A DNA stretch of 64,000 nucleotides, from the NCBI GenBank assembly GCA_045627925.1, contig JAZQOS010000021.1, positions 10,012-74,011 of the forward strand. The letters run 5' to 3'. The stretch's first letter is position 1, and every line of letters starts with the position of its first letter. Of this stretch, positions 1 through 64,000 are shown piece after piece. The notes below the pieces were generated by a model. The model was given only the letters and a program-made list of their open reading frames with translations. It had not been told where the DNA came from and did no database searches. A program made the translations under genes and the position numbers. This DNA comes from Kiritimatiellia bacterium. GTDB lineage: Bacteria; Verrucomicrobiota; Kiritimatiellia; RFP12; UBA1067.

Positions 1-844
1 AACGCCCGGCGAAGCGGTCGGTGACGAACCCGCCGACGAGAATCGCCGCGAACGCGATTAGATGGTGGTAGAACATCGCATGCGCCCCGCTCGTCGCCCC
101 GTCCACGCCGAAGCGCTCGTGGAAGAGCTTGGGCGCCCAGGCGAGATAGGTGTTGTTCACGCAGCAAATCGCGATAAAACCGGTCGTCGCCAAGAGCGCG
201 CTCGGATTGGTGAAATAAGCCTTGAAGGAGGATAAGGGGGAAGGCGAAGGTGAAGTCGAAGGAATAGGTAAAGTCGAAGAGGTGGGTTCCCTTAAGAGCC
301 ATATAAATGCAATTCCGAGTGCCAACCCCGCCGCGCCGAACGCCGCGAACACCGCGCGCCACGAACCGAGCCAGCCCAGCGTCCAAAGCGCCAGCACCCC
401 GCTCGACATCAGCCCGATGTAGAGCGCCGCCTGATGCAGCGAAAAGGCGAGCGAGCGCGTTTTTTCGTGGTACGCGGCGATAAGCGACATCGCGCTCGGG
501 CCGTAAAAACTCTCGCCGCCGCCCGTTGCGAGCGAACGCAAGAGCAGAATCGAGACGTAGCCGCCCGCGAAACCCGTGCCCATCGTCGCCAGCGACCAGA
601 AGATCAGCGAAAAGGTGATGATTCGCTTACGGCTGAAGCGATCGCCGAGAAAACCGGCGAAAAAGGTAACGACGGCGATCGTAAGGAATAGCGCGGTCGT
701 GATGTGCCCGAGCTGGACGTCGGTAAGCGCGAGATCCTTCTGGACGTAGGGAACCAAGACTCCAAAAAGCGCGCGATCCGCCTGATGAAAGAAATACGCG
801 CCGCCGAGCAGCGCGAGCATCCACCATTTGTAGGAGTTTTTCAT
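1..844 (-). CDS. MFS transporter (N-terminal part; C-terminus runs off the left window edge)
   Basis: Open at the window edge, so absent from the ORF track. My reverse-strand translation from ATG 844-842 reads MKNSYKWWMLALLGGAYFFHQADRALFGVLVPYVQKDL...FAGFLGDRFSRKRIITFSLIFW... This is a multi-TM protein with the MFS loop motif G-x-L-x-D-R-x-x-R-K. ATGA start/stop overlap with the GH16 gene. Confidence 0.8.
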   Translation of the reverse strand, partial: MKNSYKWWMLALLGGAYFFHQADRALFGVLVPYVQKDLALTDVQLGHITTALFLTIAVVTFFAGFLGDRFSRKRIITFSLIFWSLATMGTGFAGGYVSILLLRSLATGGGESFYGPSAMSLIAAYHEKTRSLAFSLHQAALYIGLMSSGVLALWTLGWLGSWRAVFAAFGAAGLALGIAFIWLLREPTSSTLPIPSTSPSPSPLSSFKAYFTNPSALLATTGFIAICCVNNTYLAWAPKLFHERFGVDGATSGAHAMFYHHLIAFAAILVGGFVTDRFAGR

Positions 845-1605
845 TCCGGCAAATAGCTGACGCGGTCAATCGTAAACGTCTGCGGCAACTCTTCCGCCGA
901 TGGCTCGCCGACCCACGACTTCATGATTTCGCAATCGAAGACGAGGTGGAGCGGACGGTGAAAGCGGTCGTTGGGTCGCGAAAAGACCTCCTTGCCGTCG
1001 ATTAGCCAGACGAGGCGATCCTTCGTCCACTTGAATCCGTAATCGTGGAAATCCGCCGACGGATCGAAGTCGAGCGCGAGGCGGCGGAACTTCTCGGGTA
1101 GCGTCTCCACCCCGCCGTTAACGATGCCCTCCAAATACGGCGTTTTGAGACAATGAACCGTGCCGTACCAGTCGCGCAGCGAGCCGAAGATTTCGAAAAT
1201 GTCGATCTCCTCCGAGAAGTCTCCGGGGCGAAACTTCTTTTCCGGCGCGTCCGACAGGGGATCGTAAAGCCAAAACGCATTGCACACCTTGGAGTTCATC
1301 GTCTTCGCGCGACACTCGAAGGTTCCGTAAAGAAACTTGTCGCGCGTACGCACGTAGGCGGTCGCCCAATCGGTAAAGCCGCGCCGAAGATTCTCGACCG
1401 TCTTCTCGTCCTCGCGGAGCGGTCGCGCGACGAGCTCCAGCCGCCCGTTCGTTACCCGCACGTTGTCGCGCGCGAAGAGAAAGCCGGAGCTGCGCCCCTG
1501 AAAGGACGCGACCCAATCCGTCCATCGCGCCTCATCGAACGAATCGAACTCGTCCGTCCAGGGCGCGCTCACCAGCGCCGCCAGCAAAAGCGGAAGAAAG
1601 GTCAT
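841..1605 (-). CDS. Glycoside hydrolase family 16 (beta-glucanase/laminarinase-like), secreted
   Basis: 254-aa ORF with a hydrophobic N-terminus (MTFLPLLLAALVSAP). GH16 catalytic motif E-x-D-x-x-E is present as EEIDIFE. ATG confirmed at 1605-1603. Confidence 0.8.
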   Translation of the reverse strand: MTFLPLLLAALVSAPWTDEFDSFDEARWTDWVASFQGRSSGFLFARDNVRVTNGRLELVARPLREDEKTVENLRRGFTDWATAYVRTRDKFLYGTFECRAKTMNSKVCNAFWLYDPLSDAPEKKFRPGDFSEEIDIFEIFGSLRDWYGTVHCLKTPYLEGIVNGGVETLPEKFRRLALDFDPSADFHDYGFKWTKDRLVWLIDGKEVFSRPNDRFHRPLHLVFDCEIMKSWVGEPSAEELPQTFTIDRVSYLPE

Positions 1606-3311
1606 TTAAGCGCCGCGCAAATGGCGTCCGGCGCCTCGGCGACCGGCGCGACGATGGTGTGCGACTTGTCCTCGGAACGCTTCTTGACCTCGACGCCGCC
1701 CGCCTTGAGCCCCTTCGCACCCACGACGACGCGCACCGGAAATCCGATCAGATCCGCGTCCTTGAACTTCACGCCCGGCCGCTCCTCGCGATCGTCGACG
1801 ATGACGTCCACGCCCTTCGCGATCAGCTTCGCCTCCAAATCGTAGGCGACTTTCGCGACCTCCGCGTCGGCGGGATCCAATAGGCAAATGCAAACCTGAT
1901 ACGGCGCGACCGAGGCGGGCCAAATGACGCCGTCCTTGTCGTGGCTTTGCTCGACAATCGCCTGCAACGTGCGCGAAACGCCGATGCCGTAGCATCCCAT
2001 GACCATCGTCTTTTCCTTGAGGTCGTCGGTCTTGTACACCGCCTTGAACGCGTCGGTGTACTTCGTGCCCAGCTTGAAGACGTGGCCGACTTCGATGCCG
2101 CGCTTGATGACGAGGCGCTTGCCGCACTTCGCGCAAACGTCACCGTCCTTGACGATGACGAGATCGGCGAAGTCCTTGATTGAAGTGTCGCGCTCGAGAT
2201 CGACATTCTTCAGGTGGTGGTCGTCCTTGTTCGCGCCGACGATGCGACCCTTCGCGCCCTTGAGCGACTGATCGGCGACGATCTTGAGCGCCGCGTCCTT
2301 CGGCTTCACCGGCCCCACGCTGCCCGCGTTCGCGCCCGTCGCCTTGAGTACGGTCTCGTAGTCGGCGAGCTCGACCTTCTTCGCGCCGAGGAAGTGGCGC
2401 AGCTTCACCTCGTTGACGTCGCGATCGCCGGGAACGCAAACCATCACCGGTTTGCCGTCCGCGAGATAGACGAGCGACTTGACGAAGGCCTCGGCGGGAA
2501 GCTTCATGAACGCGGCCACCTCGTCGATCGACTTCGCTCCCGGCGTCGGCACGATTTCGACCTGACCGCACGGCGCGTCGGCGCACGGCTCGACCTTCCG
2601 CTCCGCCTTTTCGAGATTCGCCGCGTAACCGCAAGCGTCGCAAAACGCAATTCCGTCCTCGCCCGCTTCGGCGAGCACGTGGAACTCGTGGCTGAACTTG
2701 CCGCCGATGTCGCCGGTGTCGGCCTCGACCGGATACGCCTTGAGTCCGCACCTCGCGAAGACTCGCTTGTAGGCCTCGAACATCGCCAGATAACTCGCGT
2801 CCGCCGCTTCGAGCGAAACGTCGAACGAATACGCGTCCTTCATCAGAAATTCCTTCGAGCGCATAAGCCCGAAGCGCGGACGGATCTCGTCGCGGAACTT
2901 CCACTGAATCTGGTAAACCGTAAGCGGCAACTGACGGTAGGAGCCGACCGAATTCCTGATGACCTCGGTCACCATTTCCTCGGCGGTCGGCGAAAGCGCC
3001 GCCGCGTGCGAGGCGCGATCCTCGAGACGGAACATGCCCGGCCCCATCGTCTCCCAGCGGCCCGAGGTCTTCCAGAGCTCGGCGGGCTGGAGAATCGGCA
3101 TCACCATCTCCTGCGCGCCCGCCGCGTCCATCTCCTCGCGGACGATCTTCGCGATTTTGTTAAGTACCCGCATCCCGAGCGGCAAATAGGCGTAGAGGCC
3201 GCCCGCGACCTTCTTCACGAAGGAAGCGCGAACAAGCAACTTGTGGGAATCGATTTCGGCGTCTCCGGGGTCTTCCCGAAGCGTCTGAATGAGAGCTTTA
3301 GTCCATTTCAT
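1602..3311 (-). CDS. proS: Proline--tRNA ligase
   Basis: 569-aa ORF, MKWTKALIQTLREDPGDAEIDSHKLLVRASFVKKVAGGLYAYLPLG... This is a typical bacterial-type ProRS with an inserted editing domain. ATG at 3311-3309. Confidence 0.95.
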   Translation of the reverse strand: MKWTKALIQTLREDPGDAEIDSHKLLVRASFVKKVAGGLYAYLPLGMRVLNKIAKIVREEMDAAGAQEMVMPILQPAELWKTSGRWETMGPGMFRLEDRASHAAALSPTAEEMVTEVIRNSVGSYRQLPLTVYQIQWKFRDEIRPRFGLMRSKEFLMKDAYSFDVSLEAADASYLAMFEAYKRVFARCGLKAYPVEADTGDIGGKFSHEFHVLAEAGEDGIAFCDACGYAANLEKAERKVEPCADAPCGQVEIVPTPGAKSIDEVAAFMKLPAEAFVKSLVYLADGKPVMVCVPGDRDVNEVKLRHFLGAKKVELADYETVLKATGANAGSVGPVKPKDAALKIVADQSLKGAKGRIVGANKDDHHLKNVDLERDTSIKDFADLVIVKDGDVCAKCGKRLVIKRGIEVGHVFKLGTKYTDAFKAVYKTDDLKEKTMVMGCYGIGVSRTLQAIVEQSHDKDGVIWPASVAPYQVCICLLDPADAEVAKVAYDLEAKLIAKGVDVIVDDREERPGVKFKDADLIGFPVRVVVGAKGLKAGGVEVKKRSEDKSHTIVAPVAEAPDAICAALK

Positions 3312-3320
3312 AGTGCTGAA

Positions 3321-3839
3321 TTATACCATATCGAAGAGCGACTTGCCCTTCGCATCCATCGCGACGATACCGCGAAAATCCTCAACCTCAAAACTCCAAA
3401 CCGCCTCCGCGGCCCCGAATTCCTCCAACAGCGAAACGCCCGCGATCTTGCGCACGCTCTTCGCGTAGAGCGCGCCCGCCCCGCCGACCGCCTGCACGTA
3501 GACGCAACCGTGCTTTTTCATCGCTTTCAGCGTGGCCTCGTCCATTCCGCCCTTGCCGATGATTATGCGAACGCCGCTTTTGGCGATGAAGGACGGCTCG
3601 TAGCAATTCTCCCTTACCGAGGTCGTCGGCCCCGCCGCGACCACCCGGTCTCCAACGACCACCGGCCCGCAATGATAGAGCGCGCCGTCGCGGAAATCCA
3701 CGGGAAGCATCCCTCCGTCGGCGAAAAACTTGTGGAACTTATCGCGGCCGGTGTGAACCAGCCCCGAAATGGAAACGACGTCTCCCGCCGCGAGCGCACG
3801 GACGGACTTTTCGGAAAACGGATATTCGAGACGCTTCAC
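3321..3839 (-). CDS. Fe-S hydro-lyase beta subunit (class I fumarate hydratase / tartrate dehydratase beta-type)
   Basis: Start re-set to GTG 3839-3837 (GTGA overlap with the upstream stop). This gives VKRLEYPFSEKSVRALAAGDVVSISGLVHTGRDKFHKFF...IIIGKGGMDEATLKAMKKHGCVYVQAVGGAGALYA. The rest of the 390-aa track ORF is an Arg-rich extension overlapping the alpha-subunit gene. Confidence 0.85.
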   Translation of the reverse strand: MKRLEYPFSEKSVRALAAGDVVSISGLVHTGRDKFHKFFADGGMLPVDFRDGALYHCGPVVVGDRVVAAGPTTSVRENCYEPSFIAKSGVRIIIGKGGMDEATLKAMKKHGCVYVQAVGGAGALYAKSVRKIAGVSLLEEFGAAEAVWSFEVEDFRGIVAMDAKGKSLFDMV

Positions 3840-4651
3840 AGCGAACCCCTCCTGCACGCCCAGCACATATAGGCGATGGTCACGAAATAACTCGCCGGAA
3901 CGCGCGTACGCGAGGCGACCTTGACGCCGAGAAGCGTGGTCTTTCCGCCGAGCCCCATCGGTCCGATTCCGAGCGCGTTCGCCTTCTTCAAAAGCCGCGA
4001 TTCGAACGCGGTCGGCTTCTCCGCAAGCGACCGGAGAAGCTGCCTTTTCGCGACCTCGAAACCGGTCGCCCGGTCTCCGCCGATGCAAACGCCGAGAATC
4101 CCCGGCGCGCAACCGTAGCCCTTGATCTTCTTTACCGCGTCGAGAACGCACTTCTCCACCCCCGCGAGATCGCGCTCCGCGCCGAGCTCGCCGTCCGGCA
4201 GCGAATATTGGCGCGACATGTTCTCCGAGCCGCCGCCTTTCATAAGCAGCGTAACGCCACGGTAGTCGCCGTAGTGAACGACCGGTGCGCCCTCGGCGCA
4301 GTTGTCGTCGAGACTCTTGCCGGTTATGGCGTCGATCGTATTCTTCCTGAGATACCCCTTTTTCGTCGCCGCCCTGACCGCGCGCTTGATCGCGTTCGGC
4401 GTCGCGGTTTCGCGCAACTTGTCGCTCACGAAGAAAGTCAGCGTTCCTGTATCCTGACAAAGCGGCACGCCGTCCTTCTTCGCGATGCGGCAATTTTCGA
4501 GTATGAGTTCGAGAATCGTCGACGCGGCGGAACCGCGCTTTTCCCGACGACGCGCCGCCTCAATCGCCTTGATGACGTCGGCGGGCAAGGTGGAGCTCGT
4601 CCGCCCGACGAGTTCGGTCAACTTCTCGACCATCGACATCGCTTTTTTCAT
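3836..4651 (-). CDS. Fe-S hydro-lyase alpha subunit (class I fumarate hydratase / tartrate dehydratase alpha-type)
   Basis: Start re-set to ATG 4651-4649 (MKKAMSMVEKLTELV...). Contains CQDTGT and GGGSENMS motifs typical of the family. ATGA overlap with the upstream gene. Confidence 0.85.
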   Translation of the reverse strand: MKKAMSMVEKLTELVGRTSSTLPADVIKAIEAARRREKRGSAASTILELILENCRIAKKDGVPLCQDTGTLTFFVSDKLRETATPNAIKRAVRAATKKGYLRKNTIDAITGKSLDDNCAEGAPVVHYGDYRGVTLLMKGGGSENMSRQYSLPDGELGAERDLAGVEKCVLDAVKKIKGYGCAPGILGVCIGGDRATGFEVAKRQLLRSLAEKPTAFESRLLKKANALGIGPMGLGGKTTLLGVKVASRTRVPASYFVTIAYMCWACRRGSL

Positions 4652-5280
4652 TTCACCGGCGCGGCGGGCGAACCGAAAACGGTCGTGCCGCGCTCCACAT
4701 TGATGATTACGGTCGAACCCGCGCCGACCACCGCGCCTTCGCCGATCGTTCGCCTGGGCGCGACGACCGCCCCCGGATAGACGCTCGCGCCCTCGCCGAG
4801 CTTCACTCCGCCGCCGAGCGCGCATTGCGCGTAAACATGGGAGAAATCCCCGAGTACGGAATCGTGCCCGATCGAGACATTTTGGAAGATTATGGCGTGA
4901 CGACCGACTTCGATATCCGCGGTCAGCGTGACGTTGTTGGAAACGAAGGAGCCGGCGGACACTCGAACGTTGGGACCGATAAACGCGCTTCGATGGACGA
5001 TGGCGACGAACTCGCCGCCCTTCTCCTCAATCGCCTTCGCGCAACGCCGACGGCTTTCCACGCTGCCGAGCGCCGTAATGAAGACGTCGTCCTTCTCGAT
5101 CTTGTAGTCCGCCACGTCGCCGAGAATCGCGGGGTAACCGGAAAACCCGTCGAGCGCCTGCGGATTCGCGTCGAGATAGCCCTTGATGTCGAACGTATCG
5201 CCATAGCCGATCGCCTCGCGCGCCACGCCGAACATTTCGCGACCGAAACCGCCCGCGCCGATGATGACGAGATGCTTCAT
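4648..5280 (-). CDS. NeuD/PglD-like sugar N/O-acyltransferase (left-handed beta-helix hexapeptide family)
   Basis: Start re-set to ATG 5280-5278. MKHLVIIGAGGFGREMFGVA... is a Rossmann-like N-terminal domain, followed by hexapeptide repeats (IGPNVRVSAGSFVSNNVTLTADIEVGRHAIIFQNVSIGHDSVLGDFSHV). Confidence 0.8.
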   Translation of the reverse strand: MKHLVIIGAGGFGREMFGVAREAIGYGDTFDIKGYLDANPQALDGFSGYPAILGDVADYKIEKDDVFITALGSVESRRRCAKAIEEKGGEFVAIVHRSAFIGPNVRVSAGSFVSNNVTLTADIEVGRHAIIFQNVSIGHDSVLGDFSHVYAQCALGGGVKLGEGASVYPGAVVAPRRTIGEGAVVGAGSTVIINVERGTTVFGSPAAPVK

Positions 5281-5960
5281 TGCCGATTCCCCTCCTTGCT
5301 CGCGCCGTCCAGCAGCGCGACTATCTTCGTCGCCGCGTCCTCGCGCTTGACGAGGCCGCCGTGCCTCGATATCAATTCGGCGACGGCGTCGGCGCTCATC
5401 GTGCGCATCCAGGTGGAGCGAACCATGTCCGTGTCCACGATTCCCGGATCGAACGCGTGCACCCGAATTCCGCGTACGGACAACTCGGCGGCGGCGGTGA
5501 GCGCGAACGCCTCCACCGCGCCTTTGGCGGCCGCGTACGCCGCGTTGCCGACCGTCGCCTCGTGCGCCGCGAGCGAAGTCAGAAGAACGATTGCGCAATC
5601 CGACGCGTGCCGAATGCGCTTCGCCAGCAAACCCGCGAACTCCATCGGAAAAACCGCGTGCACCGCCAACATGCGCCGCGCGACCTCCGCGTCGATCATT
5701 CCGATCGGCGCCGGCGAGGAAAATCCGGCGCAATGAACGAAACCGTCAAGCGGTCCGAAGCCGTCAAGCGCACGGGCGACACGTTCGGCGGCCCCGCCTT
5801 CGCTCAAATCGAGCGCGCAAAAATCGCGTCCGTAAGCCGATTGCAAAAGCTCGCCACGACGCGCAACCGCGAGTACGCGATCTCCGCGGGCAATCAACGC
5901 CTTGGCGACGGCCTCGCCAATTCCCGAGCTCGCGCCGGTAACCACGTACGCCTTGCTCAT
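5277..5960 (-). CDS. Short-chain dehydrogenase/reductase (SDR)
   Basis: 227 aa. TGASSGIG cofactor motif and the Y-x-x-x-K active-site motif (YAAAKGAVE). Confidence 0.85.
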   Translation of the reverse strand: MSKAYVVTGASSGIGEAVAKALIARGDRVLAVARRGELLQSAYGRDFCALDLSEGGAAERVARALDGFGPLDGFVHCAGFSSPAPIGMIDAEVARRMLAVHAVFPMEFAGLLAKRIRHASDCAIVLLTSLAAHEATVGNAAYAAAKGAVEAFALTAAAELSVRGIRVHAFDPGIVDTDMVRSTWMRTMSADAVAELISRHGGLVKREDAATKIVALLDGASKEGNRQ

Positions 5961-6175
5961 GCGACGACTCCCGCGAGACAGGCGAGATCCGCGACCGTCT
6001 TCGCGCCTTCGAGATCCGCGAGCGCAAGCTTGCGATTATAACGTTGCTCGATCATGACGAGCACGCTGAACCCGACGAGCGAACTCCACATCGGCACGGC
6101 GCGGAAGTCGTCCTCCGGCTTTGCGGTCGGAACTTCCAGCGTTTCCGCGATATCCTCGAGAAATTTCTCCATCAT
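5957..6175 (-). CDS. Acyl/peptidyl carrier protein (phosphopantetheine-binding) of the polysaccharide-locus type
   Basis: 72 aa from ATG 6175-6173: MMEKFLEDIAETLEVPTAKPEDDFRAVPMWSSLVGFSVLVMIEQRYNRKL... The W-S-S-L motif sits where this carrier-protein class has W-D-S-L. Only the last 72 aa of the 273-aa track ORF look real. Confidence 0.65.
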   Translation of the reverse strand: MMEKFLEDIAETLEVPTAKPEDDFRAVPMWSSLVGFSVLVMIEQRYNRKLALADLEGAKTVADLACLAGVVA

Positions 6176-7191
6176 TTCACTAACTTCGAGTAGTATAGCA
6201 AAAATAGCGAGGCAAGCGCGATAAGCGGACGCTTCCACGAGCGCGGGAAACCCGCGAGCGCCCGGCGGACGGAATCGCGTTTCAGACACTGCATAAGATC
6301 GTTCCAACGTGCCTTGCCCTTGAGAATGAGCGACAAAAGCTCGATTGCCGAAAGAACGCACGTTCCCTCGTAGAGCAAAGTCAGCGCTCCGCCCCGCCGC
6401 GCGTTCAGCTCGTCGCGCTTTTCCAACAGCCGCAGCTTGTTCGTAACGTATCGCCGCGAATAACGCGGAACCGTGCGCATCGCCCCCGAATTCCGGCAGG
6501 TGACGTGATAGCTCGCACGATCGATCGCCGTCATCGACTTCGCCACGAGCAGATACTCCGTGTTGAACATCGCGTCTTCGTAAAGCTCGATTCGCTCGTC
6601 GAAACGCACATTGTTCCGCTCGACGAGCTCGCGGCGATAGACCATTCGCCACACCGCCGCCATCTCGCGATTGGCGAAAAGCGGTCTTCCCGAATACCAC
6701 TCGCGAATGTCGTCGAACGAATAGCCGAAGATCCGCGAAACGTATTCGCGGACGATTGCCGCGTTGTCGCGGCAACAATAGACCTTTCTAAGCGGACGAA
6801 AGGCGGAGGTCGTTTCGCCGTCCTCGGTGTCGTCGTAGGCGCAAACGCAAACATCCGCCGCGTCGCCTTCGAGCTTCGCGATCATCGTCGAAAAGAAATC
6901 CCGCTCCACCCAGTCGTCGGGATCGACGAAAAAGAGATACTTCCCCTTCGCCCGGTCGAGCGCACGATTGCGGGCGCGCGAAACGCCGCCGTGATCGAGC
7001 CCGATTACCGCGATTCGTGAATCCTTCCGTTCGCGTTCGCGCAAAATCGCAAGCGTCGAGTCGGTCGAGCCGTCGTCCACCGCAATGACTTCGGAATCTT
7101 CGGGGAGGGCGGCCAAAATCGAATCCAATGCGCGATTCAGCCAGCGTTCGACGTTGTAGCACGGGACGACTACGCTGCAAACGACGTTCAT
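6172..7191 (-). CDS. Family 2 glycosyltransferase
   Basis: 339 aa. N-terminal VVVPCYNVERWLNRALDSIL...VIAVDDGSTDST...FVDPDD is the GT2 fold signature (DxD). Confidence 0.85.
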   Translation of the reverse strand: MNVVCSVVVPCYNVERWLNRALDSILAALPEDSEVIAVDDGSTDSTLAILRERERKDSRIAVIGLDHGGVSRARNRALDRAKGKYLFFVDPDDWVERDFFSTMIAKLEGDAADVCVCAYDDTEDGETTSAFRPLRKVYCCRDNAAIVREYVSRIFGYSFDDIREWYSGRPLFANREMAAVWRMVYRRELVERNNVRFDERIELYEDAMFNTEYLLVAKSMTAIDRASYHVTCRNSGAMRTVPRYSRRYVTNKLRLLEKRDELNARRGGALTLLYEGTCVLSAIELLSLILKGKARWNDLMQCLKRDSVRRALAGFPRSWKRPLIALASLFLLYYSKLVK

Positions 7192-7586
7192 CGCAGGAAT
7201 TTCGCCGCCTCGGTCGCCAAATTAGAGTATTCGAGGTACATGCCGCTCGCCGCCCAACCGACGATGACGAGAGCGCCGAACAAGACGCCGAGCAAAAACC
7301 CGAAAAGCGCGTCCGACGGTTGCGCCAAAAGTCCGTTCACCAGCTTGCGCACGATCATTCGCACGACGCCGAACGCGAGTAAGGCGACGACAAGCGTCGC
7401 GAGCGCGCGCGCCCAAGTCGCGTCAACGAATTCCGCCGAATACTTCCAGCCGAGCGCCGCCGAAACCGCGAGCGCGGCAACGCCAGCGAAAAAGGCGATC
7501 GTACCCGAAAATCCCCGAAACAGCCCGGTGATCGCCATCACCGCCGCAATGCCGACGAGTACGTAATCCGCAGTCAGAAGTTGCAT
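7188..7586 (-). CDS. CvpA-family membrane protein
   Basis: 132 aa with about four hydrophobic segments. N-terminal pattern VLVGIAAVMAITGLFRGFSGTIAFFAG matches the CvpA family. Confidence 0.65.
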   Translation of the reverse strand: MQLLTADYVLVGIAAVMAITGLFRGFSGTIAFFAGVAALAVSAALGWKYSAEFVDATWARALATLVVALLAFGVVRMIVRKLVNGLLAQPSDALFGFLLGVLFGALVIVGWAASGMYLEYSNLATEAAKFLR

Positions 7587-7590
7587 TGGC

Positions 7591-8736
7591 TCAACGTTTC
7601 CGCGCTCCGGCGATTGCTTCGCGATATTCGCGATAAGCGGCGATGTCTTCGCGCTTCGCGCCGGTCTTGCCGAGCGCGGCGATCAGCGAATCGAGCGCTT
7701 CGAGCGACGCCGGATTCGCGGCGAGCGCGCGCGAACCGATTTCCACCGCCTGCGCGTGGTATCCGAGTTTAGCGGCGAGCTTTCCCGCCTCCAAAAATGT
7801 CGAAATCGCGCTGGGTCTCAAGGCGCAAGCGAGCTTGTAGTTCTCGAACGCCTTTTCCTGCCCGGCCTTCGAACCGTCGGTCTTCTGATATGCCTTCGCC
7901 AGCCCCAACGCCGCCGGATAGCTGAGCGCGTCCGCCTTGAGCGCGTCTTGATAGCGCAACCTCGCGGTCTTGAATTCGCCCTTCTTCCACGCGGCTTCGG
8001 CCTTCGCGAGCGCCTCGGCGCACTTCGCGCTGTCGCGCGAGCCCGCGCCCGGTCGTTCGGTTAGCGCGCGGGCGATCGTCTCCTTCAATCCGGGAATGAT
8101 CGCACGCTGGGTTTTCTGAACGCGCGGTGAAGCCTCCGCCTCGAGTCTTACGTACACGTTCAGCTGCTCCAGCGCGGCGTCATGATAACCGAAGGCGTCG
8201 CGATATAGAAGTCCGAGGTGATACCATGCGGCGGCATCGCGACGATTGACGCGAAGCGCCTGTAAAAAATCGACCCGCGCGATATGTCGGTTATCGCAAG
8301 CCATCTCGACGATGCCCTCGCCCGTCCAACCCTGCGCGCGAATCTCCGGTTCAAGCGTCGCGTCGGTCGCGATGCCCCGGAAAAGCTTCGTCGCCTTGGC
8401 GTAGTCCTTCGCGTGCCAGGCGATCTGCGCCGAAAGAATCCTCACGTCGGAGTCGCGCTCGGCGAGTTTCTCCGCCTTTTGCGCCAGCTCCTTCGCAGAA
8501 GCGAGTTCCCCGAGATCGAGCTTCACACGAGCGAGTTCGACGAGCGCGTCCACCCGCGTTGGCGCGCAAGCGACGCTCTTCTCGAAGAACTTCTCCGCCT
8601 TTTTGAGGTCGCGCGCCGCGTACGCCGCCCGACCGCGCTCCAATTCCGCGAGTCCGTCCTTCGCGCCGCACCCGACGAGCGCGACCATCGCGATCGCCAT
8701 CGCCGTCTTAAGCGCGAATGATGGCGAGAAATTCAT
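7591..8736 (-). CDS. TPR-repeat lipoprotein
   Basis: Start re-set to ATG 8736-8734 (MNFSPSFALKTAMAIAMVALVGCGAKDG). The lipobox is LVGC. Repeated A/Y/L-rich 34-aa-like helical repeats follow. Overlaps the end of the upstream gene by 29 nt. Confidence 0.7.
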   Translation of the reverse strand: MNFSPSFALKTAMAIAMVALVGCGAKDGLAELERGRAAYAARDLKKAEKFFEKSVACAPTRVDALVELARVKLDLGELASAKELAQKAEKLAERDSDVRILSAQIAWHAKDYAKATKLFRGIATDATLEPEIRAQGWTGEGIVEMACDNRHIARVDFLQALRVNRRDAAAWYHLGLLYRDAFGYHDAALEQLNVYVRLEAEASPRVQKTQRAIIPGLKETIARALTERPGAGSRDSAKCAEALAKAEAAWKKGEFKTARLRYQDALKADALSYPAALGLAKAYQKTDGSKAGQEKAFENYKLACALRPSAISTFLEAGKLAAKLGYHAQAVEIGSRALAANPASLEALDSLIAALGKTGAKREDIAAYREYREAIAGARKR

Positions 8737-10060
8737 CTCTCTTCTCCTCCATGATCTTTTGGGTTTTCCCTTCGAGATTGAGCCGGACGAGCGGCTCGGT
8801 ATTGGACATTCGCACGTTCGCCCAATAGCCCTCCGCCTCCCACGCATCCACCGAAACGCCGTCCAATTCGAAGACCTTCGCCTTCGTGGAATACGTCGCT
8901 TTGATCTTCGCGAGAATCTCGGCCGGCGGCGTCGAGGTCTTGGTATTGATTTCGCCGGACTGGAAGTACTTCTTCAGCGGCTCGACGAGTTCGGAAAGCG
9001 GTCGATCGCTCGCCGAAACGATATTCGCGAGCGCAAACGTCGCCATCGAGCTCGACTCCGCCGTCGAATTCGCCTTGAAGTAGTAGTGGCCGGAAAGCTC
9101 GCCCGCGAAAATGGCGTCGTTCTGGCGCATCTGTTCCTTAATGAAGGAGTGTCCGACGCGCGACATCATCGGCCGTCCGCCGGCGGCGGCGATCGTCTCT
9201 TCGCAAACTCGGCTGGACCTAAGGTCGTAGAAGCACGCCGCGCCCGGATTGGCGGCGAGCAAATCCTTCGAGATCAGCGCCGTGACAAAATCCATCGGAA
9301 TGATTTCGCCCTTTTCGTCGATGAAGCCCGCGCGATCAGCATCGCCGTCGTAGGCGACGCCGAAAGCGTACTTGCCGGGATTCGCCTTGATGAGCGCCTG
9401 CAAATCCTTCAGCGTCTCGTGGTGCAGAGGGTTCGCGTCGTGGTTCGGGAAGTCGCCGTCGTATTCGCCGTAGAGCGCGTCGTAGGTAATCGCCGAATTC
9501 GCGAACGCCGCCGACTCGGCGATGCCCATGCCGTTGGCGAAATCGAGCGCGAGATGCAACGGGCGCTTCAGGTGGGCGAACTTCCCGACGTGCGCGGCAT
9601 AGGCGGCGGAGACGTCGACCGAGGTTATCTTGCCCTTGCCGGCGGGCGCTTCCTCGCCGGTCATCGCGCCGACGAGCTTTTCGATGTCCTTGATGCCGGT
9701 CGCGCCGGAAATCGGCACGGCATTCGCCTTGCAAAGTTTGCAGCCGTTCCACTCCTTGGTGTTGTGCGAAGCGGTGATCATAACCGAGCCGTCCGCCTTG
9801 AGCGAGGCGTTGGCGAAATAGCTCATCGGCGTCGAAGCGAGACCGACGTCGAGAACTTCCACGCCCTCGTCGACGAGACCTTTCGCGAACGCCGCGAAAA
9901 GCGAATCCGACGACTTGCGGCAGTCTCGCGCCACCACCACCCGCGAGCCGGTCTTGAAGCCGCAGAATTGCGCATAGCCGCGCGCGATCTTGTAAAAATC
10001 GCCCTCGCCGAGGTCCTGTCCGTAGATACCGCGAATGTCGTATGCTTTGAATATGCTCAT
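8708..10060 (-). CDS. Phosphomannomutase/phosphoglucomutase
   Basis: 450 aa. MSIFKAYDIRGIYG start, catalytic TASHN phosphoserine loop, and a DGDADR metal-binding loop. Confidence 0.9.
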   Translation of the reverse strand: MSIFKAYDIRGIYGQDLGEGDFYKIARGYAQFCGFKTGSRVVVARDCRKSSDSLFAAFAKGLVDEGVEVLDVGLASTPMSYFANASLKADGSVMITASHNTKEWNGCKLCKANAVPISGATGIKDIEKLVGAMTGEEAPAGKGKITSVDVSAAYAAHVGKFAHLKRPLHLALDFANGMGIAESAAFANSAITYDALYGEYDGDFPNHDANPLHHETLKDLQALIKANPGKYAFGVAYDGDADRAGFIDEKGEIIPMDFVTALISKDLLAANPGAACFYDLRSSRVCEETIAAAGGRPMMSRVGHSFIKEQMRQNDAIFAGELSGHYYFKANSTAESSSMATFALANIVSASDRPLSELVEPLKKYFQSGEINTKTSTPPAEILAKIKATYSTKAKVFELDGVSVDAWEAEGYWANVRMSNTEPLVRLNLEGKTQKIMEEKRDEFLAIIRA

Positions 10061-10073
10061 TTGTCTGTTCCTT

Positions 10074-10694
10074 TTATTTCAAAATTCCGTTTTCGAGCGT
10101 CAACACCCGATCGCAAATCGCCGCCGCCTCGGGCGAGTGCGTGACCATGACGAGCGCGACGTCGGTTCCCTTCGAAAGTTCCTGCAGCATCCGCAGGATA
10201 TCCGCGCCGGTCATCGCGTCGAGATTGCCGGTCGGCTCGTCGGCGAGCACGACCTCCGGCTCGGTCACCAACGCTCGCGCAAGCGCGACTCGCTGCATCT
10301 CGCCGCCCGAAAGCTCCGCCGGCAGGTGTTCGAGCCGATTGCCGAGCCCGACCTTCGAAAGCAGCTCCTTCGCGCGCGACATCGCGTCAACACGAGCGCC
10401 GCCCTCGCGCATCGTCGGCAACATCACGTTCTCGAGCACGGTCAGCTCCGGCATGAGGTGGTACTGCTGAAAGACGAAACCGATGTTCTTCGGCCGGGTG
10501 ACCGTTCCCGAAGTCGGCTTTTCGAGCCCGCCCAGAATATTGAGAAGCGTGGACTTGCCCGCGCCCGAGCGTCCGATGATCGCGACCTTCTCGCCCGACT
10601 TCACCGCGAAGTTCACGCCCTTCAAAACCTCGATCGGCCGCTGGCCGGAGATCTTGAAACGTTTCTTCAAGTCGATGCTACCGAGGATGGTCAT
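10074..10694 (-). CDS. ABC transporter ATP-binding protein (LolD/FtsE-like)
   Basis: Start re-set to ATG 10694-10692 (MTILGSIDLKKRF...). Walker A GRSGAGKST, signature LSGGEMQR, Walker B VVLADEPT. ATGA overlap with the permease gene. Confidence 0.9.
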   Translation of the reverse strand: MTILGSIDLKKRFKISGQRPIEVLKGVNFAVKSGEKVAIIGRSGAGKSTLLNILGGLEKPTSGTVTRPKNIGFVFQQYHLMPELTVLENVMLPTMREGGARVDAMSRAKELLSKVGLGNRLEHLPAELSGGEMQRVALARALVTEPEVVLADEPTGNLDAMTGADILRMLQELSKGTDVALVMVTHSPEAAAICDRVLTLENGILK

Positions 10695-11917
10695 TGGTTC
10701 AACGCCTTTACCGGATCCTTCGCCGACGCCGCGAGCGCCGGAATGAACGACGCCGCGAGTCCGAAGACGAATACGAGGGAAACTACCCAAACGACATCGG
10801 AGACGATCAGCCGATGGGGAATCGCCGCGAGTCCGTACACCGAGGCGGGGAATACCTCGAGCCCCATCGTCGCGAGCCATTCCACGAGATTCTGCAGATT
10901 GGCCAAAATCGCCCACGACGCCAAAAGCCCGAGAACGACACCGAACGCGCACTGAATCATCCCGTGCACCATAAAGACCTTCATGATCTCGCGCTTCCTG
11001 AAGCCGAGCGCCTTCAAAAGCCCGATCTCCGGCGTTTTCTGCACCGTAAGGACGAGCAGCGTGTTCATTACGCAAAAGACCGCGACCAGCGAAATGAGCG
11101 ACAACAGAAGCGCCGTCATGTTCTTCTCGACCGCGAGCGCGTTGAAAATCTGGCGATCCGCTTCGCGCCAGGTGATCGGCCGCAACTCCGGCGCGATTTC
11201 GCGAACCTTGTCGCAAATCTCCTCGAAGCGGTCCGAGTCGGTCGGCGCGTCGGTCTTGAGATGAATCGCGAAAACGCCCTTCTCCATCCCCATCAAATCG
11301 CGCACGTTGTTGAGCGAGGCGATGACATAGCCGGAATCGTACTCGTGCTGACCGCACGAAAAGAGCCCGACGACCTTCCACTTCACCGGCAAATACACCT
11401 CGTCGGCGGCGACCAGCGTCTTCGGCGAATAGACCGTAATTTCGTCGCCGACGCGGGCACCGAGCGCGCGGGCGGCGCTATAACCGAGAACGAGCGAATC
11501 GCCCTCGAGCTCAAACGAGCCCGCGACCGGCTCGCCCACGCGATAAGCGTCCTTGAAATCGTCGCCGTCCACGCCGATGATGACCGGTGCGAGTACCTTG
11601 CCGTTGTACGAGAGGAGTACGCGCGTGTCGATTTCGGGCGTGACGCAAGTGACGCCGGGAATTTTCGCGAGCTTCTTCGCGAGCGCCTCCTCGCCGTGCA
11701 CCGTGTTTCCCTGCCGCGCCACGAGCGAGATGTGCGGCTTAAAATCGAGAATCTTCTCCTCCCAAATATCACCGAATCCGGTCATCACGCTTCGAACGAC
11801 GATAACCACCGCCACGCCCAGCATCACCCCGAGCACCGAAACGCAAGTGATGACCGAGGCGACCGAACGCTTCGGCTTCAAGTATTTTAGCGCCAAAAAT
11901 AGCGGAAAACCATTCAT
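10691..11917 (-). CDS. ABC transporter permease, LolC/LolE (FtsX-domain) family
   Basis: The track start is TTG at 11920. I prefer the adjacent ATG at 11917-11915 (MNGFPLFLALKYLKPKRS, a typical LolC/E N-terminus). Large periplasmic loop and C-terminal FtsX-like TM bundle. Confidence 0.85.
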   Translation of the reverse strand: MNGFPLFLALKYLKPKRSVASVITCVSVLGVMLGVAVVIVVRSVMTGFGDIWEEKILDFKPHISLVARQGNTVHGEEALAKKLAKIPGVTCVTPEIDTRVLLSYNGKVLAPVIIGVDGDDFKDAYRVGEPVAGSFELEGDSLVLGYSAARALGARVGDEITVYSPKTLVAADEVYLPVKWKVVGLFSCGQHEYDSGYVIASLNNVRDLMGMEKGVFAIHLKTDAPTDSDRFEEICDKVREIAPELRPITWREADRQIFNALAVEKNMTALLLSLISLVAVFCVMNTLLVLTVQKTPEIGLLKALGFRKREIMKVFMVHGMIQCAFGVVLGLLASWAILANLQNLVEWLATMGLEVFPASVYGLAAIPHRLIVSDVVWVVSLVFVFGLAASFIPALAASAKDPVKALNQ

Positions 11918-11947
11918 CAATTCACCGATGATAGTTTATCAAAATCG

Positions 11948-13210
11948 CTATTCCATGTCCACTTGAACGGGTACGTCTTTTTCGACGATTTCCCTGATCG
12001 CGCGTCTAAAGCCCTCGGCGTTGAAAGGCGGAGAATCAACACCAATGCGGTACTTGAGCGAGACGATGTATTCTTGCTCCCTGACGGATAGCGGGCGCGA
12101 GGCGAAAATCGGGAAAATCGGTCGCCCGACGTGATCGAGCGGATATTGAACCCCCGCTTCTTCGATTAGCAGAAGCCCGCCCACCTTCGAGCCCGCGCGC
12201 TCGCCGATCATAATCTCGATGAAAAACTTCTCGCCCGCCTTCGTTTCGAACCAGTCGCCGGGCACGAGCGGACTGACGATGCCGTGGAAGCCCGCCCACT
12301 TTCCGAGATGTTCGCGATCGGACGGCGTCCAACCGGTAATGCGGCGCGGACGCGGTTTCTTGCCGCCGCCCCAATTCGCCTCCAAAACTACCTTATGGTT
12401 AATCCGCACGACCAGCTGATCGTCGAAGTAGCCGACGAAGCGGTAGCGCGAACTCTTTCCGGGTTCAATTTCGCCGCGATAATAAATCGCCCATCCGCGC
12501 GAAGTCATCTCGCGCTCTACACCGAACGCCTTGGGCGCGTTCTCGGCGGGTTGCCGGCGCATGAGCAGATGGGTGAACGCCATTTCCTTCTTCGGCCGGT
12601 AATACTCGTCCATCGCCGCCTCCGAAAAATCCGCCGCGACGACTTTCCTTACGTCCGCCCAATAGCCCTCGTCGGTGTAATCTTCGCGCATCGATCCGTC
12701 GCGTTTGCGCTTGAAGTCGATGATGCGTCCGACGAGCGCGCCGTCGAGATAGTGACCGCGCCCGCCTTCGCCGATTCGCATTCCGAAATCTCCGCCCTCG
12801 CCGTTGTCGAGCCCGCGAAGCCGAACCTTGCCGACGACGGCGTTCATCGTCACGGGGCTCGCAATTTGAACGACCTTGTCCGGCTCCAAATCGAAAACCT
12901 CGCCCGGCGAAGGAATTTCCGGCAGATCCTTCTCGGCGTTCTCGAAGCCGATTTCGATTTCGTCCGGCGATTCGCTCGTCAAGGTCGAATCGTCGAGTTC
13001 GATTTCCATCGGCTCGACGAGTTCCGGAACGGGCGGTTCCACCGGCGCGACGAAAATCTCCGTTTCGTCCTTCCGCTCGCCGTCGCCACTCGCGGTGACG
13101 AAAATCAAGACGCAGAAAATCGCGAGCGGCGCGAAAATCGCCGTTGCGACCGAAAGCGCGTTGAGCCGATGCCGACTTTCCGCTATTCGGAAAGCCGGCG
13201 GTGGACCCAA
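11948..13210 (-). CDS. Membrane-anchored protein with PA14-like periplasmic domain, paralogue C of the TonB-slot family
   Basis: Clear paralogue of 13860-15203 and 15210-16526. Shared strings include YRFVGYFDDQLVVRINHKVVLEANWGG, GRPIFPIFASRPLSV and IGVDSPPFN. There is no in-frame ATG before the TM segment (ALSVATAIFAPLAIFCVLIFV). I propose a TTG start at 13210-13208, overlapping the Sel1-like gene. The start is uncertain. Confidence 0.6.
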   Translation of the reverse strand: MGPPPAFRIAESRHRLNALSVATAIFAPLAIFCVLIFVTASGDGERKDETEIFVAPVEPPVPELVEPMEIELDDSTLTSESPDEIEIGFENAEKDLPEIPSPGEVFDLEPDKVVQIASPVTMNAVVGKVRLRGLDNGEGGDFGMRIGEGGRGHYLDGALVGRIIDFKRKRDGSMREDYTDEGYWADVRKVVAADFSEAAMDEYYRPKKEMAFTHLLMRRQPAENAPKAFGVEREMTSRGWAIYYRGEIEPGKSSRYRFVGYFDDQLVVRINHKVVLEANWGGGKKPRPRRITGWTPSDREHLGKWAGFHGIVSPLVPGDWFETKAGEKFFIEIMIGERAGSKVGGLLLIEEAGVQYPLDHVGRPIFPIFASRPLSVREQEYIVSLKYRIGVDSPPFNAEGFRRAIREIVEKDVPVQVDME

Positions 13211-13863
13211 CCGCCTTCGCGAACTTCCGCGTGAGTCATTGCCTGCCAAATCTTGAACGCCTTGATCGCATCGCCACGGTTGCGCTTGGTGCCGATGCCG
13301 TAGTAGCCGCAAACCCCGCACATGAAAATCGCATCCGCCGAACCGGCGATGCCGGCGGCGCGGAAATACTCGAACATCTTCTTCGCGTCGTACTTCTCGC
13401 TCGTAATCGCCTTGACGAAAATCGCGCTCGCGACCTCGCCGCAAGCCATGGCGTCGCCCGCGCGCGCCGCCGCCGTAATCTTCTTAAAACCCGGAACGAA
13501 GTTCTTCGGCCGGTCGGTGACGTACTTGCCGCGCGGCGGAAACACCTTGGGTCCGAGATTCGCGGGACCGTTCCAAGTCGTCCCGAACGCGGTCGAAACT
13601 TTGGCGGTGGTGCCGCTTTCGCTCGTGTGGTGGTGGTTCACCGGCCCGATTTTGCCGTTAAGACAGCGCATGACGTCGTCCCACGCCTCCTTGCCGGTCG
13701 CCGTTACGAATTCGTCGTCGATGCGATCGCACTTTTTTACCAATTCGGGCAAGATTCTCCCGCCGACGAGTTTCACCCCTTCGGCGAAAAGCTCGTCGCC
13801 GAAGGAATTGCCCGCGACGACAAGCGCCGTCGCCAACGCGAAAATCGTCCACCGCCGTTTCAA
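13183..13863 (-). CDS. Secreted Sel1-like repeat protein
   Basis: Real part begins at TTG 13863-13861 (TTGA overlap with the upstream stop): (M)KRRWTIFALATALVVAGNSFG signal peptide. The C-terminal half has Sel1-like repeats (AAGIAGSADAIFMCGVCGYYGIGTKRNRGDAIKAFKIWQAM). The upstream part of the 339-aa track ORF is Arg-rich and overlaps the neighbouring gene. Confidence 0.55.
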   Translation of the reverse strand: MKRRWTIFALATALVVAGNSFGDELFAEGVKLVGGRILPELVKKCDRIDDEFVTATGKEAWDDVMRCLNGKIGPVNHHHTSESGTTAKVSTAFGTTWNGPANLGPKVFPPRGKYVTDRPKNFVPGFKKITAAARAGDAMACGEVASAIFVKAITSEKYDAKKMFEYFRAAGIAGSADAIFMCGVCGYYGIGTKRNRGDAIKAFKIWQAMTHAEVREGGWVHRRLSE

Positions 13864-15203
13864 ATGTCCACTCCGACGGAGACGTCGTCCTTGACCATCT
13901 TTTCCTTGGCCTTGGCGCTGCCGCGCGAATTGAATCGCGGCGAATCGACACCGAACTTGAACGAATTCTTTCCGATGCGATCTTTTTCGTTCACCGAGAG
14001 CGGACGCGAGGCGAAAATCGGCAGAATCGGACGGCCGCCGTCTTTTGGATATTCCTCGCCTTCCTTCTGAATAAGCAAGCATCCGCCGCACTTTCCGCCT
14101 TGCGTTTCGCCAAGTGCCAGTTCCATCTTCAAGATCTTGCTCGGATCGGCGTCGAACCAATCGCCGACGACAAGCCAGGAATTGTGCTGCGGGCTCGCCC
14201 ACTTTCCGACCAGCTCGGAGTCATGCGGCGCCCAACCGGTAATCCGTCCCGAAGCGGCGCTGGCCGAACCCGAGCCACGGCGATCCTGCGGCCCGTGCCC
14301 CCACGACGCCTCGAGAACCACCTTGCCGTTGATTTTAACGACCATAAACTCGTCGAAGTAACCAGCGAAGCGATAGCGCGCCTTCTCAGTCGGCTTGAGT
14401 TCGCCAGTGTAATACGCCATCCATCCGGAGCCGCCGAAATCGTTCGCGCCGAACGCCTTGGGGCCGTCGTCGGCGCTGGTCGAAGGATCGATCAATACCT
14501 TGGTAAGCGCGACCTTCTTGTTGGGGACGTAAAACTTCGCAAGCGCCTCGGCGGAAAATCCGCCGGCGGCGATGCCCTTGAGAAATTCCCACGACTTGCT
14601 GCCGCTATAATCGTTGCGGTTGCCCTCGCCGTCGCGCTTCAAGTCGACGAGTACGCCGATAAGGCACCCGTCGACGTTCTGCCCGCCCTTGATGAGCGTA
14701 CCGAATCCGCCTTCCGTACCGTCGCCGATACCGCGAAACTTCGCGCCTGCAACCGCCGCCATCGTTACCGGGCTCGGCGTTTGCGCGACCTTGTCCGGCT
14801 CGCCGCCCGGATCGGGGCTCGGCGGCGCGGGATTGACGATATCGGGAGTTACGACGTCGACCGTGACGTCGACGTCCTCGGTCATGTCGATTTCCTCGGG
14901 CTCCGGTTCCGGCTCTTCAAGCTCCTCGGCCTTCTCCTCGATGTTGGAGATTTCGACTTCGATGTGCTCGCGCTGTTGCGCCGAGACCGCCGTCACCACG
15001 ATAAGGACGATTACTCCGAGAATCGGCGCGACGATCGCGATAATCGGCGCCTTGAGCCGTTGCAGCTCTATAAGCGCGAGCTTGTAGTCGCGCGAATCCT
15101 TCGGCTGTTTGAATCCGGCGAGCATATCGCCGATTCGCCGGAAGAACCCGTGCTCTTCGTACTGCTCGGAAAGTTCGTCAATATCGATAATACCGTCCGC
15201 CAT
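13860..15203 (-). CDS. Membrane-anchored protein with TonB-like N-terminus and PA14-like periplasmic domain, paralogue B
   Basis: 447 aa. Cytoplasmic N-terminus, single TM (APIIAIVAPILGVIVLIVVTAV), acidic/Pro-rich linker (EEPEPEPEEIDM..., NPAPPSPDPGGEPD). The C-terminal domain has the pattern GWMAYYTGELKPTEKARYRFAGYFDEFMVVKINGKVVLEASW. No TonB C-terminal motif is visible. Confidence 0.75.
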   Translation of the reverse strand: MADGIIDIDELSEQYEEHGFFRRIGDMLAGFKQPKDSRDYKLALIELQRLKAPIIAIVAPILGVIVLIVVTAVSAQQREHIEVEISNIEEKAEELEEPEPEPEEIDMTEDVDVTVDVVTPDIVNPAPPSPDPGGEPDKVAQTPSPVTMAAVAGAKFRGIGDGTEGGFGTLIKGGQNVDGCLIGVLVDLKRDGEGNRNDYSGSKSWEFLKGIAAGGFSAEALAKFYVPNKKVALTKVLIDPSTSADDGPKAFGANDFGGSGWMAYYTGELKPTEKARYRFAGYFDEFMVVKINGKVVLEASWGHGPQDRRGSGSASAASGRITGWAPHDSELVGKWASPQHNSWLVVGDWFDADPSKILKMELALGETQGGKCGGCLLIQKEGEEYPKDGGRPILPIFASRPLSVNEKDRIGKNSFKFGVDSPRFNSRGSAKAKEKMVKDDVSVGVDI

Positions 15204-15209
15204 AACGTT

Positions 15210-16526
15210 TTAGATGTCCACTCCGACGGAGACGTCGTCCTTGACCATCTTTTCCTTGGCCTTGGAGTTGCCGCGCGAATTGAATCGCGGCGAATCAACG
15301 CCGATCTTGTAGGAGTTTTTGCCGATGCGATCCTTTTCGTTCACCGAAAGCGGACGCGAGGCGAAAATCGGCAGAATCGGCCGATTGCCGTCCTTCGGAT
15401 ATTCCTCGCCTTCCTTCTGGATGAGCAATAGCCCGCCGATGATTCCGCCCGGACGTTCGCCGATTACCAAATCCATCTTGAACTTCTTGCCCGGCTCGAC
15501 CGCGAACCAGTCGCCGACGACGAGTCGATCGCGATCCCGCGGACCTCGCCACTCGCCGATTACCGACTGGTCGCTCGGCCCCCACCCCGACATCGGGCTC
15601 TTGTTGGATCCGCTCTTGCCGGGCATGTGGTCGCAGACGCACTCGAAAACCGTCTTGCCGTCGATTCTGACCATGATGCAGTCGTCGAAGAATCCCGCGA
15701 AACGGTAACGCGCCTTTTCGGTCGCCTTGATTTCGCCGGTATAGTAGGCGAACCATTCCTTCGGCTTCATCTGATCGCCGGCGCCGAACGCCTTCGGGCC
15801 GTTGCCCGCGTCCTGCATCGGAATGAAGACGTGAGTCAACGCCACTTTCTTGGGAACCACGTAAAAGTTCGCCAGCGACTCCGGCGAGAAATCCTTCGCC
15901 ACCGCCGAGCTTACGTCGTTCCAATACGAAGGCGTGCGCGGATTGCCCTCGCCGTCGCGCTTCAAGTCGACGAGTACGCCGATGAGGCACCCGTCGACGT
16001 TCTGCCCGCCCTTGATGAGCGTACCGAATCCGCCTTCCGTGCCGTCGCCGATGCCGCGGAACGGCGCTCCATTCATAGCCCGCATCACCACCGGGCTCGG
16101 AGTTTGCGCGACCTTGTCCGGCTCGCCGCCCGGATCAGGACTCGGCGGCGCGGGGTTGACGATGTCGGGAGTTACGACGTCGACCGTGACGTCGACGTCC
16201 TCGGTCATGTCGATTTCCTCGGGCTCCGGCTCTGGCTCGTCAAGATCCTCGACCTTGTCCTCGATGTTGGAGATTTCGACTTCGATGTGCTCACGCTGTT
16301 GCGCCGAAACCGCCGTCACCACGATAAGAACGATTACTCCGAGAATCGGCGCGACGATCGCGATGATCGGCGCCTTGAGTCGCTGCAGCTCTATAAGCGC
16401 GAGCTTGTAGTCGCGCGAATCCTTCGGCTGCTTGAATCCGGCGAGCATATCGCCGATTCGCCGGAAGAATCCGTGCTCTTCGTACTGCTCGGAAAGTTCG
16501 TCGATATCGATGATGCCGTCCGCCAT
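15210..16526 (-). CDS. Membrane-anchored protein with TonB-like N-terminus and PA14-like periplasmic domain, paralogue A
   Basis: 438 aa. The first ~89 aa are identical to paralogue B and the last ~85 aa nearly identical, with a diverged centre (EWFAYYTGEIKATEKARYRFAGFFDDCIMVRIDGKTVFECV). Lies immediately downstream of exbD in the position normally taken by tonB. Confidence 0.75.
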   Translation of the reverse strand: MADGIIDIDELSEQYEEHGFFRRIGDMLAGFKQPKDSRDYKLALIELQRLKAPIIAIVAPILGVIVLIVVTAVSAQQREHIEVEISNIEDKVEDLDEPEPEPEEIDMTEDVDVTVDVVTPDIVNPAPPSPDPGGEPDKVAQTPSPVVMRAMNGAPFRGIGDGTEGGFGTLIKGGQNVDGCLIGVLVDLKRDGEGNPRTPSYWNDVSSAVAKDFSPESLANFYVVPKKVALTHVFIPMQDAGNGPKAFGAGDQMKPKEWFAYYTGEIKATEKARYRFAGFFDDCIMVRIDGKTVFECVCDHMPGKSGSNKSPMSGWGPSDQSVIGEWRGPRDRDRLVVGDWFAVEPGKKFKMDLVIGERPGGIIGGLLLIQKEGEEYPKDGNRPILPIFASRPLSVNEKDRIGKNSYKIGVDSPRFNSRGNSKAKEKMVKDDVSVGVDI

Positions 16527-16538
16527 GACGCCGATTCC

Positions 16539-16949
16539 TTAAAGCGTGAAGATGCTGACGCTGTAGAGCCCGTTCTGGTAGCAGCTGTCGAGAACGTCCA
16601 CCAACGCCTTGTGCGGAGAGTTCTCCGTGCACTTGACGATGATCGGCGTCTTCTTGGAAGTAAGCGCGATCTCGCGCAAGTTCTGGTCGAGCTCCGCGCG
16701 CTTCACCGGCTTGCGGTTATAAAGAACGAGTCCGTTCGCGTTGCGGCCGTTGGTGCCGATTTCGATCGTGACCGTGATATCGCTCGGTTGCGATTCGCTG
16801 TTCGTCGCCGGCGCGGGCCGGTTGGCGTTCAGCTTCGAGAGCATGTCCTCGGTCTTGATCGTAACGACGAAGAAGATGATGAGCTCGAAAACGACGTCGA
16901 TCATCGGCGTCATATCCAAAGCCGGATTTTCCTGGGGTTTCCTCGCCAT
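16539..16949 (-). CDS. exbD: ExbD/TolR-family protein (copy 2)
   Basis: 136 aa. The N-terminus MARKPQENPALDMTPMIDVVFELIIFFVVT is the ExbD/TolR signature (MTPMIDVVF..L..FF). Confidence 0.85.
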   Translation of the reverse strand: MARKPQENPALDMTPMIDVVFELIIFFVVTIKTEDMLSKLNANRPAPATNSESQPSDITVTIEIGTNGRNANGLVLYNRKPVKRAELDQNLREIALTSKKTPIIVKCTENSPHKALVDVLDSCYQNGLYSVSIFTL

Positions 16950-16950
16950 A

Positions 16951-17445
16951 TTACCTCCCCTTCAGCCGCGAAAGTCGAGGCCGCGCCGAATTGCCGGGCT
17001 TGGAGGTTCGATCCTCCTGCACCGCCATAAACGAAATCTTCCAAATCCCGTTCGCGGTGCAGGCGTCCATAACCTGCTTGACCGCGCGGTGCTGAACCTC
17101 GAAGTCGGCGCGAATCAAAACCGGAAATTCGCCGATCTTCTTGTAGCGCTCCTTGATGCGCCGGCCGATCTCCTCGGGCGTAATCTCGCGGTCGCCCATC
17201 GAAATACGGCCCTTGGGCAGCAACCTGCCGAGCTTGTCCCGCGCCGCGATGTCGATTTGCATGTGCGTCGGCGGCAGCTCCTCCGGCGTGAGCACGATGC
17301 CGTGGCGTCCGTCCTCGAGCTCGATCGTCTCGTCCTTCTTCTGCGCTTCGACCAGCGTAACGACGAAGAAGATGATGAGCTCGAAGACGACGTCGATCAT
17401 CGGCGTCATATCCAAAGCCGGATTTTCCTGTGGCTTTCTCGCCAT
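16951..17445 (-). CDS. exbD: ExbD/TolR-family protein (copy 1)
   Basis: 164 aa. The first 30 aa are identical to copy 2, then the sequences diverge. 1-nt gap to copy 2. Confidence 0.85.
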   Translation of the reverse strand: MARKPQENPALDMTPMIDVVFELIIFFVVTLVEAQKKDETIELEDGRHGIVLTPEELPPTHMQIDIAARDKLGRLLPKGRISMGDREITPEEIGRRIKERYKKIGEFPVLIRADFEVQHRAVKQVMDACTANGIWKISFMAVQEDRTSKPGNSARPRLSRLKGR

Positions 17446-17457
17446 GGTCAGAATCCC

Positions 17458-18261
17458 TTAGGCGACTTCCTCGCCGCCCTCGACCTGCACGTTCCTGAGA
17501 CCGTTCAGAATCTCCATGGTCATCGCCGTCATCTTGAGGACGAGGCGGTTGGCCTTGTTGCGCAGCGAATAGAACACGGCCACCGACGGAATCGAGACGA
17601 TGAGGCCCGCCGCAGTCGTCCAAAGCGCCTGGCCGATCGAGCTTGCGAGCGCCGCCGCGTCTCCCGCGCCGCCCGAAGCGAGCGCCTGGAAGGTCAAAAT
17701 CATGCCCTGCACCGTACCGAGCAAGCCGAGCGAAGGCCCGAGGTTGCCGCAAACCGCAATCCAGTTGAGCCGCTGCTGAATCTTCTCCTGCTCGAGATCG
17801 GAAGCCGCGGTAACCGCCTCCTGAATCGCCTCGAAGCCCTCTTCGATGTGCTGGAACGCCGCCATCACGATCGACGACATCGCCGACGGATTCTGCTGGC
17901 AGACGTCCATCGCCCTTACGACGTCACCCTCGGCCATCGCCGCCTGCACACCGTCCAGAAGGCGCTTGGGCATGAGCTTTTCTGGCTTGATGAGAACCGA
18001 CGAGTCGATCGAGAAGTAAATCGCGAACGCGCCGTCGCCGAAAAGCGCGAGCCACAGGAGCATGCCGACAACGCCCGAACCGAAGACGATGTCGTAGAAT
18101 CCGCCGCCGCTCTTTTGCGTAGTGTTGGCCGCGTCGCTCGAAACGACGTTACCGTTCGCGTCGGTGATTTCCTGACCGAACGAGGTGAGCGCCGCCATCG
18201 GCGCGACCGCGGTACCGACGAGAATCGCCGCCGCCATCAATGATTTCCTGATTTTGTTCAT
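17458..18261 (-). CDS. exbB: MotA/TolQ/ExbB proton-channel protein
   Basis: 267 aa. The C-terminal core GNLGPSLGLLGTVQGMILTFQAL...ALWTTAAGLIVSIPSVAVFYSL is the MotA_ExbB channel signature. It has an N-terminal signal-like segment plus an extra periplasmic region. Confidence 0.9.
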   Translation of the reverse strand: MNKIRKSLMAAAILVGTAVAPMAALTSFGQEITDANGNVVSSDAANTTQKSGGGFYDIVFGSGVVGMLLWLALFGDGAFAIYFSIDSSVLIKPEKLMPKRLLDGVQAAMAEGDVVRAMDVCQQNPSAMSSIVMAAFQHIEEGFEAIQEAVTAASDLEQEKIQQRLNWIAVCGNLGPSLGLLGTVQGMILTFQALASGGAGDAAALASSIGQALWTTAAGLIVSIPSVAVFYSLRNKANRLVLKMTAMTMEILNGLRNVQVEGGEEVA

Positions 18262-18301
18262 CTTGGTTTTCCTTGTAGTGGACGTTTGTGAATTGTGAAT
18301 C

Positions 18302-19072
18302 TTACATCGCCTTCGCCTGCGACCGAAGCTTCTCTGCGCGACCCGCCTGACCGCGCTTGTCGAAGCAATCCGCCGCCTTGGCCATCGCCTCGGCGCGTTC
18401 GCTCGCGCACTCCGGATCGTTGTACATGAGAACGACCCTCATATACCCGTCGCGCAACGCCTGTTCGAGTCCGTCGCTCGAGCCGTTGGTGTCCGCGACG
18501 ATCATATCTCCGCGCATCGTGAACGCCGCCGCCGAGGACTTGCGGTCGCCTTGCGAAATCGCCTTCTTGACGAGCGTATCGAGTTCGGTGCGCTTGCCGA
18601 GTTTCAAAAGCGCCTTCCAGTAGGCGGGAGCCATCTCGCCGGAGTAGGCGGCGCTCTTGTCGTCGCCGATTACGCCCTGACAGACGTCGTACGCCTTCTT
18701 CGCGTCGCCGGTCGCGAGATAGGCGAGCGCGAGATAACGCGCCGCCGGACGATCCCACTTCAGCATGCGATAATCGTCGACGATCTTCTTCAAAGCCCCG
18801 ATCGCGCTCGAGCCCTGCCCCGCCTCGACCTGGGCGATCGCCTTGTCGAGCGCGGCCGGCTTGGCGACGTCGAGCGAAACGACGTCCGCGAGCTTGATTT
18901 CGATATCGACCATCGTCGAACCCTTCTTGAGCGAGACGACGTATTGCTTCGTCCGGCTTTGCCACTTGATCTCGCCGGTGCTGGAATTCGCCTCCGTCGA
19001 AATCGTCCCCTGAACCGCCGAGGCCGAAGCCGTGGCGAGCGCGACAAGCGCCAATATCGTGAATTTGCGCAT
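18302..19072 (-). CDS. Secreted helical-repeat (TPR-like) protein, function unknown
   Basis: Start re-set to ATG 19072-19070 (MRKFTILALVALATASASAVQG signal peptide). TAATG overlap with the upstream TPR gene. The C-terminal half is alpha-helical-repeat-like. Confidence 0.6.
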   Translation of the reverse strand: MRKFTILALVALATASASAVQGTISTEANSSTGEIKWQSRTKQYVVSLKKGSTMVDIEIKLADVVSLDVAKPAALDKAIAQVEAGQGSSAIGALKKIVDDYRMLKWDRPAARYLALAYLATGDAKKAYDVCQGVIGDDKSAAYSGEMAPAYWKALLKLGKRTELDTLVKKAISQGDRKSSAAAFTMRGDMIVADTNGSSDGLEQALRDGYMRVVLMYNDPECASERAEAMAKAADCFDKRGQAGRAEKLRSQAKAM

Positions 19073-22000
19073 TATGGATTCTCCTTCTTGGGTAGAGCCG
19101 CTCCCGGCAGTTCCGCCTTGGCGCGGTTCATGCAGTTGGCGATTTCCGTTCTCGCCTTGCCGTTCGGGAATTGTTCGAGATATTCGCCGCCGAAGCGAAG
19201 GACGCGCTCGGCCTGCTCCGCGCCCATCTTGGCGAAGAGCGGTACGATCGTTGCGTAGGCGCGCTCCAGATTCTCGAGCTCGCCCGCGCTCATCGCGGAA
19301 AGCGGACGCTCCTCGCTCGCGCCGTGCGACTGGATGAACGCCTGGAAGGTCGAGGCCGCGCGTCCGCACGTTTCCATCGCCTCTTCCTTGAGATTCATCG
19401 CCTCCTCGGCCTTCATCCGATCGATGAGCACGTCGCCGGAAAGTAGATCGATCTTGTCCTGCTCCCACTGTTCGCGCGTCTTCCAGTACTGGCGAACCTT
19501 CTTGATCGCGCCAATCGCCGCGCCGAAATACTTGCCGCGCTGAACGGCGTCCTTCTCGGAGCGGCCCTGCGCGCTCGCGACCTCGACGAGCAGGAAGTTC
19601 GCGTCGGCGGCGATCATCATCTTCGCCATCTTCTTATCGCCGAGGAACTTGTCGAGCGCCTCGCGCGCCTCGGCGAGCGAACCCTGCTTGAACGCGCTCT
19701 TCGCCTGCCCGAGCCGCGCCCGGGCGACGACCGAAAGCTGATTGGTGCCGGCGAGCTTGATCGCCTTGTCGAAGGCGCGACCGGCGAGCTCCCAGTTGCG
19801 CGCGTCGATGAGCGCCTCGCCCGCGTTCTCGTACTGGAGCGCGGAATACGCACCGTCGGTACCGAGCATCTCGGCGTAAATCTCCGCGCCTTCCTTCTTC
19901 ATGCCGATCTCGATCAGGTTCTTCGCGAGCCGCGGCTTGGCGTTCTTCGCCTCATCGGAATCGGGGAAGCGCTTCGAAAGCGCGTCCAGCGCGTTCTTCG
20001 ACTTCTCCACGTCGCCGAGCGCGGTGTAGATCGTGCCGAGCTTGACGTAGCCGAGCTTCGAGTACTTGCCGTCGGGATAGGCCTCGAGATATTCCTCGAA
20101 GCTCTTCGCCGCCTGCTTGCGATACATCTCGAGCTTGGACTCGGGCCGGTTCATCCGACTCCAGCACTCGCCCGCGAGGAACTTCGCGCCCTCGGCGAGT
20201 TCGACGAACTTCTTCGCCTCTTCCTGGGAAAGCGAAGCGTCCTTGGCCATTTCCGCCGCCTTGCCCGAGAAGTCGTTGAATTGCTTGACCGCGCGGATGA
20301 TTTGCGCCGTGCCGCGCTTCTCCGCCGCCTCGATCGCCTCCGCCGTTTCATTAGTTGAAGCCGCCGCGAGAATGTCGAGGCCGTCGTCCTTGTAGAGCTG
20401 GGCGAGCGACATCTGCGCCTGAATGCGGTGGCGCGGGTTGGTCTCGAGTTCGACGTAGCGGTTCATCGCCGCGATCGCCTCGGCGCGATCGCCGAGCTTG
20501 TTGTAGCACTCCGAAAGCTGCGCGAAGCTCGTCGCGTAGTAGACCGAATTCGAGTAGTATTCGCCGACTAACTTCCACAGCGCAATCGCGTCGTCGTAGC
20601 GCTTCTCGCGCTGCGCCTCGCCCGCCAAGCCCGCCGCGGTCTGCGCCGCCGTCGCATGCTTGCGGTAGTTGACGACGAACGCCTTGCGCAAGCGGTCGCA
20701 CCGCGCCATCTCCTGAAGATCCTTTTCGCGCGCCGCTACTCTCAAAAGCGCATCGCCCGCCGCCAGCATCATGAGCCGCTTCGCGCCCGCGAACCGCTCC
20801 GAGAGATACCCTTCGATTACGTCGGCGTCGGCGCGCAGCTCCTCAAGCCGCTCGCCGCCCTTCTTGGCGAGCTTGAATTTCAGAATCTGCTCCAAGTGGG
20901 CGTAAATAAGGTTCTCAATTCCGCCGATCGACTCGGGGCATTCGGGATAGCGCGAAAGAACATCGTACCCTTCCTTGATCGCGCCCTCGAAATCGCCCTC
21001 GGAGAAGCGGTCGGACGCGACCTTGAACTGCATCGCGCGAACCTTGGCGATCATCTCGGGCGTGACCTGCGAAGTGATCTTCGCGCCGTAGGTCTTCTCG
21101 GCGAACGCCTTGATTTCGTCGGCGAGTTCGCCCGCGTTCGCCGCCCAAGTGGACTCGGGATAGCGCAAGAAGACGTTGAGCGAGTGGTTGTAGGCGCCCT
21201 GACCGTTGCGCTTGCCGTTCGCGAGCTTCTCGCCGAACATGAGCGACTTGATCTTCTCGTCGTCCTTCTTCGGTTTTTTGGACTCGGCGAGCGCTTCGTC
21301 CCACATAAGCCGCGCCAAAAGATAGCGGCACTGCGGCATCGGCGAAAGCCGGAGCATGCCCTTGCGCCCGTCGGGGTCGATGGCGGCGATGGACTCGTGC
21401 AATTCGCCGAGCTGCGGTAGGTAGTCCTCGAGATATCCCATCGCCCGGTCGAGCCGTCCGCGCAAAAGCTCGATGTGCGACTTCATATTGACCGCGCGGC
21501 CGAAATAGACCGACTGCTCGGGATGCTTCAAAATCTTGTCGACGATCTTCTCCGCCGAATCGAGATAGGGAGCGCGCTTCTTCTGGTCGGCGACCTCGCT
21601 CGCGAGCTTGAGCTGAAGTTCCACCGTCTCGCACCCCATCATGCACCACTGCTGCGTTTCCAACTCCGGCTTGAGATTAAGGAGCCCCTCGTAGACCTTC
21701 ACCGCGTCGGCGAAACGCTGGTCGCCGCAGAGAATCTGGCCCCAGGCGAAACAGGCGTTGATATAAAATACGCGCAGCTCCTTCTTGGGGCTCGCGAACT
21801 TCTTGAAGAACTCGTCGTAGATTTTCTTGCACTCGTCCTTCTTGCCGACGAAATTGTAGCGATTGGCGAATTCGAGCCGCGCCGCCCAATACTTCGTGCT
21901 GTTGCGGTCGGGCAAGGCGCCGATCTTCTTCTCGGCCTCCTCGAACTTGTTCAGCGCGAGTAGCGAACGAATCTCAATCGCGAAAAAGCGAACGTCCGCC

Positions 22001-22191
22001 TCCGGCCAACGCTTCTTCGTCGCCTCGATTACGGGAGAGGCGAGATCGGGGTACCCCGAATCCACCAACGCCTCCACATAGGCGATTTCACGTTCGAGTT
22101 CGGGGTCCTCCTGCGGTTCCTCCGCCGCGGTCTCGGCGAAAACCGAACCCGCCGCGATTAGCGAAAAAACCAACGCAAGCTCTAATCTCAT
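19072..22191 (-). CDS. Large secreted TPR-repeat protein (1039 aa)
   Basis: Signal peptide MRLELALVFSLIAAGSVFAETA, then many TPR-like repeats rich in A/Y/L/K/E. First gene after a consensus promoter. Confidence 0.75.
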   Translation of the reverse strand: MRLELALVFSLIAAGSVFAETAAEEPQEDPELEREIAYVEALVDSGYPDLASPVIEATKKRWPEADVRFFAIEIRSLLALNKFEEAEKKIGALPDRNSTKYWAARLEFANRYNFVGKKDECKKIYDEFFKKFASPKKELRVFYINACFAWGQILCGDQRFADAVKVYEGLLNLKPELETQQWCMMGCETVELQLKLASEVADQKKRAPYLDSAEKIVDKILKHPEQSVYFGRAVNMKSHIELLRGRLDRAMGYLEDYLPQLGELHESIAAIDPDGRKGMLRLSPMPQCRYLLARLMWDEALAESKKPKKDDEKIKSLMFGEKLANGKRNGQGAYNHSLNVFLRYPESTWAANAGELADEIKAFAEKTYGAKITSQVTPEMIAKVRAMQFKVASDRFSEGDFEGAIKEGYDVLSRYPECPESIGGIENLIYAHLEQILKFKLAKKGGERLEELRADADVIEGYLSERFAGAKRLMMLAAGDALLRVAAREKDLQEMARCDRLRKAFVVNYRKHATAAQTAAGLAGEAQREKRYDDAIALWKLVGEYYSNSVYYATSFAQLSECYNKLGDRAEAIAAMNRYVELETNPRHRIQAQMSLAQLYKDDGLDILAAASTNETAEAIEAAEKRGTAQIIRAVKQFNDFSGKAAEMAKDASLSQEEAKKFVELAEGAKFLAGECWSRMNRPESKLEMYRKQAAKSFEEYLEAYPDGKYSKLGYVKLGTIYTALGDVEKSKNALDALSKRFPDSDEAKNAKPRLAKNLIEIGMKKEGAEIYAEMLGTDGAYSALQYENAGEALIDARNWELAGRAFDKAIKLAGTNQLSVVARARLGQAKSAFKQGSLAEAREALDKFLGDKKMAKMMIAADANFLLVEVASAQGRSEKDAVQRGKYFGAAIGAIKKVRQYWKTREQWEQDKIDLLSGDVLIDRMKAEEAMNLKEEAMETCGRAASTFQAFIQSHGASEERPLSAMSAGELENLERAYATIVPLFAKMGAEQAERVLRFGGEYLEQFPNGKARTEIANCMNRAKAELPGAALPKKENP

Positions 22192-22200
22192 GATGATGAA

Positions 22201-22229
22201 ATTATACTACAATACCCGCGATGGGTCAA
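22201..22229 (-). promoter_or_regulatory. Sigma70-type promoter for the TPR-ExbBD operon (TTGACC-N17-TATAAT)
   Basis: The reverse strand reads cTTGACCcatcgcgggtattgtagTATAATttcatcatcATG. The -35 is at 22229-22224 and the -10 at 22206-22201. Only 9 nt separate the -10 from the ATG at 22191. Confidence 0.55.
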
Positions 22230-22252
22230 GGTGCGCACTTCGCAAGCGCGTC

Positions 22253-25200
22253 TTACTTGACGATGATTCTCGGGGCGAGGCGCGCCGGACTACGAAGAGT
22301 AAGCGCACCGCCTTCACCGATCTTCAAGCTGCAACCCTTCGGCAAGTTGATAGGCTCAAAGCGCGCCAGGTCATCCTCGGTAAAGGTCTTGCCGGTAATG
22401 AGCACGATCGAATTGCCGCGTTCAAGTTCCACGCCGCTCAAATCAATCTTAATCGTACCGGTTTTGGGGAAGATAAAGTCCGCATCATGGCCCAACGTCA
22501 ACGTTTCGCCCGAAACCGCCTTGATAATCGCGCCTTCCGCAAGCGAAATCTTCGCCGTAATAGAGCCCTTCGCCAAAAGCGCACCGCCCGCCTCGACCGT
22601 AAGCGGCGCGACGCGCGAAGCCGTGCCACCATAATTACCGCTTGTCGAGCTACCACGTACGGACGCAACATTCACGAATTCATTGCCGTCTGTCGAAACC
22701 TCCACATCCCAGTCAACGGGCAACCCACCCCAATTCGTATCCGCCGAAGTGAATCTATAGTCCGTGAACATATCAATTGGATTGTTCTTGAAGTCAATCG
22801 TAACATACAGCTTACGATTTGCCATGTCTGCGACAGACATAGAAAGCGAACTCCCTTGATCAATCCCAAGCGAAACTTCTATCCAACTTGGATCGCCGGA
22901 TGATAACCAATCGGAAATCCCTATGGATCCACCTTGCGTTGTCCCCGACGAGCTAGTAATCGACGCCCTGGCAAAGACACTATTTAGATTCTCCCCATTC
23001 CGCGAGAAACGAAGACGCGAGAGATGAACTTTATTCCCACTTGAAGTCTTGAGGAAGTAGATTCTAACATACCGAATCTTAGAACTATCGGCGAGCGAAG
23101 TTGCGCTGAAGGTCGCGCCGCTTTCGATTGTAATCCCGGGCACACTCACCACCCCCACATCGAAATTACCGCGCCCAATGGCGAACTTCAATGTCGAAAC
23201 CGTCGCCAGCGCCGGCAAGGTCGTAACCGGAGACCCGGAATCGTTCGCATAGACGATGGTACCGCCGCCGCCGATCTTCGAGTAGTCGAGATTGGTCGTC
23301 CATCCGTCATTATCTACGGAGATTTCCAACCGCCCGCCCGCCTGAATCTCCACGGACTTGTTCCTGAGCGCCCATCCGCTCGCCGTCGGCACGGTCACAA
23401 TCGTCGCGCCACCTTCGCAAACGAGCTTCGCCACCGTCACGCTCGCATTCGCGGGAATCGTCATCGATCCGCTCGCCAGTCGAATGGTCGCTTCGGAGTT
23501 ACAGGCGAGAATCGCGCTGTCCACCGTCTTGCCCGCGCCCGGGTCGATGACGACCGTGCCGTTGCCCTCGATGGTTCCGCCCCACGGCTCGGAAAGAACG
23601 GCGGTATTGCCGCTTTCCACGGTCAGTATGCCCGTGCCGCTCTTCATAAGTCGCGTATAAGTACCGGCGATAACGTGCGCCTTGCCGCAAGCGAGTTCGT
23701 AAACCACGCTACCGGGGAAGCCGGAGAAGTCGAGCGTCTGCGCGTCGATGGTATGTTCGCCGTCGCTCACGAAGGTGATGTCGCTGCCGCTTAGCACCTT
23801 GCTGTCGTCCGCCATCAATCTATCGCAGACAACGTCGGCGTCCACGGTAAGAATCGTGTTCTCGCTCGGATCGAGCTTGACGTCGACGGCCGCCTCCAAC
23901 CGCTTTTCGCTCCACTTGCCGTCAAACGCGACCAGCTCGCCGTCCTGCGTGTACTTCCATTCGGCGGTATCCCAATTCACCTCTCCGCCAAACGCCAGCA
24001 CATACGGTCCGCCCATGTTGTCGCCGGAAACGACCGCAATTTTCCCTCCCTCAAGATATCGAAGTGAGGCAAAAGCGTCCAACGGTTTAAAACGATAGAG
24101 ATCGGCAAAGGTGAAGTCGGACTTGACGATTATCGTTTGCGGCTCGTCCCCGAGCGTAAGCGCGCTCGTGTCGAGCGCAATCGGGTTTTCGGGGAAGTTC
24201 ACCTCCGTCTTCTCCAAGCAGTTCATCGCCTTGCCCTCGACCGCCTTGATGATGGCGCCGTCGTCGAGGGTGATCGCCGCCTCGATTGCTCCCTCGGCCA
24301 AGAGCGTACCGCCCGAGCGAACCCCAAGCGCGGATACAGGAACCTTGGCGAGCGAGGCGCCAAAATTCTGGTTGTTGTTGTTAATCCACCCGCCGCCTGC
24401 CGCCGTATTGGGCGCTTGGCCGCTTACCGTCGAAACCGTGGTCCAGACGGAGCCATCGTAGGAAACTTGCACTTCCCAACTCCTCGGTGTCCACCAGTTG
24501 GCAAGGGTATCGCCTGCCTTGCGACAAGAAGCATAAATGCCGTAACGGTCGAACATATCGCTCGGCGTATTAAGTTCAATGGTAATGTAAACCTTGCGCG
24601 CAGCCATATCCTCCGGCGTGGCCGAAAGCATACAACAGGTATCGTAAAGACCTCTTGACGCGTTGGTGTTGGCAGCTCCGTTAAACAACATACCTACATT
24701 GCCATTGCGATATCCGACGGAAGCGGAAGAGCTCTTGATGTTTCCGCGAATAACTTCCGAACCATTGGCGGAGAAGCGAATTTCCTCCATGCTGACGCCA
24801 TAGTATCCGGCTCCATCGCGACTGCCCGCCTTGCCGGAGTCGCTTTGCTCGAGGAAATAGAAGCGGATAAAACGAATCTTGTCGAAGCGATTGGCAAGCG
24901 AACTCGTGCCGAAAGTCGCGCCGTCGTAAACCCGCACCTCGCTCGTGTTGAGCGCGAGCGCCGCGTTGTCGTCGTTGATTTCCAGTTTGCCGCCCATGAC
25001 ATGCGTCGCACCCGGCACGTGTACGGGGAGCTTGAAGTCGAGGAATCCTCCCGAATTCAAGCTATTGAGGACGAGCGACGCCGCATCATCGGCCTTGGTG
25101 AAAGTATAGGTCGATTCCGTGTTCGCAAACGAACCGAACATCACCGTCCGCATACCCGAAACGGCAATGCCGAGATTTTCGCCCTTCTCGGGGAAATAAA

Positions 25201-28200
25201 CGCCCAGACCGTCGGTAAACGCCCTCGTCGTTTCTCCCTGCTTCCAGTTCTGCGCCTCCGTTGACCAAACCGCGCCATCCGCGCCATTCCAAGTAAGCAC
25301 CTTCGCGGTATCGAAGAAGGAGCCGTCCTCGCCGGCGACGCCGCTGACCGGCGTATCGAGATTGCCGACGTAGAAGCTCGCACCGTTGTCGATCAATTTC
25401 GCACCGACGAGCGGAGTGATCTGGTAAGTGCCGGTCGCATTCTTCGGGAGGATCACCTTGGTGCCGGCGTCAAACACAAGCTTCTTGACATTCGGAAGCG
25501 GCAGCGCGGCGAATTCCACCGTAATCTCGGGCCCGATTTCCACCTCGCCCGCGAGAGCGTTCGCGTTCTTGACGAGCACCTTGCCCGAACCGGTGAAAAC
25601 GAGCTTGCCCTGATCGCGATCGACGAGCGTGGCGTCAATCGTCAAGACCGAATCGGCGGCGAGATCGACCGTTGTCGTACCCTTAAGCGCGATTGCGCCC
25701 TGATTGATCGTCGAGAGCTTGGAATTCCCCGAAACCGAAAGCGCCAGCTCCGATGTCGCCGAAGTGCCAAAGCTAAAAGTCTGCGTCCGCTCGACGCGCA
25801 ATTCGCCGTTATTGAGCGCCAGTGGCAATTCAAGCGCCTCGAAACTCTTCTCCTCGCTCAGACCGATGTTGGGATTGATGCCGATTTCAAGCCGCCCGTT
25901 TTCAATCGTGCCGAAGGTTTCGGCGGTTGCATCCTTGAAGGCGTTGAAAGTTTCGAGCCGAAGATCCATATCGACTACCGAAAACGGCAGAAATCGCGCA
26001 AGCGCGCCCGCGGTATTGCTTCTAAGAACATTGCCAGTGAGGTGGCCGCCTTGCGGAACCTCGAAAGCGAGATTGTCGAAGTCGAGCCACGCCCCCGCCT
26101 TGTCCGAATAAAAATCGAGAATCGCGTTCGAGCCCGCCATCGTCACCGTTCCGACGTTCGTCATCTTCGCGATGTAGAACTTCTGGTCGCCCTCGAAGCG
26201 AACATTGCCCTTTTCTTCGGTGAACTCAAGTCCGTTGTGGCCGACGCCGCCGCCCGTGGCAAACGTCACATTTCCACGATTAACCAGAATGTCGGTCGTG
26301 AAGCGCGCCACTCCCTCGCCCGTCAACTTGAAGGTCGCGCCAACGGGCTGCTCGACGACGAGCTTCAGCGCCGCGATTTTGTTCGCGCCGACGTTCATCG
26401 TAAGATCACCGGTCGGTGCAATCGACGCGGTGTTCGCATGGTCGTAAACGCAAGGGAAGCCATTGGTTGTCCACAAGGAGTCGGTGAGATTCCAGTTCGC
26501 CTCGCCCGTGGTCGCTCCCACCCAAACGTAGTCCTCGAGCGCATAGGGCTCGGGCAATGGATCGCCGTAGGCCATCGGACACGCCCAGCACCAGCGACCG
26601 GTTCCCCAGTTCCGATGATTCGTATAATTCTGCAACATGTAGAGCCACGCGTCGCCCGGTCCGCGCTGCGCCCCGTACGGCTCGCCCCAACTCGTTTCGC
26701 CCAAATATCCGCGCATATAGAGCATCTCCAAGCCAATGCAAAGTCCGTCGCCGCCGGGCAAGCCGCTCATGGCGCTTCCGCCCCAAGTCGTACGCGTGTT
26801 GCCGACGGTGAAGACCGCGCCGCCATTCGGGTTTTCAATGAGCGAATCGCAGTTACACGCCTTGATGTAGCCGCTCGCGTTGGAGTTTCCGGTCCAATCC
26901 GGACATCCGGTAAGGCAAGGCCCGATGGCGATGAACGCACGCATGAGCGCGGACATGTTCTGCGAGCTCTCGTTCATAAAGCTATGATTCGCCATACCCG
27001 CTTGCGAACCGTGACCATCGGCGAAAACAAGTTCCCAATCCTGACTGTGCAACGAATTGATCGCCGACTCGTGATTGGCGAATTTACCCGACCAAGTCGT
27101 ATCGGTCACCATCTCGTTATGCGTAATTGGCGAGTACTTTCCCATCAGCTCGCGCATAATGAGCGAAGTCGGATACTCCGAGTCCGTCCAAGTCGGACCG
27201 TGAGCGGTGTCGTAGAGGTTCATCGCGCCGGTGTAAAACTCCATTTCGTTGCGAAAAACCAGATTGTGGGAAAGCGCCGGATAACCGCCGACTTTTTCCG
27301 CGACGCCGACGAACTTGCGTCGCCCGTCGAAAGTCGGAGTGTCGACTCGACGAACCTTGGCGAGATAGTTCTCGACCGTCTTCGCGTAAGTTAGCGTATA
27401 AACGTCGCTTCGCCAATCACAATCGCACTTGATCGGAATTCGCGTCACGACCACATCCGGCATAAGGTCGATCCAACCGTCCGGCTCGTTGGCGTAGATT
27501 CCGTCGCCTTCGGAGTTCTGTTCGGTATTGCTACCGGCATCCCACGGATACTTCGAGCCCTCGGGTATGTCACAACAGGCGTAGAAGACATCGGAAGGAA
27601 CCGGCGAATCCGACGAACCGAAGTGCGTATCGCTCCTGGGGATCGTATAAATGCCCGGCAGCGCGTTATCGGGCCCGGCGACGTATTGTTTCTCGGGAGT
27701 GGTGATGGTAATATTCTTGCGCGAAGTCGTCGGCTTACCGTTCGCCGGACAGCCGTGCGCGTCGTAAAACGCACCCGCGAGCACGAAGTAGTGCGTACCC
27801 TTCTTCGCTTCCCGACTGATGTAGGCGTGAAGCCGCTCCGCGTCGTTACGCGCGTAATACCCTAAAGTCGAATCGGTCGTGTTGACGGGAAAGTCGGCGA
27901 GAATATCCTTGAAGTTGACGCAGGCGAAAACCATTTCCGGGTGATCGGCTGCGCGCGCGGCGACGTAATCCTCCCAAATCGAGATGTACATGTTCGGCGC
28001 GATGAGGATGTAATCCGGCTGATTCGGGTCGTCCTTTACGTAATCCACGTGCTCGCTTTCGGCTACCGCCATCGTCTGCATCGGCACGAGAAAATTCGCC
28101 TTGACGGTAAACCGCTTCGCCGCCTCGACCTTGCCGTTCGCGTAACGGAACGGCGTTACCTTTACTTGCAACACCTTCACGCCTGCACGAGATTGGACGG

Positions 28201-28597
28201 CGAGCGGAGTGATGTTGGCGCGCGGCCACGCTTCGGCGTAAAGCGCTTCGTCGGGCGGCGTGAACGGCGGATTGACAGTCGTCGTCAAATGCGGCTCCTG
28301 CACCGGCTCAATCTTCACCCCCTCGCCAATCGTCGCCCATTCGGCTTCGAACTCGCAACCAAGCAACTTGCCGCCCTTCGGCACGGTAAAGGTAACGAAC
28401 GTTTCCGGCAAGTTGGGCGCGCCAATCGGCTCCACCGCCGAATCGAGCCCCGGATAGACAATCGCCGAATAGCCGGCGTATTTGCTCTCGACGATTTGCG
28501 CTTGCGAGAAATCTCCGGGAAGCGTAATGGCGAGCGTATCGCCAAAGGCAAACGCGCTAACGCCCAAGACCAGTGTTGCGAATAAGAGCCGTTTCAT
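22253..28597 (-). CDS. Giant secreted peptidase C25 (gingipain)-like protein with beta-strand-repeat region and two discoidin-like modules (2114 aa)
   Basis: Signal peptide MKRLLFATLVLGVSAFAFG and an N-terminal propeptide-like beta-sandwich. C25-like core (YILIAPNMY...HYFVLAGAFYDAHG...DVFYACCD...VVVTRIP) with ADGHGS His and GPCLTG Cys. Long G/T/N/V-rich repeat region follows. Two modules start IRFIRFYFLE / IRYVRIYFLK. The protein ends LAPRIIVK. Confidence 0.85.
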   Translation of the reverse strand: MKRLLFATLVLGVSAFAFGDTLAITLPGDFSQAQIVESKYAGYSAIVYPGLDSAVEPIGAPNLPETFVTFTVPKGGKLLGCEFEAEWATIGEGVKIEPVQEPHLTTTVNPPFTPPDEALYAEAWPRANITPLAVQSRAGVKVLQVKVTPFRYANGKVEAAKRFTVKANFLVPMQTMAVAESEHVDYVKDDPNQPDYILIAPNMYISIWEDYVAARAADHPEMVFACVNFKDILADFPVNTTDSTLGYYARNDAERLHAYISREAKKGTHYFVLAGAFYDAHGCPANGKPTTSRKNITITTPEKQYVAGPDNALPGIYTIPRSDTHFGSSDSPVPSDVFYACCDIPEGSKYPWDAGSNTEQNSEGDGIYANEPDGWIDLMPDVVVTRIPIKCDCDWRSDVYTLTYAKTVENYLAKVRRVDTPTFDGRRKFVGVAEKVGGYPALSHNLVFRNEMEFYTGAMNLYDTAHGPTWTDSEYPTSLIMRELMGKYSPITHNEMVTDTTWSGKFANHESAINSLHSQDWELVFADGHGSQAGMANHSFMNESSQNMSALMRAFIAIGPCLTGCPDWTGNSNASGYIKACNCDSLIENPNGGAVFTVGNTRTTWGGSAMSGLPGGDGLCIGLEMLYMRGYLGETSWGEPYGAQRGPGDAWLYMLQNYTNHRNWGTGRWCWACPMAYGDPLPEPYALEDYVWVGATTGEANWNLTDSLWTTNGFPCVYDHANTASIAPTGDLTMNVGANKIAALKLVVEQPVGATFKLTGEGVARFTTDILVNRGNVTFATGGGVGHNGLEFTEEKGNVRFEGDQKFYIAKMTNVGTVTMAGSNAILDFYSDKAGAWLDFDNLAFEVPQGGHLTGNVLRSNTAGALARFLPFSVVDMDLRLETFNAFKDATAETFGTIENGRLEIGINPNIGLSEEKSFEALELPLALNNGELRVERTQTFSFGTSATSELALSVSGNSKLSTINQGAIALKGTTTVDLAADSVLTIDATLVDRDQGKLVFTGSGKVLVKNANALAGEVEIGPEITVEFAALPLPNVKKLVFDAGTKVILPKNATGTYQITPLVGAKLIDNGASFYVGNLDTPVSGVAGEDGSFFDTAKVLTWNGADGAVWSTEAQNWKQGETTRAFTDGLGVYFPEKGENLGIAVSGMRTVMFGSFANTESTYTFTKADDAASLVLNSLNSGGFLDFKLPVHVPGATHVMGGKLEINDDNAALALNTSEVRVYDGATFGTSSLANRFDKIRFIRFYFLEQSDSGKAGSRDGAGYYGVSMEEIRFSANGSEVIRGNIKSSSASVGYRNGNVGMLFNGAANTNASRGLYDTCCMLSATPEDMAARKVYITIELNTPSDMFDRYGIYASCRKAGDTLANWWTPRSWEVQVSYDGSVWTTVSTVSGQAPNTAAGGGWINNNNQNFGASLAKVPVSALGVRSGGTLLAEGAIEAAITLDDGAIIKAVEGKAMNCLEKTEVNFPENPIALDTSALTLGDEPQTIIVKSDFTFADLYRFKPLDAFASLRYLEGGKIAVVSGDNMGGPYVLAFGGEVNWDTAEWKYTQDGELVAFDGKWSEKRLEAAVDVKLDPSENTILTVDADVVCDRLMADDSKVLSGSDITFVSDGEHTIDAQTLDFSGFPGSVVYELACGKAHVIAGTYTRLMKSGTGILTVESGNTAVLSEPWGGTIEGNGTVVIDPGAGKTVDSAILACNSEATIRLASGSMTIPANASVTVAKLVCEGGATIVTVPTASGWALRNKSVEIQAGGRLEISVDNDGWTTNLDYSKIGGGGTIVYANDSGSPVTTLPALATVSTLKFAIGRGNFDVGVVSVPGITIESGATFSATSLADSSKIRYVRIYFLKTSSGNKVHLSRLRFSRNGENLNSVFARASITSSSGTTQGGSIGISDWLSSGDPSWIEVSLGIDQGSSLSMSVADMANRKLYVTIDFKNNPIDMFTDYRFTSADTNWGGLPVDWDVEVSTDGNEFVNVASVRGSSTSGNYGGTASRVAPLTVEAGGALLAKGSITAKISLAEGAIIKAVSGETLTLGHDADFIFPKTGTIKIDLSGVELERGNSIVLITGKTFTEDDLARFEPINLPKGCSLKIGEGGALTLRSPARLAPRIIVK

Positions 28598-28609
28598 ATT
28601 TCCAATTCC

Positions 28610-28644
28610 TTACTTGACGATGATTCTCGGGGCGAGGTGCGCCG
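28610..28644 (-). pseudogene. Orphan remnant of a paralogue 3' end (encodes ...HLAPRIIVK-stop)
   Basis: 34 of 35 nt are identical to 22253-22287, the last codons plus stop of the 2114-aa gene. It lies in the 77-nt spacer between the 1248-aa gene stop and the 2114-aa gene start. No ORF body is attached. Confidence 0.7.
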
Positions 28645-28674
28645 TGTCAAGTAAGCGCACCTCACAAGCGCGTC

Positions 28675-31600
28675 TTACCTTACGGTAATCATTGGTGCAC
28701 GGTTAAAGCGAACAAGCTGAAGTTCACCATTCTCGCTCAAAACCAACCGTCTACTTCGTCCAACGACCTCAAACTTTGCTAGATCGTCTTGGGTAAAGAC
28801 AACGCCCTTGATTACCTCAATTGGCGCGCGATTTTCAGAATCCAAACCATTTGCATCAATCTTTACCTTACCGGTATCGGGAAGCGTAACTTTCGAGCCG
28901 CTTGCAAGAGTCAGCGACTTACCATCCGTCGCCTTCAAAATCGAATCGGCCGCCAAAGTGATATTAGCCGTAGCATTTCCTTGCGCAACCAATGTTCCTT
29001 CCTCCGCAACCAAAACTTCCGCCTTGGAAAATGCAAGGCCAAAAGCAGTCGAACTATTACCATACCACATCTCGCCAGTGCCAGCAGCTGGAACCGCTCT
29101 GCCCGAGACCCTGCTTACCGTCACCCAATTGACTCCATCTGGGCTCACATCAACCCTAAAATCGGTTAAGCTTTCGGTGTTGTGCGGAGAAGTGGCCGCG
29201 GATGCCGCAAGGCCATAACTCGTCGGCATTGGTTGAGGTTCGCTAAACACATACTCAAGATAGAACTGCTCCTTGGACAAAATATCGCTATCGTTCGCCG
29301 TAATGGTACAATGACTATCCGAACCGGTAAATGAACCGCTAAGTCCACTCGCATCACCATCGCGCAAATATCCCTCATTCGAAACAGACCCCAAGCTCGA
29401 AGGATATGAGACTTTGAGATTGGCGCTGGCACCTTTGGGCAATAGCGATCCGGCGGAAGTATTGAATCGCAATTCCAAAATTGAAACAATGTTACCATCG
29501 CTATTCGTCCTGATTGGATAGAAGCGAACTCCTTTAATCGTCTCGATCTTGTTAATAATTTCGTCGGCCGCAAAAACCGCACCATTCTGGATATCAAGTC
29601 GTGGAACGCTCACCGAATTAAGCGCAACATCGCCTCCCGACACCATCATTCCGTTTGGCGCGTTCACCTCGTTCTCAAATATAACATCCTCGGAAAGTGC
29701 CGCGCTGCCGATAGTAAGCGGCTCGCCGGTAAAGCGATAAACCGAGTGCTGATTGCCAAACGCCACAAAAGCGCACGAAAGCGCATTAGGCAAATTAACC
29801 GTAACTTCCTCTGCGTTCTCAATATCCGGGAAATAATACTTGCCGTTCCCGCTTTGAGTATCCGTCCAATCGCCCGACGCCTGATTCCAAACGATAAACT
29901 TCGAAATATCAAAGAACGCGCCGGATGTCGCCCGTCCTTCAACTGGCGTATCACCGCCTAATTCAAAAACTTGCGCTCCCTCTTCAAGATCAAGGACCGC
30001 CCCGCTCATTGAAAGAATATTGTAAAACCCTTCGGCGCTTGGCGGAATCACTAACTTCGAATTACCGTCAATCGTAAGTTTCGTAACATTGCGAAGCGGT
30101 ATTTCGTTTAAGATTAGCGTTCCCGAATTAACCGTAACTTCCCCGGCAATGCTAATATCCGTTTCAACCGACGTGCTTCCGCCCTCGATGACAATTTTAC
30201 CTTCCGTCGTTTCGTCGGCAACCATTGACGCATTGAAAACAAGGTTTGCCTCGTTTTCCAAGGTAAACGTCGTCGTGCCAAAAAGCGTCGCCTTGCCACC
30301 ATTCACCGTTTCCACCGACGAGTCACCGCTCACGCCAACTTCAAGCCCGGAACCATCGGGACGGCCAAAGCCGGCCGTCGTTGTCCGATCAACATAAAGC
30401 GTACCATTGTCGAGCGCAATCGAACCCGAAAAGTATTCCCAGCAATTGGCAAGTCCGTAATTGGGGTTAAAGGTAATTCCGAGCCCGCCGTTCTCAACCG
30501 TCGCAAAACCGCTCTCGAGGTTGGCGTCCTTAAACGCATTGACCGTTCCCAGCGCAACGCAAGTATTCTCAACTGCAAGAGGCAAAAAGTCCTTGAGCTG
30601 CCCTTCCGTGCGTCCACGCAGAATATTGCCTTCGCACATAGTATTTCCTTCGCCAACCAGAGTTAGCGTCGAGAACTTCGGCGCTGCGGTGTCGAAGTCT
30701 AGTGTCGTGCCATTACCCGCAAGCGCGACTTCGCTTGCACCCGTCGGCTGAATCATATAGGCCTTAGTTGGCGAAGCGACGGTAAGAACGCCACTCCCGC
30801 CGGCGAAATTGACGCCCTCCCCGCCAACGCCGCCGTTCGCCGCGAAGCGAAGCGTCGAGCCATCCGTTACATTAAGCTTGGTCATTACCTTAAAGATGTT
30901 GTCGCCGGTAATTGACGTCCCGCCCTTCACGTTAAGCGTCGTATAACCCGTGTCTTCATCGACCGCAATCTCCGTCTCGTTCAAGGTCGTCTCGGGAATG
31001 GCGATTGATATCTTCATTAGCGGATCGCCATAAAGAATCTGCTCGACCATGCAAAAGCGAGCAGTTGTTCCGGTATTGCCGCAATACCTCTGACGCGCAT
31101 CCAACCAAGCCGATCCGATATCCATATCCTTTTCAAAAACCCCTTGCTTCATATAGTACTGGAGCGAGCTCGAAAGGCCGTCGTCATCAATCGACACATT
31201 ATTCGTACCGAAGCCATAACGCGAATTGTGAACGCTGGCGACCGTGCCGCCGTTTAGCGACTCGATTTCGGCTTCGGCAAGCGTCATGCCCCCGCCGTCA
31301 ATATGTCCCGTCATGCATGAAAAACCCGAAAACACAATCTTCGTTATACCACTTGCCTTAAGGTAGTTGTTTACATTGATGTACTTGCAGTAAAGATCCG
31401 CAGCCGAGCCGTGGTCACGATATTCAACTGCTTCACGATCATGGGCAAAATAATGAGCGGCCGCTTCTTCGATAGTGGCATGGTCCGCTCCCCACCCGTA
31501 AACAAAAAGCGGATTGCCCTCGAGAATCGGACGGCGTGGCGCAATCATATTCTTTACCGTATTACGCGGCAGCTCTTCCGCATCAATCCACTTGCCGCCA

Positions 31601-32421
31601 TGACGCGGATCGAACATGTTGATTCCTCCGTCGTAAAACTCGCGCTCCTCCCGCATGGTGCGGCCATTGGTAATATTATAGGTCGTCCTGACCTGACCGC
31701 CAGCCGATGCGAAGTGATATGTTCCGCCAAAGTCGTCGGATTCGACTCGAGCAACCTTCGCCTTGAACGCGGCGATTACCTCCTTTGGCGTGGCGGATGG
31801 ATGCTTTTCAATCGGGATACGCGCAATAATGACATCCGCGTAAAAGTCATTAGCGTCGTTACCCAACTCTCCCGAGTCAACATACTTACCGTTACCATTG
31901 GAATCCCACGGCCATTTGCCCTCTTTCACATCCAAGCAGGCGTAAAACATATCCGAAACCGGATGTTCGGGGTCGTCATTGGCGAGGTTGACACTTCCGG
32001 CCTTCCGTGGCTGAGTGAAAACATTGGGAATTTTGGTTTGCAGTCGCGCATCCTCAATTGACGTAATTGCCTGTGCATCTGCCCATGACCCGCCAAGAAC
32101 GAAATAATATTTCTTTCGCTCGTCCGCGTTGGTTATGCCATTCATTTGATTGCGAATCCACTTGTGAATGGATTCCGCGGGATTACGCACCTCGCCCTCG
32201 CTCGCCGCCGGGTCGAACGGATAAGCGGCGTAAATATCAGCAGCGTTCACGAGTCTAAACTCTACATCAGGACGTTGCTCTGCACGCATCTCAATATACG
32301 CTTGCCAATCACTGGTGTATGCAGGCGGAGAAATGAGCGTATAATGATATTCCTTAGCCGCATCCGCAAGCGAGGTGCCCGCGATAGACGCGAGCACAAG
32401 ACCAAAAACTTCTTTTTTCAT
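28675..32421 (-). CDS. Secreted peptidase C25-like protein with beta-strand-repeat region and one discoidin-like module (1248 aa)
   Basis: Signal peptide MKKEVFGLVLASIAGTSLA, AGGAG RBS. C25-like core without the propeptide domain (YYFVLGGSWADAQ..., DMFYACLD, IIARIP). RDHGS His and FSCMTG Cys. Module IKGVRFYPIRTN... Ends NRAPMITVR. Confidence 0.85.
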   Translation of the reverse strand: MKKEVFGLVLASIAGTSLADAAKEYHYTLISPPAYTSDWQAYIEMRAEQRPDVEFRLVNAADIYAAYPFDPAASEGEVRNPAESIHKWIRNQMNGITNADERKKYYFVLGGSWADAQAITSIEDARLQTKIPNVFTQPRKAGSVNLANDDPEHPVSDMFYACLDVKEGKWPWDSNGNGKYVDSGELGNDANDFYADVIIARIPIEKHPSATPKEVIAAFKAKVARVESDDFGGTYHFASAGGQVRTTYNITNGRTMREEREFYDGGINMFDPRHGGKWIDAEELPRNTVKNMIAPRRPILEGNPLFVYGWGADHATIEEAAAHYFAHDREAVEYRDHGSAADLYCKYINVNNYLKASGITKIVFSGFSCMTGHIDGGGMTLAEAEIESLNGGTVASVHNSRYGFGTNNVSIDDDGLSSSLQYYMKQGVFEKDMDIGSAWLDARQRYCGNTGTTARFCMVEQILYGDPLMKISIAIPETTLNETEIAVDEDTGYTTLNVKGGTSITGDNIFKVMTKLNVTDGSTLRFAANGGVGGEGVNFAGGSGVLTVASPTKAYMIQPTGASEVALAGNGTTLDFDTAAPKFSTLTLVGEGNTMCEGNILRGRTEGQLKDFLPLAVENTCVALGTVNAFKDANLESGFATVENGGLGITFNPNYGLANCWEYFSGSIALDNGTLYVDRTTTAGFGRPDGSGLEVGVSGDSSVETVNGGKATLFGTTTFTLENEANLVFNASMVADETTEGKIVIEGGSTSVETDISIAGEVTVNSGTLILNEIPLRNVTKLTIDGNSKLVIPPSAEGFYNILSMSGAVLDLEEGAQVFELGGDTPVEGRATSGAFFDISKFIVWNQASGDWTDTQSGNGKYYFPDIENAEEVTVNLPNALSCAFVAFGNQHSVYRFTGEPLTIGSAALSEDVIFENEVNAPNGMMVSGGDVALNSVSVPRLDIQNGAVFAADEIINKIETIKGVRFYPIRTNSDGNIVSILELRFNTSAGSLLPKGASANLKVSYPSSLGSVSNEGYLRDGDASGLSGSFTGSDSHCTITANDSDILSKEQFYLEYVFSEPQPMPTSYGLAASAATSPHNTESLTDFRVDVSPDGVNWVTVSRVSGRAVPAAGTGEMWYGNSSTAFGLAFSKAEVLVAEEGTLVAQGNATANITLAADSILKATDGKSLTLASGSKVTLPDTGKVKIDANGLDSENRAPIEVIKGVVFTQDDLAKFEVVGRSRRLVLSENGELQLVRFNRAPMITVR

Positions 32422-32431
32422 ATTTCTCCTT

Positions 32432-32638
32432 CTATCGTTGCGGCTTTGGCAATCCTGCTCCGCTGAAAATAGCCTGTAATGTGCCTTGCTTCAACGGCGC
32501 ATTTCCATGATGAGGAACTGGAATGCTTCGATTCAACGCGAGATTCTTCCAAATGTAATGACTACCTCGAATTCGGTGCAAGACATAGCCGTTGGCCGAT
32601 AGCAGACGCTCAACCTCCTGCGCTGTCAGCGGTTTCAT
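32432..32638 (-). CDS. hicA: HicA-family mRNA interferase toxin
   Basis: 68 aa, MKPLTAQEVERLLSANGYVLHRIRGSHYIWKNLALNRSIPVPHHGNAPLKQGTLQAIFSGAGL. This is the HicA pattern (G-S-H ... VP.H ... L..GTL..I). ATGA overlap with hicB. Confidence 0.85.
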   Translation of the reverse strand: MKPLTAQEVERLLSANGYVLHRIRGSHYIWKNLALNRSIPVPHHGNAPLKQGTLQAIFSGAGLPKPQR

Positions 32639-32871
32639 GCATGCACCAATTCGTCACCAACGGATTTTTTCTCGGAAAGCCGTTCGATTGCCATTGAAAT
32701 ATATGCCTCAAGGCATCCTTGAGCGGCTTCGATGACATTTGCGCGACATTCTTCGACCGTCTCACCTTCCGAGGCACAACCGGGCATAGCGGGTATTTCA
32801 CCCCAATACCCACCTTCTTCGGCCCTATGAATGGCTATGCGCCAATCTTCTCTCGCAAAGAAATCTCCCAT
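32635..32871 (-). CDS. hicB: HicB-family antitoxin (UPF0150 fold, short form)
   Basis: 78 aa, ...IAIHRAEEGGYWGEIPAMPGCASEGETVEECRANVIEAAQGCLE. This is the characteristic HicB N-terminal domain. It sits directly upstream of and overlapping hicA. Confidence 0.8.
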   Translation of the reverse strand: MGDFFAREDWRIAIHRAEEGGYWGEIPAMPGCASEGETVEECRANVIEAAQGCLEAYISMAIERLSEKKSVGDELVHA

Positions 32872-32892
32872 TGGTATCGCCCTTTCGAGTGC

Positions 32893-32922
32893 ATTATAAC
32901 ACTTTTAGTTGATAATGGTCAA
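32893..32922 (-). promoter_or_regulatory. Sigma70-type promoter for hicBA (TTGACC-N18-TGtTATAAT)
   Basis: The reverse strand reads TTGACCattatcaactaaaagTGtTATAATgcactcgaaagggcgataccaATG. The -35 is at 32922-32917 and the -10 at 32898-32893 with an extended -10 TG. Confidence 0.55.
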
Positions 32923-32968
32923 CACACCACTCCAACTAACTGCGGTCAATCGGCTCATCGCCACGCTA

Positions 32969-35900
32969 TCATTTCACGATAATCCTGGGGGCGAAGTGTG
33001 TGCGAGTAAGTTTAAGTGAACCATCCTCACCAAGGACGAGCCGATAACCAGTTTTATCGGCAAGAACCGTGAACTTCTTCAAATCATCTTCGGTAAATTT
33101 CTTGCCACTAATAAGGTCAACGGTCTCGCCCACACCTGCGCTAACTGCGCCACGAACATCAATCGTTACCGTGCCCGATTCAGGGAGAATAAGGTTGGAG
33201 TTGCCAACGAGCGTCATCGTCTCACCGGCGGTTGGCTTAATAATTGCACCATCTTCAAACTTAACAATCGTTTCAAGATTGCCCTTTGCCAAAAGTGCAC
33301 CGCCCGCAGCAATCGTCAAATCCGCTGGCTTGGAAGCTCGGAATGCTCCGCTATTTCCGCCGCCCATCCAATTCCACTGGCCCGAGGCGGTCGTATTCCG
33401 AACCGAAGAGACGAGCACATAGTTCACTCCATCTTCCGACACCTCCATATCCCAACTGGTGGGACAATTGGCTTGGGGGCCAATACCCATTGAGTAGTTA
33501 GAGAACATTGATAATGGAGATTTAAGTTCTATGGTTATTGTAGCATTACCAGGGATAGTTGCTGCTGCTCCATTCCACATCTCATTAAAGAAATCAGTAT
33601 TAGGATTATCCACTAAATAACCAAGATTTGAAGACCCAGAAACATTGCAAGTAACAGTTGAATTCTTGAGACTCTGGAACTGATTATTTCGCCTTACACC
33701 AATCTCTGCAATTTTCAATGTCTTTCCTGAATTCAAGAACTTCATCCGCAAATACTTGTACTGTCCATCGGTATTGCCGACGGAATCTGCCGAGAACTCA
33801 GCGCCTTCGGAGACAACGATTCGCGCGGCGTTAAGCGCGACCTCCAATTCCGAAGAACTTGTTAAGTTATAGACGCCATCGCGCATTACAACTGTCATTG
33901 TGCCAGGAATCTTTCTCCCAAGCGTCGTCAGCGCACTACCGGTCTTGTTTTCATAAACAATCGAACCGCTACCACTGATTTTGTTGAACGAGACGTTCGT
34001 TCCCCAATCCGCACTATTGATGTTAAAGATAAGTTCTCCGCCTTCGCGAATTTCGAGCGTCTTGTTGGAAAGCACCCAGCTCTCCGACGTTGGCGTCGTT
34101 ACAATCTTCGCGCCACTGCCACACGAAATACGGTTCACGGCAATTGAAGTCCCCTCGGGAATCGTCATCGTGCCGCTCATAAGTTCAACCGTCAAGTTGC
34201 GGTTCAGCGCAAAAATGCGCATATCGTCCCAGCTATTTCCCTCGCCCGGGTCGAGCACAATCGTACCGTTGCCCTCGATAGTTCCATCCCACGGCGCGGA
34301 AAGAATCACCGTATTCATGGTATCGACCGTAAGGACTCCCCTTCCGTTTCCGGAAAGCCGCGTCATCGTGCCCGCGATAACGTGTGCATCTCCGCAGTTA
34401 AGGCCGTAATCGACCTCGCCGGTGAAATCGGAAAAATCGAGCGTCTTCGCGTTAATCGTATGCGTACCGTCGTCTACGAGCTTGAGTTTGTATCCGCCAA
34501 CGTATTTCAAGTCCGTCGCCCGCAAGGTATCGCAGATGACATCGGCGTCCACGGTAACAACTGCGTCGGCGCTCATATCAAGCGCGATGTCAACGTTCTC
34601 GTCCAGCGACTTCTCGCTCCACTTGCCGCCAAACGGCTTGGTTACGACCTCGCTGTTCTCGTCGTACTTGATTTCGCCGTTTTCGTCGTAATCGATGACG
34701 CGCCAATCGTCGGTGTCCCACTTCTCGTTCTCCGTGCCTGCGAAGGTGCGCAGATACGGCGCGACAAGTCCATCGCCTTTTACCACCGAGATAACTCCGT
34801 CGCGGTAGCGAAGCGACGCATTTTCATTATTCGGCTTGAAGTTGTAAAGCGAGTAGAAGTCGAGGTTGCCGCCGCTCACAATCGGCTGCGGCGTAGAAGT
34901 GAGCGTAAGGTCGCTCACATCGACGATTACCGGCTCTTCGCCAAACGACCAAACCGTATTTTCCGCGCATTCGAGCGACTTCCCGTTAACCGCCTTCAAA
35001 ATCGAACCGCTCGCCGCCTCGATGTTGGCGCGAATCTTGCCCTCGGCCAAGAGCGTTCCGCCTTCGCGCACTTCCACCGATGCCGGTTGTTCGCCGGACG
35101 AGCCCGCGCGAAGCGCTGCTTCGCCGCTCTTCTCGTCGCCACCGACCCAGCCGCCATACCAAAAGCCGGAGTTGCTGTTGCTGGTGCGGGCGACCGTGGT
35201 CCAGTTAATGCCATCAGCCGACACATCCACGCGGAAGGAAGTCGGCCGATAACCATCCCACGAACTCCCGGTTTCCGCATTGTACGTCTTCGATGAAAAA
35301 ACACCGAAACGATCGAATACGGGCCTCGGCTCCCTGAGCTCGAAGGTAACATACAATCCCTCGCCCGCCATCACCGCTGCACTCCCGTAGAAATAAACGC
35401 TATAGCCATCATTACCGCCAGTGGAACTCGAAGCGTTATAACTTCCATCGTAAAGCCGACCGAGGTTCGATGTCGAAACCGAAGACGAAACACTTTTGAC
35501 ATTGTTCGAAAGCAGTCGCGAGGTGATATTGCCGTTCGCGTCAACGTTCGAGAAGGAGATTTCATCAATCTTCACGCCCTCGTGCGGCACATTGGCCGAG
35601 TTGCGTTGGGCGAGGAAGTAGATGCGAATATAACTAATCTTGTCGATGATAAAGCCCGTCGAGCTCGCGCCGTATTCCGCGCCATCGTAAATGTGAATTT
35701 CGCGCGTATTCATCGCCGGCGACTTCGCGTCGGTATTAACCTCCGTCTTGCCGCCCATTACGTGCAATGCGCCGGAGCTACTGACTGGCAAATTAAAAGT
35801 CACGTCGCCGCCGATGGAAAGCCCTTGGAAATTAAGCTTTGACGTGGCGTCATTCGGATTGAAGACATAGGCGCTATTCGCGTTTGCGAACGAGCCGACA

Positions 35901-38900
35901 AGCGAATTCTGGTCGCCAACCACATTAATCGTGCAGTTTCCGTTATCCGGGAAATAAGTGCCGATATTGCCGGTGAAGGCCGAAGCCGTCCCTCCCTTGA
36001 GCCAGTTCTGCTCCGTCGCCGACCAATCGCCGCCATTCGGTCCGTTCCATGTCAAGATCGTATCTGGATCGAAGAAAGATCCGGTTACCGTCGTAGTTCC
36101 GACAATCGGATTTTCGAGTGCTCCGTTGTAAAACACGGCGCCCTGATTATCAAGTTGCGCACCGATGAGCGGAGTAATCTGATAGGTGTTGTTGTCGCTC
36201 TTCGGGAGAATCACCTTCGCCCCCTCTTCCAGCGTAAGCTTCGTCACCTTGGCGAGCGGCAGATTTGCGAATTCGACGGTCGTGCCGGCTCTGACCGTAA
36301 CCTCGCCGGCGAGCGAATTCATGCCCACAATCTTCACCTTGCCATTGCCGGAAAATTCAAATCCGCCATTTCCGAAGTCCACGATCTCGACGTTGATTTC
36401 GAGATTGGCCTCGTCATCAAGCATAACCTTGGTAACACCGTAAAGTCCAAGCGAAGCATTGTTGCTCCGCGAAAGTTTGGAATTGCCTTTGACTGAAAGT
36501 TCGAGCCCTGGCGAGGTCTCCGAACCGAACGAGAAGTCATGCGTGCGATCGACGCGAATTTCGCCATTGTCGAGCTCCACCGGCAAGACGAACGCCTCAA
36601 ACGTCTGCGCGCGCGACTTGCCGTAATTCGGGTTCGTGTGCACGATTACGCGTCCGTTCTTGACGGTCATCAACTTCTCGGCGGTTGCGTTCTTGAAGGC
36701 GTTGAAGGTTTCGAGTTGAAGCTCGAAGTTTTCGATTGAAAGCGGCAGGTATTTCGCAAGCGCTCCCTCTAATGTACCGCGCAAGACGTTGTGCGTGTTC
36801 ACATCAACGCCACTGCCTTCGAATACGAGATGGTCGACGTCGATCCACTCCTCGTTGTTATCCGAGGGATCGTTGGTTGTCGCCTTGCCCTTGCGGAAAT
36901 CGAGAAGTCCATTCGAACCCGCGAAAGTAACGGTATCGACATTCTTCACCTTACCGAGATAAAACTTCTTGTTGCCCTCGAAGCGCACATTGCCCTTTGC
37001 TTCGGTAAACTGCAAGCCCTCGTGGCCGACGCCACCCTCGACCGCAGCGACGAATGTACCTGCGTTCAACTTGAGGTCGGTGCCGAGACGAAGCCGTCCG
37101 CTTTCGTCGCCCGTAAGCTTAAAAGCCGCATCCGACGGCTGAGTTACGTCGAGCGCCAGTGCCGCCAGTTCGTTCGTGCCGACGTTCATCGTAAGATTGC
37201 CGGTCGCCTCGACAATCGCGGTGTTCGCATGGTCGTAAACGCAAAGGACGCCATTGGTTGTCCACAAGGAGTCGGTGAGGTTCCAGTTTACTTCGCCCGT
37301 GGTCTCGCCAGCCCAAGTATAATCTTCGAGCGCGTAATTGAACGGCAACGGATCGCCGTAGGCAATCGGGCACACCCAGCTCCAACGCCGCGCACCCCAC
37401 GATCCAAGCTGATTCTGGAAGTTCCGCATCATATAGAGCCACGAATCGCCGGGCGAAAGATGGTTAATGAAGTAGGCCTTGATGCTGAGGTTGTCGAGCT
37501 TCGAGTTGTAGTTGTCGCCGTCGTCGATATTCGCCGTCGCATTCGAATACCAACCCTCGCGTGCGGAGCCGACCGCGAAAACCGCGCCGCCCGTCGGGTT
37601 TTCAAGAAGCATATCGCAGTGGCACGCCTTGGCGTAGTGGTGAGTCTCCTCGCGATAGTCGGGGTATCCGGTAAGGCACGGGCGACCGGCGATGAATGAA
37701 CGGATAAGACCTTTCATCGTCTGGGAGACCTTGCCGTAGAAGACCTTGCTGCTGAGACCCGACTGCGAGCCGTGGCTATCGACGGTGATGAGATCCCAGT
37801 CGTGGTCGCGCAAATAGTTCGCACCTTGATCGAATTCCGTCAGCCCCACCTTCCAGTTCGTTTCGCTCGCGATTCCGACTTCGGCCGAAGGAAGTCCGCG
37901 CACCATACGGTCGCGCATAAGCCACGTCATCGTATATTCGGTGTCGACCCACTTCGAGGGGTGGCGAATGTCGTACATATTGTAGCCGCCCGTGTAATAC
38001 TCGATGTCGAAGCGATGCGTGCTGCCGCTCGTCATGTCCGGCGAATTGCTGCCGAGGGCGCCAGCGGCGACCGCATAACGCCGACGACCGGGGAAGTTGG
38101 CCTGCTCGACGCGCTGAACCTTGGCAAGATAGTTGTTAAATGTCTGCTCATAAGTGCGTCCGCTCGCGCTTGGATCGTCGTTATTCGCAAGCTTGAAAGC
38201 GATACGCGTGACGACCACGTCGGGAATGAGGTCGATGATATCGGAATGCTCATTGGCGTAGATTCCGTCACCCTCGGTAATGGCGCCATTTTCGCTACCT
38301 GCGTCCCAAGGATATTTTGCGCCTTTCAAATCGCAGCATGCGTAGAAGGCATCCGTCGGAATCGGCGCCTGACCGAGGTTGAAGGATTTCTGCGAGCTTG
38401 GAATCGTGTAGATACCCGGAATGCCGGTTTCGGGGCCAATCGTGTACCACACATCCGGCGCGGTGATGGTGATGTCTCGCTTGGTAGTGCGGACGACACC
38501 GCCTTCCGGATATCCGTGGGCGTCGTAGAACGCGCCCGCGAGCACGAAATAATGAGTGCCCTTCGCCGCTTCCTGACGAATATAGGCATGGAGTCGTTCG
38601 GCGTCGTTACGCGCGTAATATCCTTTCGTCGAGTCATCGGTGTTAACGGGAAACGCCGCCAAAATCGTGTTGAAATTATCGCAACGGAACTTCATTTCCG
38701 GATGCGCGGCCTTGCGAGCTTCGACATACTTAACCCAAAGCGAATAATACTTGTTCGGCGCAATCACGATGTAATCGGGCTGTTCGGAATCACCGGCGGC
38801 GTCCTTGATCGCGTCGAAATCGGGGTTTGGATCGTCCGTAAGCGAGAAAAGGCTCATCTTCTGCGGCGCCTTCTCTTCCTTGATTTCCTCGGGGTTGACA

Positions 38901-39502
38901 ACGGAGCCCTTCACCTGATCGACAAGATCCTTGGCGTAGCCGTTCCCCTTGGATGTGGAAAGCGACATCATCTGCTCAGGAACGAGGAACGTCGCCTTAA
39001 TCGTGAAGCTTTTGGCCGCTTCGAGCTTACCGTTCGTATAGCGGAACGGGATGAAGCGCACTGGCAAAATTTCCACTCCCGACGCGATCTGCACGCCCAA
39101 CGACTCGACTTGTTTCTTGGGCGAAACGGTTCCGTAAAGCGCATCGTTCGGCGGCGTGAACGGCGGATTTTTGACCATCTTCGAAACTGGCTCTTGAATC
39201 GGTATGAGCCGCACGTCCTCGCCAATCGTCACCCACTCGGCCTCGAATTCGCAATCGAGCAGCTTACCGTTCTTCGGTACTGCGAAGGTAACGGAATCGT
39301 CCGGTAGCATCGGCGCGCCGACTTCATCGACTGGATAGTCCACGCCAGGATATTGGATAAGCGAATATCCCGGCTTATTGCTTTCGACGATCTGGGCCTT
39401 GGTGTAGTCGTCGGGCAAAGTGTAAGAGACTGTCTTAACTTCACCGAAAGCGAATTGAACGATACCAAGCGCGACAAGCGCGATTGCGAATTGTTTCTTC
39501 AT
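32969..39502 (-). CDS. Giant secreted peptidase C25-like protein with beta-strand-repeat region and two discoidin-like modules (2177 aa)
   Basis: Closest paralogue of the 2114-aa protein, roughly half or more of residues identical by eye in the N-terminal 300 aa. Signal peptide, propeptide-like domain, VDSHGS His, GRPCLTG Cys. Modules ISYIRIYFLA and YKYLRMKFLN. Ends FAPRIIVK. AAGGAG RBS. Confidence 0.85.
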   Translation of the reverse strand: MKKQFAIALVALGIVQFAFGEVKTVSYTLPDDYTKAQIVESNKPGYSLIQYPGVDYPVDEVGAPMLPDDSVTFAVPKNGKLLDCEFEAEWVTIGEDVRLIPIQEPVSKMVKNPPFTPPNDALYGTVSPKKQVESLGVQIASGVEILPVRFIPFRYTNGKLEAAKSFTIKATFLVPEQMMSLSTSKGNGYAKDLVDQVKGSVVNPEEIKEEKAPQKMSLFSLTDDPNPDFDAIKDAAGDSEQPDYIVIAPNKYYSLWVKYVEARKAAHPEMKFRCDNFNTILAAFPVNTDDSTKGYYARNDAERLHAYIRQEAAKGTHYFVLAGAFYDAHGYPEGGVVRTTKRDITITAPDVWYTIGPETGIPGIYTIPSSQKSFNLGQAPIPTDAFYACCDLKGAKYPWDAGSENGAITEGDGIYANEHSDIIDLIPDVVVTRIAFKLANNDDPSASGRTYEQTFNNYLAKVQRVEQANFPGRRRYAVAAGALGSNSPDMTSGSTHRFDIEYYTGGYNMYDIRHPSKWVDTEYTMTWLMRDRMVRGLPSAEVGIASETNWKVGLTEFDQGANYLRDHDWDLITVDSHGSQSGLSSKVFYGKVSQTMKGLIRSFIAGRPCLTGYPDYREETHHYAKACHCDMLLENPTGGAVFAVGSAREGWYSNATANIDDGDNYNSKLDNLSIKAYFINHLSPGDSWLYMMRNFQNQLGSWGARRWSWVCPIAYGDPLPFNYALEDYTWAGETTGEVNWNLTDSLWTTNGVLCVYDHANTAIVEATGNLTMNVGTNELAALALDVTQPSDAAFKLTGDESGRLRLGTDLKLNAGTFVAAVEGGVGHEGLQFTEAKGNVRFEGNKKFYLGKVKNVDTVTFAGSNGLLDFRKGKATTNDPSDNNEEWIDVDHLVFEGSGVDVNTHNVLRGTLEGALAKYLPLSIENFELQLETFNAFKNATAEKLMTVKNGRVIVHTNPNYGKSRAQTFEAFVLPVELDNGEIRVDRTHDFSFGSETSPGLELSVKGNSKLSRSNNASLGLYGVTKVMLDDEANLEINVEIVDFGNGGFEFSGNGKVKIVGMNSLAGEVTVRAGTTVEFANLPLAKVTKLTLEEGAKVILPKSDNNTYQITPLIGAQLDNQGAVFYNGALENPIVGTTTVTGSFFDPDTILTWNGPNGGDWSATEQNWLKGGTASAFTGNIGTYFPDNGNCTINVVGDQNSLVGSFANANSAYVFNPNDATSKLNFQGLSIGGDVTFNLPVSSSGALHVMGGKTEVNTDAKSPAMNTREIHIYDGAEYGASSTGFIIDKISYIRIYFLAQRNSANVPHEGVKIDEISFSNVDANGNITSRLLSNNVKSVSSSVSTSNLGRLYDGSYNASSSTGGNDGYSVYFYGSAAVMAGEGLYVTFELREPRPVFDRFGVFSSKTYNAETGSSWDGYRPTSFRVDVSADGINWTTVARTSNSNSGFWYGGWVGGDEKSGEAALRAGSSGEQPASVEVREGGTLLAEGKIRANIEAASGSILKAVNGKSLECAENTVWSFGEEPVIVDVSDLTLTSTPQPIVSGGNLDFYSLYNFKPNNENASLRYRDGVISVVKGDGLVAPYLRTFAGTENEKWDTDDWRVIDYDENGEIKYDENSEVVTKPFGGKWSEKSLDENVDIALDMSADAVVTVDADVICDTLRATDLKYVGGYKLKLVDDGTHTINAKTLDFSDFTGEVDYGLNCGDAHVIAGTMTRLSGNGRGVLTVDTMNTVILSAPWDGTIEGNGTIVLDPGEGNSWDDMRIFALNRNLTVELMSGTMTIPEGTSIAVNRISCGSGAKIVTTPTSESWVLSNKTLEIREGGELIFNINSADWGTNVSFNKISGSGSIVYENKTGSALTTLGRKIPGTMTVVMRDGVYNLTSSSELEVALNAARIVVSEGAEFSADSVGNTDGQYKYLRMKFLNSGKTLKIAEIGVRRNNQFQSLKNSTVTCNVSGSSNLGYLVDNPNTDFFNEMWNGAAATIPGNATITIELKSPLSMFSNYSMGIGPQANCPTSWDMEVSEDGVNYVLVSSVRNTTASGQWNWMGGGNSGAFRASKPADLTIAAGGALLAKGNLETIVKFEDGAIIKPTAGETMTLVGNSNLILPESGTVTIDVRGAVSAGVGETVDLISGKKFTEDDLKKFTVLADKTGYRLVLGEDGSLKLTRTHFAPRIIVK

Positions 39503-39543
39503 AAGTGCTCCTTACTGTGCCTATGGCACAAGTTTCACCTTGA

Positions 39544-39572
39544 ATTATACGCTTTATTCCACCCAAAGTCAA
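39544..39572 (-). promoter_or_regulatory. Sigma70-type promoter for the 2177-aa gene (TTGACT-N17-TATAAT)
   Basis: The reverse strand reads aaTTGACTttgggtggaataaagcgTATAATtcaagg..., followed by a ~40-nt leader containing the hairpin GTGCCataGGCAC and the RBS AAGGAG. Confidence 0.55.
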
Positions 39573-39676
39573 TTATCCCCATATTTCGGAGCTCGAGCGC
39601 GGAAAGGCTTTGCCGGGGACACACCCTCCTTTTTGCCCGCTTCGAACGATGCCTCTGCTGGTAAAAAGCTCTAAGC

Positions 39677-40040
39677 GTTAACATATAGCGTAATAGACGT
39701 TAACAACAATACATGTGTTGTATTTTTATGTCTTGTTTATGTTAGTGTCTCTATTGGAGACTGTCGAGTCTCCATTGGAGACTGCCATTAACGCTCGTTA
39801 ACGCCTTTTATTGACAATTTTGTCAATAAGTCAATTTTAATGACACGCAAAAGCATGCCTTCTGCTCAATCGCTAAACCACTGTTGGTAGAAAGCGCTAC
39901 CCGTTAACGGGTAAGGGATAAGGGCGTATTCTGGTAGCGCGCTCGAGGAAGACCACTAAAACCTCGAGGTGTATACACCTTTTGGGCTTAGGGGTTAACC
40001 CTTTTTCGAAAAAGGGTTAACGGTTTTACCCCTTACCCGT
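39677..40040. repeat. Low-GC palindrome cluster with six GTTAAC sites and nested inverted repeats
   Basis: GTTAAC at 39677, 39699, 39797, 39903, 39994 and 40016. Perfect palindromes: 22 nt TTATTGACAATTTTGTCAATAA (39808-39829), 16 nt TACCCGTTAACGGGTA (39898-39913), 14 nt AGGTGTATACACCT (39967-39980), 28 nt GTTAACCCTTTTTCGAAAAAGGGTTAAC (39994-40021). Hairpin GGAGACT-gtcg-AGTCTCC (39756-39773). 11-nt direct repeat ATTGGAGACTG at 39753 and 39774. Long-range inverted repeat ACGGGTAAGGG (39907-39917) / CCCTTACCCGT (40030-40040). Confidence 0.85.
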
Positions 40041-40056
40041 CTACCCTTAGACCTTT

Positions 40057-40587
40057 TTACCAGCGGAGATCGTAAAGTCGCACTGATTCATTTTTCTGGC
40101 AATTTTGTCGGTTCCTCGTCGACATCGAGCGCCCCTGTATCCGCTGCGTTGAGTGGCGGGCAATCCATCGTTCAGAATATCCCAACCGCCGATAATCTGC
40201 CAACGCCTGCTGAATTGAAAGTTCTGGATCTTGCATCTGATCCAACCGCTCGGCGGCAACATGCGCCATCCACATCTTGAACGGCTCCGCCTTGGGCGAG
40301 GGGATGGATTGGATAAGCCGGAACATCTGCTCGGCGGTTGCCACATCCGTTTTATATAACTTTCCATCTGCGGCCCTTAATCTCAGTTGGTTACAATTTG
40401 TAACCGACTCGTTCCCTTCTTTTTTCAGGCGGTTTTTGAGTACTTTCCAATAATTACGCGGGTCTGCGCTTTCAGTCAGCACCGATACAACATCAACGAC
40501 TGAAAAATACCAATTTTCGGCAACATCATCCCAAATCGAGCGAATTTTACGCTCTCCGAACACCTTAACAATCTCTGTCATTGACAT
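40057..40587 (-). CDS. Bro-N domain (prophage antirepressor-like) protein, probably C-terminally truncated
   Basis: The track start is TTG at 40593. I prefer ATG 40587-40585 (MSMTEIVKVFGERKIRSIWDDVAENWYFSVVDVVSVLTES...LFRLIQSIPSPKAEPFKMWMAHVAAERLDQMQDPEL). This matches the widespread Bro-N/COG3617-type family as I remember it, whose members are usually ~100 aa longer. The sequence after GYSERWI looks degenerate. Confidence 0.65.
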   Translation of the reverse strand: MSMTEIVKVFGERKIRSIWDDVAENWYFSVVDVVSVLTESADPRNYWKVLKNRLKKEGNESVTNCNQLRLRAADGKLYKTDVATAEQMFRLIQSIPSPKAEPFKMWMAHVAAERLDQMQDPELSIQQALADYRRLGYSERWIARHSTQRIQGRSMSTRNRQNCQKNESVRLYDLRW

Positions 40588-40674
40588 TTTCAAGCTTCCT
40601 TTTTGCAGACATAGACAAATCTACACTTCGCCAATTCTATGACCTATACGCTCCCCTCGCGAGGAACAGAAAGT

Positions 40675-40683
40675 ATTATAGCA
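40675..40683 (-). promoter_or_regulatory. Extended -10 element (TGcTATAAT) upstream of the Bro-N gene
   Basis: The reverse strand reads ttttTGcTATAATac, 88 nt upstream of ATG 40587. No good -35. Confidence 0.35.
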
Positions 40684-40755
40684 AAAATTATTACACCGCG
40701 CGAATGCCAACAATTCGACTCCCAACCGCTTGCAAACGTCCGCCCGAGCGGTCGG

Positions 40756-40906
40756 CCATGTCCATATATGGAGACGTCAATCTCCATGTATGGACCCCCT
40801 CCATGTCCATGTATGGACACGGCGATCTCCATGTATGGACCCATGCCATGTCCTAGTATGGAGATTGCGAAGTCCATACTAGGAGATTTACCTGTCCATA
40901 TATGGA
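40756..40906. repeat. Iteron-like array: 7 copies of the 12-bp dyad motif TCCATRTATGGA at 22-23 bp spacing (three 45-bp higher-order units plus a partial)
   Basis: Motif starts at 40761 (TCCATATATGGA), 40783, 40806, 40828 (TCCATGTATGGA), 40851 (TCCTAGTATGGA), 40873 (TCCATACTAGGA, the exact reverse complement of the previous copy) and 40895 (TCCATATATGGA). The 45-bp units begin at 40756, 40801 and 40846. Confidence 0.9.
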
Positions 40907-41073
40907 CATTTGCCCTTTCCAGAGGCGATTCAAGTCGTCCGCCACGAGTGTGCGACACCGAAAGCACGGTCACGTTGAAGCTCGTCAAGTCGGGCGGCAC
41001 TTCCGCCGAGCGTCGCGTCTACCTCGATAACGGCGAGTAATTAGTTGGAGAAATTAGTTGGAGTTCAACTTTT

Positions 41074-44000
41074 TTACTTGAATATAACCTTCGTCTTCTT
41101 GGCCGGGCCGCGCCAGTTGAGGTAGTTGTTGCTTATATCCGCCGGCATTACCATGCGCTCCGCAGTATTGCCGTCTGGATCCACGGCGACCAATTTCACC
41201 GCCTTGCGCTTCAACGTTCCCGTCACCGGGCAGATGGCCGATTTAGGAATGTGAAGATCGTTTACCGAGAAGCGAATTTCGCCCGCCTCGCCGACGTCGT
41301 AGCGCATTGTCGCATCAAACTTGACCTTCGCGCTCTCCATAAGATTCACCATTCCCGCGACTCGCCCGCTTAACGGAGACGTCGATCCATTCGCCATCGT
41401 AAGCTCCGCATTCGGTCCGAGGATAACGAGCCCTTCATTCACCAGCGTTCCCGTCCAACGACCGTTAAGTTCAAGTACGCCGGTTCGATCCACCGTAAAG
41501 GTATGGTTCCACGATGCCGCCCACTCCGGCCAAGTCGTCGTACCGCTGAAAATGGGCTGGCCCGTCGGACATTGCCCCGTATAGATAAGCCGTGCATTGA
41601 CCGAAGAGTTTCCTTTAAGAAGGTATTCGTGGAAGGTTCCCATGCCCGTCGAAGAAAACCGCAAGTATTCGCCAATTCCCGACCACTCCGTCGTTTTCGT
41701 CTGGGTGATCTCGTAAACCACTTTCGCCCAACTCGCATTGTCGCCCGGTTCGATACCGATTTGCGCGGTACCTTCGAGATTCTTGAAGCGATAGGTGTAA
41801 GTCGGCGCTTCATACGACGAGCCGCTGCCATGGAACGGATAGAGAAGTTCCACATACGCCGCAAACGAAAGCGACTGCGACCAGGTGTTGTTCGGCGGGA
41901 AGATGCGATACTTGGTGCCGTTGTCGGACGCGAAGACGAGCTTGCCGTCGCCTTTGAGCCCGCCCCAATTCGACGCATTCCAGAAATTCAGGTTCCGCGA
42001 GAAGACGACGGCGAATTCCGAGCCGTCGTTGATCGTAATGCCCTGCGCAATATTCTTGGCGGGCGATGCGACTTCGGCAAGCGGATACTCCGTCCGCGCA
42101 CCCGTATCGAGGGTAACGGAGCCCGTTCCCGAAACCGCGTCAAGTCGCGGCAGAATATCGCCGACAACCACGAGTTTAACTCCATCTACGACGAGCGTCG
42201 AAGGCAACACGAAGTTCGATTCCGCAACCGCCTTAACGGTCAAGGTGCCAGATCCTTCAATCGTCAACTTCACCTTCGGCGCGGCATTAAGGGCAATCGT
42301 CGCATTGCCCGAGACCGTGAGCTTCGCCTCCTCGACCGAGTTCCAGTCCGGGATTGTCACGGACTCGTTCGCGATGTTCTTCCAATTGAGCGCGGCGAAA
42401 GAGGCCGTTCCGCCCGTTATTGCTGCGGAAAGTCCTCCCAAAGGACGCGAGCAAATCAGATGCGCGGCTTCGTCATAATAGATTTCCACCGCCGTATCGA
42501 CCGCTCCGCTCTCATTCACGGCAACGAATTCGAAGCCGCTCATCGGCGCATCATCCATGTGGAAAAGTTCATTCTTGTTCGCCTTAAGCAATGTATTGCG
42601 CAAATAAACAACGCCCTGCGACAAAGAACTGAAGCCCAGCGAACAATCAAGCGGATCTTCAATAGTGAGCACATCGCCCGCATGCATCACCATAGTCGCG
42701 TTCTTAACCGTCCTTATGGTCATGTTTGACGACGCGTGGATCGTCCCCACAACCTCCAAATCCCTAAGCGCGACTTCGCCCGTCAAGGCCGTAAAGTCAA
42801 CGTCAACAACCTCCAACGCGCCAACCTCATTCCCTTCCAGTACGAGATTGCCTTCACCCGTGAAAGCGACCAACTTAAGCGCAATCGGCGTATCGACCGA
42901 AAGCGTGGTGTCGCCCGCGATGGTCACGTTTGCGGACGCAGTCATATCGAGATCGGACTCGGACCACTTTTCCGTAAAGCCGTCCCAATCCGCCGTATCC
43001 CAAGCGGCGGTCGAGGTGGAGATCGTCCGTGTGTAAGGCCCTTTCCGGAGCCCGGTGGGCGCGGCCAGTTGCAAAGAGCCGTCTTCGCCGATGCGCAGGA
43101 CAACCTCCTTATCGAGCACCGTGAAGTCCGCGAGTTCCGCCGCCGTCCACCGATGGGCGTCGCCTCCAATAATCGTCATTGGCTCGTCCGAGAGGAATCT
43201 CTTGATTTCGGATGCGTCGATAAAGACCTCGCCCTCCCATGTGAGCGTTGTGCCCAGATGCCATGTCATCGAGACTGGGCATTCCTCCCAATCGTCAATG
43301 GCCGCTTTGAGAACCGCGCCGTCGCGCAGGACGATATTCGCCTCTGGCTCGCCCTCAAGACGGAACTTGCCGCCACGTTCGACGACCACATCCGGGCATG
43401 TCAAAACGTCCGAGCAACCAAAGTCGCCGGTGATGACGAGCTTATTGAGATTAAGCGGCAGCCAGAATTGCGTATCGCCGACAATCGCGAAAGCATCGGA
43501 GGTAATCGACGCCGCCTTGTCTTCCGTATAGCTATTATCGTAAAAGATATATTGCGTTTCGCTGTTGGCGAAAAACGAAGGCCCGAGTTTCAGTCCACCC
43601 AAAACCGGCACCACAAGGGGATTTTCCGGCTGATTCGGGAAGTAGTACTTCGCGCCAGCGGGAATCTCCTCGGCACTGAGTTCGTATATGTCCGGCAAAA
43701 GCGTAATGACTTCCGGATCGGCCAACTTGACATTATCCCCCAGCTCAATCGCACCCGCGATGGTGGAGCGGGAGAAATCGACCTTGGCGGGATTTGCCGC
43801 CGTCGCTTGGGGCGAGCGGAAGACCAGCTTGCCGCTGCCCGAATCCTTAAACTCCGCAACCATCGTAAAGGTCGTACCGGGGTCAAGCGTAATGGTCGTC
43901 GTTCCCTTGAGTCCGAAAACACCGCCGTCCGCCGACTCAAAGCGATTGCCGTCGCCGGTCGAGGTGATGACGAGCGAATCCAAAACGGCTTCGTTGGTGT

Positions 44001-46107
44001 ACCTGACCTTGAGCTTGGAACCATTCGCCAAGGTCATCGCGCCGGAAAGCGTCTGCCCATAACCCGAAAGCCCCCAATAGGGATTCTGCCCGACAATCAA
44101 ATCCGCATCATCAAGCGTAAGGCAAAGCGGCTCGGTAGCGCCATCGAACGGCTCCCACGTCTGCAGCTCCAGCGCCGTCGATTTAAGCGCGAGATTCGGA
44201 TAGTTCTTAAGCGCGCCTTTTTTCGCGCGGCTGCGGAGAATGTTCGGCGCACCCGAGCGGTTCGAGCCAATGAACGAAAGGGATTCGACATTCTGAAGAT
44301 TGTCCGCTTCGACAACCGCGCCTTCGCCCGTAAGCGCAAGTTCCTTCGCGTTCTTAAGCCCGCCCAAATAAAAGTAGGCGGGAGTGTTTAGGGTAAGAAT
44401 ATTCTTTTCGTTCGCTTCCGCGAACTCGATTCCCTTGCCGACGCCGCCCGGCGCGTTGAGAGTAAGCGCATACCCCGCAGGCGCGGCAAGCGTATTCATC
44501 ACGCGAAATTCGTGCTCGCTCGTGAGCGTGAAGTCGCCTTTCGCCGTCAATGTCGCCGACATCATCGCGACTGCTTGCGGAACCGCCAAACGCGCGGTCG
44601 AAATCGTCGCGTCCTTGACGACCTGCAAAGCGTTCCAAGTTTCGTCCGCAATCGTGACATCTTCCTCGTCCAGAATCCTGACGAGCGGATCGCCGTGGAA
44701 GATGGCGACGGCGTAGTTGCGCTGAACCATCCACGACGCATGGGCGAAGTGTTTGTTGTGCTGATCCAAGATTGCGTTCAACCACGCTTCGCCCGCGGTT
44801 TCATGGTTATGGGCGAAGTGTCGGTCAATGGCGGTCTTTAGGCCATTGCTCGCGTTATCCCCATCCACACCATAGCGCGTATTGTTGATGGAAGCCAAAA
44901 AGCCGGCGTTCGGGCTCATCAGCCCCGACGAGCCGAGGCACCAATGGAGATAGGTCTTGCCATTCGCCTTCTCGTAGTAGTCGATCATGCCCGTATCGCA
45001 AGGGACGCAGCCGTTGAGGAATTTAAGTAGTCCCTTGTGCGAAGTGTAAGCGCTCGCGCTGAAATAGGATCCGCCCATCGCCCAGCCATGCGAATAGACC
45101 CACGCATAATCCATATCGGAATTGAAGAAATCGTCCGAAACGCTCGAATAGTCCAAGCCGCGCGCGGTCTTCGCCGAATCGTTAAGCGTTTTGCATTGAA
45201 GAACCGGATGCTTGGCGGCGATATTCTTGAGATCGCGACGGCTCAACGCCTCTTCGTCGCCGTGCGTCTTCGCGGAGCGCGGATCGCCCATATTCGGCGC
45301 AAAGTCGTAGAATTCGAATTCCTGACGATCCATGTCATTGGCGTTGTTGGGCTGAGAACCGTTGACCCAACTGCCTTCCGCGCCGTACTTCGAACGTCCC
45401 GAGAAGTCGTCGGCCTCCGCGCGCTCAAGCTTGTGGAGATAGTTCGTGATCATCTCGTGCTGATTCAGCATCCGCCCGCTTGCGTCCTTGATCTCGGGAC
45501 GCGGAATGAACGAAAGCCGCGCGACCGCTACACTGGGAACTACATCCACCTGCTTTTCGCGGCACTCCTCTTCGTCCATGTACTGTCCGTTCGCATTTGC
45601 ATCCCAAGGATAAGTCCCCTTCTCTTTGAGACAGCCGTAAAACATGTCGGTCGCATAATTGCCGCCGAAGGTAGAGAGGAAGGGACAGAAAATTCCCGGG
45701 ATTGCATTGTCGAGCGTGACTTCCGTATCGTCATTGCGAAAGTAGACCGGATTCATCCCGCGAAAGTTCACCGCATCGTACCACGCGCCACCCAACACCA
45801 CGTACTTCAAATTGGGATGGTTCTTGTAGTATTGGCGAAGATATTTATGAATAGATTCCGCCGCATTGCGGCATTTCGACGTACCCTTCTGCCGATAATC
45901 GTAAGTTGCAATATCGTAGATTTCCGTCTTGGTATTGACGATGGCGAATTCGACTTCGGGATGGTTCTTTGCGCGCTCGCCGATATACCATGAAAGCGAA
46001 TCGTAAAGATCGTTGGGCGCGACCATGAGATAGATCGGCTTGTCGTCGGCCAATACGCTTGCGGCAAGGCCGCAAATCAATCCAATCGTGCAAAATGCTT
46101 TCCGCAT
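41074..46107 (-). CDS. Giant secreted peptidase C25-like protein with long beta-strand-repeat region (about 1677 aa)
   Basis: The track start at 46146 is TTG inside the promoter -35. I use ATG 46107-46105 (MRKAFCTIGLICGLAASVLADD signal peptide). C25-like core (KYVVLGGAWYDAVNF, DMFYGCL, VAVARLS), YSHGW His and GCVPCDTG Cys. No discoidin-like module seen. Ends GPAKKTKVIFK. Confidence 0.85.
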   Translation of the reverse strand: MRKAFCTIGLICGLAASVLADDKPIYLMVAPNDLYDSLSWYIGERAKNHPEVEFAIVNTKTEIYDIATYDYRQKGTSKCRNAAESIHKYLRQYYKNHPNLKYVVLGGAWYDAVNFRGMNPVYFRNDDTEVTLDNAIPGIFCPFLSTFGGNYATDMFYGCLKEKGTYPWDANANGQYMDEEECREKQVDVVPSVAVARLSFIPRPEIKDASGRMLNQHEMITNYLHKLERAEADDFSGRSKYGAEGSWVNGSQPNNANDMDRQEFEFYDFAPNMGDPRSAKTHGDEEALSRRDLKNIAAKHPVLQCKTLNDSAKTARGLDYSSVSDDFFNSDMDYAWVYSHGWAMGGSYFSASAYTSHKGLLKFLNGCVPCDTGMIDYYEKANGKTYLHWCLGSSGLMSPNAGFLASINNTRYGVDGDNASNGLKTAIDRHFAHNHETAGEAWLNAILDQHNKHFAHASWMVQRNYAVAIFHGDPLVRILDEEDVTIADETWNALQVVKDATISTARLAVPQAVAMMSATLTAKGDFTLTSEHEFRVMNTLAAPAGYALTLNAPGGVGKGIEFAEANEKNILTLNTPAYFYLGGLKNAKELALTGEGAVVEADNLQNVESLSFIGSNRSGAPNILRSRAKKGALKNYPNLALKSTALELQTWEPFDGATEPLCLTLDDADLIVGQNPYWGLSGYGQTLSGAMTLANGSKLKVRYTNEAVLDSLVITSTGDGNRFESADGGVFGLKGTTTITLDPGTTFTMVAEFKDSGSGKLVFRSPQATAANPAKVDFSRSTIAGAIELGDNVKLADPEVITLLPDIYELSAEEIPAGAKYYFPNQPENPLVVPVLGGLKLGPSFFANSETQYIFYDNSYTEDKAASITSDAFAIVGDTQFWLPLNLNKLVITGDFGCSDVLTCPDVVVERGGKFRLEGEPEANIVLRDGAVLKAAIDDWEECPVSMTWHLGTTLTWEGEVFIDASEIKRFLSDEPMTIIGGDAHRWTAAELADFTVLDKEVVLRIGEDGSLQLAAPTGLRKGPYTRTISTSTAAWDTADWDGFTEKWSESDLDMTASANVTIAGDTTLSVDTPIALKLVAFTGEGNLVLEGNEVGALEVVDVDFTALTGEVALRDLEVVGTIHASSNMTIRTVKNATMVMHAGDVLTIEDPLDCSLGFSSLSQGVVYLRNTLLKANKNELFHMDDAPMSGFEFVAVNESGAVDTAVEIYYDEAAHLICSRPLGGLSAAITGGTASFAALNWKNIANESVTIPDWNSVEEAKLTVSGNATIALNAAPKVKLTIEGSGTLTVKAVAESNFVLPSTLVVDGVKLVVVGDILPRLDAVSGTGSVTLDTGARTEYPLAEVASPAKNIAQGITINDGSEFAVVFSRNLNFWNASNWGGLKGDGKLVFASDNGTKYRIFPPNNTWSQSLSFAAYVELLYPFHGSGSSYEAPTYTYRFKNLEGTAQIGIEPGDNASWAKVVYEITQTKTTEWSGIGEYLRFSSTGMGTFHEYLLKGNSSVNARLIYTGQCPTGQPIFSGTTTWPEWAASWNHTFTVDRTGVLELNGRWTGTLVNEGLVILGPNAELTMANGSTSPLSGRVAGMVNLMESAKVKFDATMRYDVGEAGEIRFSVNDLHIPKSAICPVTGTLKRKAVKLVAVDPDGNTAERMVMPADISNNYLNWRGPAKKTKVIFK

Positions 46108-46117
46108 ATCCTCGGTT

Positions 46118-46146
46118 ATTCTACCATAGCCCTTGCCGATGTTCAA
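46118..46146 (-). promoter_or_regulatory. Sigma70-type promoter for the 1677-aa gene (TTGAAC-N17-TAGAAT)
   Basis: The reverse strand reads cTTGAACatcggcaagggctatggTAGAATaaccgaggatATG. Only 10 nt separate the -10 from the ATG. Confidence 0.5.
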
Positions 46147-46167
46147 GTCCGCGAATTATCTATGCGC

Positions 46168-46204
46168 AAAAAAGAGGAGTAGGGGCGACCCTACTCCTCT
46201 TTTC
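46168..46204 (-). terminator. Rho-independent terminator after the rubrerythrin gene
   Basis: Perfect 12-bp stem AGAGGAGTAGGG / CCCTACTCCTCT (46173-46184 / 46189-46200) with a GCGA loop. On the minus-strand transcript the stem is followed by UUUUUU (A run at 46168-46173 on the plus strand). Confidence 0.8.
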
Positions 46205-46223
46205 CTTTCTCTACCCAATCGGT

Positions 46224-46769
46224 TTACTTGAAGTAGCGATTGTAGAGGCCGGTGAAGCCGGCGCCGTGACGCGCTTCGTCCTTCGCCATCTCGTGGACGG
46301 TGTCGTGGATCGCGTCATAGCCGAGTTCCTTCGCGCGAGTAGCGATTGCAAGCTTGGCCGCGCAGGCGCCCGCTTCGGCGTCCTTGCGCATTTCGAGATT
46401 CTTCTTCGTCGAGTTCGTAACGACTTCGCCGAGCAGTTCCGCGAACTTGGAGGCGTGCTCCGCTTCCTCGAACGCATAGCGCTTGAACGCCTCGGCGATT
46501 TCGGGATAGCCCTCGCGGTCGGCCTGGCGCGACATCGCGAGGTACATCCCCACTTCGCAGCACTCGCCGTTGAAATGGTCCTTGAGGCCCTGCGTAACTT
46601 CCGCGTCCGGGACCTTGCCGTCGCCGATCACGTGCTCGCACGCATAACCCGCCTTGCCCGGCTCTTCCTTCTTGAACTTCGCGCCCGGAACTCCGCACTG
46701 AGGGCACTTCTCCGGAGCCGCATCGCCTTCATACACATACCCGCACACGGGGCAAACCCACTTCGCCAT
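46224..46769 (-). CDS. Reverse rubrerythrin (N-terminal rubredoxin-like domain, C-terminal di-iron ferritin-like domain)
   Basis: 181 aa. CPVCG...CPQCG rubredoxin-type site at the N-terminus, then two E...E-x-x-H di-iron motifs (EVGMYL...EEAEH; ...KDEARH). The domain order is reversed relative to classical rubrerythrin. Confidence 0.9.
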
Positions 46770-46813
46770 TTTACTTTCCTTTCTTTTTGGTTGTTGTTTT
46801 ATTAATGGAATTG

Positions 46814-46822
46814 ATTATATCA
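46814..46822 (-). promoter_or_regulatory. Extended -10 element TGATATAAT for the rubrerythrin gene
   Basis: The reverse strand of 46814-46822 reads TGATATAAT, about 45 nt upstream of ATG 46769. The RBS AGGAAAG follows. Confidence 0.4.
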
Positions 46823-46878
46823 CAAGCACTTCATCCTCGCAAGGTCAATCGCGAGCACTCCCTCCTTTTTTCCACTTA

Positions 46879-46887
46879 TGATATAAT
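46879..46887 (+). promoter_or_regulatory. Extended -10 element TGATATAAT for the symporter gene
   Basis: The plus strand reads cttaTGATATAATacg, 29 nt upstream of GTG 46916. This is the same 9-mer as the divergent rubrerythrin promoter. Confidence 0.4.
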
Positions 46888-46915
46888 ACGCGCACTAAAA
46901 AAAGGAATCGCACCC

Positions 46916-48445
46916 GTGAAGCTTCTACTACTCTTCGCCTATTTCGCCGTCCTCCTCTACATCGGCTTTAAGTGTCGCCGCAGCGCCTCGTCGGTATCCG
47001 GCTTCGTCCTCGGCGGACGCTCGGTCGGCGCGTGGCTCACCGCCTTCGCCTACGGTACCAGCTACTTCTCGGCGGTGGTTTTCGTCGGCTACGCCGGCCA
47101 ATTCGGCTGGAAATACGGCATCGCCGCCACTTGGGCGGGCATCGGCAACGCGCTTATCGGCTCGCTGCTCGCTTGGACGGTGCTCGGTCGCCGTACACGA
47201 CTTCTGACCCAACACCTCGACTCTTCCACAATGCCGGAGTTCTTCGGCAAGCGCTTCGATTCGCGCGCCCTAAAGCTCGTCGCCTCGGCGATTATCTTCG
47301 TCTTTCTCGTCCCCTACACCGCCTCGCTCTACAACGGACTTTCGCGCCTCTTCGGGATGGCGTTTTCCATCGACTATTCGCTTTGCATCGTCCTCATGTC
47401 CGTACTTACCGCGATTTACGTAATCGCGGGCGGCTATCTCGCAACCGCGATTAACGACTTCATCCAGGGCATCATCATGCTGGTCGGGCTCGTCGCGGTA
47501 ATCGCGGCGGTAATCGCGTCCAAGGGCGGATTTATGGCGGCGCTCGATTCGCTCGCGCGAGTTAGCGACGGCGCGGTCGCTTCCACGCCCGGCGTTTTCG
47601 CGTCGTTCTTCGGGCCGGATCCCCTGAATCTCCTTTTCGTCGTGATCCTGACCTCGCTCGGAACTTGGGGTCTTCCGCAGATGATCCAGAAGTTCTACGC
47701 GATCAAGAACGAAGAGGCGATTCGCAAAGGCACGATCATCTCCACGCTCTTCGCGTTCGTAATCGCGGGCGGGTGCTACTTCCTCGGCGGCTTCGGCCGA
47801 CTTTTCGCGGACAAGGTAGACGTCGCGAAAGACGGCTTCGACGCGATTATTCCGGCGATGCTCTCGAACCTCGGCCCGGGACTGATCGCGCTTACCGTAA
47901 TTCTCGTTTTGTCGGCCTCGATGTCGACCCTCTCCTCGCTCGTCATTACCTCCAGCTCGACGCTGACGAGCGACTTTATCAAAGGTTCGCTTCTAAAGAA
48001 CCTGAAGCCGAAAGCCGAAGTTCTGACGATTCGCTTCTTCGTCGTCGTCTTCATCGCGATTTCGGCGGCGCTCGCGCTCGTTCAGCACAAAAGCTCAGTT
48101 ACCTTCATCGCGCAGCTGATGGGCATTTCGTGGGGCGCGCTCGCGGGCAGCTTCCTCGCGCCGTTCCTCTACTCGCTTTATTGGAAGGGCACGACCAAGG
48201 CCGCGTGCTGGGCGTCGTTCGTCTTCGGCTCGGGGCTGATGATCGTCGATATGCTCGCGCGCGAGTCGCTACCGAAAATCCTCCAGTCGCCGATTAACTG
48301 CGGCGCGATCGCAATGCTCGCCGGCTTCGCAATCGTGCCGCTCGTAAGCGCCTTTACTCGCGCACCCGACCGCCGATTCACCGATCGGCTGTTCGAGTGC
48401 TACGATAAGCCGCATCCAATCGCCGCCAAAACCGCGCTCGCTTAA
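46916..48445 (+). CDS. Sodium:solute symporter (SSS) family transporter
   Basis: I start at GTG 46916, with an AAGGAA RBS 7-8 nt upstream: VKLLLLFAYFAVLLYIGFKCRRS... This is a typical SSS N-terminus. About 13 TM segments. The upstream 43 aa of the track ORF are non-membrane and overlap the promoter. Confidence 0.85.
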   Translation: MKLLLLFAYFAVLLYIGFKCRRSASSVSGFVLGGRSVGAWLTAFAYGTSYFSAVVFVGYAGQFGWKYGIAATWAGIGNALIGSLLAWTVLGRRTRLLTQHLDSSTMPEFFGKRFDSRALKLVASAIIFVFLVPYTASLYNGLSRLFGMAFSIDYSLCIVLMSVLTAIYVIAGGYLATAINDFIQGIIMLVGLVAVIAAVIASKGGFMAALDSLARVSDGAVASTPGVFASFFGPDPLNLLFVVILTSLGTWGLPQMIQKFYAIKNEEAIRKGTIISTLFAFVIAGGCYFLGGFGRLFADKVDVAKDGFDAIIPAMLSNLGPGLIALTVILVLSASMSTLSSLVITSSSTLTSDFIKGSLLKNLKPKAEVLTIRFFVVVFIAISAALALVQHKSSVTFIAQLMGISWGALAGSFLAPFLYSLYWKGTTKAACWASFVFGSGLMIVDMLARESLPKILQSPINCGAIAMLAGFAIVPLVSAFTRAPDRRFTDRLFECYDKPHPIAAKTALA

Positions 48446-48837
48446 CGCTGCTCGTAGTGGCCGGGCTCCCAAACGCGAACGGTCTTGCCGTTGGCATCGA
48501 CCCTTTCGACGTAGCGCCCTTCGACCCATACTTGCTGGGGCTGCTGAATCACGGTTTCCTTGACGATCACCGGCTGAGTGACGACAGGTTGGGTAACAAC
48601 CGGCTGGGTCACGACGACATTAGGGGTAACCAAGGAATCGTAGACGATTCCGCCGACCACCCCGCCGACGAATCCCGGCCAGAAATACCTTCCGCCGCGT
48701 CCCCAGCCGCTATGATGGTAATGGTGGTGGATGGGCGCCGGACGGAAATGTCCTCTGCCGTGAAATCCACCGTGCGGACGCGCGAACGCTCCTACCGCCA
48801 TTACTGCCATCGCCACCGCGATTATTGCCTTTTTCAT
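48442..48837 (-). CDS. Small secreted His/Gly-rich protein with three VVTQP repeats
   Basis: 131 aa. Signal peptide MKKAIIAVAMAVMAVGAFA, HHHYHH, a Gly-zipper-like GFVGGVVGGIVY, VVTQPVVTQPVVTQP, and a C-terminal VWVEGRYV...VRVWEPGHYE. Converges on the symporter and overlaps its stop by 4 nt. Confidence 0.55.
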   Translation of the reverse strand: MKKAIIAVAMAVMAVGAFARPHGGFHGRGHFRPAPIHHHYHHSGWGRGGRYFWPGFVGGVVGGIVYDSLVTPNVVVTQPVVTQPVVTQPVIVKETVIQQPQQVWVEGRYVERVDANGKTVRVWEPGHYEQR

Positions 48838-48890
48838 CGTTTTTTCCTTTCTGCCTGATTTGGCTTACATCAGGTTAGGGAATTAACTCG

Positions 48891-50192
48891 TCAGAATCTG
48901 ACAAAGAATTTTGCGGGGTCGATTTCGAAGTTGGCGGCGGGGTCGATCATAACGCCCGCTTCGGCGAGCGCCTTCGCCCATTTCGATTTCATATCCGCCT
49001 TGCAAGTTGCGGGCGAATCGTTGCCTTCGGCATTCTTAACCGGCGAAAACTCGTCCTTTTGCTCAAAAGCGAGGAAAGCGGCGCGTTTGGCGTTCGGGAG
49101 AATGTCGAAGATGAACTTTTCGAACTTGTAGCCGTTCGGCTCCGAGGGCTTTACGACCTTGCCGTTTACCACGGTCGGAATCTTCTTGAACGCGAGATGG
49201 AGCGGCATCGTCTTCGAGGCCTCGCGCTCCAGAAACGCGCGGTCGAAGACGTGAATCGCCGGCGAGCCGTAGAGGAAGTAGAGTTTTCCGCCCTGCTTGC
49301 GCAGGCACTGCTCCTTCGTCATTTCCGTGTACTCGACCATGCGGAAGGTCTTGCCGAACTGCATGGGCATTCCAACCTTCTCGAAAGGATCGCGCTTCGC
49401 GCAGAGTTTGAGCGAGTATTCCGAACGGTTGAGGACGTGGTAGCCGACGAACGCGGGATCGGCGATTTCGACGAGCGGATTGTCGACCTGGAAGAAAAAG
49501 ACCGACTTGATTCCCCGCTTCTTCATATCGGCGAGCGCACCCGAGCGCTTGAGCGCCGCCAAAAGTCCGCCATGGCCGTCGGGCGACATGAAGACGTGGC
49601 CGGGCTTATCGAGGATGATCTTGCCTTCCTTGGTCATTCCCGGCCACATGCCCTGAGTGAAGAAAAAGACGTCCTTCGGATTCAGTCCGAAGTAATCGTT
49701 GTCCTTAAAGCACTTCACGGTCGCCGCGTTATTCGCCTCGCTCGTCATCACGTAGAACGGCAGCGACGCGCCGTATTTAAGCGAGCGCGCGAGAATCTTG
49801 CGGGCGTGGAAGTAAAAGAGCGGCTTGCCGCTTACCGGTCCAATCGAATAGCAACCCTTCGGCCCGTCGTAGCCGAGGCGCGAGCCCTGACCGCCCGCGA
49901 CCAGCAAAACGGCGACGCGACCGGCGGAGAGTTCTTTCTCGCCCGCCTTGACGGCTTTCGTAAGCGCCGCACCCTTGAGGCAGGCGACTTTCGGCGCCTT
50001 GCCCTTCGAGGAATCGGGAACGTCGCCGCCTGCGGCGAGCGCATCCTGACAAAGCTTGACGTTCTTCGGCTCGATGGTCGCGATTTGGCGCAAAAGCTCC
50101 GCCTGATCGCGCTTGGAAAGCTTTTTCCAGTAGGCGAGTACGTGCTCCTGACCGCACGAAGTTAACATCTTTTCCGCTTGGGCGTAGTTCAT
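48891..50192 (-). CDS. UDP-sugar (UDP-GlcNAc-type) pyrophosphorylase, UDPGP/UAP1 family
   Basis: Start re-set to ATG 50192-50190 (MNYAQAEKMLTSCGQEHVLAYWKKL). LLVAGGQGSRLG nucleotide-binding loop and SPDGHGG motif. Confidence 0.85.
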   Translation of the reverse strand: MNYAQAEKMLTSCGQEHVLAYWKKLSKRDQAELLRQIATIEPKNVKLCQDALAAGGDVPDSSKGKAPKVACLKGAALTKAVKAGEKELSAGRVAVLLVAGGQGSRLGYDGPKGCYSIGPVSGKPLFYFHARKILARSLKYGASLPFYVMTSEANNAATVKCFKDNDYFGLNPKDVFFFTQGMWPGMTKEGKIILDKPGHVFMSPDGHGGLLAALKRSGALADMKKRGIKSVFFFQVDNPLVEIADPAFVGYHVLNRSEYSLKLCAKRDPFEKVGMPMQFGKTFRMVEYTEMTKEQCLRKQGGKLYFLYGSPAIHVFDRAFLEREASKTMPLHLAFKKIPTVVNGKVVKPSEPNGYKFEKFIFDILPNAKRAAFLAFEQKDEFSPVKNAEGNDSPATCKADMKSKWAKALAEAGVMIDPAANFEIDPAKFFVRF

Positions 50193-51103
50193 GACCGTTC
50201 CTTTCGTTTTTCCGGAGGTTCGAGGATCCACCGCTTATTATACCAAAACCAGTTCTCGGGTCCGCGCATAATCGCGTCGGACAAAAGTTTCAGCGCCTCG
50301 CCGGTAAGCCGACGCGCTTCGGCGTTGCGGTCGGTCGCGTTCGGATCGGGCCGAAGGGTCGCGAGGTGATTGAAAACGTGCTTGCCGTTTTTGCGGCTCA
50401 TAATCGCAACGACGATCGGCGCGCCGCACTTGACCGCGAAGAGCGCGCCCGCGCGCGAGACGTTCGCTTTGCCGCCGAAAAAGTCCGCTTCGACGTCCGG
50501 TTTGCGGACGCGCAGATCGGGCAAAATCGCGAACGCGCGACCCGAGGCGAGCTTTTCCTCGATAACGCGCACCGTGTCGCGATTGTCGCGGTCGAGGACT
50601 TCAATGTCGCCGTACTGCCGATTCATCCACGCATCGAACTTGGGATTGCGCTGCCGAGCGGCGAGCGCGAAGAGCTTAAGGCCGTACTTCGCCATCGACC
50701 ACGCCGCCATATACCAATTCGCGGAATGGGGAACCATGATGACGACGCCCTTGCCCTCGTCCACCAGCGCCTGCAGCTTCTGACGATAAAGTTCGCCGTC
50801 CTCGACGTATTCGTCCATCCACGCGCGATCGAGCTGCGGCGCGCGAATCATCTCGACCACCGTCCAAAACATATTGACGAGCGAGCGCTCGGCGATGAAA
50901 GCGCACTCGCGTTCGCTTTTGTCGGGAAAGACCGAGCGGATGCGCTCCAACGTGCGCCGACGCTTGACGCGCAACACGCGCGAAGCGAAAAGCGCGAGGC
51001 ACTTCGCCAAGCGCATCGCCGCGCGATAGGACAAGGCGTTCACCGCGCCCGAGACCACTCTCAGCGCAAGATACTCCAAATTGGCGGCGAAGGCGTTTTT
51101 CAC
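50189..51103 (-). CDS. Lysophospholipid/lipid A late acyltransferase (LpxL/HtrB family)
   Basis: 304 aa, GTG start (GTGA overlap). Family-typical layout with VPHSANWY (H-x4-[D/N]-like acyltransferase motif) and the C-terminal NWFWYNKRW. Confidence 0.75.
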   Translation of the reverse strand: MKNAFAANLEYLALRVVSGAVNALSYRAAMRLAKCLALFASRVLRVKRRRTLERIRSVFPDKSERECAFIAERSLVNMFWTVVEMIRAPQLDRAWMDEYVEDGELYRQKLQALVDEGKGVVIMVPHSANWYMAAWSMAKYGLKLFALAARQRNPKFDAWMNRQYGDIEVLDRDNRDTVRVIEEKLASGRAFAILPDLRVRKPDVEADFFGGKANVSRAGALFAVKCGAPIVVAIMSRKNGKHVFNHLATLRPDPNATDRNAEARRLTGEALKLLSDAIMRGPENWFWYNKRWILEPPEKRKERS

Positions 51104-51285
51104 TTCCTGACGATTTCGTCCTCGATTTCCTTACCGGCGTTCTCGTCCCGACCGAGCGCCTTGTTCGCGCCCTTCTTGAGCTTGCGCCAGAAAACGCCGA
51201 ACACGACGCCAAGCGCAATGGCGACGCCGGCGATCGCCTGCACGGTGTAGGACATCACCGAGGGATCCACGTATGCGAATATCAC
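51100..51285 (-). CDS. Small single-TM membrane protein (hypothetical)
   Basis: One TM helix, SYTVQAIAGVAIALGVVFGVFW, followed by a basic/acidic tail. The start is either GTG 51285 (GTGA overlap with the upstream stop) or ATG 51255. Support comes from position in a coupled gene string only. Confidence 0.4.
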   Translation of the reverse strand: MIFAYVDPSVMSYTVQAIAGVAIALGVVFGVFWRKLKKGANKALGRDENAGKEIEDEIVRK

Positions 51286-53174
51286 TTTTTCGTTCCTTTC
51301 CTTTTGGCGATGAGCGAGTCGAGAATGTATGCGCCCGCGACCTCGCCCGCGCGTCCGGGGTTGTAGAAATTGGCTTTGAGCAGCGCGTCGATCCGGCTCG
51401 CGAACTTGTCCGGATTCGCCAGCATCTCGTCTACGGCGCGCGACGCCGCCTCGCCGTCCGACGGCTTCACCGCGACTCCGACCTCGCTTCGGAAGGAGAT
51501 GTCGGTCGGCGTAATGCCGATGCGCTTCCATTCGGGATTCACGACCTTCATCGGCGTGTCGACGAACAGAACCGGACGGCGCGTCTTGAAGGCGAACTCG
51601 TAGGCGATTCCCGACCAGTCGGTTACGAGGACGTCGGACTTGTCCATCGTCGAAGGCCGGGAGAAATCGGTTTCCAGAACAACGCCGCTCGTATTCGCGT
51701 AACGCGCGACAATCGCCTCCATCTTCGCGGGATTGCGCCGAACGTATTGCGGATGCGGGCGAATCACGATTTCGCGATCCGGCGCCAAAAGCGCGGAAAC
51801 GAGCGAGTCGAGGCAGCTGTCGAAGATGTTGTCCGGCTGGTGGGAGTTGGCGATCATTATCCGCTTTTTCGAATTTTGCGACGACTCGCCGCGCGGCGAA
51901 CCGTCCGCGTTAAGGAGCGTGTCCAAAAGCGGATAGCCCGACTCGACCATGCGTTTTTCCTTAAGGCCGTAGAGCTTCTCGGTCGCGCGATGCTCGGCGA
52001 CTTGAAAGGGCCCGTTCGCCATAATCGTATCGAAAGCGTCGAACGCGCCCTTGCGATAGCACATATGCACCGAAGTCGGGCCGTGGTCGAGATAGACGTA
52101 TTCGACGTCCTTGCGGACATAAGAGCGCTTGAGCTGATAGGTGTCGAGATCGGGCGTCGTCATAACGACCATGTCCGCATCCATCTTCATCATCAGCGGA
52201 ATGATCCGTACCTTGCCGATGTAGTAGCCGCGCAGACGCGGATTCTCCGAGCGTAAAATCGCGTCGGCGGGGTCGTTGGTAACGTAGTGAATCGTAACGT
52301 TCGAGTGCGCAAGCAGATATTCGATTACCGACTGGAAGTACTTATAGTATCCGCCGCCTTCGGCGTAGAAAACGAGGTGCTTGTTGGCGACTTTGAAAAA
52401 GCGTCGGTAATCCGCCTTCTCGCGTTTGCGCGCTTCGGACGAAACCGTCTTCGCCGCGGCGAGCGACGACTCGAAGCGCCTGAGCTCCGCTTGCGAGCGG
52501 CGCAAGGCGGGGTAGTCCACGTGCTTTTTCGGCGGAATGCAAAGGTTTTCGCAAAGCTGGACGAGAATGGAAAAGAGATTGCTCGTTGCCCAGTAAAGCC
52601 CTACGCCCGTCGCAACGAAGCACCCGAGAAAGAGCGAAATGCAAATCGAAATTCCGTTGGTGACGATTTGTTCCGTCCGCGTCTGCTCGTGCTGAAGCGG
52701 GTTGAAGATATTTTGGCTGTAGCCGAGCAACCACGCCGCCGCACCCGCGAAAAGCGGCATCAGCCACGCGACTCCGCCGTCCGTCCAGGGAACGCAGGCG
52801 ATGAGCGGCTTCGCCGCACCCGGCGTCGTCAGCTTGTCGCCGATACCGTAAATCACCTTCACGAACGCCATCAGAATCACGATTTGAATCGCCAGCGGCA
52901 CGAGCGAAAGCATCGGATGGTACTTCTCGCGCTTGAAAAGCGCCGCCGTCGCTTCGCCAATCGCGTCCTTGTCGCCGTAACGCTCCATCTTGATGCGGTT
53001 GGTCTCGGGCATAAGCGAGACCATCTTGAGGGAGTTCACCTGACACCAAAGCGAAACCGGAAACTGCAAGATCTTGGTCAGGAAGGTAAAGACGACGATA
53101 TTCGCCCAGTAGTTCGGCCACCACGAATGGCACCACTCCATCAACCACGCGAAAAATCCGACGAGCGTTTCCAT
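51282..53174 (-). CDS. Fusion protein: YidC/Oxa1-like insertase domain + CDP-glycerol glycerophosphotransferase (TagB/TagF)-like domain
   Basis: Start re-set to ATG 53174-53172 (METLVGFFAWLMEW...). The N-terminal ~250 aa show YidC core motifs (ANIVVFTFLTKILQFPVSLWCQVNSLKMVSLMPETNRIKMERYGDKD...HPMLSLVPLAIQIVILMAF...GVGLYWATSNLFSILVQL). The C-terminal ~380 aa are TagF-like (HLVFYAEGGGYYKYF...SDVLVTDWSGIAYEFAF). Confidence 0.8.
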   Translation of the reverse strand: METLVGFFAWLMEWCHSWWPNYWANIVVFTFLTKILQFPVSLWCQVNSLKMVSLMPETNRIKMERYGDKDAIGEATAALFKREKYHPMLSLVPLAIQIVILMAFVKVIYGIGDKLTTPGAAKPLIACVPWTDGGVAWLMPLFAGAAAWLLGYSQNIFNPLQHEQTRTEQIVTNGISICISLFLGCFVATGVGLYWATSNLFSILVQLCENLCIPPKKHVDYPALRRSQAELRRFESSLAAAKTVSSEARKREKADYRRFFKVANKHLVFYAEGGGYYKYFQSVIEYLLAHSNVTIHYVTNDPADAILRSENPRLRGYYIGKVRIIPLMMKMDADMVVMTTPDLDTYQLKRSYVRKDVEYVYLDHGPTSVHMCYRKGAFDAFDTIMANGPFQVAEHRATEKLYGLKEKRMVESGYPLLDTLLNADGSPRGESSQNSKKRIMIANSHQPDNIFDSCLDSLVSALLAPDREIVIRPHPQYVRRNPAKMEAIVARYANTSGVVLETDFSRPSTMDKSDVLVTDWSGIAYEFAFKTRRPVLFVDTPMKVVNPEWKRIGITPTDISFRSEVGVAVKPSDGEAASRAVDEMLANPDKFASRIDALLKANFYNPGRAGEVAGAYILDSLIAKRKGTKK

Positions 53175-53176
53175 AT

Positions 53177-53875
53177 TTAGCCGACCTTCGCCCTCAATTC
53201 TTCGAGTTCCCGAACGGTGTCGCACTCCACGATTTCGTCCGCACCCACCTCGTGCACGACGAGATCGAGATTTTCCCGGCAGAGCCCGTCGACGACTTCG
53301 TCCCAAAAGAGCCGCGAGGCATCCGGCTTTTTCACGGCCTCGCAAACCGCCTCGGCGATTTTCTTCGCGTCACCCTGTTTGAAATACGAAACGCCGACCA
53401 TGTTATAGCAATCGTCGCCGCCCTTGCCGACGCGCACAATCCGTCCGCGCTCGACGCCGAAAACCCAGTCGTCGCTGTGGCCCTTGACCATTTTGCCGAA
53501 ATAACCCGACTTCTCGAGCTTGCGGCAAAGAAGCTTCCGATCGGACACGAAAAGATCGGCCTCGCAAACAAAGCAATCCGCGCTCGCCATTTCCTTCGCC
53601 GCTACCGCGATGGAATTGATGTTGTTTTTAACGGCATAATCCGCGTTCTCCACCAGCCGAACGCAAGGATACTTTTCGGCTAACGCCGCGAACTGTTCCT
53701 TTTTGTAACCGACGACGATGTAGATTTCGGAAACCCCGCGCTCCCGCAAGGCGTCAATTACCGTCTCGACGAGCGCCTTGTCGCCGACTTTTAAAAGCGG
53801 TTTGGCGGTCGACTCGGTCAACGGCCTCATCCGTTGCCCTAGCCCCGCCGCCATCAAAATCGCGATTTCCTTCAT
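53177..53875 (-). CDS. LicC-like nucleotidyltransferase (phosphocholine/phospho-alcohol cytidylyltransferase family)
   Basis: 232 aa. MKEIAILMAAGLGQRMRPLTESTAKPLLKV...YIVVGYKKEQF... is collinear with LicC-type CTP:phosphocholine cytidylyltransferases as I recall them. Confidence 0.75.
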   Translation of the reverse strand: MKEIAILMAAGLGQRMRPLTESTAKPLLKVGDKALVETVIDALRERGVSEIYIVVGYKKEQFAALAEKYPCVRLVENADYAVKNNINSIAVAAKEMASADCFVCEADLFVSDRKLLCRKLEKSGYFGKMVKGHSDDWVFGVERGRIVRVGKGGDDCYNMVGVSYFKQGDAKKIAEAVCEAVKKPDASRLFWDEVVDGLCRENLDLVVHEVGADEIVECDTVRELEELRAKVG

Positions 53876-53878
53876 CGC

Positions 53879-55804
53879 TCAAGCGCTCGTTTTTTGCATA
53901 TCGCAGAGTTTGCGATAAACGCCGCCTCGGGAGTAAAGCTCCGCATGGGTTCCACGCTCGACGATCTCGCCTTCTTGCATAACGAGAATGAGATCGGCGT
54001 CGCGAATCGTCGAGAGACGATGGGCGATTGCAAAGACCGTGCGATTCGCCATAAGCTTGACGAGCGCGTCCTGCACCAGCTTTTCGGTTACCGTATCGAG
54101 TGCGCTCGTCGCCTCGTCGAGAACGAGAATCGGCGGATTGCGAAGAATCGCCCGCGCAATCGCAATGCGCTGACGCTCGCCGCCGGAGAGCGCGAAGCCC
54201 TTTTCGCCGACGAGCCGCGCGTAGCCGTCGGGCTGGGCGACGATGAATTCGTGGGCATTGGCGAGCTTCGCGGCGGCGACCACGTCTTCGTGGGTGGCGG
54301 CGGGCGAACCGTATTTGATGTTCTCCTCGATGGTGTCGTTAAAGAGAATCGTCTCCTGTTGCACCGAACCGACGAGCGCGCGCAAGGAGTCGATGCGAAG
54401 ATCCTTGAGATCGGTTCCGTCCATCGTCACTTTCCCGTTCGCCGGATCGAAGAACCGCGCCAAAAGTCCGGAAAGCGTGGTCTTCCCCGAACCCGTGCCG
54501 CCCACGACCGCGACCATCTTTCCGCGACCGATTTCAAACGACGCGTTCCTTACCGCGTCGCGATCGGCGTTGCTATAGCGGAAGGAGACGTTTTCGAAGA
54601 CGATTTTGTCCTCAAAAGTCGGCTTCGATTTCGCGTCCGGCTTCTCCGGCAACTTCATATCGACGTCCATCAGCGACCAAATGCGCTGCAAACTCGCCTG
54701 CGCCGTTTCGATCGAAACTTGCAAACCGGCCATCTGCTTGATCGGCTTGTAGATCAGCAAGAGCGGAGCGAGCATGGGAATCACATTCGCAAGCGTAACT
54801 CTGGTCGCGAAACACCACACGAGAAACGCGCAAATAAGGAGAATTCCAATCGTCTCCACCATCGGCCCGACCAGCAAGCCCCAGCGCGTCGCGCGCATCG
54901 TCGTTTTAAAGAGCGTCCGATTGACCTCGTAGTATTTTTCGTTTTCGAACTTCTCGGTGTTGTAGGCCTTGACTACGCGAATGCCGGTCAGAATTTCGTG
55001 GATTCGCGAGCCGACGACCGAGTTTTTCTCCAACGTGCGCCGCGACCACTTGCGAATCAACTTTCCGAGTCCGATTACCGGCAGCATAAAAGCCGGCATT
55101 CCGATTACGATTACGCCCAACGTCGGCATCATGTGGTTTTCAATCGCGAACCAGATTATGAAACCGACCGAGACGAGAATCTCGAACGGCGCTCGGCAAA
55201 GCTCCTCCAGCATTCGATGGATCACGGTTTGCATGATTTGCGGATCGGTGGTCGCGCGCGACATAAGTTGGCCAACGTCGACCCGACCGTGGAATTCGAG
55301 CGATTGTTCTTGGACCTTCTTGAGTAAATCCGTTCGAAGATCCGCCACCACTCGCGTCGCCGCCCAAGTAAGGCAATATTGATTGAGGAAGACGAACAGA
55401 AGACGCAAAAAGGCGACGAGCGGAATTCCGATTACCGCCATCAGCACGAGCGCGCCGCCCATCGCCCCTTCCTCGTCTTCGAGCGGAATCCCGAACTTGT
55501 CGGCGAGCTTCTTCGCCTTCGGATACCAGCTCGGCATTCCCGCGGCCTTGGCTTCGTCAATCGCGCTTTGCTCGACCGCAAATTCCGATTTGAACGCCTC
55601 GACCTTTTCGTTGTGACTCACTTTTTCGAGCGCCGGCTGAACGACGCTGAAAATCGGCAGGAGCGTTCCCGCCGTGAGCATACCGCAAATAACGCCGACG
55701 AAGATGCGGAATTTGTACTTTTTCGCGTACTGCCAAGTCCGAGAATACGCTTCGCGCGCGGTATATTCGCGATCAAAAAATTCCTTACGGTACTTTACTC
55801 CCAT
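53879..55804 (-). CDS. ABC exporter, fused permease/ATPase (MsbA-like lipid flippase family)
   Basis: 641 aa. Six-TM N-terminal domain, Walker A GGTGSGKTT, signature LSGGERQR, Walker B ILVLDEATSALD. Confidence 0.9.
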   Translation of the reverse strand: MGVKYRKEFFDREYTAREAYSRTWQYAKKYKFRIFVGVICGMLTAGTLLPIFSVVQPALEKVSHNEKVEAFKSEFAVEQSAIDEAKAAGMPSWYPKAKKLADKFGIPLEDEEGAMGGALVLMAVIGIPLVAFLRLLFVFLNQYCLTWAATRVVADLRTDLLKKVQEQSLEFHGRVDVGQLMSRATTDPQIMQTVIHRMLEELCRAPFEILVSVGFIIWFAIENHMMPTLGVIVIGMPAFMLPVIGLGKLIRKWSRRTLEKNSVVGSRIHEILTGIRVVKAYNTEKFENEKYYEVNRTLFKTTMRATRWGLLVGPMVETIGILLICAFLVWCFATRVTLANVIPMLAPLLLIYKPIKQMAGLQVSIETAQASLQRIWSLMDVDMKLPEKPDAKSKPTFEDKIVFENVSFRYSNADRDAVRNASFEIGRGKMVAVVGGTGSGKTTLSGLLARFFDPANGKVTMDGTDLKDLRIDSLRALVGSVQQETILFNDTIEENIKYGSPAATHEDVVAAAKLANAHEFIVAQPDGYARLVGEKGFALSGGERQRIAIARAILRNPPILVLDEATSALDTVTEKLVQDALVKLMANRTVFAIAHRLSTIRDADLILVMQEGEIVERGTHAELYSRGGVYRKLCDMQKTSA

Positions 55805-55837
55805 AGATTGCGATAAATTATAGCATAATTGTCAAAC

Positions 55838-58333
55838 TCACTTTATAACCGTCGGCGTTATCTTCTTCGTCTCGCCGTTCACGACGACCGTAACCGGCTT
55901 CGGGTTCGGCGAGGAGGTGGAGAGCGTGTAAGAGGTGATCTTGCCGTTCTTCCACTCCATGTCCACCGTGATGTTGCCGCGCGAACGGATGCCCTTCACG
56001 TAGCCGTCCTTCCAGGCGGAAGGCAGCGCGGGCAAAAGTTCGATTCGTCCGGCGTGGGACTGAATCAGCATTTCGCTCATGCCGCCCGTCATGCCGTAGG
56101 TTCCGTCCATCTGCATCGGCGGATGGTTGCCGAACATGTTGTCGAGCAAGTTGTAGCGAATGTAGCTCTGCACCATTTCATAGGCGGCGTCGGTGTTTCC
56201 AAGACGCGCCCACAGCGCGGTGCGCCAAGGCCACGTCCAGCTCCGACGGCAGTCACCGGTCGTTCCGCGCAATTCCAGCGACTTCGCGGCCGCGGCGGCG
56301 AACTCCGGCGTCTTCATCTTGCTGATGGTGCTACCCGGATAGACGCCGATTAGATGCGAAGTATGGCGATGGCCGCTGACCATATTGGGCCGATCGACGA
56401 TCCATTCCTGCAAATATCCGCCCTTGGCGATGCGATTGCCGACGAGTCGATCTCGCTTTTCGAGAATCCCCTTCGCCCATTCGCCATCGACCTTCAGAAT
56501 CTTCGCGGCCTTGGCGGTGTTGTCGAAGAGTTCCCAAATGAGCTGCTGATCGTGCATGCAACCGTCCTCGACCGGGCCTTGCTCGTGCGACCAGCCGTTG
56601 GGCGAGACGAGCGAACCCGCCTTGATCTCCTTAAGCTCGGGATGATCCGCCGCCGTGAGGTCGCGACTGCCGCCGTCGGTCTTGAGACCCTTGCCCTCGG
56701 CGCCGATCTCCTTGAGCGAGGTCTCCCAGAACTCGCAAATCGACTTCATGATTGGATAGCCGGTGGTGCGCAGATACTCCTTGTCGCGGGTAAAGAGATA
56801 ATGATCCCACACGTGAAGCGCGTACCACGCATTCACCGGCGGGTTCCACTTCACCCAACCGCCCGCGCCCCAGATATTCTGGGAAATGCGCGTTGTCCAG
56901 CCCTTCTTGTCCGCGCCGAACGCCTTTTGGGTCATGTTGTGCAAAGGCTCTTCCATCGCCTTCATGAAATCGATGAAGGTCAGGTGGCACTCCGAAAGGT
57001 TCGCGACTTCCGCGCCCCAGTAGCACATCTGGAGGTTGATGTTGTTGTGGTAGTCGCACGCCCACGGCGCGTGCACCTTGTCGTTCCAGATTCCCTGCAG
57101 CGTAAGCGGCAGATTGCCCGGCCGCGAACCTGCGATGAGGACATATCGTCCGTATTGATAGACAAGCGCCTCCAACTCGAGATCGTTCTGCGTCTCGCGA
57201 TACTTGGCGATTCGAAGATCGGTCGGCAGCTTCGCGATTTCCGCGCTCGTCTTGCCGAAGGAAAGCGACATGCGGTCGTAAAGCGCGGCATGGTCGTCGA
57301 TATGGGCGCGCTTGATGGCCGCGTATTTCTTCTTCGCGACTCCCGCGAGCACCCTTTCGTTGCGCTTCGCCGGATCCTCACCCTTCCAATTCGCCTTGAA
57401 GTCCTCCTTGTAGTCGGTCGCAAGCGTAATGTACGCTTCCGCCGAATTCGCGCCAAGCACCTTGATGAACGGAATACCCTTGCCCTCGAACTTCGGACGC
57501 GTGCCGTCGCCATTGCCCTCGTAATCGACCTTGACCTCGCGCTCGCCACCGACAATCGAAAGCTTGCCGCCATCGGCGCGAACCATCATCCGACCTTCGA
57601 AGACCTCGCCGTTCGCGAGCTTGCCGCGCATGACGATCGTGTCCTTGCCGAGAACGGAAAAGGTTGTGTCGTGACAAGGCGTAATCCCGAAGCAAACGCT
57701 GAGCGCACCCGGCTTGTCCACTTTCGCGGAGTATACGAGCACATCGTCGGGATGGCTTACGAACGCTTCGCGGGTGTGATGCACGCCGCCGTTCGAGAAA
57801 TCGACGATTGCGACGCCGCTTTTAAGACTGAGTGCGCGCGAATACATCGCGGTCTTGGCGGACGGTTCCTTAAGTTCGAATTCGGCGAAGAAGTTGCCGA
57901 ACGGCTGGAATGAACCGAACTCGTTCTCACCCGAACGCGGGCCATAGGAGTATCCGCCGCCGTTTCCCGGAAGGTTCGGCCCGCCCGTCCAAAGCGAAAC
58001 CTCGTTCAAGTTGATGCGATCGCGCCTGTCGCCGCCAAAGATCGTGCCACCGACTCGTCCATTGCCGATTGGCAGGGACTGCGCTTCCCAAGGATCCTTG
58101 CATTTCATGGCGAGCGCGTTGGGCGCGCAATAACGCGCCGAGTTATTGCCGAGCTCGTCCTGTCCGCCGCCACCGTAGTTACCGCATGGCGTTTTCCCGG
58201 ACGCCCACGGTACTGCGGCGTCGTTGATCACCGCGGGTTGGGCGTACCAAAGGCAATTCGATGCCGGATACTCGGCTCGTGCCGTTAACGACAACGCCCC
58301 GCCGATTGCAAGGATAGCTATCTTTCCGTTCAT
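55838..58333 (-). CDS. Glycoside hydrolase family 95 (alpha-L-fucosidase-like), secreted
   Basis: 831 aa with a signal peptide. The GH95 N-terminal signature is present: WEAQSLPIGNGRVGGTIFGGDRRDRINLNEVSLWTGGP. Confidence 0.85.
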   Translation of the reverse strand: MNGKIAILAIGGALSLTARAEYPASNCLWYAQPAVINDAAVPWASGKTPCGNYGGGGQDELGNNSARYCAPNALAMKCKDPWEAQSLPIGNGRVGGTIFGGDRRDRINLNEVSLWTGGPNLPGNGGGYSYGPRSGENEFGSFQPFGNFFAEFELKEPSAKTAMYSRALSLKSGVAIVDFSNGGVHHTREAFVSHPDDVLVYSAKVDKPGALSVCFGITPCHDTTFSVLGKDTIVMRGKLANGEVFEGRMMVRADGGKLSIVGGEREVKVDYEGNGDGTRPKFEGKGIPFIKVLGANSAEAYITLATDYKEDFKANWKGEDPAKRNERVLAGVAKKKYAAIKRAHIDDHAALYDRMSLSFGKTSAEIAKLPTDLRIAKYRETQNDLELEALVYQYGRYVLIAGSRPGNLPLTLQGIWNDKVHAPWACDYHNNINLQMCYWGAEVANLSECHLTFIDFMKAMEEPLHNMTQKAFGADKKGWTTRISQNIWGAGGWVKWNPPVNAWYALHVWDHYLFTRDKEYLRTTGYPIMKSICEFWETSLKEIGAEGKGLKTDGGSRDLTAADHPELKEIKAGSLVSPNGWSHEQGPVEDGCMHDQQLIWELFDNTAKAAKILKVDGEWAKGILEKRDRLVGNRIAKGGYLQEWIVDRPNMVSGHRHTSHLIGVYPGSTISKMKTPEFAAAAAKSLELRGTTGDCRRSWTWPWRTALWARLGNTDAAYEMVQSYIRYNLLDNMFGNHPPMQMDGTYGMTGGMSEMLIQSHAGRIELLPALPSAWKDGYVKGIRSRGNITVDMEWKNGKITSYTLSTSSPNPKPVTVVVNGETKKITPTVIK

Positions 58334-58342
58334 GTTTACTCC

Positions 58343-60883
58343 TTAATCCTTCAATATAAGTTCGATATTGCCATAGCTCTCGCCGCTATTAAGCGCGCGC
58401 ACTTTAACAATAATATTACATCCGTTATTGCCGATTGTCGGGTCGTTTATCTTATAGACAAGTACATTTTCCTTAGATGGCGTACCCGCGAATCCGCCGC
58501 GCTTGCTCTTCGCCACCACCTTACCGTCCATCTCGATCTTAATCGAATCAATTTCAAGTCGCTCCGCGCCACGCGTATAAGCAAGCCGCACCGCGCGCGC
58601 CGACCTAAGATCGCTCGCTTCGACCGGATACTTTATCTCGCTCCAACTCTTAGTCACCCTGCCTGGCGACCACGATCCAATCGTCTTGGTCTTGGAGTTG
58701 CCGACATTGGCCTTGCCCATTTTCTTCGCTTCGGCGATTAACTTTACCGCCGCTTTCACGGGATCGCCATAGGGCTTGACTTCCGAAAGGCCCTTGGTTT
58801 CTTCAACCCATTTGCGCTCCCATGCTCCACGATCTACATGCTTGGACGGATCGAAGCGCGCGCAGTTGTAAAGTTTGCGCCGTTGGAGGTAATAATCGCG
58901 AATAAGTCCCGACCAGATCTTCGCCGCATAGTCGTCAACCGGCGGACCCCAAATCGTCACGATGCGCCGCGCGTTCTTCTCGTAGTAATCGGCGAGCTTT
59001 TCGTCGCCATTACCATGCGAGCGCGCAAAATCAATCCAACGTTGCATGGAAAAGTGCGGATGCGATTCGAGAAGCTTGTCCATCGCGAGCATCAACTTTT
59101 CAATCCGCACCTCATATTCCTTGGCCGCCTCTTCGTTGCCCTCGCTAAACGCCTTTTCGCTGGCGACAATCAGGTTTTCCACGGTTGCGCCAAGATACGC
59201 GGCGGTATATTCGATAAGATCGGCCCGATAAAGCGGCGAGTCCGAAAACTTGTCCGCAACCGAGGCGAACTTCTCAATGGCCTCGAAGAACTCCGGCCGA
59301 GTATTGATTGAACCCTTGCCCGCGCCGCCGGGGCCCATTTGCCAATTATAGCGCGGGTGATCGGTAAACGATCCGTAGACCGACTTTCGCATAAGCGACC
59401 AAAATTCACCGATCGCCGGATCGTCCGCGCCATACCGCGCCCACGAGTAATTTCTAAGTAGCACATCCGTATCCGCCTTTTCAGTGCGCCAAGCGGAATC
59501 TGCCATAATCTCGTAAACCACTTGATTATTCTCAATCCCCTCCGGCGCCATTCCATGCCCGACCAACCGCCCCTTATTGGCAGAGTTTAGCGCATCAATA
59601 TGACCGTTGGCATAAAAATCCAATACTCCCGTAAGTCCGCACTTTCCGCCCATATTGGGAATTACGCTATAAATCCACAGCTTATTGTAAAAACCCTTGT
59701 GGAAATCCCAATTGGGCGAGGAGTGCCACCAATGGCGATTGTAGTCAACCGCCTCGTCAATAAGAAGCATCTTGTCGTCGGGCACTTTCTTCAAAAGCGC
59801 GGCCAAGGTTTCGGGATCCCAAACGCCACGCTGAAAACCAAACATCCATCCCTGCATTACCCAAATCGCATCCGGATTCGCATTGGCAATCGACTTGTAA
59901 ACCTTTTCGCCATATTCGTTCATGAGCTGATATCGCTCGGCCGATCCCTTGGGCGGGAATGGAGTTTCCATCTCATTAAAGCTATCAATGAGATACAAGT
60001 CGCACTTGCCGAATTCCTTTTCCCACTCCTTGATGAACATCGTGCCGATTTTCTCGAAGACCGAATGATTGGGCATCACCATCCAGTTGTGGAACCTTCC
60101 ACCGCACCACTTCGTTTCGATAAGCTCGAGATCGGGATAGATTTTCTTAAGCCCCGGCGGCACAAATCCCGCAAAGCCGGGGCAAATCGGTTTCATACCC
60201 AACGAGCGCATCCGAGCGAGAATCTTGTGCTGCAATTTAATCTGATCTTCGTGCCACGCCTTGGGCATGGGGCTGTCCAAGCCCGAGATATTTCCCATTC
60301 GCATCCAAGGAAGATGGGCAGGACCAACAAAGTACGCCTGAATCTCGTCTTCCGAAAGACCCAGCTTCTTAAAAACGCGCGCGGTGATTGCCTCTTGAGC
60401 GACAAGCGTCAGGGGAGCGTTAATGCCATGAAGCGCCATGTAATCGATTTCCTGACTCCACCGCTCCCACGTCCAATACGGCATCGTATAGCCGTAAGTT
60501 ACCACATTAAAGTAATAGCGATAATCAAAAGGCGTAGAGCCGCTAACTTCCGCATCCTTACTCCACGGCTCGTCGGCAAAGCGATTGCCCGCCCAGCTGG
60601 AAACGCCCTTCTTTTGCGCCTTCAAGGCCGAATAAAAGCCACGACAAAGCGCAATCGGCGAATTGCCCGTAACCAAAAGCTTGCCCGCCGAAACCTTAGT
60701 CGAATAGGTGTCGACTTTGCCGCCCTCTTTAAGCTTAAGCTCAACTCGGCTTTCCGCTGCAGGATTAGCGGACTTTACAAACCGCTCGATAACACCTTTG
60801 GCAGATGCAGTAAGATCAACGCTCGACGCGCCCAACAGCGCCATCGGCAATAGCGCCCCTAATGTAATAATTACTTTCTTCAT
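58343..60883 (-). CDS. Glycoside hydrolase family 89 (alpha-N-acetylglucosaminidase, NAGLU-like) with extra C-terminal beta domain
   Basis: The track start is GTG 60907. I prefer ATG 60883-60881 (MKKVIITLGALLPMALLG signal peptide). Strong NAGLU core: YRYYFNVVTYGYTMPYWTWERWSQEIDYMALHGINAPL...GPAHLPWMRMGN...PGFAGFVP. Confidence 0.85.
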   Translation of the reverse strand: MKKVIITLGALLPMALLGASSVDLTASAKGVIERFVKSANPAAESRVELKLKEGGKVDTYSTKVSAGKLLVTGNSPIALCRGFYSALKAQKKGVSSWAGNRFADEPWSKDAEVSGSTPFDYRYYFNVVTYGYTMPYWTWERWSQEIDYMALHGINAPLTLVAQEAITARVFKKLGLSEDEIQAYFVGPAHLPWMRMGNISGLDSPMPKAWHEDQIKLQHKILARMRSLGMKPICPGFAGFVPPGLKKIYPDLELIETKWCGGRFHNWMVMPNHSVFEKIGTMFIKEWEKEFGKCDLYLIDSFNEMETPFPPKGSAERYQLMNEYGEKVYKSIANANPDAIWVMQGWMFGFQRGVWDPETLAALLKKVPDDKMLLIDEAVDYNRHWWHSSPNWDFHKGFYNKLWIYSVIPNMGGKCGLTGVLDFYANGHIDALNSANKGRLVGHGMAPEGIENNQVVYEIMADSAWRTEKADTDVLLRNYSWARYGADDPAIGEFWSLMRKSVYGSFTDHPRYNWQMGPGGAGKGSINTRPEFFEAIEKFASVADKFSDSPLYRADLIEYTAAYLGATVENLIVASEKAFSEGNEEAAKEYEVRIEKLMLAMDKLLESHPHFSMQRWIDFARSHGNGDEKLADYYEKNARRIVTIWGPPVDDYAAKIWSGLIRDYYLQRRKLYNCARFDPSKHVDRGAWERKWVEETKGLSEVKPYGDPVKAAVKLIAEAKKMGKANVGNSKTKTIGSWSPGRVTKSWSEIKYPVEASDLRSARAVRLAYTRGAERLEIDSIKIEMDGKVVAKSKRGGFAGTPSKENVLVYKINDPTIGNNGCNIIVKVRALNSGESYGNIELILKD

Positions 60884-60896
60884 CACTTTTAGTTTA

Positions 60897-63800
60897 TCAT
60901 TCGTCACTATTAGGCGGCTCCGGCTTAATCTCGCTTATCTTCGTCCGGAAGAACGCGGAAGCGCCTTCACGCGGACTGCTCTCAAGCACGAGTTTCTCGG
61001 TCGGATCCGTAGCCAACTTGAACGATGGGCAATCGTTCTCGAAGTCCACCTTCAAGTCGCCAGTCGCTTCAAAGCCATACCAAAGCCCAATCTTGGCGTT
61101 GACGATACCAACGGCGACAATAGTACCCCCGTCTCCTTCTTCAACGATTAGCGGTTCCGCCTCGTCGTCTATCGCGCCGATTTCCGGTTTGGGTACAGTC
61201 TCGGAATTCAGTACCGCCGAAACTTCATACTTGCCGGCCGCGATTTCCTTCGCCGCCAACTTGAAGTACGTCTTGTAATCGTTCTCGTCAATAAGCTCCT
61301 TGACTTTCTCTGGAACTTCGACAACGAGCTTCGCCTGCGCAATGGCCGCCTCCGCGCTCTCCGCCTTGACTTCCGCCGGCTCGCCCGGCTTTACGTCAAT
61401 CTCGGTTGCCGGATATGCGACCTCGATAAAGGTCTCACTATCTTGCGCGAAAGTCGTCGCTTGAAGGTAGAATGCGCCGCCAGGGCCACCCTCGCCGTAG
61501 TAATTCTTGTAAGCGGCATCCTTTTGGTTAATATAGAGGGACTGAACAGGCATACCATCGGCATCGGTAAGATAGAAGTTTAACTTGCCATTCGTAATCT
61601 TCTTCCACTTATAATCACCTTGTTTGAGTGTCAACGATTCACTTGCCGCAAGCGTCGTGCCAGCTTCAAACGTCACCACGCACTTCGCGTCCGCGAGCGG
61701 GTCGCCGTCCTTGAGAAAGACGACCTTCACACCCGCAAGATCAAGCGCGACTTCGTTCGACAAGTTCGTCAGTGTAATCCACTCGTCCGTATCACCATCA
61801 GGCGTCGGCGTAATGCCATCGAAGGAGTGGAGACGAAGGAAGTTGTACGCAGGCGAGGGCTCGAAGATGACCTTCGTACCATCTGCGGCAGTAAGCGTAA
61901 TCTTCGCATCACCCTTACCCGCCTTGCCATTACCAACGACAACTTGGTCGGTGATTGTCATCGCCGCAATCGTCGCACGACGATCCGCCGTCACATACAC
62001 CTCGCCCGCGACACCATTAATCGTCTGATCAAGAATCGTTCCCGCCGGAATCGTCATCGAAACAGGACCTGAAAGCTCCCAGCCGGAAAGATCAATTGTC
62101 TCTTCGTTGGCGTTCTTGATAACGATTGCGCCAATTGCCTCGTCGTATTCGGCGGTGATGCCCGCTCGCAGATCCGCGATTGCGCTTTGCGCATGCGGAA
62201 TGCCCGCCGCAAAAGTCGAACCGTAGCCGACATTCTCCGCATCAATGGAGTGCGTAACATAAAGATGTTCGCGGCGCGGAACAACATAATTCGTCCACAA
62301 ATCTTCAAGACCCGCCTCCAATGTCGTCGGAAACACGGGCCACACGCTGATAATAGTTCCCGAACCATATCCCCACTTCTGGCGATCAAGCGCGGCATCG
62401 GCGGCAATCAAACCCTTCATCTCGCGCATAAAGACGATGAACGGGATCGTCGAATTTTCAAGCGTCTCTTCGGCGTTCGGTGCGCCAAGCTCCTTGTCCA
62501 TAAGCGTTCTCAAACGCCTGAGATAGAGACGACGGAACTTTTCATTCTGGTAAATCGCCTCGTAGGCGTTATTCGGATTGCCCTCGAAAGCTTGCATTGT
62601 ATCGTTCTTATACGCGCGAATCGCGTGACCGCCGTAGAACGGATGGCACTTGAACCAGTCCTCGTCCGCCATAAGTCCCGTATGCGTGACCTGCTTATAC
62701 CACTGTCCAAACGAAAGGTTCATGTCGTAGGCCAATGGACGCCACGTGCCCGTGCCGCGATGCCCTTCGATCATCGCCGGATCGTCGAGATAGGCGCCGA
62801 TATTCGCCCAGATATCGTCCGTCTCCTGCGTGATGCGCGTCAATGCCATGTAGTTAAACCACGCCGCAAGATCCATATTCTCCGCCGCAACCTTCGAGTA
62901 TTTTGCGTGATCGGCATCGGTTTCAACAACCTTGCCCGGCAACAATTTCGTGAAGTTCTGGAGCACCGAACGATCGCTTTCGTTTTCGTCATCCGGCGTC
63001 TTCTTTTCTCCACGGCTACCGTTCCAGGTCGCCGCTTCCTTGTAGCTGTAGCCGAACTTGTCGAACCCATACACATCCTCGATGAGTTCATCCGTAAAGC
63101 GCTCGGAATGGAACGCAAGCTGGAAGAATTCACCGTTCAGATTGCACCTGACCGGGAAGTCGAACGGCGCAGGCGAGCCGTTTCGGTTGAGAAGCCAGAA
63201 GCTCGCCATCTGCCGCATGAAGGTCGGGTCGGCCCACTCGGCGATGAGCGACGACTTGCGAATCTCTTCCACATCTTTGCCAGAGACGCAATCGTAGGTC
63301 GTAAGCGGATGCGCCTTGGCAAACCGAAGCCCGTGCGACTTCTTGTAGAAGCTCGCGCTCGTGTTGCCTCTGAGGTCGATGCGTACGTAATCGTAGTAGT
63401 TCGAAGTCGAGGCATCGTAAATCGCGACACGTGCGTTATTCGGGACAATCGTGCGATCCTGCTTGTCAGAATCGACATCCATCTGCTGAATCGACGCCGT
63501 ATCCGCAAACATATGCCAAGTCGTGAGGTTCTTGGAAACTTGCTCTTCCGTCGGCTCGACGATTGTACCGTACCACTCGTAGCCATCATCGGGATTATGA
63601 TAGCTTGGGCTCGTCCATTCACTGCCCGCCTTGTCGACGAGCTTAAATTTCCACTGAATGAGATGACCACGAGCTGGGAACTTGGACTTGGGAATCGTCG
63701 CCGTATAAGTATCGCCCCAATCCGTCGTGTCCGAGCCGTCCTTCGTCGCGAAATCAACGGGTATTTCCGTAAGCGTATTATCATCAAGATCGGTCCTCAC

Positions 63801-64000
63801 CACCATCACGATACTCGCGAGCTTGTCTTCATCGCGATAAACCGTTCCAATGTCTTTAGTCGGCGCCAAAACCGGGTTTGCGGAGAAGGTTACAACGTAA
63901 TCCTCGTCGGGGTTCGCCGGAGGCGCGTTACGCGCGAATTCGTTGTCGCTATCATGCTTCTTCTGCTTCTTGCCCTCGTAGAGGGGCCCCACATTCGGAC
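60897..64000 (-). CDS. CotH-family (atypical kinase fold) protein, partial; N-terminus beyond the right window edge
   Basis: CotH-like core (VRIDLRGNTSASFYKKSHGLRF...NLNGEFFQLAFHSERF...) followed by a long C-terminal extension. The reading frame stays open to position 64000. The track M at 63992 is a GTG and no signal peptide follows it. Confidence 0.75.
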   Translation of the reverse strand, partial: PNVGPLYEGKKQKKHDSDNEFARNAPPANPDEDYVVTFSANPVLAPTKDIGTVYRDEDKLASIVMVVRTDLDDNTLTEIPVDFATKDGSDTTDWGDTYTATIPKSKFPARGHLIQWKFKLVDKAGSEWTSPSYHNPDDGYEWYGTIVEPTEEQVSKNLTTWHMFADTASIQQMDVDSDKQDRTIVPNNARVAIYDASTSNYYDYVRIDLRGNTSASFYKKSHGLRFAKAHPLTTYDCVSGKDVEEIRKSSLIAEWADPTFMRQMASFWLLNRNGSPAPFDFPVRCNLNGEFFQLAFHSERFTDELIEDVYGFDKFGYSYKEAATWNGSRGEKKTPDDENESDRSVLQNFTKLLPGKVVETDADHAKYSKVAAENMDLAAWFNYMALTRITQETDDIWANIGAYLDDPAMIEGHRGTGTWRPLAYDMNLSFGQWYKQVTHTGLMADEDWFKCHPFYGGHAIRAYKNDTMQAFEGNPNNAYEAIYQNEKFRRLYLRRLRTLMDKELGAPNAEETLENSTIPFIVFMREMKGLIAADAALDRQKWGYGSGTIISVWPVFPTTLEAGLEDLWTNYVVPRREHLYVTHSIDAENVGYGSTFAAGIPHAQSAIADLRAGITAEYDEAIGAIVIKNANEETIDLSGWELSGPVSMTIPAGTILDQTINGVAGEVYVTADRRATIAAMTITDQVVVGNGKAGKGDAKITLTAADGTKVIFEPSPAYNFLRLHSFDGITPTPDGDTDEWITLTNLSNEVALDLAGVKVVFLKDGDPLADAKCVVTFEAGTTLAASESLTLKQGDYKWKKITNGKLNFYLTDADGMPVQSLYINQKDAAYKNYYGEGGPGGAFYLQATTFAQDSETFIEVAYPATEIDVKPGEPAEVKAESAEAAIAQAKLVVEVPEKVKELIDENDYKTYFKLAAKEIAAGKYEVSAVLNSETVPKPEIGAIDDEAEPLIVEEGDGGTIVAVGIVNAKIGLWYGFEATGDLKVDFENDCPSFKLATDPTEKLVLESSPREGASAFFRTKISEIKPEPPNSDE

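Follow-up and report, generated by a model that had tools for sequence, protein, structure and literature searches.

The 64-kb stretch of DNA analysed here (the window), from a gut Kiritimatiellia bacterium, carries a single minus-strand operon, in which a promoter is followed by genes for a TPR protein, a 256-aa protein, ExbB, ExbD1, ExbD2, two paralogues (A and B), a 226-aa protein and a third paralogue (C) (Table 1). The promoter-like site was the top sigma-70-type match in the 12.5 kb scanned (9900-22400) and ends just 9 nt upstream of the ATG of the TPR gene. Gene spacing ranges from -67 to +40 nt (-4 to 40 nt leaving aside the start of C): the first nucleotide of the 256-aa gene is shared with the TPR stop, the TTG start of the 226-aa gene overlaps the stop of B, and the TTG start of C lies 67 nt inside the 226-aa gene. 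The original observation of one promoter-led operon with short gaps or overlaps is upheld. The LolCE-like gene begins 27 nt past C and no terminator was found in this gap; the operon probably extends past C, with LolCE and LolD co-transcribed.

Table 1. Features of the operon and of the two genes that follow it.
Feature	Position	Strand	Evidence
Sigma-70-type promoter-like site, TTGACC-17 nt-TATAAT	22201..22229	-	11/12 consensus positions; sequence read directly
TPR protein, 1039 aa, secreted	19072..22191	-	Signal peptide; Pfam TPR_14, TPR_6, TPR_19, YfiO
256-aa secreted protein, weakly TPR-like	18302..19072	-	Signal peptide MRKFTILALVALATASASA; Pfam TPR_19 E 0.0027, sub-threshold
ExbB/TolQ-type proton-channel subunit, 267 aa	17458..18261	-	Pfam MotA_ExbB E 3e-26
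ExbD1 (ExbD/TolR-type), 164 aa	16951..17445	-	Pfam ExbD E 1.3e-20
ExbD2 (ExbD/TolR-type), 136 aa	16539..16949	-	Pfam ExbD E 2.3e-23
Paralogue A, 438 aa	15210..16526	-	AlphaFold model, Foldseek, Pfam
Paralogue B, 447 aa	13860..15203	-	Tandem duplicate of A
226-aa secreted protein, weakly Sel1-like at C-terminus	13183..13863	-	Signal peptide MKRRWTIFALATALVVAGNSFG; TTG start
Paralogue C, 433 aa	11948..13249	-	TTG start; head-profile E 1e-105
LolCE-like permease	10691..11920	-	Pfam MacB_PCD + FtsX
LolD-like ATPase	10074..10694	-	Pfam ABC_tran

A region of the TPR protein resembles YbgF/CpoB and BamD, with a match to NCBIfam tol_pal_ybgF (E 4e-15, 56 bits) that falls under the 90-bit cutoff; a TPR gene occupies the equivalent position in about 55 related loci, and the position of the 256-aa gene is also kept in relatives. 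The ExbB-like subunit begins with a signal-like segment and has a periplasmic extension; its top NCBIfam match is tolQ (5.5e-20, under its cutoff). ExbD1 and ExbD2 are identical over their first 30 aa (N-terminal and transmembrane segment) while the DNA is identical at 95 of 120 positions, a pattern indicating that this segment is held by selection; their periplasmic domains are unlike each other, and such an unlike ExbD pair is kept in all related operons. The 226-aa protein had been described as Sel1-like, a label that stands weakly through sequence matches to PDB chains (DELE1 Sel1-like repeats, E 6.8e-6; a Sel1 repeat protein, E 1.2e-3) and finds no match in Pfam. Its homologues lie downstream of the transducer gene in three related loci (L007, L009 and L012). 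An unannotated 218-aa gene is present at the matching position in L008.

Paralogue A begins with a conserved cytoplasmic N-terminus and a transmembrane helix; a disordered linker, acidic and Pro-rich, and an SPV motif then lead to the PA14-like head (about residues 160-420), and the protein closes with a Lys-rich spacer and the C-terminal tail DVSVGVDI-COOH. In its AlphaFold model the transmembrane helix is included in a long helix (38-74) and precedes the disordered linker, in agreement with the predicted topology, and the quoted motifs (EPEPEPEE, NPAPPSPDPGGEPD and W.AYYTGE...RYRF.GYFDD) were all located. The likeness to a TonB anchor holds for this topology and fails on two points: the transmembrane helices of A, B and C have no histidine and no SHLS motif, and a conserved cytoplasmic stretch of about 50 aa is added to the anchor. 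The SHLS/histidine residue set of TonB and TolA contacts ExbB/TolQ, so any docking of these helices on the motor must differ from that of TonB and TolA. A conserved I-x-V-x-I-A directly follows the helix, at the location of the 'motor box' found just after the helix in TonB and TolA (PMC12204202); no strand is predicted for this putative box, which has pLDDT <50 in the model of A.

A and B share 77% protein identity (1.0, 0.92, 0.96, 0.81, 0.53, 0.56, 0.34, 0.82 and 0.89 in successive 50-aa blocks) and are about 94% identical in DNA across the first 450 nt, with near-identical anchor and tail and a diverged head. They are a recent tandem duplication in which the motor-binding and tail ends were kept and the head loops diversified. 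C, 41% identical to A, is an older, trimmed copy: a short Arg-rich N-terminus is followed by the transmembrane helix, the linker and the PA14-like head, and the tail takes a variant form, DVPVQVDME. Of the A/B anchor, C keeps the helix; the conserved cytoplasmic N-terminal module is missing (32 bits against the anchor profile, versus about 220). The orthologue of C in L007 has an identical 67-nt overlap and 77% sequence identity, showing C to be under selection.

The C-terminal domains had been predicted to be PA14-like rather than TonB domains, and both profile HMM searches and structure prediction of A alone bear this out. TonB_C was matched neither in A, B or C by Pfam HMM nor by fold search with the model of A, and the Pfam PA14 scores of all three were sub-threshold (17.8 bits for A, 13.4 for B; cutoff 24). 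The head of A is modelled confidently (pLDDT >90), and its top Foldseek matches in the PDB are all PA14 lectin domains, the best being 6m8m (E 3e-7, TM-score on target 0.62), with 6x8a, Epa1A and Flo1/5 also among the best matches. A conserved Asp-Asp/Glu pair within the RYRFxGYFDD segment lies where the PA14 'DD' motif lies, which is suggestive of a lectin function.

Of 80 loci in Kiritimatiellia MAGs from the gut and rumen, about 55 show the order TPR / ~255 aa / ExbB / ExbD / ExbD / transducer / LolCE / LolD, confirming its conservation in related genomes; in most of the related loci LolCE and LolD come after the transducer. The transducer slot is usually filled by the same anchor carrying an (α/α)6-toroid head, the PA14-like head being in the minority; either head can fill this one slot. 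An exhaustive anchor-profile search gave 281 representatives; among the near-full-length proteins in the top 150, every one carried a PA14-like or a toroid head and none a TonB_C head. The best fold matches of the toroid are sugar 2-epimerases, GH76 mannanases, squalene-hopene cyclase and the C3 thioester domain; like the PA14-like fold, the toroid is a typical carbohydrate-recognition fold. Both head classes end in the same tail, [DE]VxVxVDI-COOH (49/51 PA14-class and 53/56 toroid-class proteins). The operon's neighbours in Kiritimatiellia (Lol, phosphomannomutase, GMP synthase) form a housekeeping context. The neighbourhoods of orphan copies were uninformative.

The same head also occurs on canonical TonB-type helices. 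Among long relatives that are not of the Kiritimatiellia type, some with a Verrucomicrobia label (e.g. P0071 and P0346), 34 of 35 have a His-containing helix, 30 of these with Ser at -4. Their heads are homologous to those described here (28-35% identity, E 1e-39 to 1e-74) and the three-part layout is alike, down to a metagenome operon (L090) in which genes for TPR, a 282-aa protein, ExbB, ExbD and ExbD precede three tandem PA14-like-head paralogues. These relatives differ in possessing the canonical helix motif, which A, B and C lack; the cytoplasmic module and VDI tail of the Kiritimatiellia proteins are absent from them.

We therefore regard A, B and C as probable proton-motive-force-driven transducers with a glycan-binding head. 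The N-terminal helix and conserved cytoplasmic segment would dock on the ExbB/ExbD motor, the disordered linker of about 80 residues would cross the periplasm, and force would be delivered via the PA14-type lectin-like head bound to a glycan. The C-terminal [DE]VxVxVDI strand is probably where a protein partner is bound, through strand addition or peptide capture; the operon's own TPR proteins would be the obvious candidates for this partner. The full reading, which we hold with somewhat more confidence than doubt, is of inner-membrane-anchored, periplasm-spanning force transducers driven by ExbB5-(ExbD1/ExbD2) as TonB and TolA are by their motors, with a target most likely in the envelope (peptidoglycan or an outer-membrane glycoconjugate) and a Tol-like housekeeping role.

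The main alternative concerns this target: the motor might pull lectin-headed transducers bound to polysaccharide fragments, or to a glycan-loaded outer-membrane or periplasmic component, thereby capturing or importing nutrient glycans in place of TonB and SusC-type uptake in these polysaccharide degraders, with three heads for three specificities. Both head folds being carbohydrate-recognition folds would suit such a role, as would the concentration of A/B differences in the head (residues 200-350) and a report that Kiritimatiella glycovorans is without SusC-like uptake systems (PMC5148204). Relatives with the His-containing helix adjoin GH81, GH2-like, large amylase-like, PTS, LacI and sugar isomerase-like genes and an SSF transporter, one orphan toroid copy adjoins GH92, and the window has many glycan-degrading genes of its own (GH95, NAGLU, GH16); such adjacency is weak evidence, because glycoside hydrolase genes are very common in PVC genomes. 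We consider nutrient import rather unlikely: the Kiritimatiellia operon has housekeeping and envelope genes for neighbours and lies outside glycan-degradation clusters, most genomes have one in-operon copy, and many positions of the head do not vary between lineages (D187, Y262, R275, D281, W315, D339, W340 and E357), which suggests one conserved ligand.

Two further explanations are much less likely. A, B and C could be ordinary TonB proteins with a very divergent C-terminal domain, energising receptors encoded elsewhere in the genome; they do stand in the TonB position after exbB-exbD-exbD, PF00593 and PF03544 genes are present in some Kiritimatiellota (Pontiella), and K. glycovorans has been drawn with an outer-membrane receptor and energising complex (PMC5148204). 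This is improbable given a PA14-like head of about 250 aa, against roughly 90 aa for a TonB domain, without TonB_C by HMM or fold, and a toroid in the same slot in most relatives. Moreover, Tichowtungia, which has the vWA-headed version of the operon, has no discernible TonB or TolA (PMC12204202), and, as originally noted, no TonB-dependent receptor gene lies within the 64 kb, where no large ORF scanned matched Plug or TonB_dep_Rec. Alternatively, the proteins could be transmembrane sensors of the RsgI anti-sigma type, in which one helix and a linker join a cytoplasmic signalling segment to an extracytoplasmic domain that senses carbohydrate; their proximity to motor genes would then be incidental. 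The architecture is alike, some RsgI-type factors have PA14 sensor domains, 6qdi and 6qe7 are among the fold matches of the head of A, and the length and conservation of the cytoplasmic N-terminus are unusual for a TonB-like protein. We find this very hard to reconcile with a linkage to ExbB/ExbD/ExbD that is tight, ancient and common to relatives with the TonB-type Ser-x3-His helix; besides, no conserved operon contains a sigma factor or regulator gene, and Pfam gave no anti-sigma domain match.

[quoted passage not shown] 2025, Mol Biol Evol, PMC12204202). That version occurs in a Kiritimatiellota species, Tichowtungia having two transducers, and in AlphaFold 3 models its transducer helix occupies the site of TonB (PMC12204202). 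The operons are alike in their TPR gene, tolQ/exbB-like gene, unlike tolR/exbD-like pair and one or more transducers, and the transducers in joining a transmembrane helix and disordered linker to a globular non-TonB C-terminal domain. They differ in the head (PA14-like here, or a toroid in most relatives, versus vWA), in the SHLS histidine, present there and missing here, and in the cytoplasmic N-terminal segment and [DE]VxVxVDI tail, undescribed in PMC12204202, which also makes no mention of the PA14-like head; none of the top 150 anchor-profile matches was vWA-headed. The output module predicted to be new is new in its PA14-like fold. A non-TonB module on such a motor had already been published with vWA heads when this motor-transducer class was first described, in 2025, and the PA14-like module adds a new head to the class.

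With TonB and TolA, the paralogues share their place after the motor genes, an N-in single helix with a disordered Pro-rich periplasm-spanning linker, and the existence of several paralogues able to share one motor; the TPR partner weakly resembles CpoB/YbgF of Tol-Pal. They differ in lacking TonB_C, TolA domain III and the helix histidine, and neither TolB nor Pal is encoded in the operon or the window. With PA14 lectin domains (MpIBP PA14, Epa1, Flo1/Flo5 and the PA14 inserts of GH3/GH31), the head shares its predicted β-sandwich (E 3e-7 to 1e-4) and the position of the acidic pair, at about 10-14% sequence identity and with extra elements; whereas the adhesin domains are displayed at the cell surface, the head described here would lie in the periplasm on an inner-membrane tether.

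The operon is compact and lies wholly on the minus strand, with the gene order and coordinates that had been read from the sequence (see table) and with intergenic distances of -67 to +40 nt. Its promoter-like site ends 9 nt before the first ATG, that of the TPR gene, so that the transcript would be nearly leaderless, with no room for a Shine-Dalgarno site. Paralogue C starts 67 nt inside the preceding gene, and is followed after 27 nt by LolCE and then LolD, with no terminator in the 27-nt gap. As had been noted from the sequence, no Plug or TonB-dependent receptor domain was found among the large ORFs scanned in the 64 kb; TolB and Pal genes were also absent from the 64 kb. The 226-aa protein had been called Sel1-like, a label that holds to the extent of weak Sel1 matches and nothing stronger.

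Features of the motor and transducer operon in the window
Feature	Position	Strand	Remarks
Promoter-like site TTGACC-17-TATAAT	22229-22201	minus	11/12 sigma-70 consensus positions; best sigma-70-type match of the region
Secreted TPR protein, 1039 aa	19072-22191	minus	
Secreted protein, 256 aa	18302-19072	minus	weak TPR matches
ExbB	17458-18261	minus	Pfam MotA_ExbB, E 3e-26
ExbD1	16951-17445	minus	Pfam ExbD, E 1e-20
ExbD2	16539-16949	minus	Pfam ExbD, E 2e-23
Paralogue A, 438 aa	15210-16526	minus	
Paralogue B, 447 aa	13860-15203	minus	
Secreted protein, 226 aa	13183-13863	minus	
Paralogue C, 433 aa	TTG start at 13249	minus	DNA reading and comparison with orthologous locus L007

The two ExbD copies are identical over their first 30 aa, which comprise the N-terminus and the transmembrane segment with its conserved Asp, and differ in their periplasmic domains. 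Recent gene conversion was ruled out as the source of this identity, because the DNA is only 79% identical (95/120 nt). The identical N-termini are therefore kept by selection, placing the same pore helix in two unlike subunits.

Directly upstream of the operon, the minus strand of 22253-46146 encodes giant secreted proteins of 2114, 1248, 2177 and 1690 aa, with Peptidase_C25 (gingipain-like) matches in three and a weak F5/8 type C match in one. The G+C content of this region is 0.48-0.57 against about 0.60 elsewhere, and an ORF at 40057-40593 carries a BRO-N domain; the region may be an acquired island. A single ORF of 687 aa at 51282-53345 (minus) joins a YidC/60KD_IMP insertase domain (residues 79-264) to a CDP-glycerol glycerophosphotransferase domain (residues 319-594). 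It could be a fusion of an uncommon kind, or two separate genes that were merged in the reading.

An AlphaFold model of A, built on 56 homologues, consists of two short cytoplasmic helices, a long helix (38-74) that includes the membrane span, an acidic, Pro-rich and disordered linker (78-158, pLDDT <50), and a head (about 160-420, pLDDT >90). The TonB-like character originally attributed to the anchor is borne out by this topology but not by the helix motif. The membrane-helix consensus is QR[LQ]xAPxxAIxxPxxGVxxLIVVTAV, and no His was found in the helix in the 56 aligned members or in 80 related loci, which sets the family apart from TonB/TolA anchors, defined by the motif SHLS. An I-x-V-x-I-A segment is conserved 6-12 residues past the helix (A86 is kept in at least 90% of members), with no strand predicted. 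TonB and TolA carry a 'motor box' shortly past the helix (PMC12204202), and the segment, found in the same place, is possibly its counterpart.

Up to residue 150, A and B share 92-100% identity, and over their last 90 residues 82-89%, but the figure falls to 34-56% for residues 200-350, their divergence being confined to the head. C had been described as sharing the transmembrane helix and a Pro-rich linker; it does have the helix but lacks the cytoplasmic module of A and B. The possibility that C is a pseudogene was ruled out by its orthologue in the related locus L007, which is full-length and 77% identical and begins at a TTG with the same overlap, and to judge from this comparison C is functional. 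At the other end of the protein, a Lys-rich segment leads into the terminal motif [DE][VI]x[VI]x[VI]D[IL]-COOH. This tail is common to the PA14 class and to a second class of relatives, in which the same anchor carries a toroid head (49/51 and 53/56 proteins, respectively), and is disordered in the models of both. A linker repeat of the tail motif was rejected as a general feature, the same pattern occurring in 41/51 PA14-class but just 5/56 toroid-class proteins.

Searches for TonB_C and TolA domain III in A, B and C returned no Pfam or NCBIfam match at E <= 0.1. The sole signal came from Pfam PA14 (PF07691), which matched A with 17.8 bits and B with 13.4 bits, both below the gathering threshold of 24 bits, and did not match C; several homologues of the head have a precomputed PF07691 match, and one has a GLEYA match. 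The fibro-slime (NCBIfam, E <= 0.1) and GLEYA (Pfam) models, proposed for comparison in the original prediction, did not match A, B or C, and membership of TonB_C, fibro-slime and GLEYA was ruled out on these Pfam and NCBIfam results. The family profile, run against the sequences of PDB chains, returned a chance match only, so that a fold search was needed. Foldseek against the PDB gave 45 matches to the A head at E <= 1e-3, the top 22 being PA14 lectin domains, including the best match, the PA14 domain of the Marinomonas ice-binding adhesin (6m8m, E 3e-7, TM-score on target 0.62), Candida Epa1/6/9 and yeast Flo1. The remaining matches were mostly PA14 lectins and PA14-bearing GH3/GH31 enzymes, with anthrax protective antigen just under the cut-off (E 1.4e-3). 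Both parts of the earlier proposal, a non-TonB output domain and a PA14-like one, thus proved right: according to a confident model, the head is structurally a PA14-fold domain, lying under the Pfam sequence threshold. Its RYRFxGYFD[DE] segment was aligned to the 'DD' position of Pfam PA14, at which at least 90% of members have D281, followed by D or E. These two residues are a candidate counterpart of the Asp-cis-Asp calcium/sugar site of lectin-type PA14 domains (as in the Flo5 and Epa1 structures).

All full-length homologues came from gut, rumen and faecal Kiritimatiellia metagenome-assembled genomes. Among 80 loci fetched from species-representative genomes, the order TPR / ~255 aa / ExbB / ExbD / ExbD / transducer / LolCE / LolD is kept in about 55, so the operon order is a conserved one. 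In most operon loci the transducer slot is occupied by a ~570-aa protein whose anchor is 40% identical to A over residues 9-190 and whose head is different, with weak Pfam matches to squalene-hopene cyclase and prenyltransferase models. This second head is predicted to be an (α/α)6 toroid, closest in the PDB to sugar 2-epimerases, GH76 mannanases, squalene-hopene cyclase and complement thioester domains. Only six other loci have the PA14-like head in the operon slot. Run exhaustively with HMMER against 1.84 billion representatives, the anchor profile gave 281 matches, and in the best 150 of these every near-full-length protein had a PA14-like or a toroid head; it was this search that was informative, a word-indexed one having returned mostly fragments and added little.

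Some genomes have further transducer copies away from the motor. One genome (loci L015 and L027) combines a toroid-headed transducer in the operon with a PA14-like one at another site, so a single motor can work with several transducers, just as TonB may be present in multiple paralogues. The neighbourhoods of such orphan copies, made up of housekeeping genes and one GH92, provided no functional lead. In JAZRWB01 (Kiritimatiellia SGB_3709, loci L010/L011), a transducer N-terminus is 100% identical to the first 79 residues of A, and this genome therefore probably belongs to the same species as the window's or to a very close one. Two of its contigs break off within the transducer gene, at residue 79 of the encoded N-terminus. 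Short-read assembly seems to fail where the 5' ends of A and B are nearly identical, and metagenome-assembled genomes therefore probably show too few copies.

A profile of the head alone retrieved 136 proteins, from the Kiritimatiellia family and from many other sources, some labelled Verrucomicrobia, and several members of this set score above the Pfam PA14 threshold. A His is present in the N-terminal helix of 34 of the 35 head relatives of at least 360 aa, with a Ser four residues before it in 30 of the 34 (e.g. SLIVHGAVILLVGS); judged by sequence, this Ser-x3-His helix is the TonB/TolA signature. Shorter forms of 250-300 aa mostly have a signal-peptide-like start, and are apparently the transducer head in free form, either periplasmic or secreted. 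Proteins of this length occur among head homologues P0306-P0365, an example being P0315 from Verrucomicrobia bacterium LW23, and in many of them the C-terminus is aromatic and conserved (e.g. WKSYQ).

One metagenomic locus, L090, has the window's layout in another lineage: TPR (913 aa) / 282 aa TPR-like / ExbB / ExbD / ExbD, then three tandem His-helix PA14-like paralogues. Compared pairwise with the proteins in the corresponding positions of L090, the window's TPR and 256-aa proteins showed just weak similarity at the repeat level, which does not establish orthology of the accessory proteins across lineages. Other His-helix copies of the head adjoin GH81, GH2-like and amylase-like genes, PTS components and LacI. 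In locus L091, a 259-aa protein (8344-9123) whose PEP-CTERM match of 20.0 bits falls short of the 20.7-bit cutoff adjoins an orphan transducer of the His-helix PA14-like type, a giant amylase-like protein and a LacI regulator.

A, B and C lie immediately downstream of ExbB-ExbD-ExbD, an arrangement found in the window and in about 55 related loci, and we think it fairly probable that the motor encoded next to them drives them as transducers whose head binds a glycan and whose tail binds a partner. The exchange of the middle part between conserved ends points to these ends as the sites of fixed contacts, one with the motor and the other, presumably, with a protein partner. Every operon encodes two proteins of TPR type, and since C-terminal peptides are common ligands of TPR domains, these two are plausible partners that would capture the tail. 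As target we favour the envelope, with a Tol-like housekeeping role, because the neighbourhood of Lol, phosphomannomutase and other core genes is conserved and because many head residues are invariant across lineages.

These same observations make the main alternative, that the heads serve in the capture or uptake of glycan substrates, unlikely in our judgement, although it would accord with the divergence of the A and B heads, with the carbohydrate-utilisation genes that adjoin relatives not of the Kiritimatiellia type, and with the reported lack of SusC-type uptake in Kiritimatiella glycovorans (PMC5148204). That A-C are divergent forms of ordinary TonB would fit their position after the motor genes but is highly improbable, since neither TonB_C/TolA domain III nor an SHLS helix was found in them, and we give even less credence to a role as RsgI-like sensors for proteins encoded beside a motor.

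Proton-driven 5:2 motors (ExbBD, TolQR, MotAB, GldLM) are known to power few outputs. As motor-driven transducers, the proteins of this locus would add two heads, a PA14-type lectin fold and an (α/α)6 toroid, swapped in one slot on a shared anchor, and both are carbohydrate-recognition folds. If the heads bind glycans, mechanical work would be applied directly to periplasmic carbohydrate, which could explain envelope stability or glycan uptake in abundant gut and rumen polysaccharide degraders, some of them without recognisable TonB/TolA or SusC-type systems. A broader proposal is tentative and open to considerable doubt: PVC bacteria (Kiritimatiellia, some proteins labelled Verrucomicrobia, and others) might possess widespread, undescribed pmf-driven 'pulling lectins', whose interchangeable PA14-like, toroid or vWA heads would grip glycans directly and not a TonB-box protein, either replacing Tol-Pal in outer membrane-wall tethering or powering glycan uptake without TonB-dependent receptors, with the VxVxVDI-COOH tail, captured by the operon's TPR proteins, as a new coupling element. 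The conserved tail and the histidine-less helix are concrete, testable handles.

The operon type and the concept are already published. Williams-Jones et al. (Mol Biol Evol 2025, PMC12204202), who surveyed bacteria for TolA and TonB, described vWA-headed proteins of PVC as a third kind of TonB-like transducer and considered that more probably exist. In these proteins an SHLS helix is followed by a disordered linker, which contains a motor box, and then by a vWA head; AlphaFold 3 put their helix at the TonB site, and their function is not known (PMC12204202). The window's operon agrees with this PVC motor-transducer type and is a member of it, so that the new output module of the original prediction is new in its PA14 head, whereas a motor with a non-TonB head has this 2025 precedent. 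PA14 or toroid heads are not mentioned by Williams-Jones et al. (PMC12204202), and literature searches on ExbD with PA14, and on ExbD with squalene-hopene cyclase or cyclase-like proteins (Planctomycetes), found nothing relevant. In contrast to the published PVC transducers, with their vWA head and SHLS His, A-C have a PA14-like head and no helix His. What is new, then, is the PA14-like and toroid heads, the head swap in one operon slot, the shared C-terminal tail and the histidine-less anchor, together with the connection to a broad family, found outside gut Kiritimatiellia and in part labelled Verrucomicrobia, that carries the same head on canonical TonB-type helices.

Follow-up and report, generated by a model that had tools for sequence, protein, structure and literature searches.

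Proteases of the gingipain family are major factors in virulence and nutrition, and, to our knowledge, nearly all work on them concerns Bacteroidota and treats them only as cargo of the type IX secretion system (T9SS). The locus described here, an array of four minus-strand open reading frames (ORFs) with ~21.7 kb of coding sequence in total, lies in a 64,000-nucleotide stretch of Kiritimatiellia DNA (the window), and it raises the question of what such proteins are in a PVC-group bacterium and by which route they would be exported. A first-pass annotation of the sequence had proposed a diversifying surface protease/adhesin family using a route other than the T9SS, in a setting that did not look like Bacteroidota; the host is indeed a PVC-group bacterium. 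Our analysis makes it probable that the array comprises old, divergent paralogues of a giant exported cysteine-protease adhesin family and, jointly with this, that the region constitutes a hypervariable island in the genome of a gut bacterium of the Kiritimatiellia. The proteins would place a gingipain-type head, with its prodomain, on a beta-helix stalk with lectin modules, in uncultured PVC-group bacteria of the animal gut.

The four genes, all described on the minus strand together with their parts, are named A to D. Gene A (22253-28597, 2114 aa) was defined by its ORF, a Pfam C25 match, the local-HMM domain map and a structure model searched with Foldseek; gene B (28675-32421, 1248 aa) by its ORF, a Pfam C25 match, a model of residues 470-1248 and Foldseek; gene C (32969-39502, 2177 aa) by its ORF, its identity to A, the domain map and a sub-threshold F5_F8_type_C match; and gene D (41074-46107, 1677 aa from the ATG at 46107) by a Pfam C25 match and the domain map. 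The ORF of D reaches a TTG at 46146 (41074-46146), and the ATG at 46107 is most likely its start, because an 84%-identical relative (P0043) begins at the same methionine. BLASTP identities of 45% between A and C over their full length, and of 26-30% between B or D and the other members, mark the four as true, divergent paralogues (26-45% identity), and the four same-strand genes of the first description, each with a signal peptide, are confirmed. Recent tandem duplication was considered and discarded, as closer relatives exist in other genomes (56-60% for B, 84% for D) than within the array; by the same sequence comparisons the paralogues are old, distinct subtypes.

Protein A consists, in order, of a signal peptide, a prodomain-like sandwich, the C25 domain, a beta-helix, a CBM32-like module, a module that we call MODX, a second helix unit, a further CBM32-like module and MODX copy, and the terminal heptapeptide APRIIVK. 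Protein C has the same architecture and the same tail, with a linker after the prodomain that is ~45 aa longer. Protein B runs from signal peptide to C25 domain (with no prodomain), beta-helix, CBM32-like module, MODX and the tail APMITVR, and protein D from signal peptide to C25 domain, beta-helix, MODX, ~650 aa without assignment and the tail KTKVIFK. As read from the sequence, the classical signal peptide would take each protein across the inner membrane through Sec.

The protease domain and its prodomain

The Pfam search and the N-terminal structure prediction that the first reading had suggested gave significant PF01364 matches and caspase-like fold matches by Foldseek. PF01364 (cut-off 23) was matched above cut-off by A (5.9e-13, 49.2 bits), B (8.4e-20, 71.8 bits, covering profile positions 1-373 of 374) and D (6.5e-16, 59.0 bits). 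C gave no direct PF01364 match in Pfam and is assigned by homology to A, with which it is collinear and 45% identical over its full length, so that a C25-like domain is found in each of the four; the recurring sequence blocks quoted at first reading are all present in the four-paralogue alignment (A1). The domain occupies 26528-28039 in A (residues 187-690; Pfam and Foldseek), 30988-32370 in B (residues 18-478, with His337 and Cys369; Pfam and the four-paralogue alignment), 37319-38803 in C (residues 234-728; the four-paralogue alignment and a local HMM) and 44665-46047 in D (Pfam and the four-paralogue alignment).

Conservation points to a candidate catalytic dyad, His529 (27011-27013) and Cys561 (26915-26917) in A. 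The His-Gly and Cys-x-Thr-Gly motifs are invariant in all four paralogues (alignment A1), and H529, G530 and C561 (A numbering) are invariant in 26 relatives. In the model of A, strands 521-527 and 551-557 precede the His and the Cys of this dyad; the catalytic domain is modelled with only moderate confidence (mean pLDDT 72.9) and is predicted to adopt a caspase-like alpha/beta fold. These data bear on the idea that the proteins are adhesins in which the C25 domain is a catalytically dead scaffold. The stalk and lectin modules do make up most of each protein, and C fails the Pfam C25 model; however, the His-Gly, Cys-x-Thr-Gly and other blocks stay invariant across the four paralogues and the 26 relatives despite only 26-30% overall identity, and the prodomain, a latency device, has been retained, which leaves a dead scaffold very improbable. 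We therefore regard the C25 domain (clan CD, gingipain/PorU family) as the putative catalytic head of the proposed protease-adhesins.

The relationship to characterized C25 enzymes is distant, because family profiles built from four sequences (alignment A1) and from 26 sequences (alignment A3) matched no gingipain or PorU among PDB sequences; the link to C25 is made only by the Pfam profile and by fold comparison. A Foldseek search with residues 1-720 of A returned PorU (6za2, 2e-5 over 522 columns), followed by separase and CHAT protease, and no mature gingipain chain was among the top 50 matches. The domain assignment as such is not new, because NCBI already labels homologues as "C25 family cysteine peptidase"; judged by their sequences, the proteins show a new architecture within a known peptidase family.

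The N-terminal beta-sandwich resembling a C25 propeptide that had been noted in the two largest proteins is recovered in A by fold and in C by homology. In A it spans 28073-28540 (residues ~20-175), and Foldseek against the PDB matched it to the Kgp prodomain (5mun, 8.9e-7) and the RgpB prodomain (4ief, 6e-6) with probability 1.00, the Kgp and RgpB prodomain matches ranging from 8.9e-7 to 1.3e-5 with a TM of about 0.5-0.6 on the target. In C it spans 38948-39454 (residues 17-185; local PRO HMM and homology to A). The Pfam propeptide model PF08126 matched neither A nor C at E<=0.01; it matched above cut-off a paralogue from another locus (L011). On these models the N-terminal sandwich of A and C is predicted to be a gingipain-fold prodomain, whereas the local-HMM domain map shows none in B and D. 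A and C, in which a disordered linker would join this prodomain to the C25 domain, are probably latent zymogens activated by prodomain removal, as gingipains are.

The gingipains RgpA, RgpB and Kgp of Porphyromonas gingivalis (MEROPS C25, PF01364 plus PF08126) share with the array proteins a Sec signal peptide, a clan CD His/Cys catalytic domain recognized by Pfam, non-catalytic modules (adhesin or lectin) that follow the catalytic domain and the occurrence of several paralogues per genome, and with A and C the N-terminal ~180-aa beta-sandwich prodomain (fold matches 5mun and 4ief). They are distant in sequence, however. The array proteins lack a T9SS C-terminal domain (CTD) and haemagglutinin/cleaved-adhesin domains and instead have a predicted 400-500-aa beta-helix, CBM32-like modules, MODX and a seven-residue tail; B and D lack a prodomain, and the host belongs to the PVC group.

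The fold comparison also invites the view that these are sortases of the PorU type, or else C-terminal signal peptidases, whose C25 domain cleaves, and perhaps transfers, the tails of other cargo. PorU, which serves the T9SS as a C25-type sortase, shares the Pfam family of the array proteins, and 6za2 is the best solved match to the prodomain-like and catalytic domains of A together and the only catalytic domain of solved structure that Foldseek matched with high probability (2e-5). A homologue (P0003) has a faint match to the NCBIfam T9SS_sortase model (E 0.0055), and several kinds of tail-bearing cargo exist in the same lineage. Nevertheless, PorU is favoured in a whole-model search because it is the only PDB chain that unites a prodomain-like with a catalytic domain, and the NCBIfam match of P0003 scores 14 bits against a cut-off of 420, far below it, with no T9SS context seen here. 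At about 1100 aa, PorU is a housekeeping component present in single copy, and it has neither beta-helix nor lectin modules. Several hypervariable, lectin-bearing paralogues of 1200-2200 aa per genome are unlike a housekeeping processing enzyme, and the arrays, which also contain C10 (streptopain-type) peptidases ending in this tail, look like a degradative enzyme set. We thus consider a PorU-like function unlikely and retain the reading of exported protease-adhesins.

Predicted beta-helix stalk, CBM32-like modules and MODX

The region that follows the protease is predicted to be a right-handed beta-helix. In B this stalk covers 29590-30984 (residues 480-944), within a high-confidence, all-beta model of residues 470-1248 (pLDDT 89.5, mostly above 90). 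By equivalence to it, the stalk regions of the other proteins lie at 24929-26500 in A, ~35690-37270 in C and ~43432-44649 in D. The best Foldseek matches to the stalk were Ag43, EspC/EspP/Hbp, tapirin, PL6 lyases and tailspikes, with weak E-values (6e-3 and worse) and a low TM, the query being a multi-domain model. The passenger-associated transport repeat models (PATR, PF12951/TIGR02601) matched neither the whole proteins (E<=0.01) nor the stalk segments (E<=10), and the stalk segments yielded no credible match to autochaperone or other passenger models at E<=10. The autotransporter-associated repeats that had been read into the segments after the protease would therefore be a resemblance of predicted beta-helical fold and not PATR sequences, because PF12951 matches none of the four genes. 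PATR is present among other tail-bearing proteins, with or without MODX (P0054, P0082, L027).

In architecture, the array proteins resemble autotransporters of the SPATE/AIDA type (EspP, Hbp, EspC, Ag43), whose N-terminal head, an enzyme or an adhesion domain, is borne by a long right-handed beta-helix (predicted in our case), and the working principle in common would be a rigid stalk that presents a protease. The 400-500 residues of predicted helix would thus form a rigid stalk as in SPATE and Ag43 passengers. In contrast to SPATEs, which are serine proteases, the array proteins are cysteine proteases by family, and they have no beta-barrel translocator, autochaperone or PATR match, ending instead in MODX and a short tail.

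Discoidin-like modules had been noticed in three of the four proteins, and the local-HMM domain map agrees, with two in A, one in B, two in C and none in D. They lie at 24368-24928 and 22613-23122 in A, 29047-29589 in B, and 35126-35689 and 33344-33808 in C (alignments A4 and A7, with a PDB profile search for the module of B). A 17-sequence profile of this ~170-aa module matched exclusively CBM32/F5-8-type-C structures in the PDB (43 of 43 matches, best 7.7e-7), which mainly cover the C-terminal half of the domain. Pfam scores for F5/8 type C were below cut-off in the window proteins (24.9 against 28.2 in C, 18 against 27.8 in A), and one homologue (P0025) carries PF00754. The sole PDB profile matches are thus to the modules found in glycoside hydrolases acting on mucins and glycans, such as Clostridium perfringens NagH/NagJ and the GH92 enzyme 7nsn, with the differences that the modules of the four window proteins stay below the Pfam cut-off and are matched mainly in their C-terminal half. 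One or two such modules may bind glycans and so direct the protease to glycoproteins, for example mucins, which would fit the presence of GH95 fucosidase and GH89 genes nearby and the fact that several related metagenome-assembled genomes (MAGs) come from gut or rumen. With C25 domains in which the dyad is kept, CBM32-like modules, a predicted beta-helix and a prodomain of gingipain type, the protease/adhesin character first proposed stands at the level of domains.

MODX is a rare, ~115-aa module, with 55 matching clusters among 1.84 billion representatives; it is all-beta in the model and stands at the C-terminus of A, B and C. Homologue searches gave one match for the N-terminal 720 aa of A and two for the alignment of MODX plus tail, the word index being poorly suited to them. 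The terminal copy of A, with the tail, spans 22256-22609 (alignment A5 and identity to the L006 allele), and the other copies lie at 23999-24331 in A, 28678-29022 in B, 34748-35083 and 32972-33325 in C and 43027-43392 in D (alignment A5). MODX also occurs internally, with hundreds of residues following, and the internal copies are followed by a similar G/A-P-Y-x strand. In view of that strand, the tail of A, B and C could in part be the mere end of MODX.

The terminal heptapeptide and a possible export route

The heptapeptide tails lie at 22256-22276 in A and 32972-32992 in C (both APRIIVK), 28678-28698 in B (APMITVR) and 41077-41097 in D (KTKVIFK). Fifty-seven tails gave the consensus [A/P]-P-x-[V/I]-x-[F/V]-[K/R]-COOH, or, in a looser form, a hydrophobic run of three or four residues closed by Lys or Arg; all 57 end in Lys or Arg, and 38 have Pro at position -6. 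The tail is present in 33 of 37 homologues, the other four comprising three that are visibly fragments and one without it. Within the family it comes after three different preceding domains, and at one locus (L015) it directly follows C10 and C10-plus-C25 domains. In this lineage it also closes a sulfatase-PATR-MODX protein as well as LRR and lectin-PATR proteins. Its hydrophobic run is of three or four residues with no membrane-spanning segment, and in the model of B the last five residues have a pLDDT below 50, the tail being disordered. A crude test associated the tail with signal peptides (odds ratio 10.7, p = 6e-7), an association biased because the loci were chosen through their C25 genes and on which we do not rely; among non-family proteins, about three signal-peptide proteins carry the tail against two chance matches in cytoplasmic proteins.

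Several established signals were compared with this C-terminus. The T9SS CTD (Por_Secre_tail TIGR04183/PF18962, and type B) gave no Pfam or NCBIfam match, the last 150 residues at E<=10 included, so that its absence, as first reported, is borne out by searches against the catalogued sorting domains. NCBIfam likewise returned nothing for the four proteins and their last 150 residues (E<=10), PEP-CTERM and LPXTG-type sorting signals included. No autotransporter beta-barrel was matched by Pfam or passenger models, and the modelled C-terminus consists of lectin module, MODX and free tail. The tripartite signals of the sortase (LPXTG) and exosortase (PEP-CTERM) systems do share with the tail a Pro-containing motif, hydrophobic residues and a basic end, in the same order, as well as occurrence on varied secreted cargo in one lineage, but the hydrophobic stretch of the tail, at three or four residues, is too short to span a membrane.

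A strongly diverged T9SS cargo, with MODX and the tail in the role of the CTD, is the reading that family membership would suggest, as C25 peptidases are the classic cargo of this system. T9SS CTDs end in a short hydrophobic strand with a basic terminal residue, and MODX is a ~115-aa all-beta module, C-terminal in A, B and C. Yet neither Por_Secre_tail nor any other CTD model is matched even at E<=10, MODX also occurs internally with hundreds of residues after it, and some tails stand behind other domains, with no MODX. Moreover, no T9SS genes were seen in the window or in ~400 kb of related loci, and the host belongs to the PVC group, whereas the system has been described as confined to Bacteroidota (PMC10515386). 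T9SS cargo is consequently a highly unlikely description of these proteins.

Somewhat less improbable, though still doubtful, is that they are soluble enzymes released by type II secretion or in vesicles, with the tail as a structural end or stability element that has no sorting role. The related P-Y-x strand after internal MODX copies, the lack of a dedicated transporter gene adjoining the arrays and the mere seven residues of the tail, with no membrane-spanning segment, would agree with this. However, the same tail stands at three different domain boundaries in the family and on unrelated cargo that has no MODX, it is unstructured in a high-confidence model, and its invariably basic last residue and frequent Pro at -6 speak against a plain structural end.

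We tentatively prefer, as a possibility suggested by the sequences, that the heptapeptide is a previously undescribed sorting or anchoring tag of a Kiritimatiellia/Lentisphaerota route distinct from T9SS, type V, sortase and exosortase systems. Such a route would carry giant surface enzymes, namely C25 and C10 peptidases and sulfatases, along with lectin or LRR adhesins. The tail would be recognized for crossing of, or retention at, the outer membrane by a putative machinery, and either a dedicated receptor or a processing enzyme of the C25 type could recognize its invariably basic final residue. The different export or anchoring route put forward at first reading is thereby made plausible, because a conserved heptapeptide is common to unrelated secreted cargo; the route itself and the surface location of the proteins are the parts that we infer. 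A tail common to other secreted enzymes offers a concrete handle on the export and display of very large proteins in a poorly known phylum. In the related loci examined, no receptor or transporter candidate consistently adjoins the arrays. The TPR/BamD-like gene 3' of A was considered as a dedicated partner and dropped, because, among the relatives, only the syntenic L006 has it in this position.

The island, its relatives and promoter-like sites

Comparison with L006 carries the evidence for hypervariability. Its flank is 96.9% identical to the window in nucleotide sequence, whereas the allele at the same position is 47% identical in protein; the terminal MODX and tail of A (the last ~115 residues) are 91-94% identical to that allele against 47% elsewhere, the identity switching sharply at the last MODX. 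Strains have exchanged the gene bodies but conserved the last ~115 residues and the flanks, which fits selection for antigenic or substrate diversity. The diversifying nature claimed for the family is upheld by this strongly divergent allele between 97%-identical flanks and by the old, distinct paralogue subtypes. In a further relative (L010), a paralogue of a different type adjoins the rubrerythrin gene. Toxin-antitoxin and mobile genes are interspersed in the island and in its relatives, and G+C is 0.48-0.58 in the island against 0.60-0.62 in the flanks. The island is flanked by a rubrerythrin gene on one side and the TPR/BamD-like gene on the other, and nearby genes encode a GH95 fucosidase, a GH89 enzyme and CotH.

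The relatives come from Kiritimatiellia/Lentisphaerota MAGs, several of them gut- or rumen-derived, and our literature search on Kiritimatiellota found no paper on C25 peptidases or gingipains, with the T9SS mentioned only incidentally. A strain-variable island beside genes for host-glycan degradation points to an unstudied class of gut proteases acting on host glycoproteins, possibly mucins or immunoglobulins.

Near-consensus promoters had been ascribed to C and D individually. Among the promoter-like sites, all on the minus strand, that of C (39544-39572, TTGACT-17-TATAAT) fits the consensus in 11 of 12 positions, but that of D (46118-46146, TTGAAC-17-TAGAAT with TG, ending 10 nt before the ATG) in just 9 of 12, and shuffled sequence yields at least as many promoter-like matches in total as the region does. 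A promoter-like site is also present before A (28623-28650, TTGACA-16-GAGAAT, 10 of 12). Transcription of one gene from a toxin-antitoxin promoter had been suggested, and a toxin-antitoxin pair is present upstream of B on the minus strand: hicB (32635-32871, Pfam HicB_lk_antitox/UPF0150) lies between C and B, and hicA (32432-32638, Pfam HicA_toxin 1.8e-14) has its stop codon 11 nt upstream of the B start in the ORF map. The site upstream of hicB-hicA-B (32893-32922, TTGACC-18-TATAAT with extended TG) matches in 11 of 12 positions and is a candidate promoter. A terminator-like hairpin of the rubrerythrin gene (46170-46203) stands just upstream of the promoter-like site of D.

Four exported paralogues with a C25 domain

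The minus strand carries four long ORFs in a head-to-tail arrangement: gene A (22253-28597, 2114 aa), gene B (28675-32421, 1248 aa), gene C (32969-39502, 2177 aa) and gene D (41074-46146). The start of D is most likely the ATG at 46107, giving 1677 aa, because a signal peptide can be read from that methionine and because P0043, a relative with 84% identity, starts there. Each protein begins with a recognizable signal peptide (basic n-region, hydrophobic core and small-x-small cleavage site), and a lipobox is absent from all four. In BLASTP comparisons, A and C share 45% identity over their whole length, and B and D show 26-30% identity to the other paralogues. The feature is real, and the first-pass annotation, which had described four same-strand paralogues with signal peptides, read it largely correctly.

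The Pfam profile Peptidase_C25 (PF01364) was matched above the gathering cut-off by A (5.9e-13), B (8.4e-20, spanning the entire profile) and D (6.5e-16); C gave no match above this cut-off, yet it is collinear with A. Every conserved block listed in the first-pass annotation was found in the alignment of the four C25 domains, where one His-Gly pair and one Cys-x-Thr-Gly motif show no variation; H529, G530 and C561 of A are likewise invariant in a 26-sequence alignment that includes relatives. The four proteins are thus C25 members that keep the catalytic dyad, and their function as peptidases is predicted. Profiles built from the family reached no solved C25 enzyme among the PDB sequences, and the kinship to those enzymes is distant.

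Residues 1-720 of A were modelled from the 26-sequence alignment (mean pLDDT 72.9, with well modelled cores and poor loops). In the PDB this model is matched best by the Kgp prodomain (5mun, 8.9e-7) and the RgpB prodomain (4ief, 6e-6 to 1.3e-5), followed by PorU, the C25-type T9SS sortase (6za2, 2e-5, 522 aligned columns), and then by separase and CHAT proteases, both clan CD enzymes. By these matches, the sandwich at the N-terminus of A and C is a gingipain-type prodomain. The domain map shows no prodomain in B and D, and PF08126 is passed by a paralogue in a related locus, L011. A and C are probably produced as latent zymogens.

The segment that follows the protease head was modelled in B (residues 470-1248, from 33 sequences) and is all-beta, with a mean pLDDT of 89.5. 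Its closest structural neighbours in the PDB are right-handed beta-helices (Ag43, EspC, EspP, Hbp, tapirin, PL6 lyases and phage tailspikes), with weak E-values, as expected because the query is multi-domain; the modelling thus predicts a beta-helix stalk. This region had been likened to autotransporter-associated repeats. The corresponding Pfam family, PATR, was matched neither by the four proteins nor by the stalk segments at E<=10, and the resemblance is thus one of fold and not of family membership. The proteins have no barrel domain.

The stalk is followed by a module of about 170 aa, with two copies in A, two in C, one in B and none in D, as the earlier assignment of discoidin-like modules to three of the four genes had it. 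Matches of the window proteins to F5/8 type C stay below the Pfam threshold. A 17-sequence profile of the module gave 43 PDB matches, all of them CBM32 or discoidin domains, including a GH92 enzyme (7nsn, 7.7e-7), an alginate-lyase CBM32, the CBM32 domains of C. perfringens NagJ/NagH and neuropilin b1/b2. The modules are CBM32-like; their putative glycan binding could target the protease to glycoproteins. Each lectin module is followed by an all-beta module of about 115 aa, here called MODX; A and C have it both internally and at the terminus, B at the terminus and D internally. It is a rare module, with 55 clusters at E<=1e-3 in a profile search against 1.84 billion representative proteins, most of them giant proteins of the prodomain-C25-stalk type, of up to 4842 aa.

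A conserved C-terminal tail on different cargo types

The four proteins end in APRIIVK (A and C), APMITVR (B) and KTKVIFK (D). A tail of the same kind closes 33 of 37 homologues; three of the other four are visible fragments, and P0033 has no tail. The consensus (n=57) is [A/P]-P-[Q/K/R]-[V/I]-[L/Q/I]-[F/V]-[R/K]-COOH. Within the family, the tail is preceded by MODX, by a truncated second stalk (1580-aa subtype) or by the unrelated end of D, and the high-confidence model of B shows no structure for the final five residues. Such tails also occur on other cargo. Three adjacent genes of the related locus L015, encoding a C10+C25, a C25 and a C10-only peptidase, terminate in P-x(-x)-VLFR, and two of these peptidases have neither MODX nor stalk; the tail also closes further secreted proteins, namely a sulfatase-PATR-MODX protein (P0054) and, on metagenomic contigs, a BspA-type LRR protein and a legume-lectin/PATR protein encoded beside family members. 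Some caution is due, since a related G/A-P-Y-x strand stands after internal MODX copies, a loose form of the tail pattern was matched by chance in two cytoplasmic proteins, and the loci sampled are biased towards this family.

None of the Pfam and NCBIfam sorting-signal models, including T9SS CTD, PEP-CTERM and LPXTG, was matched, which bears out the earlier statement that a T9SS C-terminal domain is lacking. The T9SS is described as confined to Bacteroidota (PMC10515386). Our literature search on C25 peptidases or gingipains in the host phylum found no paper, and T9SS was mentioned only incidentally. We infer a sorting role for the tail, and the proteins are probably displayed at the cell surface. 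In chemistry and latency the closest likeness of the family is to gingipain-adhesin complexes, and in geometry to SPATE autotransporters; its members belong to C25 only, and are most likely neither T9SS cargo nor autotransporters. Homologues already carry the NCBI name 'C25 family cysteine peptidase'. Architecturally, these proteins are a new variant within a known peptidase family, from a phylum that is little studied; because automatic annotation recognizes their domain family, they are a moderate surprise, and the truly new part is possibly the C-terminal tag together with the export route that it implies.

Other endings were also observed. In the window, an exported GH95 fucosidase (55838-58333, minus strand) ends in KITPTVIK and a GH89/NAGLU protein (58343-60907, minus strand) in IELILKD, both tail-like, possibly by chance. 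In three Candidatus Spyradenecus-like contigs (L003 3066-9398, L013 3657-9977 and L014 1-5772), a GDSL lipase-domain protein of about 2100 aa precedes the C25 gene and ends in FIIKASR, a tail-like run plus three additional residues. Many related giant proteins without the K/R tail share a second recurrent ending, FYR[V/I]RV or QFYR[V/I]ICSP (P0046, P0048, P0057, P0060, P0064, P0066, P0067, P0075 and P0088, as well as L015 3442-7041 and L016 159-2624), which possibly marks another type of C-terminal domain or signal.

Strain-level hypervariability of the array

The G+C content of the array is 0.48-0.58, against 0.60-0.62 in its flanks. Between the related locus L006 and window positions 16612-22633, DNA identity is 96.9% over a stretch that takes in a TPR gene with its neighbours and the final ~127 codons of A; upstream of this stretch the protein identity of the positional allele falls to 47%, compared with 91-94% in the last ~115 residues. 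At the other end, L010 has the rubrerythrin gene in common with the window (89% nucleotide identity), and the adjoining gene is a C-type paralogue instead of D. Arrays of this kind also adjoin the rubrerythrin gene in L015 and L016. Toxin-antitoxin and mobile genes lie between paralogues, both in the window (the HicB/HicA pair immediately upstream of B, and a Bro-N remnant separating C from D) and in relatives (HipA, Fic/DOC and DUF3990). The array is therefore a hypervariable island at the strain level, with recombination break-points predicted at the terminal MODX. Recent duplication as its origin is ruled out, since every paralogue has nearer relatives in other genomes than inside the array, which is therefore an assembly of old subtypes.

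The TPR gene (19072-22191, minus strand), directly downstream of A, encodes an exported protein of 1039 aa with a BamD/YfiO-like segment; it is syntenic in L006 and elsewhere not adjacent to family members. The BRO-N ORF (40057-40593, minus strand, 178 aa, 8.9e-12) has a low local G+C and is probably what remains of a phage or mobile-element gene. The gap between it and the stop of D contains about five tandem copies of a 22-nt unit (40753-40877; alternatively scored as a 45-nt unit) with the palindromic core TCCATGTATGGA, possibly an operator or iteron array, or else left over from a mobile element. In L015 (278-16733), the gene order is rubrerythrin, GH2, a 1199-aa protein without Pfam match, C10+C25, C25 and C10.

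Transcription signals, host and neighbouring genes

Near-consensus promoters had been proposed for C and D, and a toxin-antitoxin promoter for one gene. Over 18 kb, the two highest-scoring sigma-70-like sites are located just upstream of C (39572-39544, 11/12) and of hicB (32922-32893, 11/12 plus an extended TG), in a sequence whose overall count of such sites is not above that of shuffled sequence. The site of D reaches only 9/12 and ends 10 nt before the ATG, and that of A scores 10/12. The hicA stop codon and the start of B are 11 nt apart, and read-through from the toxin-antitoxin promoter into B is plausible. Just upstream of D, immediately downstream of the rubrerythrin gene (46224-46769, minus strand), a hairpin (46170-46203, 15-bp stem plus T-run) is likely a terminator that would insulate D from read-through.

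The related loci come from MAGs of Kiritimatiellia, 'Verrucomicrobia' or Lentisphaerota, Candidatus Spyradenecus included, and several are derived from gut or rumen. Other products encoded in the window are a lipid A acyltransferase, GH95, GH89 (NAGLU) and a CotH/LTD protein; the host is therefore diderm and a degrader of host glycans. Two ORFs in tandem (13860-15203 and 15210-16526, minus strand) encode paralogues of 447 and 438 aa that start with the same 40 residues and match no Pfam family; a third, neighbouring ORF (11948-13444) has a related C-terminus. Finally, a single ORF (51282-53345, minus strand) combines a YidC/60KD_IMP insertase domain with a CDP-glycerol glycerophosphotransferase (TagF-like) domain. 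The combination is unusual, if it does not result from reading two genes as one.

Follow-up and report, generated by a model that had tools for sequence, protein, structure and literature searches.

A short C-terminal motif on giant secreted proteins of Kiritimatiellia as a candidate export or retention tag

Among bacterial proteins that carry their sorting information at the C-terminus, the T9SS cargo RgpB ends in Lys, and the sortase of this system, PorU, is itself a member of peptidase family C25. Export of a T9SS cargo was blocked when the final residues of its C-terminal strand were replaced, and Tannerella peptidases end in K-L-I-K-K-COOH, in which the conserved T9SS terminal strand has a basic end (PMC11285876). 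Our literature search turned up no relevant report linking Kiritimatiellia to T9SS, gingipains or C-terminal sorting, and the only secretion systems described for K. glycovorans are Sec, Tat and T2SS (PMC5148204). Here we analysed a window, i.e. the whole stretch of 64,000 nucleotides under study, in which a preliminary description had pointed to four giant proteins with a common, very short C-terminal tail and had proposed that this tail could be a sorting or anchoring signal.

The genes of all four proteins lie on the minus strand, and each protein begins with a typical N-terminal signal peptide. G1 (22253–28597) is 2114 aa long and combines a Peptidase_C25 domain and beta-rich regions with two copies of the module treated below, one internal and one terminal, followed by the tail; G3 (32969–39502; 2177 aa) is its paralogue, with 45% identity over the full length. 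G2 (28675–32421; 1248 aa) consists of Peptidase_C25, a terminal module and the tail, and G4 (41074–46146), which also contains Peptidase_C25, has 1690 aa as listed from a TTG start, its true start probably being the Met 13 codons further on (MRKAF...). Pfam PF01364 (Peptidase_C25) scored 49 bits in G1, 72 bits in G2 and 59 bits in G4 (cut-off 23). The score of G3 fell under the reporting level, yet it retains the His and Cys columns of C25; indeed, the HG and C-x-TG columns (catalytic His and Cys) are kept in all four proteins, G1–G4. By these features of sequence, the cargo of the window belongs to peptidase family C25 (gingipain-like).

Translation of the minus-strand ORFs gave exactly the C-terminal ends that had been described. 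G1 ends in ...ALTLRSPARLAPRIIVK, with the tail A-P-R-I-I-V-K at 22256–22276 and the stop codon at 22253–22255, and G3 in ...SLKLTRTHFAPRIIVK, with the same tail A-P-R-I-I-V-K at 32972–32992 (stop at 32969–32971). The end of G2 is ...ELQLVRFNRAPMITVR, its tail A-P-M-I-T-V-R occupying 28678–28698 (stop at 28675–28677), and that of G4 is ...NWRGPAKKTKVIFK, with the tail K-T-K-V-I-F-K at 41077–41097 (stop at 41074–41076). The G1 and G3 tails are identical at 7/7 residues, with 5/7 codons synonymously different; these five synonymous sites rule out a DNA or RNA element instead of a protein motif. Residues that stay fixed across synonymous changes, in two proteins with so much lower overall identity, are the mark of purifying selection on the tail. 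A homologue of G4 that is 88% identical to it (P0026) ends in AKKAKMLFR, and the swaps between KVIFK in G4 and KMLFR in P0026 are conservative, the physicochemical pattern being kept.

The reported orphan gene-end remnant is real. It lies at 28609–28639 on the minus strand, in the gap that separates the stop of G2 from the start of G1, encodes HLAPRIIVK-stop and has an exact block of 29 nt in common with the 3′ end of G1 (CCTCGCCCCGAGAATCATCGTCAAGTAAG), showing that 3′-end recombination or duplication has happened. A promoter-like site at 28650–28623 has its second hexamer (GAGAAT) within the remnant. Past recombination of this kind would be expected if the tail had no present function and had simply been inherited in an expanding paralogous family and homogenised by recombination of tandem copies, and the location of the four genes in one cluster and the origin of most carriers from one broad family point the same way. 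We nevertheless regard a functionless tail as very unlikely. The five synonymous differences between G1 and G3 suggest that their tails were not recently homogenised, the flanking residues diverge freely and the tail stays, and the tail is found on differing architectures and on contigs of 50% to 71% GC.

Across its carriers, the tail has the consensus [A/P]-P-[R/K/Q]-(I/V/L)-(L/I)-(V/F)-[R/K]-COOH, and the motif is specific in its position. Among 172,713 residues, the pattern P-[RKQ]-h-h-h-[KR] (h, hydrophobic) was found 16 times ending a protein and two times inside one. This enrichment of about 6,000-fold at the exact C-terminus is not an unbiased proteome-wide test, as the sequences had been gathered by their homology with the module or with the C25 domain. 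The same reading applies to the 31 distant relatives in which the profile match lies >100 aa from the C-terminus (module internal only): 12 end in h-h-h-[KR], a 4-mer with a background of 0.12% in these proteins, which gives a binomial P of ~1e-27. At positions outside the selection criteria, P was present at −6 in 16/34 sequences, R/K at −5 in 18/34 and A/P at −7 in 20/34. In the collected loci the tail is associated with giant signal-peptide proteins, being carried by 17/33 signal-peptide ORFs of at least 600 aa versus 5/118 other ORFs, a ratio that is biased because the loci were collected by homology to these proteins; the five other ORFs include one clear chance match (a tRNA synthetase) and several truncated giant genes.

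The tail-bearing lineage is Kiritimatiellia, and within it the tail is portable between domain contexts. In P0030 it stands ~20 aa beyond the end of a LamG domain, in P0041 it follows a discoidin-like region, and it also occurs on P0025, which has a C10 peptidase domain, on a sulfatase+PATR protein (P0007), a BspA-type LRR protein, a lectin/PATR/DUF2341 protein and a PPC-domain protein. In one Kiritimatiellae MAG, two adjacent PATR proteins both end in it. Many carriers are paralogues and could have inherited the tail. One subfamily has two extra residues past the motif (...SLKLLLKAN, ...SLKVMMKALK) and its member P0017 has ~20 more, suggesting that a strictly free C-terminus may not be needed.

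The conserved module that had been noticed ahead of the tail in three of the giants, and put at ~100 aa, is present in G1, G2 and G3 and measures ~120 aa. In alignments, the terminal module of G1 (~121 aa; AGGALLAKG...GAIIK...FTEDDL...) together with the tail spans 22256–22618, and the matching regions of module and tail are 28678–29028 in G2 and 32972–33334 in G3, all on the minus strand. The C-terminal region of G4 is unrelated to this module, the tail nevertheless being there, and a module copy lies internally in G4 near residues 906–1033. Pfam and NCBIfam searches gave no match for the module. Word-index homologue searches with the 159 C-terminal aa of G1 and with a 10-sequence module alignment found two short fragments each; the homologue set came from an exhaustive profile search, and a genome search with the G1/G3-family alignment found four Kiritimatiellia loci. 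In a few distant proteins that contain the module, the last residue is Y or W (GTIFSVY, GTIFSVW).

The relation of tail to module bears on a purely structural explanation, in which the tail would be a terminal strand, or form a hairpin with a G-x-L-x-L strand, that caps a beta-rich domain or takes part in oligomerisation by strand swapping, and would have spread from paralogue to paralogue with a small C-terminal mini-module through domain shuffling, with no sorting involved. The tail has the composition expected of a beta-strand, beta-helix and beta-sandwich proteins make up most of the carriers, and in many carriers the tail is preceded by an extended pattern (F-x-V/L ... G-Y-x-L ... D-G-x-L-x-L, with the tail 3–8 residues further on), suggesting a unit of roughly 40 aa rather than 7 residues. 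However, internal module copies do without the tail: against the profile they reach position 113 of 121 at most and never include it, whereas terminal copies cover 1–121. In the AlphaFold2 model of the G1 C-terminus, which is of moderate quality (pLDDT 74, from a shallow alignment of 6 sequences), the module is beta-rich with pLDDT 80–90 and the last 12 residues form an extension (pLDDT ~65) that is not paired with it; the model of the G4 C-terminus had a pLDDT of 44, too low to read. Moreover, the tail of P0030 comes without the hairpin pattern, and a generic capping strand would need neither the exact C-terminus nor P at −6 and basic residues at −5 and −1. We therefore consider a purely structural role unlikely. 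In particular, the scenario raised in the preliminary description as an argument against sorting, that the tail is only the last strand of the module, is made less likely by internal copies that end before the tail, by the unpaired extension in the model, by the unrelated domains that precede the tail elsewhere and by its near-exclusive C-terminal position.

The nature of the cargo raises a different possibility, namely that the tail is tied to proteases. A C25 domain with conserved His/Cys columns is present in every window protein of the four and in most relatives, one carrier has a C10 peptidase domain, and positions −1 and −5 are enriched in basic residues; gingipains cut after Arg or Lys. 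The tail could thus mimic the product of an Arg/Lys-specific C25 peptidase and dock in its active site, serving latency or head-to-tail assembly, or it could be a processing site that is cut after the R/K at −5 by C25 acting as a PorU-like sortase. Against this stand the carriers with no detectable peptidase domain (sulfatase+PATR, PATR-only, LRR and lectin proteins), which downgrade C25 self-inhibition as a general role and still leave room for C25 proteins as processing enzymes, and overall we judge a protease-linked tail to be rather improbable. The basic end has also a simpler conceivable use. Periplasmic tail-specific proteases and PDZ stress sensors favour apolar or aromatic C-termini, and a terminal Lys or Arg might block them and so stabilise very long proteins in slow export; every sequence selected ends in a basic residue and, between G4 and P0026, K and R swap freely and hydrophobics change conservatively. 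Such shielding would, however, leave unexplained the hydrophobic triplet, the P at −6 and the R/K at −5, as well as the restriction of the tail to one cargo class in one lineage, and we give it very little credence.

We compared the tail with described sorting signals. Apolar runs within the last 60 aa reach 4 residues at most, and the Kyte-Doolittle value (19-residue window) stays below 1 there, in line with the earlier statement that the tail has no TM stretch. Its separation from PEP-CTERM, LPXTG and GlyGly-CTERM also holds, with no NCBIfam match and no TM helix, and so does its separation from the T9SS C-terminal domain, with no match to TIGR04183, PF18962 or TIGR04131. These results come from searches of the full G1–G4 and, at E <= 10, of the last 140 aa of 8 tail proteins, in which no Pfam or NCBIfam sorting domain appeared; as a positive control, the identical search finds TIGR04183 in P0042 and P0021. 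Foldseek comparison of the G1 C-terminal model with the PDB gave no match at E <= 0.001 and no informative fold, and no CTD of the Ig-like fold (RgpB, PorZ, PorU, HBP35) was among the top matches of this moderate-quality model. A Pfam scan of the tail proteins found no barrel or autotransporter domain. A Type 1 secretion C-terminal signal was ruled out, as all four proteins have N-terminal signal peptides and no RTX match.

Neighbouring genes were considered as a source of candidate machinery. No SprA/Sov, PorV, PorU or GldKLMN family was present among the scanned genes of the 64-kb window. Directly downstream of G1, at 19072–22191, is the gene for a secreted TPR protein of 1039 aa, with another TPR protein encoded at ~18302–19096, and a TPR-ExbB-ExbD cluster lies downstream of G1 in the window and in the near-identical MAG contig L003 only. 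Around the tail-bearing genes no gene recurred besides the cargo themselves, and a shared neighbour gene was rejected as a machinery candidate, the TPR gene not being found beside other tail-bearing genes. In the module family, the members P0042 and P0021, from other lineages, end in a true T9SS type A domain (TIGR04183), and P0020, of the same family, ends in a hydrophobic-plus-basic anchor, which suggests that the tail of Kiritimatiellia holds a sorting-signal position (a ‘choice of anchor’).

The reading we prefer, and to which we give an even chance, takes the tail for a hitherto undescribed tag for export or retention that depends on the C-terminus. It would be a short linear motif, active only at the extreme C-terminus, that Kiritimatiellia add to large Sec-exported cargo, including C25 and C10 peptidases, a sulfatase, a lectin, and LRR and PATR beta-helix proteins. 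Once such a protein had passed the inner membrane via Sec, a periplasmic or outer-membrane receptor would bind the exposed tail, probably as an added beta-strand, through its three or four beta-branched or aromatic hydrophobics, the basic last residue and the free carboxylate, and binding would commit the protein to outer-membrane export or to retention at the cell surface. The tail would then stand where other phyla put a T9SS C-terminal domain or a PEP-CTERM-type anchor, and would work as the T9SS ‘motif C-t’ strand does, without the roughly 80-aa Ig-like domain. We infer recognition of the tail, its putative receptor and any cleavage.

A more specific version of this export or retention tag, which we hold tentatively and with some doubt, is that a minimal tag of ~7–10 residues, free of a membrane segment and dependent on the C-terminus, belongs to an unrecognised outer-membrane export or attachment pathway of Kiritimatiellia, and perhaps of other PVC bacteria, that would handle dozens of giant exoproteins per genome and in which the tag would be read by a putative receptor or processing enzyme. 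Candidate readers are a TPR or ExbBD-energised system, or C25 domains as sortase-like enzymes. Kiritimatiellia, including groups of the herbivore gut, degrade complex glycans outside the cell, and beyond genes for Sec, Tat and T2SS we know of no described route by which their very large enzymes and adhesins reach the surface or are kept there. If the proposal is correct, the tail would represent a new kind of bacterial C-terminal sorting signal with neither membrane anchor nor folded signal domain. It would then be simple to predict from sequence which proteins of this phylum are secreted or lie on the surface, the tag would be a starting point for phylogenetic profiling aimed at the machinery and, if transferable, it would make a very small display or secretion tag.

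Several known systems share parts of this logic. The peroxisomal targeting signal PTS1 (S-K-L-COOH), whose reader is the TPR domain of PEX5, is likewise a very short motif that needs a free carboxylate, and the gene next to G1 encodes a TPR protein too, but this is an analogy only, since it belongs to another domain of life and another compartment. LPXTG/sortase, PEP-CTERM/exosortase, GlyGly-CTERM/rhombosortase and MYXO-CTERM/myxosortase resemble the tail in being short, lineage-restricted tags on many unrelated secreted cargos, but these consist of a signature motif, a transmembrane helix and a basic cluster, and the tail region has no helix. The beta-signal of outer-membrane proteins (BamA/Omp85), to which the tail had first been likened, is a terminal beta-strand motif bound to the C-terminus and presumably read by strand pairing. 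That terminal-strand logic is indeed common to both; the beta-signal, however, has an aromatic end and forms the last strand of a barrel, whereas the last residues of the four window proteins are K, R, K and K, making this a weaker parallel than the T9SS terminal strand with its basic end (KLIKK).

The T9SS type A signal differs from the tail in being an Ig-like domain of 70–100 aa, undetected here, whereas some tails stand ~20 aa past an unrelated domain, and it differs in lineage, the tail belonging to Kiritimatiellia (PVC group), for which we found no T9SS report. The tail pattern [RK]-h-h-h-[RK] resembles KLIKK over only 5 residues, so that homology cannot be established from this likeness. 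Nevertheless, the type A signal, like the tail, occupies the extreme C-terminus of Sec-exported and often very large proteins, C25 peptidases among them, and its terminal strand (‘motif C-t’) has, like the tail, the composition of a beta-strand, basic residues at the end or close to it and no membrane segment. By analogy, the KLIKK terminal strand of T9SS cargo thus appears to be the nearest counterpart of the tail.

The four long ORFs G1 (22253-28597, 2114 aa), G2 (28675-32421, 1248 aa), G3 (32969-39502, 2177 aa) and G4 (41074-46146, 1690 aa), all on the minus strand, form a single cluster, and all of them have a typical Sec signal peptide at the N-terminus. Pfam assigns Peptidase_C25 to G1, G2 and G4 with scores exceeding its curated cut-off, full-length identity between G3 and G1 is 45%, and the four proteins and their relatives all retain the catalytic His and Cys columns. 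The C-terminal tails read in the preliminary description proved exact, i.e. APRIIVK in G1 and G3, APMITVR in G2 and KTKVIFK in G4, and they indeed contain no TM stretch, the longest apolar run in the last 60 aa being at most 4 residues. All seven tail residues are identical between G1 and G3, compared to 45% identity overall, with five of the seven codons differing synonymously, showing that conservation acts at the protein level. These codon differences exclude both recent gene conversion as the source of the identity and a DNA or RNA element in place of a protein motif. Immediately upstream of the tail, residues vary freely. P0026, a retrieved protein 88% identical to G4, keeps the tail pattern with conservative swaps (KMLFR compared to KVIFK in G4). 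That the tail has no present function and is simply passed on by descent is considered improbable.

As the tail directly follows a module in G1, G2 and G3, a profile of the terminal module plus tail (~121 aa) was searched exhaustively against 1.84 billion representative proteins, and 44 proteins were found. Terminal module copies matched profile positions 1-121; internal copies lack the tail, as their match ends at position 113 or before. In 31 proteins the match lies >100 aa from the C-terminus, and 12 of these still end in h-h-h-[KR], where h is a hydrophobic residue (e.g. ...SPRIIVR, ...HPPRIIIR, ...VPRVLFR, ...GGKLLVR, ...AIKLLVK, and ...RPLLFFIK), compared to a background of 0.12% for this 4-mer in the same proteins (binomial P ~1e-27). 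Furthermore, the G4 tail follows a C-terminal region unrelated to the module. AlphaFold2, run on a shallow alignment, confidently predicted a beta-rich domain for the G1 module (pLDDT 80-90), from which the last 12 residues extend unpaired (pLDDT ~65); the model of G4 was too poor for use. Together, the tail-less internal copies, the 12 endings, G4, and the G1 model counter the possibility, raised in advance as a refutation, that the tail merely ends the module before it. That the tail is a terminal strand or mini-module with a structural role alone seems rather unlikely.

A position matrix from 34 non-redundant tails shows A or P at -7 (20/34), P at -6 (16/34), R or K at -5 (18/34), I, V or L at -4, L or I at -3, V or F at -2, and R or K at -1. 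Conservation at -7 to -5 is independent support, since these positions played no part in sequence selection. Among 214 non-redundant proteins from the window, loci and matches (172,713 residues), there are 16 instances of P-[RKQ]-h-h-h-[KR] exactly at the C-terminus, compared to two at other positions. That the tail serves to shield the C-terminus from tail-specific proteases is highly improbable. In crude ORF calls from all loci, the tail is found on 17 of 33 ORFs that have a signal peptide and are >=600 aa long, compared to 5 of 118 other ORFs, a biased rather than proteome-wide sample because the sequences were gathered by homology to the family. Of the five, one falls on a tRNA synthetase by chance, whereas several are giant genes that are truncated.

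The motif is not invariably at the last position, as a variant subfamily (L010:7137-11201, L016:9419-15961, L017:159-7991, P0016, and P0017) carries S-P-R-S-L-K-(L/V)-(L/M)-(L/M/I)-(K/R) with two extra residues (KAN, KALK, RAR), and P0017 has ~20 further residues beyond it. On two contigs, DUF3857/transglutaminase-core proteins of ~1220 aa (L006:17332-20988 and L012:545-4207), encoded ~3-6 kb from C25 giant genes, end in a tail-like segment plus 3-4 extra residues (...NRTIVVRKERN and ...NRTITVRRIKN). The GH95 alpha-fucosidase of the window (55838-58333, minus strand), which has a signal peptide, ends in ...KKITPTVIK, a borderline likeness (P-x-h-h-K) that could be due to chance. A second recurrent ending, G/K-x-F/Y-Y/F-basic-V/I-x-V, lies near the end of further giant secreted proteins from the same organisms or from relatives (L001:1-2595, L006:12434-15688, P0019, P0024, P0028, P0032, and P0034; e.g. 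...KAFYKVGVGK, ...SFFMKVKVK, ...RAFYLIRVTR, ...FYRFRVEFDLE, and ...RFFKVGVRLP); the three C-termini scanned (P0019, P0024, and P0028) had no NCBIfam match.

Judged from the sequences of its carriers, the tail is a portable element shared by different cargo types. In P0030, which comes from a Kiritimatiellia MAG, it lies ~20 residues downstream of a LamG domain; it also follows a discoidin-like region in P0041, and is carried by P0025 (2841 aa, with a C10 peptidase domain), the sulfatase and PATR (autotransporter-associated beta-strand repeat) protein P0007, PATR-only proteins including two adjacent genes of L023, and, as neighbours in metagenomic loci, BspA-type LRR, legume-lectin/PATR/DUF2341, and PPC-domain proteins. 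The contigs of these carriers range from 50% to 71% G+C. A tie to the C25/C10 peptidases, whose product the tail might mimic or for which it might be a processing site, would suit G1-G4 and P0025, but is weakened by the carriers without a peptidase domain, and we regard it as unlikely. Judged by eye, P0010, a tail-bearing C25 protein, seems to have an extra segment in its N-terminal ~150 aa that resembles C10/streptopain-type peptidases (GCVATAMAQ... motif); with the Pfam C10 match of P0025, this suggests that some family members may combine two cysteine-peptidase domains.

In a scan of one genome per species, full-length relatives occur at four loci, all within two Kiritimatiellia MAGs, and locus L003 is syntenic with G1 and the downstream 1039-aa TPR gene. 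Another tail-bearing match comes from a Kiritimatiellae MAG, and its NCBI annotation is autotransporter-associated beta-strand repeat protein. The G+C content of the window is 57%, and the genes surrounding the cluster include those for GH95, alpha-N-acetylglucosaminidase, lipid A acyltransferase, LolDE, and ExbBD, consistent with a Gram-negative, glycan-degrading Kiritimatiellia bacterium. A small gene with Bro-N, a domain typical of phages and mobile elements, lies between G3 and G4 (40057-40593, minus strand), and genes for Fic/DUF4172 and DUF3990/DUF3791 proteins follow G1/G3 relatives in L001, L002, and L005; the giant genes may be sited in variable regions rich in mobile elements. A 687-aa ORF (51282-53345, minus strand) joins a YidC/60KD_IMP insertase domain (79-264) to a CDP-glycerol glycerophosphotransferase domain (319-594), which would be an unusual fusion unless the mechanical ORF call joined two genes.

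The orphan remnant HLAPRIIVK-stop reported between G2 and G1 is genuine (28610-28639), with 29 nt identical to the G1 3' end. Rearranged material from the G1 3' end makes up the spacer (28609-28650): one element (GACGCGCTTG[C/T]GA[A/G]GTGCGC...TTGAC) comes after both the G1 and the G2 stop, and behind G2 the 29-nt remnant comes next. A sigma-70-like site in the spacer (TTGACA, 16 nt, GAGAAT; 10/12 matches) has its second hexamer within the P-R-I codons of the remnant, which may therefore be retained as part of a predicted G1 promoter. Directly after the G1 stop, a near-consensus promoter-like site (22201-22229, minus strand; TTGACC, 17 nt, TATAAT; 11/12 matches) precedes the TPR gene starting at 22191, so the TPR-ExbBD cluster (11948-22191, minus strand) may be transcribed separately from G1. 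In order downstream of G1, this cluster encodes the TPR protein (1039 aa, secreted), a small TPR-like protein that is likewise secreted (~18302-19096), ExbB (17458-18261), two ExbD proteins (16951-17445 and 16539-16949), and, in the usual TonB position, three paralogues (15210-16526, 13860-15203, and 11948-13444), two of them near-identical tandem duplicates. Each paralogue has a membrane segment at its N-terminus, followed by an acidic/Pro-rich linker, and ends in a weak PA14-like domain rather than a TonB C-terminal domain. The TPR-ExbB-ExbD-ExbD genes adjoin G1 only in the window and a near-identical MAG contig, and no recurrent neighbour common to tail-bearing genes was found as candidate machinery.

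In summary, the preliminary observation is confirmed and strengthened, and its reading as a sorting or anchoring signal, which we still infer, is plausible and better grounded. We give about even credence to the tail being a lineage-specific, C-terminus-dependent linear tag that would send large Sec-exported proteins to outer-membrane export or surface retention. The tag would probably be read through addition of a beta-strand, with the terminal basic residue and the carboxylate also being recognised. The full giant proteins have no Pfam/NCBIfam match besides C25 and weak discoidin matches, and in eight tail-bearing proteins the last 140 aa have none at E <= 10 except LamG in P0030. As a positive control, P0042 and P0021 do match TIGR04183 (T9SS type A sorting domain) in the same search; both were retrieved by the module profile yet end in this classical domain, and P0020 ends in a hydrophobic-plus-basic anchor. 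Such sequences give a pattern of apparent choice of anchor, in which related passenger modules precede a T9SS domain in some lineages, a hydrophobic-plus-basic anchor in another (P0020), or the short tail in Kiritimatiellia. Foldseek with the module model returned no PDB relative and no T9SS domain. As judged by sorting-domain and fold searches, the tail falls outside T9SS signals, and it also does not belong with tripartite TM-containing tags, OMP beta-signals, or T1SS signals. We found no paper tying Kiritimatiellia to T9SS, gingipains, or a C-terminal tag; K. glycovorans, the first Kiritimatiellia brought into culture, was reported to have Sec, Tat, and T2SS alone and to lack TonB-dependent uptake receptors (PMC5148204). 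Finally, the closest functional analogue of the tail is the last strand of the T9SS signal domain ('motif C-t'), which contains a conserved Lys, reads K-L-I-K-K-COOH in Tannerella peptidases, and no longer allows secretion when its last residues are replaced (PMC11285876).
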